From positions 2,046,001 to 2,110,000 of the forward strand of contig NC_134468.1 in NCBI RefSeq assembly GCF_964194025.1: a stretch of DNA of 64,000 nucleotides, read 5' to 3'. Position numbers and translations under genes: made by a program. The stretch's first letter is position 1. Every line of letters starts with the position of its first letter. The notes beneath the pieces were generated by a model. The model saw only the letters and a program-made list of their open reading frames with translations. It did no database searches and was not told where the DNA came from. This DNA is from Convolutriloba macropyga. Its lineage: Eukaryota. Shown piece by piece: positions 1 to 64,000 of the stretch.

Positions 1-1572
1 TTTGCAACAATTGTTCTGGTTTACATTTAGGAAAAAAATATCAATGGATTCTATGATCTTCTCGGCCATGATATCAGACAATTACTCCAAAAAAAATCCT
101 CAGTGGGCCTTAGGGCTCACTGGGGATTTTTTTACACCCCACTATCAGAGGACTTTGTGTGCGTCATTTTGCGCTATTAAAAACTTTGCTGCGGTTTTGG
201 TTGCTGACTTAGCGTTGCAAATGGGGTGAAACGGACCCCAAAAAAATATTTCCGTTTCGTCATTGCAGAGACATTGTGTGCAAAGAACCCTAATTTGGGA
301 TGAAGATGTGGCACCACAGGTCTTCACTATACATTAAATTAGGATGGTTACCAAATACGGTAAGGTTTTTGGAAAAAAATGCCCAGCAAACTTGTTTCAA
401 TTTTATTTTTTTTTTCAAAATAATGAGTTTTTAAAGATGTTTCTGACAATTTCATCTTGTGGAATGGGCAATGGGTATGATGCAGTCATGGAAACGTGCT
501 CTTTTGGCTAGTGGTCCATGAAAAAAAAAGTAACAGTTTTGCAACAATTGTTCTGGTTTACATTTAGGAAAAAAAATATCAATGGATTCTATGATCTTCT
601 CGGCCATGATATCAGACAATTACTCCAAAAAAAAATCCCCAGCGGGCCTTAGGGCCCACTGGGGATTTTTTTTGACACCCCACTATCAGAGGACTTTGTG
701 TGCGTCATTTTGCGCTATTAAAAACTTTGCTGCGGTTTTGGTTGCTGACTTAGCGTTGCAAATGGGGTGAAACGGACCCCAAAAAAATATTTCCAATTCG
801 TCATTGCAGAGACATTGTGTGCAAAGAACCCTAATTTGGGATGAAGATGTGGCACCACAGGTCTTCACTATACATTAAATTAGACTGGTTACCAAATACG
901 GTAAGGTTTTTGGAAAAAATGCCCAGCAAACTTGTTTCAATTTTATTTTTTTTTCAAAATAATGAGTTTTTAAAGATGTTTCTGACAATTTCATCTTGTG
1001 GAATGGGCAATGGGTATAAAGCGGTCATAGAAACGTGCTCTTTTGGCTAGTGGTCCATGAAAAAAAGTAACAGTTTTGCAACAATTGTTCTGGTTTACAT
1101 TTAGGAAAAAAAATATCAATGGATTCTATGATCTTCTCGGCCATGATATCAGACAATTACTCCAAAAAAAATCCCCAGCGGGCCTTAGGGCCCACTGGGG
1201 ATTTTTTTTGACACCCCACTATCAGAGGACTTTGTGTGCGTCATTTTGCGCTAATAAAAACATTGCTGCGGTTTTGGTTGCTGACTTAGCGTTGCAAATG
1301 GGGTGAAACGGACCCCAAAAAAATATTTCCGTTTCGTCAGTGCAGAGACATTGTGTGCAAAGAACCCTAAATTGGGATGAACATGTGGCACCACAGGTCT
1401 TCACTATACATTAGATTAGACTGGTTACCAAATACGGTAAGGTTTTTGGAAAAAAAGCCCGGCAAACTTGTTTCAATTTTATTTTTTTTTCAAAATAATG
1501 AGTTTTTAAAGATGTTTCTGACAATTTCATCTTGTGGAATGGGCAATGGGTATGAAGCAGTCATGGAAACGT
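1..1572. repeat. Tandem repeat, ~537-bp unit, ~2.9 copies visible (may extend beyond window start)
   Basis: Unit start tttgcaacaattgttctggtttacatttagg recurs at 1, ~538 and ~1076; copies nearly identical apart from homopolymer lengths and a few substitutions; third copy breaks off after gaaacgt at 1572. Confidence 0.95.
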
Positions 1573-1908
1573 AGTAGCTCCCAAACAAAGTTTGAAGCAA
1601 TTGTTTTGGTAGCTTGTCTTTTGCTCATTATGCTAAATCGATATGTTAAATATATGTTTTTTTATATAATACTATTATTCTAAGGTGAGGGCCTCGGGCC
1701 CGCATGAGGTGCACCACCCCTCCCTGCCCCGTTGAGACGCCGGTTAGTCGGTTTCCCCCCCCTCTGGGCTTTTGTGCATCTCAAGTTGGGGATGTCTTCT
1801 GTCTGGTTTATAAAAATAAGGTTTTCGTACGGATGTTTACGATTATTTCAAATAGGTACTTTTAAAAAGAGGTCTTTTTGTTTAGGTCATAGAGTTGTCC
1901 AAAGTGAA

Positions 1909-2680
1909 CCCTGATAAGATCCGTTTTTCCCTGTTTTCCTGTGGGAAATCCTATTTTTCCCGAGAACGCTGGTAAGATCTGGGGTTCTTCCCGGTTTTCC
2001 TGTTGAGAATCTTATATCCCCCTGAAACCCTGATAAGATGCAGGGAAAAAACCCTGGGTTTTCCTGGTAAGTTTCCCTGGTAAGAAAACCCGAAATTCCC
2101 TGAAACCCTGATAAGATGCAGGAAAAACCCTGGGTTTCCTGGTAAGTTTCCCGCTTTTTTCCCGGTTTCCCTGCCAGGAAACACTGGTTCCCGGAAACCC
2201 TGCCGGGAAATGCGGGATCTTACTCAATCTTTGCATATCTTACGAACCCTGGAAAGTTTCCCGGTAAGTTTCCCGGGACTTTCCCTTGTTTTTCCTGGGT
2301 CTTGCCGGGAAATTTTCCGGGAACTTATTAAGATTTCCGGGAATCGGTGCACTGGGATGTTATTTTTTGTGGAATTCCGCATCATATTTTTCCAAAAACA
2401 ATATTTAGTTTTCCCGAGTTTCCCGGCATATAACCCCCTCCCCGCCAAGAAATATGCATCAGTATTCCGGAGTTTCCCGGGATGCCCAAAAGGTATCGGT
2501 TTTCCTGAGTTTTCCGGCAAATTCCCCGAAAATATACCATTGTTCTCGAATTTCCCTTTATTTGTCTTGGATAAAGAGCAAGATTCCAAATGAATAAATT
2601 TCCAGGTGATCATTAAATTCTCCTGATCATTTTTCCGCGAAATGTAAGATTCATGGGAATCTGGACAAGATTTACGGGAT
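1909..2680. repeat. Low-complexity element built from tttccc/gggaaa/ccctggtaag motifs, probable non-autonomous DNA-transposon relic
   Basis: Dense ttttcccgg/ccgggaaa motifs; direct repeat ccctgaaaccctgataagatgcagg...ggtaagtttccc at ~2019 and ~2098; begins with CCC. Right end not defined. Confidence 0.6.
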
Positions 2681-5600
2681 TGGATACACTGTGAGGTAAG
2701 AGAAAACGGAAAAAAAAAGAAACGAAAAAGTTTTTGCCTGTTAAAACTGTAGAATACTGTTAAAAGAAGCAAACACAAATTTTTAAATTGCGGTTGTTGG
2801 CAGGTGGGGCAATGGTATGCGGGGAGGGAGGTAATAGGGGTTTTTTGGGGTGGGGAGAGGATTCTGTCGTTTGCATAGAGAGAAAGGATTGGTGTCATCA
2901 AAATTTATAAAAAATAACTTTTGACCTGGAATTACACCCGCAGTTCCTAATAATCGTGATTATAGTATAAACTACTTTTAGAGGCATTAAAGTCTATTGA
3001 TTGAAAACGGTAGTCACAGTTTAAAAATAGAGATCAATGTTCGAAAAGAACAAGTCAAGGCTGAAGTCAAGATTGAACCTGCTTCAGCTAAAAAACACCT
3101 GTAAGATACCATTCTTCGAGTTTAGAAAAACCGATACTCCTGTTAAAGTCGTAAACACTGCAAGACTAAAATACTTACAAACTCAACAAAAGTCAGTTCA
3201 CAAGAGAAATCAATAACACTCAGTCGAGATTGTCTTCGTTAAATGGTCCACAACTTAAATCATATCGCATGCTATTTTGTATTATTTATCTCAAAATACA
3301 GCTGCCTATGGAAAACTGGCCAACTTCTATATGGATTTCATTTGTAAGTAAGCATGTCAAAAATAGATTGGTTAAAAAATCCAGACAAACATCTAAAGTT
3401 ATATTGACCAAAATTGGCTTCTAAAACAAGTAGATTAATACGTAATATTGAATTTTTTGCGTTTACTCTTTTTCAATGAGTGTACCATTCCAGTTTGATA
3501 AAGAAATTTTATTTTGAAAATTTTTAAAAATATAATAATCCTTTAGTGTATTCCTCGACAAATCTTTGGAATATCCTTTGACGTTGTTGAAATGTAAAAA
3601 ATGTAGTTTTATATGAGAACGTCGCTTATTACCCACAAAAAATTGAGTTTTTAACCTTCAAGTCCTGCAATGGGTGAAATTATTCCTTCTCAAAATTTTA
3701 CTGGTTAACGCTCCTACTGTTAAAGGGACTGGTAATTTGAAAACATTTTATGGGTAATTATTCGTTAATTTATTTGTTAATCTCTTCAATTTGTATAAGA
3801 TCCGTGCTATTGATTTAGCAGAGATCGGGCTTAAAATCAGGATGCTAAAAATCGGCGACTGTAGAAGTGATATTTCATACCAAACGTTTGAGAAAAATTG
3901 ACATAAAGAAAAATGGTGAATCTGATTCATTGCTAATTTATGTAAGATTTCTGAAAAAAATACAATCGGACGAAGAAATTTTTTCAACCTGTTGCCGCTT
4001 AACTTACATTCTTACGAGTTTTTCTCATCTTAAAATTATTTTCTAAGATAATTTCTCATAAGTTATCTTTCTGGAATATTTTACCTGTTATTCGCCAGGA
4101 AGGTTTATTTTGAGCTGCATCAATTATCAGCCAGAACAATGGTAATAATAACCTCCAACCGGACGCAAAAATTAGTGACATGTTTTAAGTAAAGCAATCA
4201 TCAACCTGTGGGTTTAGTTGAACACACTGTTTCGTTCATCACATTTCGTAAGTGAACAAATTCTGACTCGATTACCGACCGCCCTCTTTTTTACATTAGA
4301 CGCTCATGCTTCCTCGAGGTCAAAATCTTCCTTATTTTCTTGGATTTAATTTAATCTCGCTTGCGCGTTCTATAGCTGCGTCGTTTTAAGCAATGATTAG
4401 AAAAATAATTCTCTGACAGTTAAGGCATGTTGCTCAAAAGTACTTAATTCTTTTTCTCAGCTCGCAATCAAATTGGTTGTGTACCCCCCCCCCCCTCAAC
4501 CTTAGCCTTAGAAAACGCCTTAGAAAATGTTGTTAATGTTTTAGCCAAGATTTACATTTTTGTGATATAACTGAAAAAATCTAACAAGACTTTAATAATC
4601 TCGTTAGGTTCTTGCAAAATTTAAATCCACTCATCAATAGTGATTTTAGTAATTCAGCGTTCATTAGAGACATTTTTAGATCTGAAGTCATCCCGTACTT
4701 CACGCCAAGTCAATATCAGTACTGGGCAAGTCTAATTGCAAGTCTAGGTATCAGTATTGATTCAGAGCTATGATCATAACACATTTAAGACTTTTCAGTT
4801 TTGTGCAAGTCTTGGCCAAGACTTGGCAAGTCTTATGTATGATTTTAGTTGTTCAACTTTGTTGCGCTGGTTATCCGCGCCGAACTTTTGATGGGGCCAG
4901 CAGCCAACACCGATGCTTTATATTGCAACAGTAAAAAAGTTAAATCATTAATTTTGTCAGTTTTTCTTCGAAGACTTCAAAGATTAAATGCTGAAAACTT
5001 TTGTTTTCAACATTTCAACTTGTAGAGACTTTTTATTCCATCCTCTGTTGATACGAAAATGATCTTGAAAAATTTGAAATTTTCAAAACCATTATTGAAT
5101 TTTCAAGTGTTGCACAATTTCGAAAATCGGAAAGTAATGTTACGCTATGAAAAGTATTGTTGATTGCTGCGCTGTGATGAAATAAATTGTGAAATTTCTC
5201 CGTAAAAATTCCATCAACTCCGCACGCACATCCCCAACCACTGCTGCGTGTATCAACACATCTGATCAATTACAATAACTCTTTTTAGTCTTCAAGAAAT
5301 GCCAAGACATTAATGTCTGTAAGAGCAGTAAACATATGTAATTTTTGTACTTGTATGAGGCATGACCTTAAGCTCTTACAGACTAAGAGTGAGTGAGAGC
5401 TTATTTTCGGTACTTGATTTCAGTATTTGTCGATATTTGAGTTCAGCCTTTATAATAATAGGTTGTTGTTTCGGAAGGCCCAAAGAAGAGAGCTTAGTAA
5501 TGTAACAAAAAAATCAAATTTTTGAACAAAAGGACATTGAGCCGTCAATATATTTTGTTTACTTCGAAAAGTTGTATATGTGCATCACGCCAAAGTCAAA

Positions 5601-6803
5601 ATATCTGATCAGACTCAGTTAGTTTTCGAAATCCGATAAAGATTAAACACCATTTGAAATGAAATTGATAGTTTGAAGAGAACCAGAAATTGAATTCAAA
5701 TGCTTTTTTATCGCTTTTAGGAAAAGTCAACAAGCCGATCACTCCCACCCATTGTACGTTTTCTAGGCTGATTTCCTTCACACTATGCAGGAGGGTACTT
5801 CAGAAATTCGTTTTTACATAAAAGACCATCGGGGAATATTTTGCAACCCAGCTCCAGGTTATTAGTACTTAAAAACGGTCAATTAGTTTTTTGATACTGT
5901 AATGTAAGAAAAGAAATGTTTGAATAAGAGATATGGGCTAAACAGTTTCAGAAAATATAGACATGTGGTCTTATCCGTAGCAGTATCAAAACAAAAGTTG
6001 AAAGGTTATTAATTTGTTCCCAGTTGAGAAAAAAATGCAAAAGACAATTTATGGAGATTGTAGAAAGGTTCAGATTGCAGGTCCAGTTTTTTGTTACAGG
6101 TCCTGCTTGTGCTCTGAATCATGTCTGGCGTGTCTTGAACTGTTCCGTCTCTTCAACCTTCCTTGTCCGCACTTTTGGAGCTCAGAATAAATGTGTACAG
6201 ATCTATTACACCTGCAAGAATCATGCAAGTTCTGAGTCATCTTGCAAGTTTCATGCAAGATTTCAATCACCGGGATCAGATGTAACATTATTCAGGCTTG
6301 AATTTCTCCAAGAATATCTGCTTTGAATTGGTCCGCTATCTGCAAACAGCGCTTCATTTGATTTCAAGTTTCTATTACCTAAATGCAAGGTTTTCAAACT
6401 TGTTATTTGTCCATACTTTGCCTGGGAAATAAAATGTGGTTTATACATTAGACACGTCATTGAGTTTCAGTTGGAATATCAAAGGGCCGCTAATTCAAAC
6501 ATTCTCTGATATCTATTTCATTCGCTGACATGCGTCAAAGAAACAAAAAGTCTATTTTTTAAATTAAATTTTAAAGCGAAACTAAACAGAAACGTGTCAA
6601 AATGACAGTCCCTGCTTGTGCTCTGAATCATGTCTGGCATGTCTTGAAATGTTCCGTCTCTTCAACCTTCCTTGTCCGCTTTTTTGGAGTTCAGACTAAA
6701 TGTGTACAGATTTATTACACTAATGTTGTTATTGTCCAAAAAAATTGAATTTTTTACTTTTGGGACTGCAAATAGTGAGAAGAAAGCTCCCAACTTTTTT
6801 TCG

Positions 6804-7867
6804 CCCGGGCCGTTGTGTCAACTCTAAAAACGCAAAATTATGTATGATTGGCGTTGAAAGCGTTTAATTTATGTAAGAGCAACGCTTGACCGTCGACCCT
6901 ACATAAATTCAACCCATTCAACGCCAATCTTAGATGTTTTGTGTTGAATTTAGCGTAGAGCCTTCAAAATTTTCGTTGAATTTAGCGTAGAACTTATATA
7001 ATTTGCATTGAATTTAGCGTAGATCTTTCATGAACTCAATGCACCCAACGCCCATCTTACATAATTTGCTTTGAATTTAGCGTAGATTTGGGGGGTGGGG
7101 GTACGTGTGGGGGTGGGGGGTGGGCGAGAGGGGTGGTGTTGGGGGGAGTGTACGTGGCGAGGGGTTTGTGCAATGGTGGGGTATAGGGGGTGCGTGGGGG
7201 GGAGTTACGTGTGGTGAGGGAGAGGGTGTAGGTGGGGGATTTGCGTTAGGTGGGGTACATGGGGGTACTGTGTGTTAGGGGGAAGGGGTGTGGGGTTCGT
7301 GGGAGGGGCAGTTTTTGCGAGTTGAAACGACAGAAATGGAGAGTCAAAATTGAAAAAAAAATCGATTAAGATTTAAATTGAATTCAACGCAAAATTACGA
7401 AAAGTCAACGCTAAATTCAACGCAACGTTTTGTAAGATCTACGCTTAGAAACGCAAAAACTGTGTGAATCCTAATGTTACACTTCGATTTGTAAAGAGTG
7501 CGGTTCCTAGGAAAATTAAGGTTCTGTGGCACAGTGGTAGAAGATGCGACAAGTAAGCACGAGGTCAGTGGGTTTAGTCCCATACCCAGATTTCTGAGCT
7601 TTGTTTTTTTTGTAAAATCAACGCTAAATTCAACGCAAAATATGTAAGATCTACGCTAAATTCAACGCAAAATATGTAAGATCTACCTTAAATTCAACGC
7701 AAAATAAGTAAGCTCTACGCTAAACTCAACGCAAAATATGTAACATGTACGTTAAAGTCAACGCAATCAACGCAAGATTATTTAAGAAAATTGCAGAGAA
7801 TTTTCCGACTTGTCAACGCTAGTTGCCGCTGATGTTACATAATTTTGGCCAAAATCCTCGACCAGGG
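6804..7867. mobile_element. Non-autonomous TIR element, CCC...GGG termini, 2-bp TSD (CG); CACTA/EnSpm-like; ~33-bp minisatellite interior
   Basis: Left end cg|cccgggccg, right end cctcgaccaggg|cg; interior of aaattcaacgcaaaatatgtaagatctacgct repeats in both orientations, plus a G-rich tract and a tRNA-like segment; inverted relative at 28648-30178. Confidence 0.75.
7520..7590 (+). pseudogene. tRNA-derived segment (weakly Thr-AGT-like) inside the TIR element
   Basis: A box TGGCACAGTGG, anticodon-like arm TGC-GACAAGTAA-GCA, variable region CGAGGTC, T arm GTGGG-TTTAGT-CCCAT with degenerate B box; acceptor stem poor, so not a functional tRNA. Confidence 0.55.
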
Positions 7868-8869
7868 CGATTTTTTACAAGTTGCAATGCTATAACAGGA
7901 AAAAACTGCGAAAAGAAAAAGTCAATTAGAATCAGTTCTGCTGATCGAAATGCTGGTGATAATTATTTCATTTGGTTTTCAGTTAGTTATAGCTTCCATA
8001 AATACTGAAATAACTTTTGCAGAACTTGCAAGATTCTGGCAAGAGTTTGAAAACGGGCCAAAAAATTTTTTATTGATTTTGGTTTTGTAACTTGTTTAAT
8101 AAAAAATAATTTGCTTCAAAGATGTTTTCTAAAATATTTGTAACCTGATTTATTTTTTGCCTTTATTGATATCTTGCAAGATTCTTGCAAGAATCTTGCA
8201 AGATCTGAGTCATCTTGTAAGATTCATGCAAGATTTCAAACCGCTCATCGCCAGGGATCAGATGTAACATTATTCAGGCTTGGATTTTTTCAAGAGTAAC
8301 AGTTGTCAATTGGTCCGCTATCTGCAAACAGCGCTTCAATTTTTTTTTCAGTTTCTATTACCTAAATGCAAGGTTTTGGAAGTCGTTATTTGTTCATATT
8401 TGTGCCTGGGAAATATAGTTTGGTTATGACAATTGACACGTCATTCGGTTTCAGCTGAAATATCAAAGAGAGCGCAAATTCAAACATTCTCTGAAATCTA
8501 TTTCATTCGCTGACATGCGTCAATGAAACGAAAAATCTATTTTTTTAATTCCTTTTTAAAGCGAAACTAAACAGAAATGTGTCAAAATGAACAAGTTGCA
8601 AAGCTGCATTGAAAGCATAGAAACATTTGTGTGAAGTTTTAAACTTCTTTTCAGACTTCATTGCTGAAAAAAACGATAGAAAATGGAGTGTGCTTAGCCG
8701 AATGAGCGGTTAGCCGAACAAGAAAGAAATTAAATTTATATAGAAAAGTTGTCGTTACCACATTTCAACCAAAATTTTGCTAAAAAGTGATGAAAATTTG
8801 CGTTTTATGCATTGGGTATCAAATTTGTGGCACTGGATGTTTTTTATGACCTATTTTAGTGTGATCTTA

Positions 8870-9145
8870 AAATTGCGATCTGTCCGCACTTAAATAATTT
8901 ACGGGTGAAATAGGGGTGAAATAGGGGTGGAATTGCGGTGAAATAAAGGTGGACTTAGAGGGAAATTCCGATCTGTCCACTTTAAGAATTTACGGGTGGA
9001 ATAGGGGTGGAATTGTGTGGAATAAAGATGGACTAAGAAGGAAATTCATATTTATCCACTTTCCACCCTTACCCCTGATTTTCAACGGTGGAAAACTTTT
9101 TACACTCCTATCACCGATATTTAGCTGTTCATGCCTCGACCCGGG
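8870..9145. mobile_element. Partial TIR element ending in cctcgacccggg, with ggggtg(a/g)aata repeats
   Basis: Right terminus identical to that of the 30933-31363 element; internal direct repeat gatctgtcc...aatttacgggtg at ~8877 and ~8971. Confidence 0.6.
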
Positions 9146-9490
9146 AACTGACCATAACGCGAGAGGGGGGGGGGACTAATCAGCTTTATTTGCCATTTTT
9201 TCTCATTCTGCTAGATGCCCATTCGGCTAGATGGGCGTCCTCACTCACGGAGACAACTTTGGTAAAATATTTATACAACTTTGAACAATTTTTTCCTTCT
9301 CAAGTTTACAATAAGGAATAATAAACAAAACTCGGCGTGTTGCAAAAAGTTAATATACTTTATTTTAGTGGCATCAGTTTGGGAGAGTTTTGTTATCTAT
9401 GCGACGCGCATATTGTAGACAAAAGTTGAATCTAAAGCAACAAAAGCTGCGCTTCATTTTTCCACTGTTTCATTATTCGCTCAGCTTCCA

Positions 9491-9498
9491 TTTCAGTT
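9491..9498 (+). promoter_or_regulatory. TTTCAGTT ~45 nt upstream of the EF-hand gene ATG: Inr-like TCAGTT or a 5'UTR splice/trans-splice acceptor
   Basis: Matches both TCAGTT initiator and a pyrimidine-preceded TTTCAG acceptor; cannot be distinguished from sequence. Confidence 0.3.
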
Positions 9499-9540
9499 GA
9501 TACCATTTGGTGAATAACTAACTAATTTAATTTAACTCAA

Positions 9541-9543
9541 ATG
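9541..9543 (+). CDS. EF-hand gene coding exon 1 (ATG only)
   Basis: tcaaATG|gtaagt consensus donor; phase 0 fits exon 2, which lacks its own start. Confidence 0.75.
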
Positions 9544-12500
9544 GTAAGTCACTTCTAAAATTTAGCCTCAAATTCAATATGGATGGTTTAAGTTTAAATT
9601 GCGGCAACTTCTGCGCCGCGTGTACTTCAAAATTGTTCTAAAAATTGGCATTAATTGCATCGACGGCAAAACAAAAAAACAACTTAGCTTTTGCTGAGAT
9701 AATTGTTCTAGAATCTTGCAAGTTTTAAATAATCTTCCATGAATCTTGCAAGTTTTGAATCATCTCGCAAGAATTTTGCAAGTTTTGAAACATGTTTCAA
9801 GATTTATGCAAGTTTTGAGTCATCTTGCAAGTTTTGAACAATGAATCTTGTAAGTTTTGAATCATCTTGCAAGAATCGATCTCGTAAGTTTTGAATCATG
9901 CAAGAATCATGCAAATTTCGAATAATCTTGCAAGAATCTTGTATTTTAAGATCATCTTGCATGAATCTTGCAAGTTTTGAAGCATCTTGCAAGTCTTAAA
10001 TCATCTTGCAAGAATCTTGTAAGATTTGAATCCACTGATCATTAGGGTTTCTATCTTCTATACTCCAAAAGTGTTTTCAGTAAATCAGGTTTTGGGTGGT
10101 GACTACAAAATGCGAAAAAGATTTATTAAACTGATTTCACTTACGGATTCGAGTACTGAAGAGAGATCGTCTCCAGTTCTGAATTGGTATTTAAAAGAAG
10201 CAAGTATGATATACTTACTTCTTTTAAATTCAGAACTGAAGACGATCTCTCTCAATAGATGTTTTGAAACAAATTGATTTTAGAGGTTTTAATTGTGGAA
10301 TGTTTTATATCGCAGAGTGGAGAGAAAGAGAAGGAGGCTATCAAGTCTCTCTTAGACAACGAGGATGCTATCAAGTGCATTGTGGCCAACATCATGCAGG
10401 AATTCGATAAGGTATCCTTAAAGTTAAAGATTGTCTTTGAGATTTTAGTTATTTTTTTTATAAAATTGCTTCCCGAGTCGAGGATTTTCCCCAAACTTAA
10501 CAGGGAAAATAACAGAGTTGAAAAAGTGAAAACACAGAATATTTCACCGTTAGTTATCTCCTTACTAAGGTTGGAGAAAGTGTAATTTAAAATTAAAGAT
10601 TATAATTACTGCAAAGATCGTGGTCTGGGTCTCGTGACGTGTCTTGATGACGTATCTCAATTCTGACGCAGTCAATTTATTTGCCATTTGCAAGTCTCAT
10701 CAACCATTTTATGTCAAATATCGATCTGAGCTGATTTAACTAATTTATTAGAGCGAATTTGTCGAATGCACTAACGGCATCTTGGATAATTTCAATGATT
10801 CTTCAATGATTTCAGAAAACACACCAATTTGTGTCTATGAGCGCAAATTTTTAAATTCAGGAGAGTTTATTTTCGCTTTAGGACAAAAACGGGTCATTAG
10901 ACAAAGACGAGACGAAGCAGTTGATTAAACATTTCCTCTCACAAAGCGAACTAGTAAGTAAACAATCGCTTCCCATAAAAAAATTGCTATCCATAAGAGA
11001 GACCCTTCATTTCCGTGGAACTGCTGTACTGGATGCATTTGTTTGAATTTTGCCTACAGGATTTCAAAATCTTTCTTCGATTGGAAGTTTGGGTGCTTTT
11101 TCGTACTTAATTTTTGCTTGCGTTTATTTTGCCACGCTTGTTTTTGCCGTTGTTTTCAGAAATGTTTCAGATAGATTATTATAATTAAATTTTTCCATCA
11201 CATTGTTTTACTAGAAAACATTTGTTTAAAACTACTGAAATAATCATTTGAGAGGTTAATCGCTCGTAAGGTAGAATATTGAATTTTATTGAAAGTTTGG
11301 GCTCTCTCTAAATTTTGATGATGCATGAATCAAATATTTTTTCACACTTTATTTCCAACACATTCGATTTTTTTCCAAATTTTCAACAGTTTCATTTGCC
11401 GTGGGAGGGTCAAGTATATACTTTTTAACTCTCCCAGCCCAATTTCTCCAATTTTTGCTGAGAATTATTGCTTTTAAACTACTGGGTATAAAATTAACCG
11501 ATCAGTGCTGAAGAGAACATTCAACTTAGATTCCCATTACCAGCACGCTGTAGTCCCCCAAACTATTTTAAAAGCTCTCAAAAAGAATTGAAAAAAAAGG
11601 AAAGTTCAAACGGAATGCCTAAAATCTATTGGTGGGCATCTTAAGCTGGATTGAGTTCCAAGCACGACGCAAACAACCCTGAAATGGTCGATGAAATAAC
11701 GGCGTCAATAGAAGTATGCAGCACTACCATTGTCATGCAGTCGTGTTGTGCACGCGAGGTTTATAACTTTCTACCAGTTCAATTGGGCTTTAAATAAGAA
11801 ATTTTTTACAGATAGTGACTACAATCAGAGCCTCATTTACAACAAATTGTTGCCAATCTGTTTTCTTTTGGTTTGAAATGATCTTCTTATGCTTAACAAA
11901 GTTTACAACTGTGATACTGCCCTTAAGTTTGATGATTATTGGAAAGTTTTCAAGGGACCACGCAGTAACCGTTCTGCAGCAAAACAATTTTTGAGAACAC
12001 ATTTTAATTAGACGAAAGCAGTCAAATTGGAAGAGTATATTGTCCTGAGAGTTGTGAAATATGCAAATGTTCTCACCCAGTGAAATGACATCTCAACTTT
12101 TGACTGGACATGTCCAACGGTGTTATTTCGGAACAGCTGAACTCTCTGTTGAACTTAAAGGCTGTGAACTTTAAATACTATCAGTATCCTGTTAATTGGT
12201 CCTGTTTTTGTAATTCATTAACAAAGTGATTCCCGCATCGCGGNNNNNNNNNNNNNNNNNNNNNNNNNNNNNNNNNNNNNNNNNNNNNNNNNNNNNNNNN
12301 NNNNNNNNNNNNNNNNNNNNNNNNNNNNNNNNNNNNNNNNNNNNNNNNNNNNNNNNNNNNNNNNNNNNNNNNAAAATCGGCTTTCAGTTTTGCATTCAAA
12401 CTGCCCAATTAGAGTTCTAGAGCTATCTTAACCAGTTTGCATTGTTTTACTTAGGGTTAATCATTTAATAGGCACAACGTCAATATGCCAGCTCAATTGA

Positions 12501-15500
12501 GATTCTGAGAAAGAACTACTCTTAATAGTTATTGTGATGAAAATTGTGAATTCAACACTATCAAAATAGATTTGAGTGGTAATTGTACTTGTAGGGGTGA
12601 AAAAATGTCAAATTGTTTAGTTGACTATGGGGTTCCAGTTTTGAATCGATGACAATTTCTAATTATCTGCTCGTTGAGCGCCCGTTGAAGAAAATTTTGA
12701 GCTTTATTGGGAATTTTTATTCTATTGAATCACTTCAGTTAAAAAGTCTCTTTTTTTATATGCTTCCTAAGCTTATTGTTCAAATTGTTCACGAAGTTCT
12801 CATATTTAGGGGGAAAAATTTGTCCTTTTCATTTCTTCGAGGTAAATTATTCAGAATTGTCTTAAAAAGTGCTTTTAAACTATAAGGCATGAAAATAGCT
12901 TAACAGTGCTGAACCCAAAAGAAGAAAGAAAAAATGCGTTGAAACCGGAACCCAATATCTGTGGGTTGTCATGTATAGCTCGTTAGAATTCCAAGCACAA
13001 AAACACGCCAAACAACCAATGAACTGACCAGTAAAAAAAACGAGATCAAAGATCAATAGTTTGTCCTCGCACTACAATTGGCGTGCATTCAAGTTGTGCA
13101 AGTAGCCTTTATCTTTACAAGTTATTCGGAATTTGATTTTAAAATGTTTTTTTTTTTAATTTTGCCTTTAAATCGGTAAACCAGAATTCAAGAGTTATTT
13201 TTATTTATTTCCAGTTTCTTAGGGTTAAATTGGTTTCGCAATTCCGAAAAATTTTTCAGATCAATTACACAGATCAATTATAGCATAGTCGTTCTAATTT
13301 AAGATTTATTACAGAGTGCCTGGATTGGTCTTAAAAATCTTGAGTTTTGACAAATAATTTTTGCTGTTCAAGACAAACATGTGACAATTATTTTTATCTC
13401 AGTTCTAAGGATTACTGCATATTGTCAAAAATTCATGGCATATATTGCACTTAATAGAATATGCCTCTCCTCACATACCGTCCTCCCATCACTATCGCCA
13501 ATTCAAATCTTGATCTCACCCCGTAGCCTCATTCCAGCCGTAGCACTTCTCGCTCGTAGCAACCAAAGCTCGCCTTCCACCCTCTCATGTTCACTCCAAC
13601 CCTTCTCAGACCACCATGTTCACCATTCTCCCTCAGTTGAACTAAAGTTAGTATCCCCATGCCTCAGCCAGCTACTGATGAAGCCAATCACTTGTTGTTT
13701 GAGAGCAATTAGCCTCGGTGTCGTTTTTTAAAACGCGGCTTTAAATGTTTTGTAAAGATTGCCGAAATTTATCGTTGACTTTTTTAGTAGAGAAAATTGG
13801 CCAATTCGCTACGAAATCATTGCCAGGTTTCATAGTCGTTGTTGAGAAAACTAACTGACAAAAGGCAACAAATAAAAGTCCTCCTAGTTTTTGCTGACAG
13901 TTGATATTTTACAATAGAAAGAGCAGTTTTCATAGGTTGAAACAATTTTTAGACAAAGTTCGTGCTTTTTATTTTGACCTAATGTCTTCGTTGAGAGAAA
14001 TATACTCAACATAAAAAAAATTATTTTGTGGTTAAAAGTCTCAACGGATTACATCTCTGTTGCAGTCACTATTTCTTAAAAACAGTCCTTATTTTTTCAA
14101 AACCTATGTTCAAAACCAAAACACAATAAGTTACTGCATAAAAGTTTTCATGCTCATAGATTTTTTTCATTATAATGGCACCATAAAAATCAATTTTGTT
14201 TGACATAAGAAGCAATAAGAAAACAATTTTTATCTGTTTACTTCAGAAGCAAAGAGAATTTTCGATTTTGAATTTACAAAACGGTGTTATTATGTGCTTG
14301 GTATCATATTCCAATGCATCTGATCTCAAATGCATATATTTTGAGATTTTTTTATAACTTATACTCAAAAAAGGCATATCAATGTTGAACCCATTCTTTC
14401 GTTTCTTCATTTTGTTTGTTGGAGCATTTTCTGTGTTTCTCCATCTTAATCTTTTTTTAAAAATATGGGACTATAAAAATGTGCCGATTTCAGCTTTATT
14501 GCATTCTGGTGTTTTCCCAAACATTAATTATTAACTGTTTTTCATTCCATTTGCTCATATCCAAAATTTTGCACTTCTGTGGAGAATTTCCTTTTTAAAG
14601 GAGCTTAGATGTTTGAACATTTACTCGTCTGGAAGCTCTAAATTAGTTGTAATTCATTTGTGGAATGCGTTGTTTTGTAATATACATACGACGCTCTGGA
14701 AGTTCAAAACTGAATTTTAACTGATGTACTAGCTCTTTCCTTAAAATATTTTTTTGTTATGTACCAAATTTAGGTCAGTTCACACTACTAAAGTCTGAGT
14801 AACAAAGGCGATTAAAATTGATAAAAGTCGGGCAGACTGAATTAAATCACTCTTCAACAATTTGTCAGAAATAATGTTAACACGTAGCAATTGATAGAAG
14901 TAACAATTTTGTCAATCTTTTTAAATTTTTGACTTCAACAGTTTTCTATTGTGACAAACACACAAGCTGCATTAGAGGAAATAAGCAAATTAGCTTTTAA
15001 CATTTAAGTAGCCAATTGATATCTTGTGGGATTTTTTTCCGTTTTTTTGGTGTGATTAATAATTGATGAGATTTAAAACTGAGGTTGACTAAATTTTGCT
15101 TTAAGAAGATCGTATTGCTGTCTGATATTGTCAATTGATCTTCCAGCTACCTCTTGATTGCACGTTCATTAGATGCACCGCTTTTTTGTATAAGTTACTC
15201 GAAAAGCCTTGTTTCTTGTCCTGTTTGAATTATTTTCCGTTATCAAATTCATGGAAACCTTTTAAAAGACAAGTTCATGGTGTGAAGGGCGCATCTTTGA
15301 TTCGCTCGCCCCCCCCCCGTTCGCTCGCCCCCCACCGGCGCTCACAACCAAACCTACTCCCCATGCTTACCCCTTCAATTCTGAGGTTAGTTTTTGCGAA
15401 ATTTGTAATTGACTTTAAAAAACGATCTTTCGCAATCAATCATTGCTAAGTTTTTCATGGTAATTTGTAAATTATCTATGTTTAGAAGAGCATACAATTT

Positions 15501-15818
15501 TTTTCTAGCTTAATATATTTTAGTGGATCCAATCATATAAAAAAGCGAAATATTAGAGCGGCTTACTTGCAGGCGCCCTTACAGAACACATGTCTAAGCT
15601 TTTGCTCGGGCTTTTGTTTTTTTTTCCTGTATCAATGTTTCATTGTTTTCTTTTGTTTTAAGTGCGACGAGGCAGATTTGCAAATTCCAGACGAGCTCTA
15701 CAACAACATTTTCCAAGCATACGATGCTGACGGTTCCGGATCAATCGACCAAGATGAGTTAGGAGGATTTATCAAACAACTACTAGGAGAGCTGCTTCGA
15801 GATCCTGAGGATGCCTGA
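9541..15818 (+). CDS. Small two-EF-hand calcium-binding protein, 108 aa; join(9541..9543,10316..10411,10882..10953,15663..15818)
   Basis: All introns GT-AG, phase 0. Spliced product MSGEKEKEAIKSLLDNEDAIKCIVANIMQEFDKDKNGSLDKDETKQLIKHFLSQSELCDEADLQIPDELYNNIFQAYDADGSGSIDQDELGGFIKQLLGELLRDPEDA; canonical 12-residue loops DKDKNGSLDKDE (split across intron 2) and DADGSGSIDQDE. Confidence 0.9.
9710..10056. repeat. Minisatellite of atcttgcaag/gttttgaatc motifs in intron 1, ending ...atcattaggg
   Basis: About ten ~30-bp degenerate units containing palindrome cttgcaag; same motif family at ~6213-6275 and ~8171-8257, each also ending in GGG. Confidence 0.8.
10154..10257. repeat. Near-perfect ~104-nt hairpin in intron 1
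   Basis: gagagatcgtctccagttctgaatt...ttaaaagaagcaagtat-gat-atacttacttcttttaa-attcagaactgaagacgatctctc; ~45-bp stem, 3-nt loop, one ~4-nt bulge. Confidence 0.9.
10316..10411 (+). CDS. EF-hand gene exon 2 (SGEKEK...MQEFDK)
   Basis: ttttatatcgcag acceptor, gtatcc donor, 96 nt, ends at entry of EF loop 1. Confidence 0.9.
10882..10953 (+). CDS. EF-hand gene exon 3 (DKNGSLDKDETKQLIKHFLSQSEL)
   Basis: ttttcgctttag acceptor, gtaagt donor, 72 nt; completes EF loop 1; not in the ORF track. Confidence 0.92.
12244..12372. other. Assembly gap (129 N) in intron 3 of EF-hand gene
   Basis: Run of N. Confidence 1.
13460..13745 (+). mobile_element. C-rich dispersed repeat, related to 60338-60632
   Basis: Shared tail cagc(c/t)(a/g)gctactg...aagccaa...gtttgagagcaatt(a/c)gcc followed by TTAA in both copies. 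Confidence 0.5.
15663..15818 (+). CDS. EF-hand gene exon 4 (CDEADL...DADGSGSIDQDEL...PEDA*)
   Basis: Long pyrimidine tract plus ttttaag acceptor; canonical EF loop; TGA stop. Confidence 0.93.
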   Translation, partial: CDEADLQIPDELYNNIFQAYDADGSGSIDQDELGGFIKQLLGELLRDPEDA

Positions 15819-16245
15819 ATTTAAAACTAATAATATAATATTGATGTCTAGTTATAACAACTGTTTTACAAACACCGCACTCGCTTCTTTCTGACCAGGG
15901 CCAAGGGTCAATTTGAAACGTATTATCAAAAATTAATAATTTTGCGTCACCAAAATACAAAAGCAGACATTATCCCATTTTCCATTCAAATATTCCCTTC
16001 TGTTCTTAATTTTGTTGAAATTGCCATCTTTATTTATGAAAGTGACCTCTTGACCCCGGTAAGATGGAAGCTTCACGTATAAGAGTTTAATACTTCAGAG
16101 AAGGTTTGGATTGTTGTTCTTTGCAATATTATTATCCTACACGGTTTTCGTATATCAATCTTTTTCATGACCGTGACAATGAGATTATGATTAAAAGTTA
16201 GCCGGTAAGATTAGATGATCAATTGCTTTTGATTTCAACGCGTGA

Positions 16246-16267
16246 AATAAAACCTGTTGTGAATAAA
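16246..16267 (+). terminator. Tandem AATAAA polyadenylation signals of the EF-hand gene
   Basis: aataaaacctg repeated at 16246 and 16262, ~430 nt after stop; third AATAAA at ~16290. Confidence 0.55.
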
Positions 16268-17541
16268 ACCTGAAAACATAAGTAGTCTAAATAAACTGTT
16301 TTTGATCGAGATGACGTTGTTTCATTTTTAAGTGCGTCCAATAATTGAGCTTTTTTTCATATCAACAAAAACTTCATACTTCTTACATCAATTCGCAAAA
16401 AAAAACATTAACTTTGCACGTCCGAACTGCAATGATGGACGATATTGAACAGCACTCAAAAACTGCACCAATATGCTCTGTTAAAATATGTTCTTGTGAA
16501 CAAAAACATGAAACTTTTGTTGTGTTTTGCTATTGTTCAAATGAGAATCAAAGCAGACATGCATTGTTGAATTCAAGAAAGAGTATACGTCGCTTATACA
16601 GTCTTAGGAAATAGATAGTCTAGGTAACAGAGACCCTTATTGTTTCGGATCATGTATTGTGGTAGAAAAAAAGTTACATACGTCTGATTTTTTTTTATTA
16701 ATCATGTCGGCGCTAAGGAGCGAAAAAATCTTGAAATTTCAGACTTAATATTTAAGAGATTACTTTAAAGCTTTCTCAACTCAAACAGAAAAGATGGTCA
16801 ATTCCATCTGATCTTTTACCGCTTGCTAATTTTTTTTTGCTAGAAAATGTCTTTTTTATGTACAAAAATACACAATCAACTCGACTTAAAATCAAGGTCG
16901 TGCGCTGTGCATTCAGAAAAATTTTCCTCGAAAAATGTGCTTGCAGGCAAAATATGGAGTCGAAGTACCCACAAATTGTCAAAAGATCTGCAATGCGTTT
17001 ACAGCTTTTTTGGAAGACAAATTTTAGAAAATATTTTGCTGCTTTTCTAGAAAAAAAATCTTTCAAACTCTATAAAAATAACAAGGAGTAAGAGAAATTT
17101 TTTAAATCTTGTTTTTCGATCAATTGAGACTCAATGTGGAATATAACAGAGAGTGGAGTTTCATATTAAGTGCTTTCACATATTACAATTTAGCTGTTCA
17201 AATAAAGTTTGGGCATGATGAATGTTCGTATTGCCAAGTCCGACTAATTATAAAAAAAGACAAGATATTCAATTCCAAACTGAAAGTATATAGTGAAAGC
17301 GAACTCAAACGAAATGTAAAACAAATAATCCTAATTCAAAGTAGCGGTTTTAATCAGAAAACTAATTTTGACAAGTGTAGTTGGGTAAATAGTAAAAAAA
17401 GGATTAAATCAAAAAATTTTAAAAGTTTTCCACTTTATGTTAGTACGCTCCAATAAAAGAGTAATAATATATGCACTGAATGCTTAAATTCACTAGCTTT
17501 CCTTATAAATTTCAGATAAGCAGTGTTTATTTGTTTCATTG

Positions 17542-19420
17542 TGTTGACCCACTTTAGTGGGGGGGGGGAACTATATACTCAAATGTTTTTTCTTCTTCAG
17601 TCAATTTTGGCCGATCGATATAATCATCGTAGAGAGTTGTGAGTGGTATCATTAGAAAACTTAGAATATGGAAATAAACAGAACTTTTTATATATTTGCA
17701 TTTTACATGGAGATAAAGAGACATTTTAGACTGATTCGCAGACATTTTACACTGATTCTTGCTTTCTACAGGGAGTTACTGAGGTGTAAATTTTTGTGAA
17801 TAGTATATGATGCTCCGTTGTTTTTAATCACATTTTCCGTACTTTTAATCAAACTTTCGTTAATTTTGCTGACATTATGCTAAAATTATTAACAGTAGTG
17901 TTATTGATTTGATCTTTAAAAATAAAGGAGGGTTGCTGAATTGTTCGATTGGAATTTTTGGCTGGAATTTAAGCTAAATTTTTCAAAATTCAGACTACAT
18001 TTTGCGTAAACAATGGGACCAAACATGTTTTTTTGGCTCAATTTTTTTAAATTAACCAGAAATAGACACCTCAAAACAGCGCTCGTATTCTTCTTAAGCT
18101 CAAAAAGGAAGCAATTTGTACTCTCGCTGCCTTTCAGAGTCTTCTGGAGTTATATCTTTGCCAGTTTTTCGCAATTTTAAACATTAAAAATTGATCTAAT
18201 TTGCAACCAATTGAAATATTGATTGCTTTTTTGGCGCGCCGCAATATCAGGGTTGATTTTGATTTCACCATGGATCATTACGGTAAACAGAATTTAAACT
18301 TTAGTCGTGCGCGGGCTTTTTTTCAAAATTTTTCTGCATTTATTGATTTTTTGTAATTTATGTAAGTTCGAATCAGAGGAATTCATATATCAAAGGAAAT
18401 TTTAACTAAAAAAGTTATTGTGGTTTCAGAGTTAAGCTCATGGTTCTTTCGGCTCTGAGCAACTGTTTTTGTTAAACTTTTTGTCCGGGACTTCTTGTCA
18501 TTTGCTTTGATTTGGTATACTTTTGTAATTTATAGTCCAATGACTTATTCTCCTCTTGCAAAGATCCGATTGATTTTTTTGAAGACGTATAAATAAACCT
18601 AGACGATGCTTTCAATTGTTATCTAATGTCTATTATGACTTTGAATATATTTGTTTTAAGATAATGACGTGAATTTTTGAACTTTGCCAATATTTTATCT
18701 TGTTTCTCTCAACTTCTGGCGTATTCTGGGAAAAAAGCGGCGGAAACCCATTTCCTGTGAGTTGCAATTTAATGTCTGTAAACATTTTATATTTAACTAA
18801 TGCTTTCTTGGATTTGATACTGCGATTTTTCAATTTTTTTCGATTTTTGAGGATGATTGCACATTTTATACGTCAATTTTGCTTCCTTCTCAAAGTACAA
18901 CCATATTGACAAGTCCAATTGAAAGAAGCATAGTTGCACAAATGCACAGTGTTAAAAAAGGCGTTTTTGAATATGTTATTTGTTTTTTTATGAATATTTT
19001 ATGCTTTTGGGCCGAAACACAGTTCTCTAGCAAAATTTAGTGGATTTTTTCAAAATTGTTTCTATGTTTGTCTTCTTTGTTATTGTAAAACATATAACTG
19101 ATAGTAAAATGTCTCAATTGCTTTCCAAGGATTTATAAATGAACCTATTTAAATATTTCATTTTATATCTGAATGTATTATTCACTTTCAAATTAACTTA
19201 AAAAAACTAACTAAAAAAAGTAACTCAATCTCACTACTAAGAAGTCTCAAATACTTTGGTGATATGAACATTTTTTTCTCTGTTAGTTATATTTTTTGAC
19301 TGATGGCTTGGACATGCATAAAAAATTGGAGACTTTTACACTGTTCAACTTTTGGGTTTCATTTTTTTGTTGTTTCTCCGTAGTCCTTTTATAAAGAAGA
19401 GATGTTAGATGGTCCAGAAT
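17542..19420 (+). mobile_element. Dispersed non-coding repeat family starting TGTT(CC)GACCC-ACTTTAGTGGGG
   Basis: Colinear with 62456-63930 (e.g. gagagttgtgagtggtatcatta, gtaactc.atctcacta...gaagtctcaaat); 5' part also at 39981 and inverted at ~21790-22305. Confidence 0.8.
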
Positions 19421-19716
19421 ACACATTTTAGATAGAGCCTTGCAAAATTTCACAAAATAATTATTTCGGCGTTTAATTTGGTTATGGTTATTGAGCATGG
19501 ATCTCACTAGTTCTCCAGAGGACAATGTTTAAGAACAATTTGGCTACACATATTCAAAAAATTCGTCTGAATTTTTTTTAAAAGTTTTGTTTTATTTTCT
19601 TTTTATTGTGTTCGAATCTTTTTCTCCGCAAATTCTTTTTATTAAAAAAAACAAGAAAATGGAGTAATTTTTTGAAAGATTTCATTTTAGCGATGCATTG
19701 ATTCGTTAGATCTTTG

Positions 19717-19879
19717 GGATCTATTCTGTTTTGCCCCCCCCCCCAGTGTTTTTACGCCCCCTATACAAATTATATGTTGTTATATAGCACGTTACTATGT
19801 AAGAAAATAGCACGTGCTCCTGGGGGCGTGAAAAATATAAGCTCATTAAGGTGGGGTGGGGGGCAAACAGAATAGATCC
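19717..19879. mobile_element. 163-bp MITE, GG...CC termini, 8-bp TSD (Merlin-like)
   Basis: TIR ggatctattctgtttt-gcccccc / ggggggcaaacagaatagatcc; inner IR tttttacgcccc/ggggcgtgaaaaa; flanks gatctttg / gaactttg (7/8). Confidence 0.8.
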
Positions 19880-20190
19880 GAACTTTGTCATAAATCGTTA
19901 TGACTTCCTACCATTCATCTTTAACTGTCTCATCTCTCTCACCATTTTTAAGGATTCATTTTTTGTCAACAAATATTTTTCGAGCTGCTCGGACATGTAG
20001 AATAATTAAAATTTTTTCCAGAGGTCAACCAGTAAAAGTTGAGCTTTGCCGTGTTGTTTTTAGTTACAATGGTTGCAAACTAAAACATTATCACAATTAC
20101 AGCTTATATGTTCAAATTGTTTCACAGATAGTCAAGCGTTGTTTCAAACTCTCGCTTACGACAAACCAACAAATTTGGAAAGTTAAAATT

Positions 20191-20509
20191 TCATCTATTA
20201 TATCTGAACAAATAAAACAATCTCCCTTTGTCGTCAAAGTTCATATCCAGCCAAATTTCAGACTTCAAATTAGCCAATTCTGGTCGAATTAGTCTCAATT
20301 TGTCCAGATTCTCTTTGAACACGTAGTACAATTTCAAGATCAGCTCGTTAGTCTGTTCCTTTCCGTGAAATACTAAAGTTTTCATCTTGTCATCAGTGAC
20401 CTCGAATGTCATGCTGAGGGTTTTGGCAATTAGATGTTCATTTTCCTTCTTCAGAACTGCGATTTCTTGGGTCAGCGCTCGATTTTCCTCTTTTTCTTGG
20501 GAATACAGC
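20191..20509 (-). CDS. Coiled-coil gene exon 9 (last; LYSQEKEENR...FRYNR*)
   Basis: tatttcag acceptor, phase 2 completes AA|G Lys codon; TGA stop. Confidence 0.88.
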
Positions 20510-23500
20510 CTGAAATAATAAAAAAGAAGATTTAATCCGCTCATAACTTAAAACAGAGTGCTTATTTCTTATACAGGAGAATTTCAGAATAAAAAAACTG
20601 AAAAACATAATTTCAGGGTTTGGTGATGAATTTGGTGTTTTGAATCTTTACTTTTATTATAAACAGGAGAGCCGCTGATTAAACACTGTATGTTGATTTA
20701 TGTTGACAACATTTCTCACTTTTTGAGCTACAAGCATCGCTTGTGATGAAACGCTTGCCATTTCGAACGTCTAGCCGCCTTGCAAAATAACAATTTCGTG
20801 CAAAAGTCTTGGAAGATTTTGGCTCTCTTGGATCTCGATCTTAATGTAAGGATCCTGTTCTTTTGTTCTGGTAAACTGAAATTCAATTCGAGATAATTTG
20901 AGGCAAGAGATAATGGCAAATAGGTCTAAATTGTAAGGTAAAAAAATCTGTTAATATAAAATTGTTTGTTTTTCATATTACTATGATCTGGGTCTAGGAA
21001 ATAAACCCCCACGGATAAAAAAAACCCACTTAACTTTAGATAGAAAATAAACCTCCACGGAAATAAACCCTCATTTTAAAATTGAATTTCGGTCGTGATC
21101 ATTTGCTCGGTTGTGATAGTTTCATATCAAGTCCCACGGGCCGCTGAGGCATGGCCAAACGCACTAAATGCGCAGATCTTTAAGAATAAAGTGGGGGTTT
21201 ATTTCCGTGGGGGTTTATTTCCTATCTAAAATGAAGTGGGTTTTTTCCGTGGGTTTTTTTTTCGCAACCGCTAGGATCCGGGTTGTTAATTGAACTTCTT
21301 TTAACACATGTAACAGCTGGATAAAAATTGATTACTAACTTCAATTTGCGCTCCAACTCTTCAATTGCCTTCCGTTTTTCTGCAATTTCATTTGCATCTG
21401 CTCTGTTCGACTTGACCTCTTTTTCCAAAATATCCACTCTCTCCATCAAATGCTCATTTTCAGCCTTCGTTTTGGAAAACACGACCAATTTTTGTTGAAG
21501 AGATTTTTCATTGTCATCCGACTGTTTAAGTCGTGCTTTGAGCCGTTCAATCTCGGCTAGGGCTTCGTCTAACTCGGCTTTGAGTTTGGTCGATTCGGTT
21601 TTGAGCCGATCTCTCTCGTCTTTGAGTTTGTTTTTGTCTGTGTTGATTTTGAAGATATCATCTTGTAGAGTGTTAAAGTCTGTTTGTAATTGCACTTTTT
21701 GCTCCTCTAGTTTTGATATTTGACTCTAAAAATAGATTTAATTTAAAAAATAATGCACAAAAAATTGTTTTTACGTGGGCCCTATGCAGGTTTTGGGGCT
21801 TTAAGCACCAAAATTTTCACAAAATAACATTAGAACGCATTGTTTTTGACATTTTTTCAGTACTTATCAACAACCAAAGCTAAAGAGAGTGGGCTAAAAA
21901 ACATATTTGGTCCCATTTTTGACAAAGAGAGTCTGAATTTTGAGTAATATAGTATAAATTCTAGAACAAAAACTCGGATCGAACAATTCAGCAACCCTCT
22001 TCTATCTTTAAAGACAAAATCAATCTCATTATCAATAAAAATTTTAACATATTTTATGCAAAATTGACGACAATTTTTTCAAAAACACGGAAAATGTGAA
22101 ATGAAAACAATGGAATACCGTCTCCTATTCGCAAAACTATAAACCTCGATGACTCCGTGTAAAATACGAAAATTATCGAAATCTTTTTAATTGCAAATTC
22201 TACACTGCACGGGCTTTCTAATGATACCACTCACAACTCTCTAAGATGATTATATCGATCGGCGAAAATTGACTGAACTAAAAAACCCATTTGGGTATAT
22301 AGTTCTGAAGTGAACTGAAACCATCTAAACTTTTCAGTGTAAATTTTAGAAAAGTCACTTACCCCGTCGAAAAAAAAGTTGGCGTAACTATTCGATGGAA
22401 AGTTTAAACTTGATGAAGTAATGAGAGATTTCGCGTAAACTGGAAGATTCCCATCACTTGCCGACATAATCTACAAATAATCAATAATTTATTTAACAAA
22501 CAAACTCTGATAATATAATAATCAATTCTATGAATTGTTTCTGTAAAAACAACAAAGAAGGTTAAGCTGTCAAATAAAACAAATAAACGGAACCACTAAA
22601 AATGTAAACACCCTCGCAACGTATAAGTAAAGTGACAATGACGTAACATTTTTAACCCTTTAATTGGTAAGCTAAATTTGGTCCGAAGGTCCCCGAAATT
22701 CGCTATAAGCGAAATCCTCGACTACCGAACTTGAATTACTTGAACTTTAAAATTAGAAATTTCCAACTTGTACAGTAATTTAATCACCTTTTCATCGCTA
22801 TTTTTGGCACTTTTCAACTTCTTTATCTCATCTTCGAGGTCATCGATGTCTTTATCTGCTTCTGTCAGCTCTTTTTCCAGACTCAAATTCTGTTTTTTCA
22901 CTTCTTTCAATTCCCTGTCTTTTGCCTCCCAGTCGGACTTCAGCTTCGCTATTTCTTTCAAAAAATTGGCCTCTGATTGGTCAAACTCCGCATCCGCCTC
23001 CTCCAACGAATGCTTCAGATCGCTGATCTAATCGACCAATCAGCGTTTAGATTTCAAAAAGCATGTTTTACAAAAGTATGAAAATCAAAAACAAAACCTC
23101 TTTTTCCTGTAACTTTTTTTCCTTCTCCGCCTTTTCCAATTCGTTGCTGAGGGTTTCAATTTTCTCTTCCAGCTGCTGCATTTCAAGGGTTTGTTGTCTT
23201 TTAACTCCAGCTGTTATTTGCTCATCCTTTAAAAATTAACCATTTAAAATCTTAAAACTTAAATGGTTCAAATTTTTCCAACAACCAAAAATTGATTAAC
23301 TTTTTCTAACAGTTGTTGAGTAAGCTCATCATTTTTAAGACTGATGGCACCAATTTCGTCCTCTAGCTGTTTGACCTCTGTTGATTTATCAGCCGCAGTT
23401 TTGAGTGCACTGTTTTGATCTCTGAGGTCTTCATTGTCTTCTTCCAGACTGTTCACTTCTTCTTCTAAGTGTTTGATTTTGTACTCTAGTGACTTCTTCA

Positions 23501-26500
23501 AAGTTTCTTCGTTCTTTTCATAAGATTCCTGTGCAAATTGAACCGCAACTTACTTTTATTATATAATATATCATTAAACATTTTCCCAGTATTTTGCTGT
23601 TAGCTTTAAACTAAACTAGTGTTTGCATCCAGAAAAATTCAACCATTGACTGCCTGTTGAAATTTGTTTTAATCCTTTTCGGTACAAAATATGACAAATT
23701 TTAATTTTCAGAAAAAGAACGAGGTTTGGAAAAAAACGATTTCTTTTAAAAACGACAAAAATTTTAAAGGAACTTCTGATTTTATTCAATGCTACCAGTA
23801 ATTCTGCTGCATACAAAGTGCAACTAGTAGAAAAAAGGAATCACATTTGGAAAAAAAAATAAAAACAAGATATTCTGCGAGTTTTTGCTAAGATATATTT
23901 TATTTTCAATTACGGGTTGAACTATACAATTACAAATTCAAAATTTGGTTATATTTTTGACATTATCTTGAACAGTTTTAATTTACTATTTCTGATACAA
24001 CTTTTAAAGATTTTTTTAGATTTAGCCAAAATAAAACAAGGAGTATTTTTGAAAATTTTTGTAAGCCTTGCCTTCTTCGATCTGAAACTTCCTGAGCCAA
24101 TTTCGTAGGTTGCGTATCAAAAAAAAAAAAGCAAAATCCTTTTGACAAATCATTCCTTTTCCTATTTAAAAAAAACTTTTAGGACTTCAGAGACAAAAAA
24201 ATTAATTCAAAGACTTCTCCTTCGAGTGGAAGGAAAATTTCCCTTTCACTCTAATTTTTTTATAATAATCATAAAGAACCAGTACAGATTTCAGAAAATA
24301 GAAAAAATGTCAGATATGCACTCAAAATGAGCAAAATTTTAAATGAGTTAAAACTTTTTCTGTTTCGTTCAACTATATTGAATGGACTTTTTGTTACATC
24401 AATAGCCGTTTCTTCTTTAAAATTTATGAATAAAATTCGAAAAGTTAACATAATTTTGAAAATTTGATTGTTTTCAAATACGATAAATGCTTTACCTTTC
24501 CTTGAATCCTTCTACTGAAATTTTTCCTCCATGAATATTATTTAGTTTCTATAAGGTGTTGTCTGAGATATTGAGAACACAGTGATCTTCAAGTAGAAAA
24601 GTTAGATTTGTTTCCTTCAAAATTTTTAGAAGTCCATGCCCTCGCTGTTCATGTTGTCTAACAAATCATTGTGTGATATCTTTCAATACAGCATATTTTC
24701 GTGCATTGAGTCATGCATTGATCAAATTTTAAAAGTGTTAAAATATTTTTGATTAAAAAAAACAGATCGAAGGTCTATGACTGATTTCAACCAGTTGTCA
24801 ATACACAGTTGAGGTAGATTTGTGAAAAAATAGATGAACATAAATCCTGAGTGACAGATTTTCTAAAATTCGAAGCCTTTATTTTGGTTGCAAAGAGTAG
24901 AACAACTCCCTTCTTTGACTGCTAAGCTGGAATCCTTCACATAAACTACAGTAGGAACTTTATTGGCAATCGAAAACTATGTTGGAGACTTGACGATTTT
25001 TTGTATTTAAATTTTTAAATCTCTTTCCTCTAAAAATTGTGTTGAATAAAGCCTATTTGTCTTAAAACAATTGTGGAAAAAATGCCCATTGAAACGATAA
25101 ATGATTTCTTTTTTATGATACCTGGAGACAATTATTTGGAGTTCAATTCATAAAATAATTGATGAGAAACAATTACAACTCGTAAAAGTCTCTTAATTTT
25201 ACAAGAAAAGATTAATCGCAATAGCAGAGAAAATTTGAGTCAAGTGGTGTTTTAAAAATTGTGATGATGTTCAACTCCAAAAAATTATTTTATAGCCATG
25301 TCTGTTTTTTCCGATCGAAGCATGACTTAATTAAACAGTCCAAAGGGTTTCAGTAAAATTGAGGCTCTTGATCCGGAATTTTGCAATTCCCTGCCAATTT
25401 TTTAACCATAGAATATTCTTTAAAAATCTCAAATCGGAATTGCTCCAAATTGCTCCCATACATACTCAATACAAAAAGATTATATCTGTTCTCCCTTGTT
25501 TTACAAAAACTTGTAATTTATTGATTTGCAACTCATTCCTTAATTATGAATAATCAATTAATCAGGGCTTTTTTTTGCACTATTTTGTTACCTTATGTCA
25601 AATTCAATAACATTTTTTAAAGATTTGGAAAACTAATTGTGAAACCTTTTCTTCATATCCATGGAAGTTAGGTGCACACTGCTAGAAATTTGGTGATCAG
25701 CCTTTACTTGCAAAATTGTTTTGTTATGAACATTGCAAAATTTCTGAATATTTTCATTATTTTCTCTTTCGAGAAGAAAAACCATTCTGAGTGAGTATCA
25801 GAGTTGCCGATATCTTGGGACTATAATAAAAAATATTTCAGTTTTTTCATTAATCTTGAAGCGTCTAGTTTTTAAAATATCATGCAATTTACTACGAAAT
25901 AATTTCTGGATTTATCGAGTAATGTTTTATGGATCGTCTCTTATTAGAATAACATGAGATCATTCTTCAAAGGGAAGGAAACTAGTTCCAGTTATTAAAG
26001 TTACTTACGATATTTTGCGGCTCAAATGGTTCTGTATTAAAGATACTTTTTTAGCATACGCATTGCTGACGTTAAGAAAATGAAATATTTTCGTGCGCTA
26101 ATATCCGTAGCACTTTTTCAGTTTAGTATTATTTGAACTGTCTTGCATTGAACAGTAATATCAATTGATCAGTTTTTTCTTCAATTTTATCTCAAAATCT
26201 AATTAATTTTCAATTTTGATCGAAAAAGTATTTAGCTCCGTTCTTTTTTTGGAGCTGTAATATATAGTTAAATTTAGCTCAAAATACGTAATTTTTTACT
26301 TAATGCTTTTGTGCTGTACTGCGCAATTCAGCATGTGAAGCTTACAGTAAAACCGCGTTTAGTGAGGTTCAATCTGTTTATTTGGATATTGAATAGCAAA
26401 ACCTGAATTTCGTTCAGGTGCGCTTTCAGGTTCTCAATTTCCCTGTCCTTGAGAACTATCGCCTCGTGCAGCTCCATCTTTTCCTCGTAAAGCTCATTGA

Positions 26501-29500
26501 TCAGAACCCATAGCTAAAATATAAACAAGAAGTTGGAAAAAAAAAGAAAATAATCACCACATATAAACAAAAAATCCACAAATAATAACAAAATTGAATG
26601 ACAAGAATGAATAACTAAAACGTAAGGCTACGGTTTTGTAGAGGTTTACAACAAACTATATATTTTTAATAAGCAAAAGTCCACCAGAAAGTGAAACTTT
26701 TACAACGCACAATTAACTTAGCGTGAGTCATGGTTTTCGTTGTTGCTAATAAAGAGCTGTTTCAAAAGCACAAAGAAATGATCAAAAGTAAAAAGTGAAG
26801 AGTTGACCATGTATAATACTGATTGATTGTTGAGAATTTTCTTGATGTTTTTGAGGTGCTTCTCTGATCAATTGTTTGAACTCTATAGTCTCTTATGTGC
26901 CATGAAATTTGAAACGCCGACAAACACAATGGGTGAATAATAATCAGAAAAATCAAAGAGCTCCCGGGCCAGTGTTTTCCGAAAATTATTTGAGATAAAC
27001 AGTAAACAGTTTAAGCTCATTTAAAAATTTTTTTCTAGACATTCAGCTTCTTTCGTACACATTTTGTACACGCATGTTGAGGCGCCTTCCGTAACTGACC
27101 TATGTGCCAGACTGTGCCAGACAAAAGTAACCTCTGATCAGACTATCCCAGACCAAAGTGTCCACTGATCAGACTGAAGTTCGCTCGAAACACAGTGCGC
27201 GCTCGGAGTGAGCTCAAGGTTGTATCTGATCAGACCTTTCCAGACGGAAATGACCTCTGATCAGAACCAAATCAGACCATTGTCCAGACGATTTTTCGAC
27301 CATGTCCCAGACCAAACCCAGACCATTGTCCAGACGATTGTGTGCTCAAAATTAATTCTGAACAGACTACTGTGCGCTCGAAAGTCACTCCTGATCAGAT
27401 TATTGTGCTCTTAAAATCGCCTCTGATCAGACTAAATAATGCTTGAAATAGTCTGATCATTGAACGGTTTTCATTATGAACGAATCTCTTTAATTATGCA
27501 ATAATACTTTCATCTCATAAATTGATCTTTGCAGTATTCAATTCATCTAAAGAAAAACAAATCTAAAAGTACTGCTAATGAAAAGAAAACCCAACTGCTG
27601 AGAAAAAAATTTACTTTACCATTAGTTCATATTTCTGACCTAATGGATGAATTTAGACAGCTTTCCATAAGAAACACCGTGGTCTACAGTTAATCAAAAT
27701 TTCCTCTCAAGGGAACCCCCATATGCTATCAGCTCGAGATTTGTCCTTAATCAAAATATTGCTTTTTTGCCTCTTGGCAGAGCCAATATCTCTCAGTAAA
27801 AAAATGCACAAAAAAACGAAAGAAGAATAAGCGCTAGAGATGGTCTCTGAGATCAAACCCAATTGCGCTCGAAACTCCCTAATCAGACTAATGTCCTCCT
27901 GGGTACACCTCTGGTTAGACGAACCCAGACAGCCGTTACCATCCGCCAGTGACACCTGATCAGACCATCCCCAGACCGAAGTGACCTCTAGTCATAATAT
28001 TGTGCGTTGGAACCAAATCTCAGAACCTGTAACCCTATTGTCTTGAAACAAACCATGTGAGTTGAACTTGGGCCTGATCAGTGGTCACTTCCGTCTGGCA
28101 CCTCAACCTGGGGCACTTTTCTAACATCTCATCCAAAATTTCCCTTTTTTCCAAAACTTAATAGCTTGTCTAACAATTTTTCCGCATATTCAGCGCCTTT
28201 CTTTTGAATTTTCAAAGCTTGTGTAATCCTCAGCTGGTAGTATATCACGCTAAACAGACGCTACTTCAGCAGATCAAGGTTGTCTCTGGTACCATTGCCT
28301 TCCCGGTTTCGGAGATAGTAGGTTTGCGTCCTCTTAGCAGCAAATTGTGAGCAGTAAATTCTTAGCAGTAACTTCCTAGCAGTAAAGGGAGTTAGCTAAT
28401 ACCACACTTGACTTGTTACATTTGCCTTGTTTAACCTATGTACTTTCTTGATATTTTGTCCTTATTTTCCAGTCTTTCCTTGGATATTTTTCACACTCGT
28501 AACATTTCTCATCACAATTTTCTACATTCTCAACACGTATCCTAAAAAATTTCAAAACGTTCCCTGCATGTTATTCACAACTTTCTGACATATTGTCAAC
28601 GCTTAACACTCTTTCTGTGCAGGTCTTCTAAACTTTCAGTAGTTTTTCCCAGGCCAAGGAACTTTTTAAAATTATATATGACAAGCGGAAACGAGCAATG
28701 ACAAGTCGCAAAATTCAACGCAAATTGCTTACATAAATTTGGGTTGAATGAGTTGAAATTAGAGACATAAATTCAAAGCAATCAACGCAAAATTAAGTAG
28801 AAAAATTTCAAGGGTTTTTCCGACGTGTGAACGCTAGCTACCACCTACTTTACATAATTTTGCATTTCTAATAGCCGATCTTACATAATTTTACGTTGAA
28901 ATATAGTAGATCTTAGATAAATCAACGCGTAGAACTCTGCGTATGAGACTCGAACGACTCACCACCAATGTGCCACAAAACCTTAGCTTTCCTAAAAATC
29001 GCCTGTTTATAAATCGGACTGGAACATCACGTTGCACATAATATTGGTGTTTCTAAGCGTAGATCGTACATAATTTTGCCTTTTCTAAGCTTATACTTTG
29101 ATTAATTTTGCATTTCTAAGCGCAAATATTCAGTACTTGTTAGTTGCATATAGCAAAGCGTTGGGGTTCCGCAGACAATTATTGAATTTCTTTAAAATAA
29201 ATTTTGACTTGAAAACGGGTTTTCGGTGACTTTAAAACGGACTTTAAAACGGGACTTAAAAACTTTAAAACAAATAACATGAACTTGACACAAAAATCAC
29301 TTTTGGGATTCCAAAATTTGTAACCTAACCATAACCCCCACGCACAACCTCTGCCCTACTTTTCGCCAAACTCCTCAACCCTCACACACACAAACACAAG
29401 GCCATACCTAGTTCCCCCAAATCCAACGCAAAATTTTGTATGATCTACGCTTAAAAATTATGTAAGGATTGCGGTGAATGCATTGAATTCATGTAAGATC

Positions 29501-32500
29501 TGCCCAAACTACGTTCGACGCAAAATTATGTAAGATCTAAGCTAATTGTAACCCAAAATTATGTACAATTCTTGCTAAATTCAGCGCAAAATTTTGTAAG
29601 GTCAAAGGAAAATCCGACGCAAAATTTGTAACAACTAAGCTCGAAAACCCAAATTCATGTAAGATTAGTGGTGAATGCATTGAAGTCATGTAAGATCTAC
29701 GCTATATTAGACGCAAAGTTTTGTAAGATCTACGCCAATTACAACGAAAAATTACATAAAATCCACGCTATATTCAGCGCAAAAATTTGTAAGATCAAGG
29801 TAAAATCCAACGCAAAATTTTGTATGATCTACGCTTAAAAACGCAATTTTATGTAAGATTAGCAAAATGCGTTGAATTTGTGTTAGATCTACGCTACTTT
29901 CAACTCAAATTTAGGTAAGATCTACGCTAAGTGCAACATAAAATTATGTAAGGTCTATGCTAAATTCAATGCAAAATTATGTAAGATCAAAGCTAATTCC
30001 AATGCAACACTACGCAAGATCTACGCTTAAGAACGCAAAATTATTTATGATTAGCGATGAATGTGTTGAATTTATATAAAATCTACGCTTGAGTGTAGAT
30101 CATACATAAATTGAACGCATTCACCGCCAATCGTACATATTTTTTCGTTTTTTTTTAGCGTTAACACCTCGGCCCGGATCTTAAAGCCTTTTAGTCTTGA
30201 TGCGCTTTCAAATTATTTTGTTCCACTTTTTCAGCAAATTTCTGACACAATATCTAGTCTTTCTGAACAACTTTTCTACGCTTTTCTGACAACCTGTTTC
30301 CCACTTCTAAAACGTACAAGTACTGCAACAACAATTATTGGAATTCCTATATTAAACTGTGGTTAAGAAGCTGAAATTGGACAGTTTATTAAATTGCTAA
30401 ATTTATATATAAAATAGGCAGAAATCGCTGGTTTATGACGTTTTTAAGTTAGCGTATAATGTGTAGGAAAAAAATGATTTTTAAATAAGTTTCAATAATC
30501 GTCCAATTCAGTAAAGGTCCAATTATACAGAAATTTGACAAGAAAAGGAGATATGATAGAAAAGCATAAAAGCACGCTAGCATATTAAGAAAAATACGCT
30601 ATCCCGTTCCAAAAAAAATCACTGACAGTTTCTGCAATCAAGCAAAATTGATTAATTTGTTGTCAATTTCAAAACCATTAGTTGTTATTCGTTTCTATTA
30701 ATTCGATTTGAAATATAAAAGAAGCGATTTGAAGATGGCCTGACCTGTACAACAATATACAAATGTCAGCATATTGACAACAAGCAGAACCCATTAATTA
30801 AAGCTTTTAATTTGTTTGGCTCTGAATGCAAAAACCTCGGTACGTCATTTTTATGTAAAAATTTGGCACGTGTGTCCGGGGTGGAAACAAAATGCACCCA
30901 CTAAGCTGGGGGTACACACGGAGAAAATACCACCCGAGTCGAGGTTTGGTGGTGAATTTTGGTAAGAAATGCGGTGAAATGAAAAAAATTTCACCGCTTA
31001 TTTCTTACATCTTTTTGCGGTGAATGCGGTGAATCGCGGTGGATTATTTATTTTTACCGCGTTCTCAGTACTCTTACATACAATAGTCGTCCCTACCCGG
31101 GTTCGCACCTGTGAACTCCTGCATGCCTTCATCTGCTTATTCCACTGCTATTTAAAGAAGATTGAGTAAACGTTGGAAAGCGAATGCGGCGAATTCTTGT
31201 AAGAAATGCGGTTAACTTCCCGGTGAATTTTTGTAAGAAATGCGGTGAAATGCGGTGAAATATTTATTTTCAACGCATTCACCGCAATCAGCACTTTTCT
31301 TACAAAAATTCATCGCATTCACCGCATTTCTTACAAAAATTTACCAAAAAACCTCGACCCGGGCATTGTCGAAAGAGGATGAAAAACTATGTTGACCTCT
31401 AATCAGTATCTAATGGGTTGTTCTTCAAGGGTTATAAAGAAAATCTCGAAAAAACCATAAACTAATAATTTAAAGTACAACATTTGCGGATGTAAACAAT
31501 ATCATTGACAATGACAGAAATCTGCACGCCGATTCAGCAATACTGGCACAATCGAATTGCAATTTCAAGGCAAGAAGAAATTTTGTGCTATAGTTTCAAA
31601 AAATTCTGTAAGCACTTTTTTGGTTTCTGTTTAATCGATCAAACGATCTCTCAACTAGAAATGGTCTTTTTTCAAATGTGAAGGAGTCACGGAGTCAACA
31701 TATGATCCATTATTTGTTAAACTTTCCTGGGGTAACTTTTAATTCTAAAAACTCCTTATTTTTTTCCCGAGTTTAAACAAACTTTGAAAGATAAGTCATT
31801 AACTCAATTAAAATTGCCTGTTTTATATAAGTCTTTTTCAGTTTTATATATTTGTTCAAAACTTTTTGTTTTCATTTTTCCGATAAACGAATAAAATATA
31901 ATATGCATGAAAACAACATTTTAGTTGCACTAGTATTTTGGTTTAATTTCTCTTGATTTGAATAGGTAGCCAGTTCCGATGGCTTGCTGGCGCAGAAATA
32001 TAGGCAGCTTGTGCACTCAACCAAACACGGTCCATTAGGAGATTCAGTTTTCGACGTTCAAAAACTTTTGTTGATAAATGTCGGAATGTTTATTTGACAC
32101 AGAAACATTTCAATCTACGCTTAATTTCATGAACCATGCTTCTTACTACATTTTTGTTTAACTGTGGTGATAAACAAACTAAAGAGTGAAATCGTTCGCT
32201 GTATGATAGTAGGTCGCTGTATTTTTCAGTTACCGAACTGAGCGACAAACCAGACAAAAGCTAGCACTCACAAGGTAACCTATTCACCAATAATTGATCG
32301 AGAGCAAATCTTCAACCTAGATCCAAACCAGATAGCAGAAAAACTGATCAACTGTCCGGTGTGCCATTGAACATCCTTTAATTTCCTTTAATAATCACCG
32401 ATTGCACCATTGCATTGATTCTTTTGTTTTTGTTTTTTTCTAAGTTTCTGATTACAGTGACAGTCAGCTGAGTTGTGATTTGTTAAAATTCCTTAAATTT

Positions 32501-35500
32501 TACTAAATTTGATTATACCTAAAGGCTAATTACAAAGGTAATTAAGGTGGAGACAGTGAAAAAACAAATACTGCAGTATTGATTTTTTCAGCTGATGGCC
32601 ACTGTAATCAGTAACTTAGAAAGACAAACAAAAACAAGAAATCAACACAATCGTGCCATCAGTGATTATAAAGAAATGAATCTAAATGCTGCAAGGCGCT
32701 CCCGTACATCTTTGTAATTTTTCTGCTATCCTGATTAGATCTTGGTTAAAGAATTGCTCTTGACCGATTATCGGATTAATAGGTCACTTTGCGAGAGCTA
32801 GTTCCACCTAGATTTTTTCTGATCTGCCACTCAAATCGCTGACAGAACAATTACGTATAAAACAGTGAACGAATTCACTCGTTAATTTGCTATCACCACA
32901 GTTAAGATAAAAGGTACAGAAACAAATGGTTTATGAAATTAGGTTCGGATTTAAAGCCTGTGTCAAACAAATTTTGCGACAATTATACACAAGAGTTTTA
33001 TAACATCGGGAGACGAATCTCCTTGTGAACACTTTTTGGCTGAGCACTGCGACTCCTAAGGCAATTCAAGTACAAAGTGATAGATCACCTCACAGGCCCG
33101 CAGTTTTCTGGGCTATGGAAAAGCTTTTTATAATTCTGCTCAAGCAAACTATCATAACTAACTACCTAGGCAAATCCAGCAAAGTTATACCAAAAAAACA
33201 AGTGCAACTAATATATCGTTTTTATTCATTTTTGAAAAACAATTTATTGGTTTATCGGAAAAATGAAAAAAACCTATGAACAGATACAAAAACTGAAAAA
33301 AAAAACATATGTAAATTTTATTTGATTAGTGTTCAAAACTTCTCCAAACTCGTAAACATCAATATGGAGCTGTTTAGAATTACAAGTTCTTATAATTGCA
33401 AATTCAACATGCAAGGTATTTCTAACTTTTAATGAATTTTTTTGCACTCTAAATCTCCACGTTGGACAGTAGTTCAATAGTTCTGTTGAATAACTCAGTA
33501 GAAATAAAAAGGTAGAAAAAGTTACATTTCAGCAAATGAACGATACCCTGGACCCGCACTGTGGGGAATCATCGCAGCGTGTCAAATGTCATTACAAAAT
33601 TTCATTGCGTTTTGAACATACGGCAATTTGCTAGGCTCTAGGAGACGCATCAAATAATTAAAACATTACTAATAGAAATTTGGTTTTTTGCCTGCCCTCC
33701 CGCACAACACTATCAGTATTTTCAACCTTAGATTCAAATGTTAATAACTATATTCATAAAAATCAACTGTTATCGACTTGATTGCAATCTCATTAAAGTA
33801 CCACCCATGGAAATCCTATATCAATGGCAGTATGTGGTATAATCATACTCCCATTGATTTACCTCAAAAGAAACTCAAGTAAGGCAAAAAAAAATTACGC
33901 AGAATTTGGCACTATGCTAAGAATCGCTGAGAACATGAATTTCATTGCGGATTTAGTGAATCATGGTGGGTTTTTTGAATATCTAGTGAACGCTGAAAAA
34001 GCCAATTGTTTCTAAAGGAGAGCACAAACTCAACAATTTGAGAATTTTTCAGAGGAACTGTTGACAATATTGTAGATTGCTGCCCTGTTTTGGAATTTGT
34101 CATTGGCAGTGAAAAGTTGCGTCAATCTTTCCTAGCACTTAAATTGCAAAGACTTCGCAATTGTGTGCAGAAACTTATAGAAATCTTCAAAAACAAAACG
34201 CCTTCTCAAAATTTCAAGAATTTTACGAGAAGTGTTCAGCAGGAACCTGCTTTTATTGCTCGATCAAATACTTACCCTCTGAACAAAAATCCGGACAAGG
34301 AAAAAAAATTTAAACACTTTTTGTTGCCTACGTTTTTGTTACTCACCTGTCATCGAAAACGCCAACCAGTTGTATCTGCAACCGACCCTGACACCTGGGT
34401 CTTACAACTCTAAGGATCGGAATACGACACTGACTACGCTGCATCTCTCGTTGCTGTCGTGACTCTTCGAAATGAAGATCTCATAAATATTCATCTCCTG
34501 CAGGATTGGTTTACGCAAGTTGAAAGCAACGCTCTACATAGGAGTATTTAAGCTCGTAAAAAAGATATTCTTTGAAAATTACCTGAAAGCAAGCGTCTTG
34601 TTGTCAGCTCGTCATCAAAGAGTTTCCAACTGCATCAAAGTCTCGACAAAGAAGCGCAACGGTTTCTCGTTTAACAATCAATTTCAGCAAAAAAATTCAA
34701 CGTTTGCAACAAATCTGCAAGCACTGATTACAACGCTTGAATTGACACAAAAGCAAATGGATTTTGGGGGTACAATTTTTTTTTATTTTTCTTTATAGTG
34801 ATAATTTTTAAACCGTTGGTGAAGTTATGCCCAAAAAGGAAGAAAAACACAAAAAAAACAAGCATGGGAGGCGGCTCAGGGCCCTCTGCAGGACAGGCTA
34901 TAACAAAACGAGCAACAAAAATGTCTGAAAGAAGGACGGTGTATACTAGGACCAAAAAACGTAAATGCGTAAAAAAAGTGTCACACTCCTACGCAGCACC
35001 AATTTCTGTCTCAGAGAATGCCGGTGTATTAAACATGTATCTGAGATTAATAATACTCATTGTCTTCTTGCGTTAGAGGGGAATCTAGAAACCTAATTAG
35101 TACAGTTTCATTTCAAATTTTTAATGCTGCGCTTACAGCATAGCATATTGGTGTACGTTTGAAGTTCATTGCATTTTGTGGTAAACTCAAATAGGCTGCT
35201 ATAATGTTTATTAGTGGGTGTTCACTGTTCCGTCCATTCGTTGAATCTCAACTTTATACTTTTTTGTAAAAAAAAATTGAAAATACCTTAGAAAAAATTA
35301 AGGTGCTGTATAACGGCAGCCTCTGACATACAAGTGAGCTGCCTATGAGTGTGAAACTCATCTTTGTCTGATTTTGTAGTGTTGCGTTTCAGTATGTGTC
35401 ATTTATTTCATAAGTTTTTGTTGCTGGTTTCTGTATGGTTTGGTTTGCAGTGGACACTGCGCTGCCTCCCATGCAAGAAAACACTACTTTTTTCAGTTTC

Positions 35501-38500
35501 CAAAATTTGTTGTAATTTTTTAAATTTAAAATTGCCTCGCGAAATTTGTATGCTTCGTTGGGTTCCTTCATGCATGACGGTCGAATATAATAAATTTCAC
35601 GCAGAACAAAGTTTTGTTGAATCTGGTCCTCCAGAAGCCGTATAATTGCATGTCCACCATGCAAGGTGGTGCTAAAACTCTTAAGTTTTTAAATCGGCTA
35701 CAACTTTTTATAGGTTTTTTTCACTCTAAATCTCCTTTTTCGCCTTTCATATATCTACATTAACCATAAAATTTTAAGTTGAAAAATTAAAGTTAAAAAT
35801 TATTGAGATATTTGGATTTGTTAACTTGTTTAAATCGAGGTTTTTAAAACTTTCAAAAATCTTTGAATCCCTCAAAACGTGTTACAAGTTTATCACTTTT
35901 GAGTTTTTGAGGGACTGTTTTTCGAAATTATGGTGATTTCTTGTATTTTGCGCATATTCTTTGTTGAAATTTTTCCGATTAAGCCAACCTACATTTTAAC
36001 CTAATACTTGAGTTTCAGCTCTCGCGCCCAGTTTTGATTGCGTCTGTGGGGACTTGGTTTTTGTTGCCTTATGTGCAATACCTCCACGTGATCAGTTTTG
36101 TAGTGTCTCTGTACTGATCATTGAAACGCCAATTACAAATCTTTGACGATCCACAGCAGTCGCTACCTTGCTGCACGACCACTGAGTCAAGTTTCTTGTG
36201 CTCTGTCAACCTCGTGGTAATATGGTGGCATGTTTGACAGCATAGGGGGATTCACAACCACTACAAGACATTTCATCCGAGATTTCAGATTTTTGATCTG
36301 GATAAAACCTAAGATTTCAGATTTTTACCGAAACTCGTAAGCGAAGTCAAGCAAAATTTCACTCTTCTAGCCAACATAATATTTAAGCGATATATTTTTG
36401 TAGTTTTTGTTTCAATCGCACGCTTAAACTGCCTATGTGATGCATAAAAAGTTGGGATTTCCGCTCGACTATTTTTCTCCAATGCTATATGTTTTTTTCT
36501 CTGTTTGTCAGCTTTTCTGTTTCCCGACAACAAGCGTTTCGAGATGTTTGTTTGCAATTTTCACAGTCCAAATTTCGAGGTACTGATGCTTCAACCATAT
36601 ATTCTAGTCTTTTGTAAGTGCCTCGTCAAAACTTTTCCAATTACTCGTGCAACAAAGAATCCTATGCACCGTGCCTTTCACAATATTTTCCTTATGTTGC
36701 AATGCGGCACAACTACGAAAGTTCCGAAATTTAAAGCTATCTTTAGGCTTACGGTACCGTCTGCATGAAACTTTTTTCCTTGCTAACATAGAATTCAAGT
36801 TTAACACATACATGTCAAGAAAAAGCAATTCGCCGTTTGTATCTAAATTTTCTAATGTAGATGCAAACGGCAATGCAATGCCTTAACTTCGAGCAGTTCT
36901 CCGCTTGTTGATTTCGTCGTACATACAATATCATCAAAGGAATTGTCTCTATCTCGAGTTGTGTTTTGTGTAAATTGTTGCTTTGACCACGGGATTTGAT
37001 CTTGTGTTAATTGTTTAATGACACGGGCTACGTTTTGGTTACAGATGGATGTTGTGGCTTTCATAGCGATCCGTTGTTGCCCTTTTCCGACACGGATTAA
37101 GATATACATTTAGGTTGAAGTCATTTGTGATCTCGAACGAATTCGGATTAAGGGCATTCTTTGGATCTGTTGCATAAAAAGAGAGTACACACGTATGAGG
37201 CTATTAAACATCAGGTTCCTGCCATTATATTTTCAGGCTGATATTTGATGCCTCAAAAGCAATCAAGTTTTATAATCAAATCATCTTTCGATAGAGACCT
37301 GAAATCCCACGTGGTATATGAGATTAAATGTAATGGATGGGATCCAACTATGTTGGGCAAACAAGCCGGCATATTACCACAAGGATAACAGAACATCAAA
37401 AGAAAGATTCACAGGTGGGTAAAAATCTGTTGAATGTCGTGGCGCCACGAATGACATTGAATGGAAAATTCTGGACGCCTGTCGGACTCTAGAAAAACTA
37501 ATGTTTATTGAAGCTATATGCATCAGCAAGCTGAAGTCGGCACTAAACACACGCGATGAATATAGGGGGCGGGAGCTCACGTTAAATTATTAGTTCAAAT
37601 TATAATTTTGACTAGATGAGGATAAATAGGGCAAATAACATTTTGTTCATGACAAAACGAAATTTGCAAAACCTCCACAAGAGGGATACTTAAGTTTAGG
37701 GCAAATTCGGAATAGCCTTAAAAATACAATAACATGGCCAAAATCGAAAAATCAGGAATAGGAATGTTTTTAAATAAGTCGATAACAGATGTAAATATGA
37801 GTTGTAAATAGGCTAAATATTGTATATAAGGAAAAAATTTTGGTTGAATTTCTTAGAATAGTTCCTAGAATTGTTTTAAGTGTGGTCTCAGACAAATGTA
37901 AATACATATTCATTTTTATCTTTTAACAATTTGTAAAACAGTTTTAACCTGACGATGAACGTAAAGTTCGAAAACGTTTGTTTTTAATATCGGAAATAAT
38001 TTTAATTTGACAAGTCGGTTTCTTTCACAATAAAGTCTTACACTGCTAATGTTTTGCTGCTCACTGGCCTATCACGTGTAAGATTCCGAAGGTCTTAACT
38101 GCGAAAGCAAGGAGTGATTATGGCTTCCGAGCGAACAGTGTGTTGAATCACCTTCATCCAAGTTAACTTGCTCAAGTTCAACTTGTTAATAATATTAACA
38201 CAAGATTTAGGGAATAAGCAAGAGAAGTTTTTAAGTTCCCAAATCAAATTTAACAGTCATTCAGTTCGAGTTTTTTTTTGATGTTTCTACAATCAGCGCA
38301 GTTGCATGTCAATCGCCAGGAACACATGTCCATCTCGTTAAAACTGCGGTTGAAATAGCTCAGATACGCCGTCGAAAGTTTCGTCTTGTAACTGCAAAGC
38401 TTGGCCACATCCACACCGAAATACTGTCCAAAGAGGTTAGCGAAAGTCGTGGCTCGAAGCCAAAAGTCTCCTTCTTGCTTGCTCCTCTTTCATTTCTTTG

Positions 38501-41500
38501 CACTTGTATTGTACTGATGACCTTCTTATTAATCTTTACAATTTCCACTTTGGATTTCCAGTCTAGCCGAAACTTTTCGTTGAAATAAAGGTTAGTAGAA
38601 CATGTAGCTCATGATAGAGCGACACAGGAAGTAGCTTCAATTTCTGGAGTCTTTTTTTTATAGCCAATGGGACAGTATCTTAAAATCCATTTCGAGGTTT
38701 TCTTTTGTACACTCTCAATAATTTTCAGGTCGTTTTTCGTGCTGACATAAGCTGACACACCCATATTGAAACTAGACCGAAGAAAGCGAAGTGTCTTTCA
38801 TCTTCTCGGGAGAATTGTTTCATATGAGCCCAAAATGGCAGCAAAACTGGGCCTTTACAAATCTTAGCTGATCCCATTTCTCACGTATGGATTTCACTGC
38901 GTTTCTTGGAGAACTGAGATGACGTCTCTCAAAAGATTTCAGAAAAGCGTGGTCCGGTGGATAGCTTGAAACAATACAACCCTATGTACAGCACCTGCGG
39001 ATAATCAACATATTGCCTCTGCCTATGTTTCTGCAGCATAATGATCTACTTCTTTCTGCAAAATTCATGAAGGATGAACAGATTAGAACGTTGATACCTC
39101 CAGACTACGAGGGTCAGAACAGAAGTTGCGAACTACTTGAACTGCCTAAGAATAGAACCGACAAGTTTCGTGGAGAACAACAACGTGAAGGGATCAAGTG
39201 ATGAAGTTTCCTGAACTATCCAGATTCGGTGCTCGAGATTACTGCGATTCCTTTGCGGGGATTTTGTTCAGTAACATGAACTACCAAATGATTCAGACCA
39301 AATTTTTACCATTACTTACTTGATGAACATCACAACATTTCTTGGGTATGCTTGACTAATGAAGACGAAGGGCAGTGGAAAGCCTTAACTCGATAGGAGA
39401 GAGGACTGATTTGATCAAGAGGGTAATTGGAGTGGCTGTCATTTCTGAAGCTACAATGTATCCTTGACTGAAATATGCTGCAGGAAATGGTTAAATTTAT
39501 ATCAGATGACTCAAAGGATGTACGAAAGTAGTTAATTAGTAATATGAATATATTTTGATCTATTTTGGTACTGTGATAAATTAATTAATTCTTTGTTCTG
39601 TGTTGATTTTTATTTTCTGCTCTTGAGGTGAGACTAGCGAGAACTTGTTGCGTTAACTGATTCCGTTCCGTGCAGTACTCAGATGATCAGACGTCAGAAA
39701 ATGATATTATAGAAAAACAGATCTGATTAAAGTATTGTCAGGCCCTTATTGAAAAAGTCTATCGAACTACAGGCCTAACTATATTCGAACGGCTGTCATT
39801 TTTGCGCGCATGCAAAGGTGCAAACTATGCCTGTGGGGATTCAAATCCCTCAAAAACCGATCGCTAGTGGATAACTCCTGCGAGGCCATTCTATTAGGGG
39901 GACGTTTTAATTCGTTTGAAATCCGTGAGGAAAGGGAAGAAATGTTTATAATCTATACGCTTATAAGTTTTGACCTTAATTGTTCCGACCCCAATTGTGG
40001 GGGGAGGAACTATACTTTCAAATGGGTTTTTTTTATTCAGACAATTTTTGACGATCGATATATTCATCGTAGAGAAATGTGAGTGGTATCATTAAAAAGC
40101 TCGTCCAGATTAGAATTCGAAACTAAAAAGAATTTTTAAATTTCGTTTTTTCGAGGAGTTATCGAGGATTCAAGTTTTGTTTGAACACATGATATTTGAC
40201 ATGATTTTGCCCACTTTTGGTGTAAGTTTTCTTCAAATTTTTAATAAAATATAAGTGACAATATAAGAGACAATAAAATATAACAGAATATATAAAATTA
40301 TATATTTTTATGAAATATAAAAATGTCTTTTTTATAAAAGACATTTTTTATAAAAATATTGATTCAAAATTACAATTCACGCCTCAAAAAGAATCAATTT
40401 TGATTGCCTTATAGACGAAGGGTGATAAAAAGACTAGTTCCTGTCTCCTAGGGAAGTTAACTATCAAAAAATTGAAATTGTATTTGATAGCTCTTTTTTT
40501 AGAAAACTTTTCATATTTTTTTTCGTTTTCTTAAGTCACCTAGAGACTAGTCACTTTTCATAACGAGGTTCCGTTAATGACAAACATGATTGATAGTCTA
40601 ATGAAGCCCAATGAACAAAAATTTTGTTTTCAAGGATTCTCTCGTGTCTTTTTTTGGCTTCGACCCGTCGAGTTTTCGTAATTTTAAATGAAATTTTGAT
40701 TTTCCTTTTGGGTTCCACTAATTGTTTGGAGTCCTGTGACATAGACTCGTTGACTTAAAGTGAATTAGGTTTCGTAATGAGCATTAAGTGAACCTATCTA
40801 GAGCTTTGAGTGGACAGCTAGTTGCTGATAAGACTTTAAAAATAATTTTTCGAGAAATTTTTTAACATCAACCGATCATAAATTATTTTCGTGAATTGTA
40901 AGTCAGTCTTGGTAATGACAGGACGCCTTCTCTTTCTACTGCAACAAAAATTAATCTGGTTTGCGGTTTTCTCTTCAAATTATTTTTTTATGACTTCAAT
41001 GCCACAAGATTTCAAAATATTCTTGAAAATTTTTTGGATATTTTCTTATTATTGGTCCCTCTTGAAATCTTATCACATTATCCTGATATTGGTATCGCCC
41101 ATTGGCTTAGAAAATATGTGCAATGGAACATCGATAACGTTTTCAGAGAAAAGCTTATGGTGTAAAGGGCTTCGACACTTTCTTCGCGCACTTTTCCACT
41201 GAATTTTTGGGTTTTTGCCGGTATTTGTTGTTGTTTCCATAGTCATAAGACTTTTTGTGATGTCTTATTGATTACCTATGCATGCCAGATATCCTTGGCT
41301 TCCAATCGAGGGATAACAGAGCGTTTTAATTGACTTGCGTTGAGTGCTAGAATTTAATGGCTGTTAAGACTTTAGAAATGATTTTTCGAGAAAATTTTTT
41401 TAATATTGACGATCTTAACCCTTATTTTCTGAACTGTAAGTCAGTCTTAGTAATGACTGGACCCTTCCTCTCTACTTCAACAAAATTTAATCTAGTTAGC

Positions 41501-44500
41501 GGTTCAACTATTGGTGTTATGACTTCGATGCACCAGATATTTAGCAATTTTGGTTCCTTTTGGAATCTTAACACCTTATCCTAATATTGATAGATGCATT
41601 GGCTTAGAGCAGTCGTTCAATGGATCATACATAAAGTTTACTGCTAGTCAAAAGCTACTGATTTAAATGGCTTCGACACTTTCCTTTTTGCACTTTTTCT
41701 ACTGATTTTTTTTTGGCTTTTGCCTGTTTGTTGTTTTCATTGTCAATGACTTTTGTAATGTCCTATTGATGAGTTATGAATGACAAACATCCTCTTTGTC
41801 TCATCGAGGCTAACTTAGCGTATTTATTGGCTTCTCTTGAAATTTATTGAATTTAATGGCGTTGTTTTAATGTATTTGTTCATGTTTGTTGATTCATTGG
41901 AGTCAAATTGTTAAAAAAAGTACCCATTGCTGTTAAAATTAATTGAAAGAAGAAAAGTTTTATCTGAAAAAGATCATTTTTTAATGGCTTCGGCACTTCT
42001 CTCGCTCATTTTTTTTGAATTTGTTATGTTAGCCTTTTCTTATTCTTTAGCTAGCCGTAAAATGCTGACCGGTCTCAAAAGCTTGTAATTGAGGATTGAT
42101 TGAAAAATGTTACCCGAATTAGTCACTTTATAGCGAATAGTCTTAAAGATTATATTATAAATTTTAAGATTTTAAGGTTTTTTCAGTTTTTGTTGTTAAT
42201 ATCGTCAACTTGTAACTGTCTCATCATTGAGAACTCCCATGCAATTCCCTGTAATTTAAAACTTAACGTGTTTACTGATATTATGACGTAACTCATGTTT
42301 TGTTTGTTGGACAAAATGCGCTTTCTTAAAAATTTATTTGAGAGGTGTATTTGTTTCTTTTTCTCCTGCTTCAGCACGATCGCGTAACAAGAGAACCCAA
42401 TGGTTTTCAAATGTGGCTAAATTGAACCTATTTATTCATTCAGTGTAACTTTAGCTGAATTAGTGTAAATTGAAATTAAAATACTTAATTTTCAGATAAT
42501 AGCCAATAATTTTAATGGCTTCACTAATTTGTGTTTTCGCAATGTTTGCGATTTTTTGTTCGTAATTTTTTGAGTTTTTCTGCATCTATAGTCCGTTCCT
42601 ATGGCTTAGTCTAACCAAAGGCAGGTTCTCTTGGTTTCACTCTGACTTTTTAGTGCATTCGTCAAGAATTATTTCATTAAAAGCTAATGGTTTTTAAGAC
42701 TTGAGTTTATTTGGTTTAAAAAGGTTAATTGATTTTTGAATTTCGTGTTACCTAGTCTCATAAAAAAATCTCATCTGCTGTGTTGTTTTTTTTCTCGTAG
42801 TCTTTTCAATGCAGATCTCGTTGTAATGAGTCATGGCATTATTTAATTCAATTATTAGTTTGGTTGTGTAACGATTTTTTTAAAAATTCAAACAACTATT
42901 TTTATTATCTCTTTGTCAAAAATTTAAGTCAAAAGACAGTTAAGTCAGAAATGTTGATGAGCGCGGGTCGGAACATCATGTGCGAACGCTCATTAACGAG
43001 CCTCCTGATTTAATTATTTATTTTTGTTTTTATCAAATAAGTTATATTTAATCAACAAAACTTGGGGCCGTTTTATTAAACTTATTTCTTTTTTTCAATT
43101 TTTTAATTGTCAATATTTGTAGTTATACATAGGATGTGACTTGCGACCCCCGATTTGACTACTGTTTTAGGGGAAGGGCCTTTAAAATGAAAAGTAAAAA
43201 TCAAGTGCCTACAGAATCACTTACAATGGAAACCCCGTTGTGGGCTCGATCCTGGTCCTTCAGTCTAGTTAGCCAGTTTTTAGTTTTTCGGCCCGAATTT
43301 TCGGACTGACTTTCAACTATGGCCTGCCGAATTATCTTTTAGTGAAAATACAGCGTATCCTAACTTCATGCGCCCGGTTGGTACTCGTCTTCACTTGCTC
43401 GCTGTGAGCAAAAGAATGCTTTTGCTGACATTTTTTATTGGACATCGTGCTTATGACCATCCTTCAAAAATTCTCATGTAACTGTCGTAACTTTTTCATG
43501 GCAACTATTCTGTTACTTGACAACATAATAATCATGTCATGCCAGTTTTCATCTCTGAAGGGCAGTAATAATTGTTAGTGCTAATTGAGTGAAACAATTA
43601 TTATTCCTTTTCAACTCTGTTGATTTTAAACTTGATCTCAGAAGGAAACTGAAGGTATCAAAAAGAGTAAAGGTGTCTTGCAAATTGTTCAACTTAGATC
43701 TTATCTATTCGTTGTAGATATATGATGCATCATAGTGTTGAGTTTATTTAAGCTACAGTGAAATAAAAAGGGCGTGTTAGAATTGAGAGCCATCCAGCTC
43801 TGAAACTGCTAATGCATGAAGTTTTATCTCGTGGAGGCGTGTGGAATAATGAGTCATGGCTTTATTTAATTCAATTATTAGTTTGGTTGTGTAACGATTT
43901 TTTTTAAAATTGAAACAACTATTTTTATTATCTCTTTGTCAAAAATTTAAGTCAAAAGACAGTTAAGTCAGAAATGTCGATGAGCGCGGTTCGGAACATC
44001 ATGTGCGAACACTCATTAACGAGCCTCCTGATTTAATTATATATTTTTGTTTTTATCAAATAAGTTATATTTAATCAACAAAACTTGGGGCCGTTTTATT
44101 AAACTTATTTCTTTTTTTATATTTTCTAATTGTCAATATTTGTAGTTATACATAGGATTTGACTTCCGACCCCCGATTTGACTACACTTTTAGGGGAAGG
44201 GCCTTTAAAATGAAAAGTGAAAATCAAGTGCCTACAGAATCACTTACAATGGAAACCCCTTCTAAAGGTGTCAAAATGTCAACTTATTTGGAAGTAGTAA
44301 ATCAGTTATCTATATTTGACTCGTATCTATCATCTGCTTCTGATATTATCGATCAAAGTGTTCTGCTCTCCCTGCGTTCTAATGGACTAGGATCACTATC
44401 AGTTGTTTCAGATCTGCTCACAAAGCTTGAGCAACCGCTCACAAAAATTAGTTTTAAATGGTTTTCGGGAGCAAAATCAAAATTCGACTGGGAAGAAACA

Positions 44501-47500
44501 GCTTATGATTAAGTAAACAGAATCAAACTGCATCATATAGTTGAAAGCTACCACAAGAACAAAATTTTTGTAAAATAGAAAATTGCTTGGATTTCAGCTT
44601 GTGATTTTAATTTTTTTGCCAGATTATTGCTGTCTGCTGAAGTTTGTGCTTAAGTGCTAAATTTTCCCAGGCCCGTTGTGGGCTCGATCCTGGTCTTTCA
44701 GTCTAGTTAGCCAGTTTTTAGTTTTTCGGCCCGAAATTTTGGACTGACTTTCAACTATGGCCTGCCGAATTATCTTTTAGTGAAAATACAGCGTATCCTA
44801 ACTTCATGCGCCCGGTTGGTACTCGTCTTCACTTGCTCGCTGTGAGCAAAAGAATGCTTTTGCTGACATTTTTTATTGGACATCGTGCTTATGACCATCC
44901 TTCAAAAATTCTTATGTAACTGTCGTAACTTTTTCATGGCAACTTTTCTGTTACTTGACAACATAATAATCATGTCATGCCAGTTTTCATCTCTGAAGGG
45001 CAGTGATAATTGTTAGTGCTAATTGAGTGAAACAATTACTATTCCTTTTCAACTCTGTTGATTTTAAACTCAGAAGGAAATTGAAGGTATCAAAAAGAGT
45101 AAAGGTGTCTTGCAAATTGTTCAACTTAGATCTTATCTATTCGTTGTAGATGTATGATGCATCATAGTGTTGAGTTTATTTAAGCTACAGTGAAATAAAA
45201 ATGGCGTGTTAAAATTGAGAGCCATCCAGCTCTGAAACTGCTAATGCATGAAGTGGTATCTCGTGGAGGCGTGTGGAATAATGAGTCATGGCTTTATTTA
45301 ATTCAATTATTAGTTTGGTTGTGTAACGATTTTTTTTAAAATTCAAACAACTATTTTTATTATCTCTTTGTCAAAAATTTAAGTCAAAAGACAGTTAAGT
45401 CAGAAATGTCGATGAGCGCGGGTCGGAACATCATGTGCGAACGCTCATTAACGAGCCTCCTGATTTAATTATTTATTTTTGTTTTTATCAAATAAGTTAT
45501 ATTTAATCAACAAAACTTGGGGCCGTTTTATTAAACTTATTTCTTTTTTTATATTTTTTAATTGTCAATATTTGTAGTTATACATAGGATTTGACTTGCG
45601 ACGCCCGATTTGACTACGCTTTTAGGGGAAGAGCCTTTAAAATGAAAAGCAAAAATCAAGTACCTACAGAATCACTTACAATGGAAACCCCTTCTAAAGG
45701 TGTCAAAATGTCAACTTATTTGGAAGAAGTATACCAGTTATCTATATTTGACTCGTATCTATCATCTGCTTCTGATATTATCGATCAAAGTGTTCCGCTC
45801 TCCCTGCGTTCTAATGGACTAGGATCACTATCAGTTGTTTTAGATCTGCTCACAAACTACTTGAGCAACCGCTCACAAAAATTAGTTTTAAACGGTTTTC
45901 GGGAGCAAAATCAAAATTCGACTGGGAAGAAACAGCTTATGATTAAGTAAACAGAATCAAACTGCATCATATAGTTGAAAGCTACCACAAGAACAAAATT
46001 TTTGTAAAATATAAAATTGCTTGGATTTCAGCTTGTGATTTTAATTTTTTTGCCAGATTATTGCTGTCTGCTGAAGTTTGTGCTTAAGTGCTAAATTTTC
46101 TAGGCCTGTTGTGGGCTCGATCCTGGTCTTTCAGTCTAGTTAGCCAGTTTTTAGTTTTTCGGCTCTAATTTTTGGACTGACTTTCAACTATGGCCTGCCG
46201 AATTATCTTTTAGTGAAAATACAGCGTATCCTAACTTCATGCGCCCGGTTGGTACTCGTCTTCACTTGCTCGCTGTGAGCAAAAGAATGCTTTTGCTGAC
46301 ATTTTTTATTGGACATCGTGCTTATGACCATCCTTCAAAAATTCTTATGTAACTGTCGTAACTTTTTCATGGCAACTATTCTGTTACTTGACAACAATAA
46401 TCATGTCATGCCAGATTTCATCTCTGAAGGGCAGTAATAATTGTTAGTGCTAATTGAGTGAAACAATTACTATTCCTTTTCAACTCTGTTGATTTTAAAC
46501 TTGATCTCAGAAGGAAACTGAAGGTATCAAAAAGAGTAAAGGTGTCTTGCAAATTGTTCAACTTAGATCTTATCTATTCGTTGTATATATATGATGCATC
46601 ATAGTGTTGAGTTTATTTAAGCTACAGTGAAATAAAAATGGCGTGTTAAAATTGAGAGCCATCCAGCTCTGAAACTGCTAATGCATGAAGTGGTATCTCG
46701 TGGAGGCGTGTGGAATAATGAGTCATGGCTTTATTTAATTCAATTATTAGTTTGGTTGTGTAACGATTTTTTTTAAAATTGAAACAACTATTTTTATTAT
46801 CTCTTTGTCAAAAATTTAAGTCAAAAGACAGTTAAGTCAGAAATGTCGATGAGCGCGGTTCGGAACATCATGTGCGAACGCTCATTAACGAGCCTCCTGA
46901 TTTAATTATATATTTTTGTTTTTATCAAATAAGTTATATTTAATCAACAAAACTTGGGGCCGTTTTATTAAACTTATTTCTTTTTTATATTTTTTAATTG
47001 TCAATATTTGTAGTTATACATAGGATTTGACTTGCGACCCCCGATTTGACTACGCTTTTAGGGGAAGGGCCTTTAAAATGAAAAGTAAAAATCAAGTGCC
47101 TACAGGATCACTTACAATGGAAACCCCTTCTAAAGGTATCAAAATGTTAACTTATTTGGAAGAAGTAAATCAGTTATCTATATTTGACTCGTATCTATCA
47201 TCTGCTTCTGATATTATCGATCAAAGTGTTCTACTCTCCCTGCGTTCTAATGGACTAGGATCACTATCAGTTGTTTTAGATCTGCTCACAAACTACTTGA
47301 GCAACCGCTCACAAAAATTAGTTTTAAACGGTTTTCGGGAGCAAAATCAAAATTCGACTGGGAAGAAACAGCTTATGATTAAGTAAACAGAATCAAACTG
47401 TATCATATAGTTGAAAGCTACCACAAGAACAAAATTTTTGTAAAATAGAAAATTGCTTGGATTTCAGCTTGTGATTTTAATTTTTTTGCCAGATTATTGC

Positions 47501-50500
47501 TGTCTGCTGAAGTTTGTGCTTAAGTGCTAAATTTTCTAGGCGTGTTGTGGGCTCGATCCTGGTCTTTCAGTCTAGTTAGCCAGTTTTTAGTTTTTCGGCT
47601 CGAATTTTTGGACTGACTTTCAACTATGGCCTGCCGAATTATCTTTTAGTGAAAATACAGCGTATCCTAACTTCATGCGCCCGGTTGGTACTCGTCTTCA
47701 CTTGCTCGCTGTGAGCAAAAGAATGCTTTTGCTGACATTTTTTCTTGGACATTGTGCTTATGACCATCCTTCAAAAATTCTTATGTAACTGTCGTAACTT
47801 TTTCATGGCAACTATTTTGTTACTTGACAACATAATAATCATGTCATGCCAGTTTTCATCTCTGAAGGGCAGTAATAATTGTTAGTGCTAATTGAGTGAA
47901 ACAATTACTATTCCTTTTCAACTCTGTTGATTTTAAACTTGATCTCAGAAGGAAACTGAAGGTATCAAAAAGAGTAAAGGTGTCTTGCAAATTGTTCAAC
48001 TTAGATCTTATCTATTCGTTGTAGATATATGATGCATCATAGTGTTGAGTTTATTTAAGCTACAGTGAAATAAAAATGGCGTGTTAAAATTGAGAGCCAT
48101 CCAGCTCTGAAACTGCTAATGCATGAAGTGGTATCTCGTAGAGGCGTGTGGAATAAGAGCTGAGAATACATAAAACTGTTGTCGGTTCTTGAGGTTTTGG
48201 TTTTCTTACAAAATATTTGGAAATCATTAGTAAATTATGGTTTGCGGATAGTTCAGTCCAGCTATACTGCCCGTCTCGTCGCATGCTCCATAAAAATGCT
48301 GATCATATTATTTTCATAAGCACAAAATGGCGTGTTTTGAATTGTTTCTGACCTTTTATTTTAAATTTCGGGAAGTTAAGAATTTGCTCATTTCCTATTT
48401 CTCATCACATTTATTCTTTTCTGTGACAATTTCTTGTTGAATCGATGCAGTGATTATATGCTCTAAAAGGCGTATTTACCTATAATGATTGGACTTATTC
48501 TCGACCTTTGGTTTGTTTGTTGATTGTAGTTGCTCTAAACTTGACGGAAAGTTTCTGGAGGTAAGGAAAAAAATGGAATTTCTTAGATTAATTTATTCGC
48601 CATCTTTCTAAAAACGGATCCGCGGTAAAAGTCCAATTCTTTTTGATTCTTCGAGCTGTCAAACTAAATTAGTTTGATCCTTGAAATTTTGATCCTCTGT
48701 TTGCGGGAGCAAAATCAAAACTGGGCTGGGAGGAAACAGCTTATGATTGAGAACACGGAATCAAACTGCATCATATAGTTTAAAGCTACCACGAGAATGA
48801 AGTTTTCTTAAAAAAGAAAATTGCTTGGATTTCTGCTTGTGATTTTAATTTTAGTAGCCAGATTAATGCTGCCCGCTGAAATTTGTACCTAAATGCTAAA
48901 AATTCTCAGCCCGTAATGAGCTCGATCGCTCTCCTTTATTCAAGTTAGGCAGTTCTTTAGTTTTATCGCTCGAATTTACGACTCTCTAATATGACCTACA
49001 GAATTATCTTTAGTGAGAATACAGCGTATCCTAAGTTCATGCGCGGGGTTGATACTCGGCTGCACTTGCTTGCTGTGAGCAAACGAACGATTTTCATGGC
49101 ATTTTCCATTGGTCATCGTGCTTCTGACCATCCTTCAATAATTCTTATGAAACTGTCGGAGCTTTTTCATGGCAACTGTTCTTTTACTTGACAACATAAT
49201 TATCATGTCATGCCAGTTTTCATCTCTGAAGGGCAGTAATAATTGTTAGTGCTGATTGAGTGAAACAATTACTATTCCTTTTCAACTCTGTTGATTTTAA
49301 ACTTGATCTCAGAAGGAAACTGAAGGTATCAAAAAGAGTAAAGGTGTCTTGCAAATTGTTCAACTTAGATCTTATCTATTCGTTGTAGATATATGATGCA
49401 TCATAGTGTTGAGTTTATTTAAGCTACAGTGAAATAAAAATGGCGTGTTAAAATTGAGAGCCATCCAGCTCTGAAACTGCTAATGCATGAAGTGGTATCT
49501 CGTAGAGGCGTGTGGAATAAGAGCTGAGAATACATAAAACTGTTGTCGGTTCTTGAGGTTTTGGTTTTCTTACAAAATATTTGGAAATCATTAGTAAATT
49601 ATGGTTTGCGGATAGTTCAGTCCAGCTATACTGCCCGTCTCGTCGCATGCTCCATAAAAATGCTGATCATATTATTTTCATAAGCACAAAATGGCGTGTT
49701 TTGAATTGTTTCTGACCTTTTATTTTAAATTTCGGGAAGTTAAGAATTTGCTCATTTCCTATTTCTCATCACATTTATTCTTTTCTGTGACAATTTCTTG
49801 TTGAATCGATGCAGTGATTATATGCTCTAAAAGGCGTATTTACCTATAATGATTGGACTTATTCTCGACCTTTGGTTTGTTTGTTGATTGTAGTTGCTCT
49901 AAACTTGACGGAAAGTTTCTGGAGGTAAGGAAAAAAATGGAATTTCTTAGATTAATGTATTCACCATCTTTCTAAAAACGGATCCGCGGTAAAAGTCCAA
50001 TTCTTTTTGATTCTTCGATCTGTCAAACTAAATTAGTTTGATCTTTGAAATTTTGATCCTCTGTTTGCGGGAGCAAAATCAAATTTGGGCTGGGAGGAAA
50101 CAGCTTATGATTGAGAACACGGAATCAAACTGCATCATATAGTTCAAAGCTACCACGAGAATGAAGTTTTCTTAAAAAAGAAAATTGCTTGGATTTCTGC
50201 TTGTGATTTTAATTTTAGTAGCCAGAATAATGCTGCCCGCTGAAATATGTACTTAAATGCTAAAATTTCTCAGCCCGTAATGAGCTCGATCGCTCTCCTT
50301 TAGTCAAGTTAGGCAGTTCTTTAGTTTTATCGCTCGAATTTACGACTCTCTCTAATATGACCTACAGAATTATCTTTAGTGAAAGTACAGCGTATCCTAA
50401 ATTCATGCGCGGGGTTGATACTCGGCTGCACTTGCTTGCTGTGAGCAAACGAACGATTTTCATGGCATTTTCCATTGGTCATCGTGCTTCTGACCATCCT

Positions 50501-53500
50501 TCAATAATTCTTATGAAACTGTCGGAGCTTTTTCATGGCAACTGTTCTTTTACTTGACAACATAATTATCATGTCATGCCAGTTTTCATCTCTGAAGGGC
50601 AGTAATAATTCTTAGTGCTAATTGAGTGAAACAATTACTATTCCTGTTCAACTCTGTTAATTTTGAACTTGGTCGCAGAAGAAAACTGAAGGTATCAAAA
50701 AGTGTAACGGTGTCTTGCAAATTGTTCAACTTATATGTAATGCGTAATCGTTTTGAAGGTCCTTAAGCTATCAGAAAATAAAAACTGCATGTTAAAAGTG
50801 AGAGTCATCCAGCTCTCTGAAATTGCTAATGCATGATGTGGTATCTTGTGGAGTCCTTGTGGATTAAAAGCTGAGAATACATAATACTATCGTTGGGGGG
50901 TTGAGGTTTTGGTTTTTGTTTACAAAGTTATTGGAAATCATTAGTAAAATATGGTTTGCCGATAGCTCAGGCCGGCTAACTCACTGTCTCATCGTATGTT
51001 TCATAAAAATGCTGATCAAATTATGTTCATTAGCACAAAACGGCGTGTTTTGAATTGTTTCTGATAGATAATTTTTAATTTTGGGAAGTTGAGATTATTT
51101 AGTTTCCTATTTCTCATCACATTCACTGTTTTCTGTGACAAATTCTTACTGAATCAATGCAATATTGTGTTCGTTTTTTGCTTTAAAAGGCATATTTATC
51201 TATAATAGTTGGACTTATTCTCGACCATTGGTTTGTTGGATGATTGTAGTTGCTCGAAACCTGACGGAAAGTTGCTGGAGGTAAAGAAACAAATCGAATT
51301 TCATAGCTTAATTTATTCACCATCTTTTTAAAAACGGACGCACGATAAAAGACCAATTTTGCGCTATTTCATGCGAGTCTTGAAAATTTTAATGCGAGTC
51401 TTGAAACAGTAGATATTTATTTTGTTAACACGGAATGTGTGACTCTTCCTCACATGATTAATTTTTCTGATGTAAAAATCGAGATTATCTAATGTTGCCT
51501 GAAAAATTGTGTTAATTCATCATCACACGGGAAATTTTCTTTTCTGATTAGCAATTCTGTCGTGTTTTTTTTGCATTTTGTCCCTGATTGCGTTGTCGTT
51601 CTTATCAATACACGAATTTTAATTATTTGATCAAATTCAACTCACCCGTTTATGCTCCTCAGCCCATTTTTCGACACTGGTTTGCCCGATTCTGCGCTGC
51701 TGCAGGTCGTTTATGTCAAAAGTGGGCGTCTTTCCAATCAGTTGGAGGAGCTTTCCTGCGCCCTTGGCTGTGATGGAAATGACCTCTAATTCAGCTGCCA
51801 TCCGAATCCGCATCTCTTCATTAGTCTCATTTGCTTCTGATTGAGGTTTATTAGATCGCTGAAAAGTCAATAAGAATGATTAAAAAACTCACATGCACAT
51901 TTTAAAATGCCGAAAGTCTGCAGTGCCAGAAGTTAAAATGCCAGAAGTTCCTACTTAGCCAGAAGTTGACCTCCGTTGACTTTCGTCATTTTAAAACGTG
52001 TGCGTTTCGTGTTTTAAGCATGGTTAAGTGACTGCAGAAGTCACTTCGAAATTCTGACATAATATCTCGAACCGCTTCGTGGTTCTCGATAAACGCCAGA
52101 AGTTCTCAGTGACTTCAAGCAGAGTCACTTAACCATTACTTATAATTTAATCGATGATCCATGTTCTTTACGACTTCATGTTTATATGTGTAGACGCATA
52201 AATCCCTATTGCGACGAAGCCGAATTGAGCTTATAAAAGGACTGTAAATAAATGCTAAGTTTCTCTCAACAACGTGCAAACTTTTTTTGCTCAGCTGGGT
52301 AATTTTAATAAAACTTGGAGAAAGTTGAACAGATTTCAAATACCTGAGCATTGTGGAGCTGTGATTTGAGTGATCTGTTCTGTTCCTGTAGAACTGAAAC
52401 TTGGTTGTTCAACTCATGATTGTCTCCTTTCAAATCTCGCACTTCTCTCTCCTTTTCTTCTGTGAAAATTTTCACCTGAAATTTTAAAACTTCAGTTTAA
52501 AAGTGCTCGCCATTTAATCAAGTTCCGGTTTAATTACGTCTGGGATCTTTTCCGCTGGTGCTCCTCCCCCAGCGCTAAGTGCCATATTTTTACGTAATGA
52601 TTTCCTATGTAATGGCACGTGCTCTGTAACTGGGGAGTGCATAACGTACTGGGGGCGCAAACGGAAAAGATCCTCCGTCTGAACCTAATAATTGGGACGT
52701 GATGGTCAATGTTGATTTTGAAAAGATATTTCAGATCTAAGCCCAGTACCGACCGATTTTGGAATCTTATGTAGAGTGCATAAGTAAATAACCAATAATT
52801 CAAGAAGTACAGCCAGGTTAGAGTTCATCATGGATTCATATTTCATTGTGACAGATTGTTGCAGTGGTAGACAGGAGGCGGAGAAGGTTTGTACTCCAGC
52901 GATCTGTTCAAACCATTGCTTTAAGTAGCACTTTTCAATTATTCTCCAGAAAATAGATTTGTCGAGATAAAATTTTGGTACAAGCCAAAAGTTGATCGAA
53001 TGAATAGAGTTGGAACTGTCAGAGTACAGTTCTGGAAAACTAGTTTTTCACTTTTTTAAAAAAGTACCAAGCTGTCATAGCGTTCGTTTGCTTTTTTACT
53101 ATCTTCCTTATAGAAAGATTATTGGTACCTCAGCCTGTGAAAAGCAGTAAATTTTCCTCAAGTGGAATTTTACGAGGTTACAAGCAGCTAATGATTGCCG
53201 TAAAAGGTTTCAAATAGCCAGCCTGTTTTGCAAAATTTTTCATTACCTGCATGGGGTGAGATCAATCAGTTATAAACCAGTACGCTGAGTGAAAGTACAT
53301 TTCCGAAATATTGTTCTTTTTAATTGAAAATTAGGGAGGTGCTTTTATTAGCTTCTTCAGATTTTTATTAGTATTGTATAAGCGAAACATGATGTAAAAA
53401 GAATGCAGCTGGGGGCGATCTTTGGTTTTTCAGTTTAAGGTATTTGAATTGTATTCGGTCGCTGCCTTTTGTCCGACTGGGAGGAGTTATGGCGATTTTT

Positions 53501-56453
53501 TAAAGTAATATTCCAGTGATACATGTAAAACTGGTGTCGCACTTGAAAAATGTTGTAGGTCATGCTGGACAACATTTGAAAGCAAAGGCAACAAGATTAT
53601 TTTTTGTATTTTCTGAGAGAGAAAGCGAGATTGTTAAAACTCTGTTAAAGAACCTAAATTGTTAGTCACCTGCGGAATTTTGAAAGCATTCAATTCGTTT
53701 TATTGGTTAAATTGCTTTATCACCAATGCCAATTAATTTTGCGTTTGGAAGCATTTTTGATTATTGAATTTTAGATTCACTTCCGGTTCATTTTACTCAT
53801 TCAGACGATTTTTCCACCTTATTGCGATTCTCAGTAAAATTCGTGTCTTGACATTTTGTGTGAGATCTTTTTTGAGTTTCTAGGCTCTTTTCATTCTTGT
53901 CTCATTCTGCTGAATGTGCTTTTAAGCAGCAGTTGCTCAGCAAAGCAATCCAGATTCAACAGAGTCAGTATCGAAAAATTAAATTAAAAAATTGGGATAA
54001 ACTCGTAAATCCCAATTTTAGATGCCCCATGTTTGAACTTTGTTCTAAAGTTGATTGGCATGAATACAAATACCTGTATGCTCTTATTAAAAAACAGAGT
54101 TACGTCTTAACTACAGAGTTCAATAAAAATAGATAGCTCTTTCGTAAAACTTTGTACAATAGATTTTTTATTCGCTGCATTCTATTCTAAGGGGGTGTAT
54201 GGGAATCAATTGCGGCTATTTTCCGGCAATCTACCGGACCGGTGTCGGAAAAAACCCATCCAAAATTAGATAGGAAAAAACCCCACGGAAAGAACACCAA
54301 AAGGAAAAAGAGCTCACTGACAATTTTAAGTTTTTCTTGAAAAAAATACTTAAAGTTGAGTCAAAATTGTGACTGAATTGGGCATTCTTATGAAGGCGAG
54401 ACACTTAATTGATGGGCCAGTTTTATCTGAGATAATTGATCACAACACAAAGGTCTCTTTAGAATGAGGTTTGCGATTTTGCAAATAGTGGAGAGTTTCT
54501 GAAGGTTAGATTTTGCTTTTGTTTTCATTTTCCTTCTTTTTTTCTCGTAAGTATCTGTTTTCTGTCTACCTAATGGTATTTAATTGACTGGACAGAAATA
54601 GTATCAAATGCTCTGATGTGTCGATGTTTGATTTAGTTTCCTCATTTTATTTCATCTACTTCTTCCCTGCTTTTTCAATTTAGTAGTTTAATTAGGTAAA
54701 TAGTTTCTTGAAGTGAGTAGCTGGCTACGACTTAGGTCAAATTTTGCTTTGTGTCGATTCTGGCCTTTTGGCTGTTTTTTAAACCAGTTTCGACTGAATT
54801 CAGTGCTATAATTTATTTTGTTTTGTGCGTTTGCTTTTCTCGCTTTTATTGTTGTTTAGTTTGTTATCTGTCATAGTGATTGTCACTAAGTGAACAAGAA
54901 TGCCATGACAAAGTCTCTTCGAGCTGTCAATAGACCGTCACATCTTGTAGAAGTGTTACGAAGGAAAGTGAGAATATTTTTTTTCGCTTTTATTGGTATG
55001 TGGCATTTTTTTTACATTGTGATTAGCACTATTAAACAGAACAGTTACCACCCACTTGTGAATAATTGTTTAGAGTTGTATTTCATTAGTTTGTGTGTTG
55101 ATCTTTGTGTGTTGCATAATTGTGATTCAGCTTCTAACCAGTTGTCATCATAAAAACTGTTTGGTGATAGTTGCGGTATGGTTGAAAATACTTGAACAAT
55201 GAAAAATTTAAGGGGTTAGGCTCACTCTACTGTCTCCCAAAAAAGCGGGACAATTTTGCGAGTTGTCTGAAGCTTGAAAAATCTATCTAGTTCTCGCGGT
55301 AGCTTCTGACCGCTTGATTGGGTGTTAGCTCTTGAAAATGATCTTATCTGACTACGGGTATTAATGCAACCTTGTAACCGACGTATCAGTCAAAAGAGTC
55401 AATAAACAAAACTTAAAAAAAACAGATCAAAAACTGTTTCGTTGTTGTACAAATCATATAAAGCAGAGCATTGTTCAAACATTCTCTTAAAGCCGATTGT
55501 TCGTAAAATTCTTTAGATTCAACAAAATGTGATTCAGTTTAGAGCAATACGTTCTTCCGTATGATTTTGTTTCATATTGAACTAATGGTTTCGCATAAAG
55601 ATTTTTCCACCTAATCAAACAAATTTTAGGAAGAATACGGCGTGCATGATACAACATCCCATTGAATCCTGACAATTTTATTAACGAGATTATTCACGGG
55701 AGTTTTGAAATGGAGATTAGAGTCAATTGTAATTTCTATTTATTTGTTTTCGGAACACACTTTGAGATTACTTTCCAAAAAGGACATATTGTTATCCGAG
55801 CAGGAAATATAAGTTTGGGTTTCTACATTTAGGGTTAGTTTGTTGATTTTGAGCCACAAAGGGAATCGATTCAAATCACTTTGAAATATCTTCGTAAATT
55901 CTTTTGCTTTATTGTGAAGAGATATTGCATTGTCGTCAGCAAAAAGTGCAATTTTACTTTTTTTAAATAGCATATGGTAAGTCATTAACATATAAAAGAT
56001 ATACCCAAAATTGACCCCTGCAGTGCTCAAGGTTTTATCGGTAAAATACTAGACCGCGCTCCCTAATTTTCACAAAATTGGCATCTTCCCTAAATTGTTT
56101 TCAAGGATTTTTCCATTTTTACCCCTTAACAGTTGATAGAAGAAGCTTATCTATCGAAATATCTTAGTGCACACTATCAAAATCTTTTTTAAGTCAATAA
56201 AACAAGTTACACCCTAAATTTTTTTGTGGCCTTTCAATATTCCTCACGTTGATCTATTGGGAAACATTGTTAAGTTGAAAATTGGCTCATGAATTCAAAC
56301 CTCATCGGTAATGTTCTCTAATGTGATGGTTTGTTCACGGTTTCTGGACTCCAGCTCCTGAACAATTGACTTCAAATACTTGATTTCGTCCTCGGCTTTC
56401 GCGAAATCGCCTGTCGACACGACCTCGAATTCTCCCTCGTCGGAACTTTCCAT
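20191..56453 (-). CDS. Long coiled-coil protein, 636 aa, 9 coding exons: complement(join(20191..20509,21340..21725,22788..23027,23098..23226,23301..23528,26403..26513,51646..51858,52344..52475,56301..56453))
   Basis: All eight introns GT-AG; 1911 nt total, one open frame from MESSDEGEFEVV to ...RLFYLFRYNR*; E/K/L-rich heptads throughout. The join across the 25-kb intron (...KWAEEHKR|LWVLINELYEEK...) is in phase but is inference; extra exons cannot be excluded. No orthologue recognised. Confidence 0.8.
20990..21270. mobile_element. Palindromic MITE with ggaaa(t/a)aaacccccac subterminal repeats (intron 8)
   Basis: ggaaataaacccccacgg...cccactt..tttagatag mirrored by ctatctaaa..aagtggg...ccgtggg; left-end copy also at ~54239-54310. 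Confidence 0.75.
21340..21725 (-). CDS. Coiled-coil gene exon 8 (SQISKLEEQK...ELERKL)
   Basis: tatttttag acceptor, gttagt donor, 386 nt, strong heptads. Confidence 0.92.
21790..22305 (-). mobile_element. Inverted partial copy of the 17542/62456 repeat family (intron 7)
   Basis: taatgataccactcacaactctct...tatatcgatcggc...gtatatagttc is the reverse complement of the family 5' region. Confidence 0.75.
22788..23027 (-). CDS. Coiled-coil gene exon 7 (ISDLKHSLEE...NSDEK)
   Basis: gattag acceptor, gtgatt donor, 240 nt, phase 0. Confidence 0.92.
23098..23226 (-). CDS. Coiled-coil gene exon 6 (DEQITAG...LQEKE)
   Basis: tttttaaag acceptor, gttttg donor, 129 nt, flanked by 74- and 70-nt introns. Confidence 0.9.
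23301..23528 (-). CDS. Coiled-coil gene exon 5 (ESYEKNEE...QLLEK)
   Basis: tttgcacag acceptor, gttaat donor, 228 nt. Confidence 0.9.
24490..25100 (-). mobile_element. Highly decayed CR1/L2-type LINE RT relic
   Basis: Minus strand reads KISHNDLLDNMNSEGMDF, resembling AFDKVxHxxLLxKLxxxG; many stops and frameshifts; ends approximate. Confidence 0.35.
26403..26513 (-). CDS. Coiled-coil gene exon 4 (LWVLINELYEEKMELHEAIVLKDREIENLKAHLNEIQ)
   Basis: attttag acceptor, gttttg donor, 111 nt, GC-richer than flanks; not in ORF track. Confidence 0.88.
26963..28113. mobile_element. Probable CCC...GGG element with ctgatcagac/ccagac subrepeats
   Basis: Left cccgggcc, right cctcaacctggg; many tgatcagac/ccagac motifs; TSD not clear. 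Confidence 0.5.
28648..30178 (-). mobile_element. Inverted, longer copy of the 6804-7867 element with expanded ~33-bp minisatellite
   Basis: Ends cccaggccaagg / cctcggcccgg; caacgcaaaattatgtaagatctacgct units 29420-30090; C-rich tract ~29330-29420; shortened tRNA-like segment at 28936-28982 (A box TGGCACATTGG, B box GTTCGAGTC on minus strand). Confidence 0.8.
30933..31363. mobile_element. 431-bp MITE, CCC...GGG termini, 2-bp TSD (CA), gcggtgaa subrepeats, tRNA-like core
   Basis: ca|cccgagtcgaggttt...taagaaatgcggtgaa mirrored by ttcaccgcatttcttac...aaacctcgacccggg|ca. Confidence 0.85.
31085..31152 (-). pseudogene. tRNA-derived segment (weakly Ala-like) in the centre of the MITE
   Basis: Minus strand TAGCAGTGGAATAAGCA...GGCATGCAGGAGTTCACAGGTGCGAACCCGGG: truncated A box, GCATGCAGGAG arm/variable region, B box one mismatch from GGTTCGAACCC. 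Confidence 0.45.
31734..33388. mobile_element. Old foldback element: two ~740-800-bp inverted arms around a ~115-bp spacer
   Basis: Mirrored pairs: ttcatttttccgataaac/gtttatcggaaaaatgaa; ttaactgtggtgata/tatcaccacagttaa; ttctaagtt.ctgattacagtg/cactgtaatcag.aacttagaa; arms clearly diverged. Confidence 0.85.
33570..35080 (+). mobile_element. Decayed CRE-clade (RLE-type) non-LTR retrotransposon, RT through restriction-like endonuclease
   Basis: Ordered motifs DASN..N..NR (33644), TTHGNPISMAVCGIIILPLI (=TQGDPLAM..ILPLI), YAEF in place of YADD (33896), HGGFFEYLVNAEK, VIGSE, FTRSVQQ, TKANGFWG, IFKPLVKLCPK, GGSGPSA...KMSERR, CVRG; stops, frameshifts and deletions. Confidence 0.8.
35310..35665 (-). 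mobile_element. Second CRE-clade fragment (RLE domain), tail-to-tail with the first
   Basis: Minus strand DMQLYGFWRTRFNKTLFCVK, VFSCMGGSAVSTANQTIQKPATK, TKMSFTLIGSSLVCQR, matching the DI.A.G.W..RF...FDVK / PLVFS..GG / RTKLSF.LLRS..LCLRG pattern. Confidence 0.75.
36001..37110 (-). mobile_element. Decayed Penelope-like element (RT remnants plus GIY-YIG endonuclease)
   Basis: NGELLFLDM...YRKPKD...NFRSCAALQHKENIVKGTVHRI..TSNWKSFDEAL (PLE RT thumb); EMSCSGCESPY..QTCHHITTRLTEH...RELKLKY* (GIY-YIG); RT core deleted. Confidence 0.85.
37275..38035 (+). mobile_element. 5'-truncated Penelope-like element: GIY-YIG endonuclease (37275-37593, two frameshifts) plus 3' pLTR region
   Basis: KSSFDRDLKSHVVYEIKCNG.GSNYVGQTSRHITTRITEHQKK...WKILD...IEAICISKLKSALNTRDEYRGRELTLNY*; followed by AT-rich 3' region containing a hammerhead. 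Confidence 0.9.
37946..37983 (+). ncRNA. Minimal type I hammerhead ribozyme in the PLE 3' repeat
   Basis: AAC-CUGACGA-U-GAAC[GUAAA]GUUC-GAAA-ACGUU-U^GUU: complete core, 4-bp stem II, palindromic stem III (AAACGUUU), short stem I AAC/GUU; expected location for Penelope pLTR hammerheads. Confidence 0.8.
38735..39180 (+). mobile_element. CR1/L2-type LINE ORF2 C-terminal relic
   Basis: HIETRPKKA...KLGLYKS*LIPFLTYG...LKRFQKSVVRWI...HLRIINILPLPMFLQHNDLL, typical post-RT region; stops and frameshifts. Confidence 0.75.
39981..42975 (+). mobile_element. Candidate complete ~3.0-kb non-autonomous element with 11-bp TIR TGTTCCGACCC...GGGTCGGAACA
   Basis: Exact 11-bp inverted ends; flanks taat / tcat (possible 4-bp TSD, 3/4); first ~200 bp shared with the 17542 and 62456 copies. 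Confidence 0.55.
40810..41860 (+). repeat. Degenerate tandem repeat, ~535-bp period, 2 copies plus fragments
   Basis: aagacttta.aaat.atttttcgagaaa...tgtaagtcagtctt.gtaatgac at ~40830 and ~41366; ggcttcgacacttt at ~41168 and ~41669. Confidence 0.8.
42825..48156 (+). repeat. Young tandem array, ~1435-bp unit, 4 copies (first has a ~410-bp deletion)
   Basis: aatgagtcatggc at 42825, 43848, 45280, 46717; copies highly similar; ORF track repeats the same 117-119 aa ORF at 44159, 45591, 47027. Confidence 0.97.
48157..51360 (+). repeat. Adjoining tandem array, ~1364-bp unit, ~2.4 copies, sharing ~820 bp with the 1435-bp unit
   Basis: gagctgagaatacataa at 48157, 49521 and (diverged) ~50868; shared block cgggagcaaaatcaaa...gtggaataa. 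Confidence 0.95.
51646..51858 (-). CDS. Coiled-coil gene exon 3 (RSNKPQSEAN...KWAEEHKR)
   Basis: gacttttcag acceptor, gtgagt donor, 213 nt, phase 0. Confidence 0.9.
51891..52136. repeat. Two adjacent inverted repeats in intron 2
   Basis: 51891-51918 vs 51978-52005 (28 bp, few mismatches); 52020-52033 vs 52123-52136 (atggttaagtgact/agtcacttaaccat, perfect); gccagaagtt motifs in loops. Confidence 0.75.
52344..52475 (-). CDS. Coiled-coil gene exon 2 (VKIFTEEKEREVRDLK...QLHNAQ)
   Basis: aatttcag acceptor, gtattt donor, 132 nt, heptads; not in ORF track. Confidence 0.9.
55300..56215 (-). mobile_element. Decayed LINE (CR1/L2 group) RT in intron 1
   Basis: CFIDLKK.FDSV (~56200), IALFADD (~55935), QSDLNRFPLWLKINKLTLNV; frameshifted. 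Confidence 0.85.
56301..56453 (-). CDS. Coiled-coil gene coding exon 1 (MESSDEGEFEVVSTGDFAKAEDEIKYLK...ENITDE)
   Basis: ATG at 56453 with in-frame TAG 9 nt upstream (could instead be a splice acceptor), gtttga donor, 153 nt; a different frame from the ORF-track entry 56335..56553. Confidence 0.85.
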
Positions 56454-57979
56454 AATTACCTAAGTTTGCTGATTTTATTAGTTTGTAAGTAGAGAGTAGT
56501 ATTGAAACGAACGAATAAAAGTTAGCTAAAACATTAGTTATAATGTAAATCAATGTATATCTGACTTTGCGCTTAATTATGATTTTTATGTGTATTTGTG
56601 AAACGTAAGCATTTGAAGTGCGTATAACTCAACGAGTGTTTTTGTGAGCTTTGATTTTCAAATGTCTGTTTGCATTGTTTGTACTGTCAGCGCTTTGATT
56701 CAATTTTGAGTCATTCAACGAAAACATTGATTGAGTGTTGATCTTCGGTTCACTTCAGCCAAGAAAATCATCTTAATTTATGAAATTTGATCTCATGTTG
56801 AGTTGTGATATTCCCATATCAACGTGACTCTGAGACAGACAGTCTTTGCCCCCCGAGATGTAGCCAAAAGATCTAGTCTTATAGTTAAAACTTAATAAAT
56901 ATACTTCATTACAATAAATTATCCCCATTAGGCGTTATTATGCTTAATAGTCCTTTTGATAATTTTAACAACAGAATAGGGTATAATGCGTTTGGTGTCC
57001 TGAACCATGATTATTATTGTTCAGTTTTTCTAATCGAATCAAAATATAGCCAAATTGTTAAGCAGAGTCTTGAATGTGCTTTTTATTCGGTAATGTTTTT
57101 TTTCCTCCGTAAAACCAAGTAGAATCATTTAAAAGCACTGAAGATCTATTCAAAGCGCTGAATGTTACAACATACGTCTCCATTTTGCCAAAAGCTTGTC
57201 CTTGTTCTGAGAAAAATCTCATCAGTGCGATTTGTTTATTGCGATAATTTCTGTGAAAATTTCAGAGGCATCTGAATGATATTTTTTACCAGGTGTTTAA
57301 CCATAAGCAATGTCATTTGCCTCGTAATATGAAACTGTTGTCATAAAATAATTGATTCTTCCGTTTCTCTTCCAGACATTTTCCCAATAGCTGAAAATGA
57401 AAAATCATCAAAATTAGAGATTGAGATGTCACGTTTGTTTTTTGGCAAGAAATTGATTCAAATTGCCTTAAACATACTAATTTCAATCACATGCTGATAC
57501 CGCTCATCAGATAAAACCTAAAACATTTAAAAATATTTTCCGAAAAAATACAAAAATCGGAAAAAGTATGAAGATGCTGATTTTTTTTGTTTGCCTTTGC
57601 ATAGCAAGAGTTTTACGCTAGTGGATTGTGCATATTATTAGGTGAGTCGAAATTGGAATCAATTGGAGATAATAATATCATGGTCAACTGAAAGTCCTTG
57701 TCAGAAGAAATTGTTGAACAAGCAACATTTTGACCTCAGTATTTTCTTGTCCAAATTTAAAATATACTAATGACTCCTTTACTAATTCCCTGAGTACAAC
57801 TGCAAACCAACTGGAGAGCTTAAATTCGAAAGTGGCTCTAAATTCTGAAAAAATAGCGGAAGGTTATGAGAGAGAGAGAGAGGGATAATTAACCTTTTTG
57901 TTTTACCTTTACCCGACTTTATGCTTTGTGTTGTTTTAGTATGTATCCCATTCCGGGTCAGTTTTTAGTTGAATCAATT

Positions 57980-60900
57980 CCGTAGAAAGTAGAACATTTA
58001 AGTAGAGTACTTTAGTTTTAACTTTAGATGTTGGCTAAAAATTGTGATTTTTAGCGTTTATCTGCCCAAAAAACGTTTAACTCTTTTTTATTTAGAGTGC
58101 AACATTCTACTTTTCATGTTCCAGTTCCCCGTTGAATCATACTGCTTATCGGCGGATTTTGGTTTCAAGATTTTTAGTTAACTCAATTATTCAATGAAGC
58201 CAAGAAAAGCAAACTCCCTTCGGACCAGAAAACCATTTAACTAGACGGTTTGTGCTATCTTGAAAAAGGAAGCAGTTAAAGGTTTTTGTTCAAATTAAAT
58301 ATTCAGTTGTTTAAATATTTTCGTACGATATTCAAATTAAATATTTTCGTACGATATTCAGTGTGGGTTTTATTAATGTCTGGTCATAACTCAAATGATT
58401 TTCCCTAATTTTGGCGGCATCAGAACTCTGCTAAACTACAAAATACTAACTTTTAAGTTGCTTATTTTCATTTTGAGGAAGAAACCGAGATATTTAAAAA
58501 CGGCTATGTGTTCAGTGTCTCTTATGTTTTGTGTTCTTGTCTTCAATCAAATTACGATAAAAATGTAAATTTTTGTCTTGTTTATCGATTTTTTTGCATT
58601 GTTTTTGATAACTTTGCAACTTAAACGCAAAACTAGAAATGCATCTCCTCCCCTATACTTTTTCAGCTCCAGTTATCCTTCTAATTTTGAAAAAATTCTA
58701 CCTGCAAAGAATGGCATTTTTAATAGAATTCAAAAGTAGCCTCTAACGTCAACAAAATGATGTTTCCAGTTTTTTTTCTTTGCGATGTGCAATCAAAAGT
58801 GAAAAGTTCACGGAAGAGAAAAGAGCCTTCTGAAATGTTAACTTGGAACCAAGATGAAAACCAGCTATATTTTTTGCTGGTGATGAATATGGCTGGCTTA
58901 ATTTGTCCACCTTTTTTAAGATAACAATATATCCTCGTAACTATTTGTGAAGACATTTTTCTTCTTTTTGGACAAGTTAGTGCAATGTGCGTTTTCATTC
59001 TGCCACCAATTTTCAAAATTCCATTTTTCTGAAAAAAATCATAGATCATTTTGAACTTTAAATGACTTGACCAGGAATGCCCCGCCATTTTAATAATTTT
59101 AAAACATTTCTGGCTGTCAGTTTAAAATAAATTGCAAAATCAATATGCTCAGCTTAAGACAAGGCAAGGCGTTCAGCTGAGATTTTGTTCAGTTTTTTAT
59201 TTTTCTGTTTATTAAATTTGATTGTGCTTTTTAATTTTCTGATTTTCCTGAAGTTTAGCAGTAAACTTTCTTCTGTTCAACTACCGGGATTAATTGTTAT
59301 CTGGTGTTTCATGTAAAGCATGATTTGTTGTGTAGTTTTTGTTGTAGAGCTATTGTGTGTTTCCTGTTTATCGATCGCGTCCGTCAAAGCATGGTCAGAT
59401 GATTGTGCCAAAGTTTATATCGCCCCAATATATCTTTGACACACCACAGGTTTTGATTTGTTGGTTTATGTTGCGGCGATGTTTTTGATAAAAATTTAAA
59501 GTCCAGAGAATATTGAGTCAAGCTAAAATAAAATTAATATGAAATCCAGGTTATCAAATGGCATGCTGCTCATTAATTTTTCTTCTAGCATTCGGAGGAG
59601 ATGAGCCTTAAAACATTGAACGGCAGGAAAATTTTTGGTGTAAAGGAAAGACTTAAAAGTTAGAAGAAACCCAATGTTCTTCAACGGCCGATAGAAATGG
59701 CTTTCCTGTTAATGTATAATTACATTTGTTGTAGTCTCGTACGGAAATTTATTATTCGTAAACGAAACTTTCAAAAAGTAAATAACAGAAATTCTCAGCT
59801 ATCTTTTTCTCCATAATTTTCTTAATTACTTCTAGTTGGTTGACTGTTTTGTATCACTGCCTGGTGAAAGTTTACCAAGAGGTTGAAGATAGACCGGTTT
59901 AAGTTTTATCTAATATTTTTTCTGGTATCCGGTTTCTGATTTTCCAGAGATTAGCTATTACTTCGTATGAAGGATCATGTTTTTTATATTCATACACAAA
60001 GCTCTATTCTTGCAATGTTTTTGAATATTGTGAAAAGCATATTTCTTAGCATTGTAAAAATGTATAATTCTGGAATTCTACTGATCAATTAATTGTCCCA
60101 CTTGCTTGTTTCTGAAAAAAAATTGAGACAGAAATTCTTCCCTACTTCGCATACTAAGGACGTTGTGTTTTGGCCAATGTTTTGCCACAATTTTCTCAAA
60201 GATAACCAATTCTCTCAACAATAAATGTGTCTCTATCTTCTAGAAGGTAGTAAATGTGTTTTTTTTGCTTGACCGATTTTTGGTCTGGCCCTTTTGACTT
60301 ATAGTCCTCAAAAACGTGATAAACAGGTAACGCTCGGAGGGCATTAACTAGGCGAGCAGCTCTCTTAGAGCCCTACGCCTCACTAGTCTATAAGTATGCA
60401 ATTCACCGAAAGTGGCGGTCTTTAGTCTTAAACGTTTGACACCCTCAGTCACCCCCCCCCCCCCCGTCCAGCTCTCCCATGACCCTACCACCCATCGCTT
60501 GACCCCCTCCCCTCCTTTCCACTCCGCTCACACGCCCTAATGCTAAATTCCTAAGCCCCAGCTGGCTACTGCCAAAGCCAACCGCTCGCCCGTAGTTTGA
60601 GAGCAATTCGCCCGACGTTACTAGAGACGCCCTTAACCATTTTCTTATTTTTATGTGTTTAGTTGAGCCGTTTTTGTTTTATAAACAATCAAAGTCAGTT
60701 TGTCAACATTTGAAAGGTTTGTCTGAGAAATAAATTGACGGTATGATATTGCTGAAAACCAAGTAGTAACGTCCATGAGACGTTTCGGAGACTTAGTTTA
60801 ACTGTTACAGTAGCCATTTTTAGAACAATATTAATCTCTTAATCCTCGCTATGCTATATGAAATAGAAGTAGACAATTCAATTTTTCGTTTTAAACTCAT

Positions 60901-61330
60901 TGTGGCAACATAAAATAATTTTACACGAAAGTTTATACACTGACAAATATTTGTTCGATAAATTAACTCTGAAAGTCTTAAAGGTTCTAACATTATTTTT
61001 TATTGATAAGCATAATTTTTTTGTTCAATCTTTTGAAGTTTTTGGCATGGCTAACAAATTTTGCCCAATCAATGAACTTATGCTATAGAACTTGTTTTTC
61101 AAGTAAAAGTCTTCCCGTCTCTTCCATGTAAAGTTTCTGCGCTCCGTCAAAAATTGTCGGTCCTATATTTTTTGAATTGTCTTTCAGTAGTGGCTCTAAT
61201 CTGCTGTTAATCAATTGATGCTTGCTTTTCGAGTGGTGATTGTTATCAGATCGAACCAGAAAGAGGAAGAAGTGGGTGAATTTACGGTATTCATTTTCAT
61301 ACGTCTTTCTAGACAGGGACAAAAGTGTAT
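57980..61330 (-). mobile_element. Heavily decayed BEL/Pao LTR-retrotransposon pol relic (RT to integrase)
   Basis: FFQKNGILKIGGRM...IVTRIY...GG...KKYSW (BEL PF.D..GILRVGGRL...H.G...YW region); IFDGAQK (~61150, cf. VFDASAK); correct order on one strand; no LTRs found. Confidence 0.55.
60338..60632. mobile_element. C-rich MITE-like insert within the BEL relic
   Basis: Loose inverted ends agggc..taac..ggcga..gctctc / gagagc..tcgcc..gtta..gccct, TTAA on the right; related to 13460-13745. Confidence 0.45.
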
Positions 61331-62455
61331 TGAACCTTGTTTGTTCACGTGCAGCAGTCTGATACTTTTAATTCGTTTTTTGTTTAAATTTGTTGTATTA
61401 GATTCTAGGGTATATATTATGTTTGCTGATTGCTGTTTTATTGAAGGCCGTTCTTTAAGATGATCAAAATTTTCGGTTTGTTTTTAATTTAAATAAAAAT
61501 TAATATTTATAGTAAAATACCGCATTTTAAAAAGTCTTATCTTATTTTTAAATTTTAAATTCAAAATTTTCATCCTGATTGATTCTGTTTTCGGAATACG
61601 GATTGAGAATTTTTCCAGTCAAGAGTTGAGAATTTTTATGTTCAAGGGAATACGCAGCATTTTAGTATTAATTCAACCAGTTTTTGGGACGTTTGAGTGG
61701 GTTTTTTGAGTTTCTCAATTTTAAAAAAACAAAAAAATTTCAATTTTTAACTAATAAATTTGACTTTTTCAGTGATCTTTACGTGGTTTGATTTCATTTT
61801 ACTAAAGTTGGAACGATTTTTTTGTAATCGCTTGTAATCGTTTTTTTTTGTAAAAATGTATTGCTATCTGCTGAGGAACAACCCGTATTGTGTTTCATTT
61901 GTGTACTTTGATGTATTTTTGATATTTTTGTTTGGTTTTTCCTATAAAATTCCTATTTCAAAAAATTTTTGCTGGAATTACAATTGAATTCTTTTAGATA
62001 CTTGCTGCTATTAGTGACACACGAAGCTCTTTGCAGTCAAATGCAGCACGTAATTTTCAAAGCAAACTTAGGTGGGGCAGCTATTTTTTGCTCTCATTTT
62101 CTTTAAAACTTGTTTCTTTTATTGATTTTCGGAGAAGAGAATTTTTTTGCTTTTTTAAATTTTGGGGTTTGATGAATTAATTTCCTCAGTTTTTTTGTAC
62201 CTAAAAATTTTGTAGTTTGTGGAATTTGTTGATCAGATTTTCTGCGCACCAGTTCAATATAGGATTTTTTTTTGCTTTGATTTAATATCTACGTTTCGAT
62301 TTATTTGAGAGATAAACTTCGTGAAATTGTTCTTTTTTAAGTTTCTGATTACATCTTTTGATATCAAAAGCATCTCAACAATTTGATGCGTATTTCTCAA
62401 ACTAAAACGGAATCCCAGTTTTTAGTGGAAGTAATGACCACTCGCTTGCAATCAT

Positions 62456-63930
62456 TGTTCCGACCCACTTTAGTGGGGGAAGAACTATATACTCAAATGG
62501 GTTTTTTTGTTCAGTCAATTTTGGCCGATCGATATAAGCATCGTTGAGAGTTGTGAGTGGTATCATTAAAAAGCTCGTCCAGCATAGAATATGGAATTAA
62601 GATTTTTTTCAATTTTCGCTTTTTATAGGGAGTTGTCGAGGTTTAAAATTTTGTGAATATTTACCGTAATTCATCTGTTATTTTCGGTATTTTAGACCTA
62701 ATTTTTTTATCAATTTTGCTAAAATTTGTTCAGATTTTTTGTTTTAGTGTTATTGATTTTAACTCTAAAGATAGAGGAGGTTTGATGAATTCTTCGATCT
62801 GAGTTTTGTGGCTAGAATTTTTGATAATTTTAAAATTCGATTTTCTTCGGGACCAAATTTGCTTTTTTAGCCCCCTTATTTTAAATTTGCTGGAAGTATA
62901 TAGCTTGAAAATGCGGCAATGCTGTTTTTAAGCTGAAAATGAGCTAGTTCTACACCCGCTGGCTTTGAGAGTCTTATGGAATTAATATTTTGCCAGTTTT
63001 TGTGCAAATTAAAGTCAAATCTAAACTCGATAACTAAAAAATGCATTTTTATTTTTGACAAACTGAAAAATTTTGTTGAAAAATTGTTCTATTCCGCAAC
63101 CATTTGAAAAAAATAGTATTTTGTTAGACGCGCAGTAACATCTGGGCTGATCTTGATCTCGCCATGAATGCTCACGACGAAATTTTTTTTAGATTTTAAT
63201 GGGGCGCGATTTTTTTTCAAAATGTTTCCGTTATGTAAAGGTTTTTTATATAATCTTTTTTACTCACAAGAAATTCAAATCAGTGCTCAATGAGTGACAG
63301 ATACTATGCACAAAAAACGAGGCCCAAAGAGATTATAATACGGATAATTCTATATTTTATGAGTTTGTTTCGTTTCCTTGTCAAATTATCATATTATTGA
63401 CAAGACCAATTGAAAGAAAGCATCGTAGGGAAAACGCACAGCGTTGGAAAAAAACGTATCTTGATATGTTAATTGTTTTACTTATTTAGTTTATGCTTTT
63501 TGGGCTGAGGCACAGTTTTCTTGTTCAGGTTTTTTTTTGTTTTTGCCTATGGTTGTCATTTTTTGTTGTTGTACGCCATATACCTGACAACAAAAGGTCT
63601 CAATTAGTTCCCCAGGACATATAACTCAACCTAATTAAAGATTTCAGTTTATAGTTGTTTGTTTCAATGACTTTAAAATTGTAATAAGAAAAATTTTTTA
63701 AATGTATCCCTTTGCTTTCATTTACGTAACCATGTAACTCGATCTCACTAAGTAGAAGTCTCAAATGCTTTTGTTGATACTTATTTTTTTGCGCTGGGTT
63801 ACACGTTGTGATCTATTGCTTCGACTATTATTTTCACAAAAAGTTTTCGAAGCTTCTATAATGCTAAATTTTTGGGTTTTTTGTCATCTCCTCGTAATCG
63901 TCCTTTTATAAATAAGTCTTGTTGATGTTA
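62456..63930 (+). mobile_element. Copy of the TGTTCCGACCC repeat family
   Basis: Starts tgttccgacccactttagtggggg; colinear with 17542-19420. Confidence 0.8.
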
Positions 63931-64000
63931 AAATGAAGGAAAGTGACACTTTTTGTTTCTTACAGGCGTCATTTTATAATTATAGTGCCTTGAATAGTGT

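Follow-up and report, generated by a model that had tools for sequence, protein, structure and literature searches.

The 64,000-nucleotide stretch of Convolutriloba macropyga DNA analyzed here (the window) contains two MITE copies of a family designated F1 and one of a family designated F2, and in all three a tRNA-like core is flanked by inverted minisatellite arms of ~32-bp repeats inside a TIR-bounded element. A sequence-only reading of the window had picked out these tRNA-like segments and had placed them between inverted minisatellite arms in TIR elements without a SINE tail. This description was borne out, with segments at 7520-7600 (+), 28917-28990 (-) and 31073-31148 (-) and with TIR boundaries and a 2-bp TSD in each case.

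The better preserved F1 copy (6804-7867, + strand, 1064 bp) is 88-90% identical to parts of the F1 consensus, and its termini have decayed to CCCGGGCCGTTG...CCTCGACCAGGG, bordered by the TSD CG at 6802-6803 and 7868-7869. Its left-arm array of 32-bp repeats (6917-7089) has the inverse orientation of the right arm, a 32-bp minisatellite of 4.9 units (7611-7766, + strand), and the arms form inverted repeats I1-I9 with a complementarity of 75-94%. The element also contains a G-rich variable segment of the GGGGT type (7090-7330, + strand), which is found only in about six of 29 copies (coverage falls to 5-7 of 29). In the tRNA-Thr-derived unit (7520-7611, + strand, family HMM E = 1.6e-22) the A box, TGGCACAGTGG, is intact and the B box damaged (GGTTTAGTCC vs GGTTCGAGTCC in the consensus), and eight T residues (T8) occupy 7604-7611. 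An older F1 copy, F1b (28648-30177, - strand, 1530 bp), shares 80-83% identity with parts of the F1 consensus and has an imperfect TSD (GA/AA in sense orientation). Its core (28917-28990, - strand, E = 3e-6) had been described, at 28936-28982, as having lost the anticodon arm and kept both boxes; the first point is accurate, in that a 24-nt internal deletion takes out the 3' side of the D arm together with the anticodon arm, but both boxes carry mutations and the T-run is gone. The F2 copy (30933-31363, - strand) measures exactly the 431 bp first reported for it and is a deletion derivative of a ~648-bp family, with the TSD CA/CA on the + strand at 30931-30932 and 31364-31365. Its core (31073-31148, - strand, E = 8e-12) lacks its 5' leader as well as the 5' half of the A box owing to a 35-nt deletion, its B box reads GGTGCGAACCC, and its T-run is destroyed. 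The cassette is thus damaged in all three window copies: in each, at least one of the A box, the B box and the T-run is not intact.

Elements with the same termini as the F1/F2 lineage and no core also exist, both in the window and elsewhere (L034, L024), so that the transposase does not need the cassette. One is a fragment at 8880-9145 (+ strand), which has the terminus GCCTCGACCCGGG and 79-bp repeats and in which a tRNA-like core is absent. The other window example is a lone left terminus, CCCGAGTCGAGG, at 10472-10500 (+ strand), which belongs to a further element with a different interior and downstream of which the family HMM gave no core match. There is no ORF of 160 aa or more in the window between 9100 and 28700, and therefore no autonomous element beside the window MITEs. 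An assembly gap at 12244-12372 has unique-looking surroundings, lies 4.4 kb from the F1 copy and 16 kb from F1b, and is touched or spanned by none of the features described here.

In the genome as a whole the TIRs take the form CCCGGGYCGAGG...CCTCGRCCCGGG, with CCCGGGYCGAGG termini common to F1, F2 and a third family, F3, and the subterminal arrays of the lineage consist of ~32-bp repeats on a GCG(G/T)TGAA motif, inverted between the two sides. Element boundaries are sharp in F1 and F2 copies, and the flanking dinucleotides match at both ends in 26 of 28 F2 copies (TA in 13) and in nine of 11 full-length F1 copies. A 13-mer of the TIR occurs 6256 times in the genome vs once for its reversed control. 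Element ends are also the exact break points of contigs, with many different flanks, from four public runs of one study; among these contigs, none bridged an empty site for the young copy L038. The elements are 0.43-1.7 kb in size, and their interior is made up of repeats and has no coding capacity. For F2, ends and cores number approximately 1100-1270, and F1 has at least 569 candidates. The view of these sequences as DNA-transposon passengers therefore stands: F1, F2 and F3 elements, with their TIRs, 2-bp TSDs and hundreds to more than 1000 copies, are non-autonomous cut-and-paste DNA transposons (MITEs). Several miRNA-like Rfam matches in the arms (E to 1.7e-6, all below the gathering score) were rejected as artefacts of the inverted-repeat palindromes.

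Animal TRC/CACTA elements are defined by CCC termini and 2-bp TSDs (PMC1636069, PMC4298943). Judged by its CCC-ended termini and 2-bp TSDs, the F1/F2/F3 lineage fits the animal TRC group of the CACTA/EnSpm (CMC) superfamily. The ISL2EU/PHIS group, also considered on account of the 2-bp TSD, was rejected, as it duplicates AT within the target AATT and has TIRs beginning with GG (PMC4482050). Transposase_21 genes are numerous in this genome, with open frames of ~1000 aa. Four +/- TIR pairs spaced 21-27 kb apart on contig C1, at about 4.81-4.84, 5.26-5.29, 8.65-8.68 and 10.25-10.27 Mb, are only a lead to an autonomous element.

The origin of the core was examined with a profile derived from the cores of F1 and F2, which among the seven isotypes sampled matched only tRNA-Thr genes (E to 2e-6); in the same sample the F1 score was 32 against tRNA-Thr and 20 or less against the other true isotypes. 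By this comparison of seven isotypes, the core is a remnant of this genome's tRNA-Thr, and the ancestral tRNA-Thr pseudogene lay ~120-330 bp from one element end. Its shape has not survived, and the term tRNA-shaped used in the sequence-only reading has to be withdrawn. The window and 20 genomic copies gave no match to the Rfam tRNA model RF00005 at E<=10, ARAGORN, a relaxed threshold included, predicted no tRNA for the window or for either consensus unit, and the consensus units fold no better than shuffles. Only 5-9 of 21 cloverleaf pairs are kept, 7-9 of them in the F1 and F2 consensuses, vs 21 of 21 in tRNA-Thr.

A Pol III head of this kind could also have arrived through separate SINE insertions that happened to land in MITE copies, and the head itself is there, given the A and B boxes of the consensuses and the profile match to tRNA-Thr. 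The boxes are, however, the one feature that agrees with this explanation. A LINE-related or A-rich/simple-repeat tail is absent, and the head is followed by a T-run between TIRs with 2-bp TSDs. The cassette has no TSD of its own and lies at an identical position in every copy examined, and all F2 copies show one layout of core relative to arms once re-oriented. Core counts moreover follow TIR counts. With at most two mismatches allowed, an F2 core 25-mer has 1078 matches vs 1267 for an F2 left-end 25-mer, so that cores are ~85% as numerous as left ends. An exact right TIR lies 150-175 bp from 168 cores, out of 210 exact matches to a slightly longer core motif; the exact right TIR is thus at the expected distance in about 75-80% of exact F2 cores or more. 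There is no sign of the heads as free SINEs, and nested insertion is exceedingly improbable.

The two cores had been called unrelated in sequence and assigned to two different TIR-element families, a view that the consensuses overturn. When measured against shuffles, the F1 and F2 consensuses are homologous at the left end (z = 11.6), in the core (40 of 51 positions, z = 10.6) and over the right 110 bp, the subterminal region (z = 20.7), and the alignment also covers the unit's 5' flank AAGTAAG and the T-run plus GTAA. In both families the cassette points the same way and is placed towards the right end, and F3 (copies L009, L054 and L092) is intermediate between the two families. The T-run is present in F1, F2 and F3, although the spacer preceding it varies in length and sequence. 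Shared termini, 2-bp TSDs, subterminal repeats and a homologous core imply one MITE lineage with one inherited cassette. By these alignments F1, F2 and F3 come from one ancestor that already carried the A box, B box and T-run. The contrary proposal, that two unrelated MITE families twice captured different tRNA/SINE heads, has in its favor that the arms differ by eye and that the window cores of F1 and F2 have little in common beyond the box motifs. The latter is so because each window copy is mutated or partly deleted. Two captures are very improbable given that the families are homologous from the 5' flank of the unit, via the boxes and the T-run, to the termini and subterminal regions, that cassette orientation and placement agree, and that F3 bridges F1 and F2. 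Conservation between the families is not limited to the boxes, since a non-promoter block, GCAGGAGGTCAG, is as invariant between them as the boxes are.

The Pol III type-2 layout was defined as an A box (TRGCNNAGTGG), a B box (GGTTCRANNCC) 30-60 nt downstream and a terminator of T4 or more. The F1 and F2 consensuses show this layout and the three window copies do not, so that the description of a tRNA-derived segment with this promoter layout is correct for the families. In both consensuses the A and B boxes are canonical and spaced as in a tRNA, and an oligo-T terminator follows after a further 15-25 nt; in individual copies A box, B box and T4 occur together in 16 of 30 cases for F2 and in four of 26 for F1. 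One check proposed with the sequence-only reading was whether the boxes are more conserved than their flanks across copies. They are not: conservation among F1 copies is 0.905 for the A box, 0.858 for the B box, 0.895 between the boxes and 0.83-0.91 in the flanks, and single insertions decay neutrally.

A different picture emerges when tRNA-Thr and the F1 and F2 consensuses are compared with one another. None of 17 specified box positions differ among them, vs three to four of five degenerate box positions and 10-17 of 33 inter-box positions (30-52%). The Fisher one-sided p values for the three comparisons are 0.0013, 0.0022 and <0.0001, in a post hoc test with only two family consensuses, from families that were noticed because of their boxes. 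The absence of change in the boxes next to 30-52% change between them suggests that the promoter is under selection in master copies. In addition, a set of 15 F2 copies with a mutual identity of 98.5% points to recent activity, and in it the A box, the B box and a T6 run are all perfect. A B-box deletion junction, the only one examined, has a single occurrence genome-wide.

Our main reading is that this is a TRC MITE lineage with an ancestral tRNA-Thr cassette, the promoter letters of which are selected in the copies that found bursts, and we give it a probability of roughly 70%. Copies that seed new bursts would be those selected to retain the promoter letters. The most likely mechanism would be that the cassette attracts TFIIIC and Pol III to the center of the element, with a ~80-95-nt tRNA-like RNA and/or an element held in open, insulated chromatin as the predicted outcome, and this would favor excision by a TRC transposase or escape from silencing. 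That functional step, in which the putative cassette recruits TFIIIC/Pol III and so aids the element, we hold to be about an even call, if not slightly under it. Somewhat short of even odds is the extended proposal that a CACTA/TRC lineage has used a tRNA-Thr-derived Pol III promoter in its life cycle through at least three family radiations, with only intact-cassette masters founding bursts. Central TFIIIC/Pol III recruitment, or a short RNA, would on this proposal raise excision, re-insertion or silencing escape.

A substantial competitor, to which we assign somewhat less than an even chance, is that the cassette is a passive hitch-hiker, a tRNA-Thr pseudogene acquired once by an ancestral MITE and without a role, and that box conservation is only apparent, due to chance, to the choice of box-bearing families or to their youth. 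The neutral decay of copies with no excess conservation of their boxes is consistent with this, as are the equally conserved GCAGGAGGTCAG block and the coreless elements with the same termini. It does not readily account for specified box positions that are unchanged beside neighbors and degenerate positions that are not, for a T-run retained in three families despite a differing spacer, for a cassette that is perfect in the youngest burst, or for the single occurrence of the only B-box deletion junction examined. Selection on the host side is a separate matter. B boxes alone are able to bind TFIIIC, as in ETC sites and tDNA insulators, and with element copies in the thousands they could in principle have been domesticated as dispersed Pol III genes or TFIIIC insulator sites. 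This is very improbable, however, given that boxes and flanks decay at an equal rate and that a box or the terminator is lost in most old copies, the three window copies among them.

No RNA copy is needed for DNA transposons to move, and if the main reading is true, a selected internal Pol III promoter would represent a new way in which a class II element depends on host transcription, and thousands of potential TFIIIC sites would have been spread through an animal genome. The F2 family makes the case testable, as it combines a young burst with a perfect cassette and older broken copies that serve as internal controls; the genome also still has candidate transposases with open frames that belong to the right superfamily.

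The sequence-only reading did not recognize a described architecture here, which applies to the payload and not to the carrier. TRC elements such as SmTRC1 and Spongebob/EnSpm-4N1_HM have CCC termini, 2-bp TSDs and internal or subterminal repeat arrays, and high-copy non-autonomous derivatives of the group are known (PMC1636069, PMC4298943). F1, F2 and F3 resemble these elements and MITEs in all three features, and the carrier type is therefore already published. For the Pol III payload it is otherwise: in the literature searched, we did not find a description of a TRC/CACTA element with a tRNA-derived cassette of A box, B box and terminator. A comparable composite is MER6/MER6A, a Mariner-derived mammalian MITE that contains the V domain of a fish V-SINE and in which, as in the present lineage, SINE-type sequence is spread by cut-and-paste (PMC6887750). 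MER6 differs in that it belongs to another superfamily (TA TSD) and carries the conserved central V domain rather than a Pol III promoter head, and promoter conservation has not been claimed for it (PMC6887750). The cassette is also like tRNA-derived SINEs in having a decayed tRNA head with a broken cloverleaf and retained A and B boxes, and in having an intact family consensus while single copies decay. It is unlike them in that the terminator directly follows the head, with no LINE-derived, A-rich or simple-repeat tail, and in that the unit lies inside TIRs with 2-bp TSDs and is mobile without an RNA copy. In tDNA and extra-TFIIIC (ETC) insulators, a B box, alone or accompanied by an A box, is a landing site for TFIIIC that shapes chromatin. 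Those sites are host loci at fixed positions, whereas the motif described here, a putative TFIIIC site, travels in a transposon.

The three elements in the window are assigned with high confidence to a single TRC/CACTA-type MITE lineage, which carries a single inherited Pol III cassette derived from tRNA-Thr. The three tRNA-like segments lie where the sequence-only reading had placed them, and BLAST of their surroundings against 58 other genomic copies gave sharp family boundaries. By family consensus, F1 spans 6804-7867 (+ strand; TSD CG/CG), F1b, an older F1 copy, 28648-30177 (- strand; imperfect TSD GA/AA), and F2 30933-31363 (- strand, 431 bp; TSD CA/CA on the + strand). In each, the tRNA-like unit is flanked by inverted arrays of ~32-bp repeats, and the element ends in CCCGGG-type inverted termini with a 2-bp duplication. 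None of these elements is close to the assembly gap at 12244-12372, where the surrounding sequence looks unique. All three are relics, and not one of them combines A box, B box and T4. In F1 the B box is damaged. F1b has lost 24 nt from the 3' side of the D-arm to the anticodon arm as well as its T-run. A 35-nt stretch that includes the A box's 5' half is missing from F2, which also shows a T>G substitution in its B box and is without a T-run. A G-rich variable block (GGGGT/GGGGGTG) at 7090-7330 in the F1 copy, found in about one fifth of F1 copies, could form G-quadruplexes. Separately, ~30-bp repeat arrays at 8020-8235 and 9700-10030, built on TCTTGCAAGA palindromes and partly inverted, may belong to a further foldback-type element with no relation to F1 or F2.

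The F1 and F2 tRNA-like cores had been described as unrelated in sequence and as the products of two captures, and neither description held. The full-length F2 consensus (648 bp; 15 copies mutually 98.5% identical) contains TGGCGCAGTGG and GGTTCGAACCC at tRNA-like spacing with T6 15 nt further on, and the F1 consensus contains TGGCACAGTGG, GGTTCGAGTCC and T8. Both have 2-bp TSDs and share the terminus CCCGGGYCGAGG(T), 12-13 bp long. The two consensuses align significantly at the left end (z = 11.6), across the A-box-to-B-box core (40/51, z = 10.6) and over the last 110 bp (z = 20.7), the homology extending to AAGTAAG on the unit's 5' flank and to the T-run plus GTAA. F3, a family found by chance in the flanks of sampled loci elsewhere in the genome, has the same cassette with intermediate termini and arms. 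Together with the F1/F2 homology, this places the cassette in the common ancestor, from which all three families inherited it.

What survives in these units is a promoter layout and not an RNA shape. The segments had been called tRNA-shaped. Neither ARAGORN nor Rfam reported a tRNA anywhere in the window, whether hits were judged by the gathering threshold or by E<=10. Rfam likewise detected none in 20 genomic copies, young ones with perfect boxes among them, nor did ARAGORN in the consensus units with its threshold relaxed. The consensus units folded no better than shuffled sequences (z = +2.3 and 0.0), and when the genome's own tRNA-Thr cloverleaf was mapped onto the units, 7/21 pairs were kept in F1, 9/21 in F2 and 5-8/21 in F3 copies. 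A profile HMM of the two families' cores was run over all sequence under analysis and, among true tRNA genes of seven isotypes, matched only tRNA-Thr in a cluster on contig C13 (best E 2e-6), with no match to the sampled Ala, Cys, Lys, Arg, Pro and Gln genes. The F1 consensus is ~80% identical to tRNA-Thr (AGU-type) over the first 60 nt, with an alignment score of 32 against <=20 for the other true isotypes of the seven sampled. Judged from these sequence comparisons across seven isotypes, the C13 cluster is likely the parent of the cassette.

This cluster is a huge tandem array (G000:C13:31.10-31.23 Mb, ~273-bp spacing; loci L061, L063-L066, L069, L070 and L083) with anticodons AGT, TGT and CGT, a few members with a Thr body being called Ser(AGA) or Arg(TCT) by ARAGORN. 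Among other tRNA clusters, that of tRNA-Lys(TTT) (L077-L081, G000:C7:44.05-44.06 Mb) includes several anticodon-TTA copies (ARAGORN 'tRNA-Stop') and one TTG copy, which could be ochre-suppressor-like variants or pseudogenes, and the tRNA-Cys(GCA) cluster (L067, L068, L082; G000:C15:4.79-4.83 Mb) has many Cys-body members with anticodon GGA (Ser), which are tandem anticodon-shifted copies.

The core is an integral part of the element, not a free SINE. The sequence-only reading had seen no SINE-like tail, and the core indeed carries neither an A-rich nor a LINE-like one and has no separate TSD around it. Genome-wide, the terminus 13-mer has 6256 matches (reversed control, 1) and the shared core 20-mer 295 (control, 0); allowing <=2 mismatches, the F2 core 25-mer has 1078 matches and the F2 left-end 25-mer 1267. 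An exact core 17-mer has an exact right terminus 150-175 bp away in 168 cases, and an exact 21-mer that includes it has 210 matches. In public contigs from four runs, sequence breaks exactly at the ends of a young copy and then continues into many different flanks. F1 cores also occur in tandem at L016-L018 (G000:C9:47.650-47.653 Mb, 646/1163-bp spacing) and L019-L021 (G000:C12:54.801-54.803 Mb, ~870-bp spacing), which suggests local amplification into short satellite-like arrays.

Single insertions give no sign of selection on the boxes, which decay like their flanks: across 25 independent F1 copies conservation was 0.905 for the A box, 0.858 for the B box, 0.895 between them and 0.83-0.91 in the flanks, with no excess in the boxes. 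The whole cassette is intact in 4/26 F1 and 16/30 F2 copies, and perfect in the youngest burst. A comparison of lineages gives a different picture: between tRNA-Thr and the F1 and F2 consensuses, 0/17 specified box positions differ, compared with 3-4/5 degenerate (N/R) box positions and 10-17/33 inter-box positions (Fisher one-sided p = 0.0013, 0.0022 and <0.0001, in a post hoc test on two consensuses from families noticed for having boxes). The T-run is kept in F1, F2 and F3 despite differing spacers before it, and a non-promoter block, GCAGGAGGTCAG, is as invariant between families as the boxes. The sole B-box deletion derivative examined, an F2 copy (L050:169-659, G000:C8:38.434 Mb; TSD TG/TG) whose internal deletion removes B box and terminator, has a junction that occurs once in the genome. 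Elements that have other interiors and end in CCCGGGTCGAG(G)-type termini, identical or similar (window 8880-9145 and 10472-; L034:2477- and L024:2015-) have no tRNA-like core by the family HMM, and the transposase itself thus does not need the cassette. The cassette would recruit TFIIIC/Pol III and thereby help the element, a tentative proposal from sequence to which we give slightly under even odds.

The carrier is of a known kind. CCC-starting termini and 2-bp TSDs are the published hallmark of TRC elements, an animal group within CACTA/EnSpm (DeMarco et al., 2006, PMC1636069; Spongebob, PMC4298943), and both are present in the F1/F2 lineage. ISL2EU was rejected as the superfamily because it has AT TSDs and GG termini (PMC4482050). 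Transposase_21 genes are plentiful in the genome, with open frames of ~1000 aa, and are candidates for the autonomous partner. Pairs of +/- terminus 13-mers 21-27 kb apart on contig C1 (4813093-4840590, 5262223-5288655, 8653219-8678998 and 10250410-10271902), for which chance predicts ~0.8 among the first 100 matches listed, may be autonomous relatives. The architecture had been thought undescribed, which fails for the carrier and stands for the Pol III cassette, a design not found in a full-text literature search on MITEs with A/B boxes or tRNA-like heads. A precedent for SINE-derived sequence in a MITE is MER6, which has a V-SINE domain; unlike the F1/F2 lineage, it carries the SINE central domain and not the promoter head (PMC6887750).
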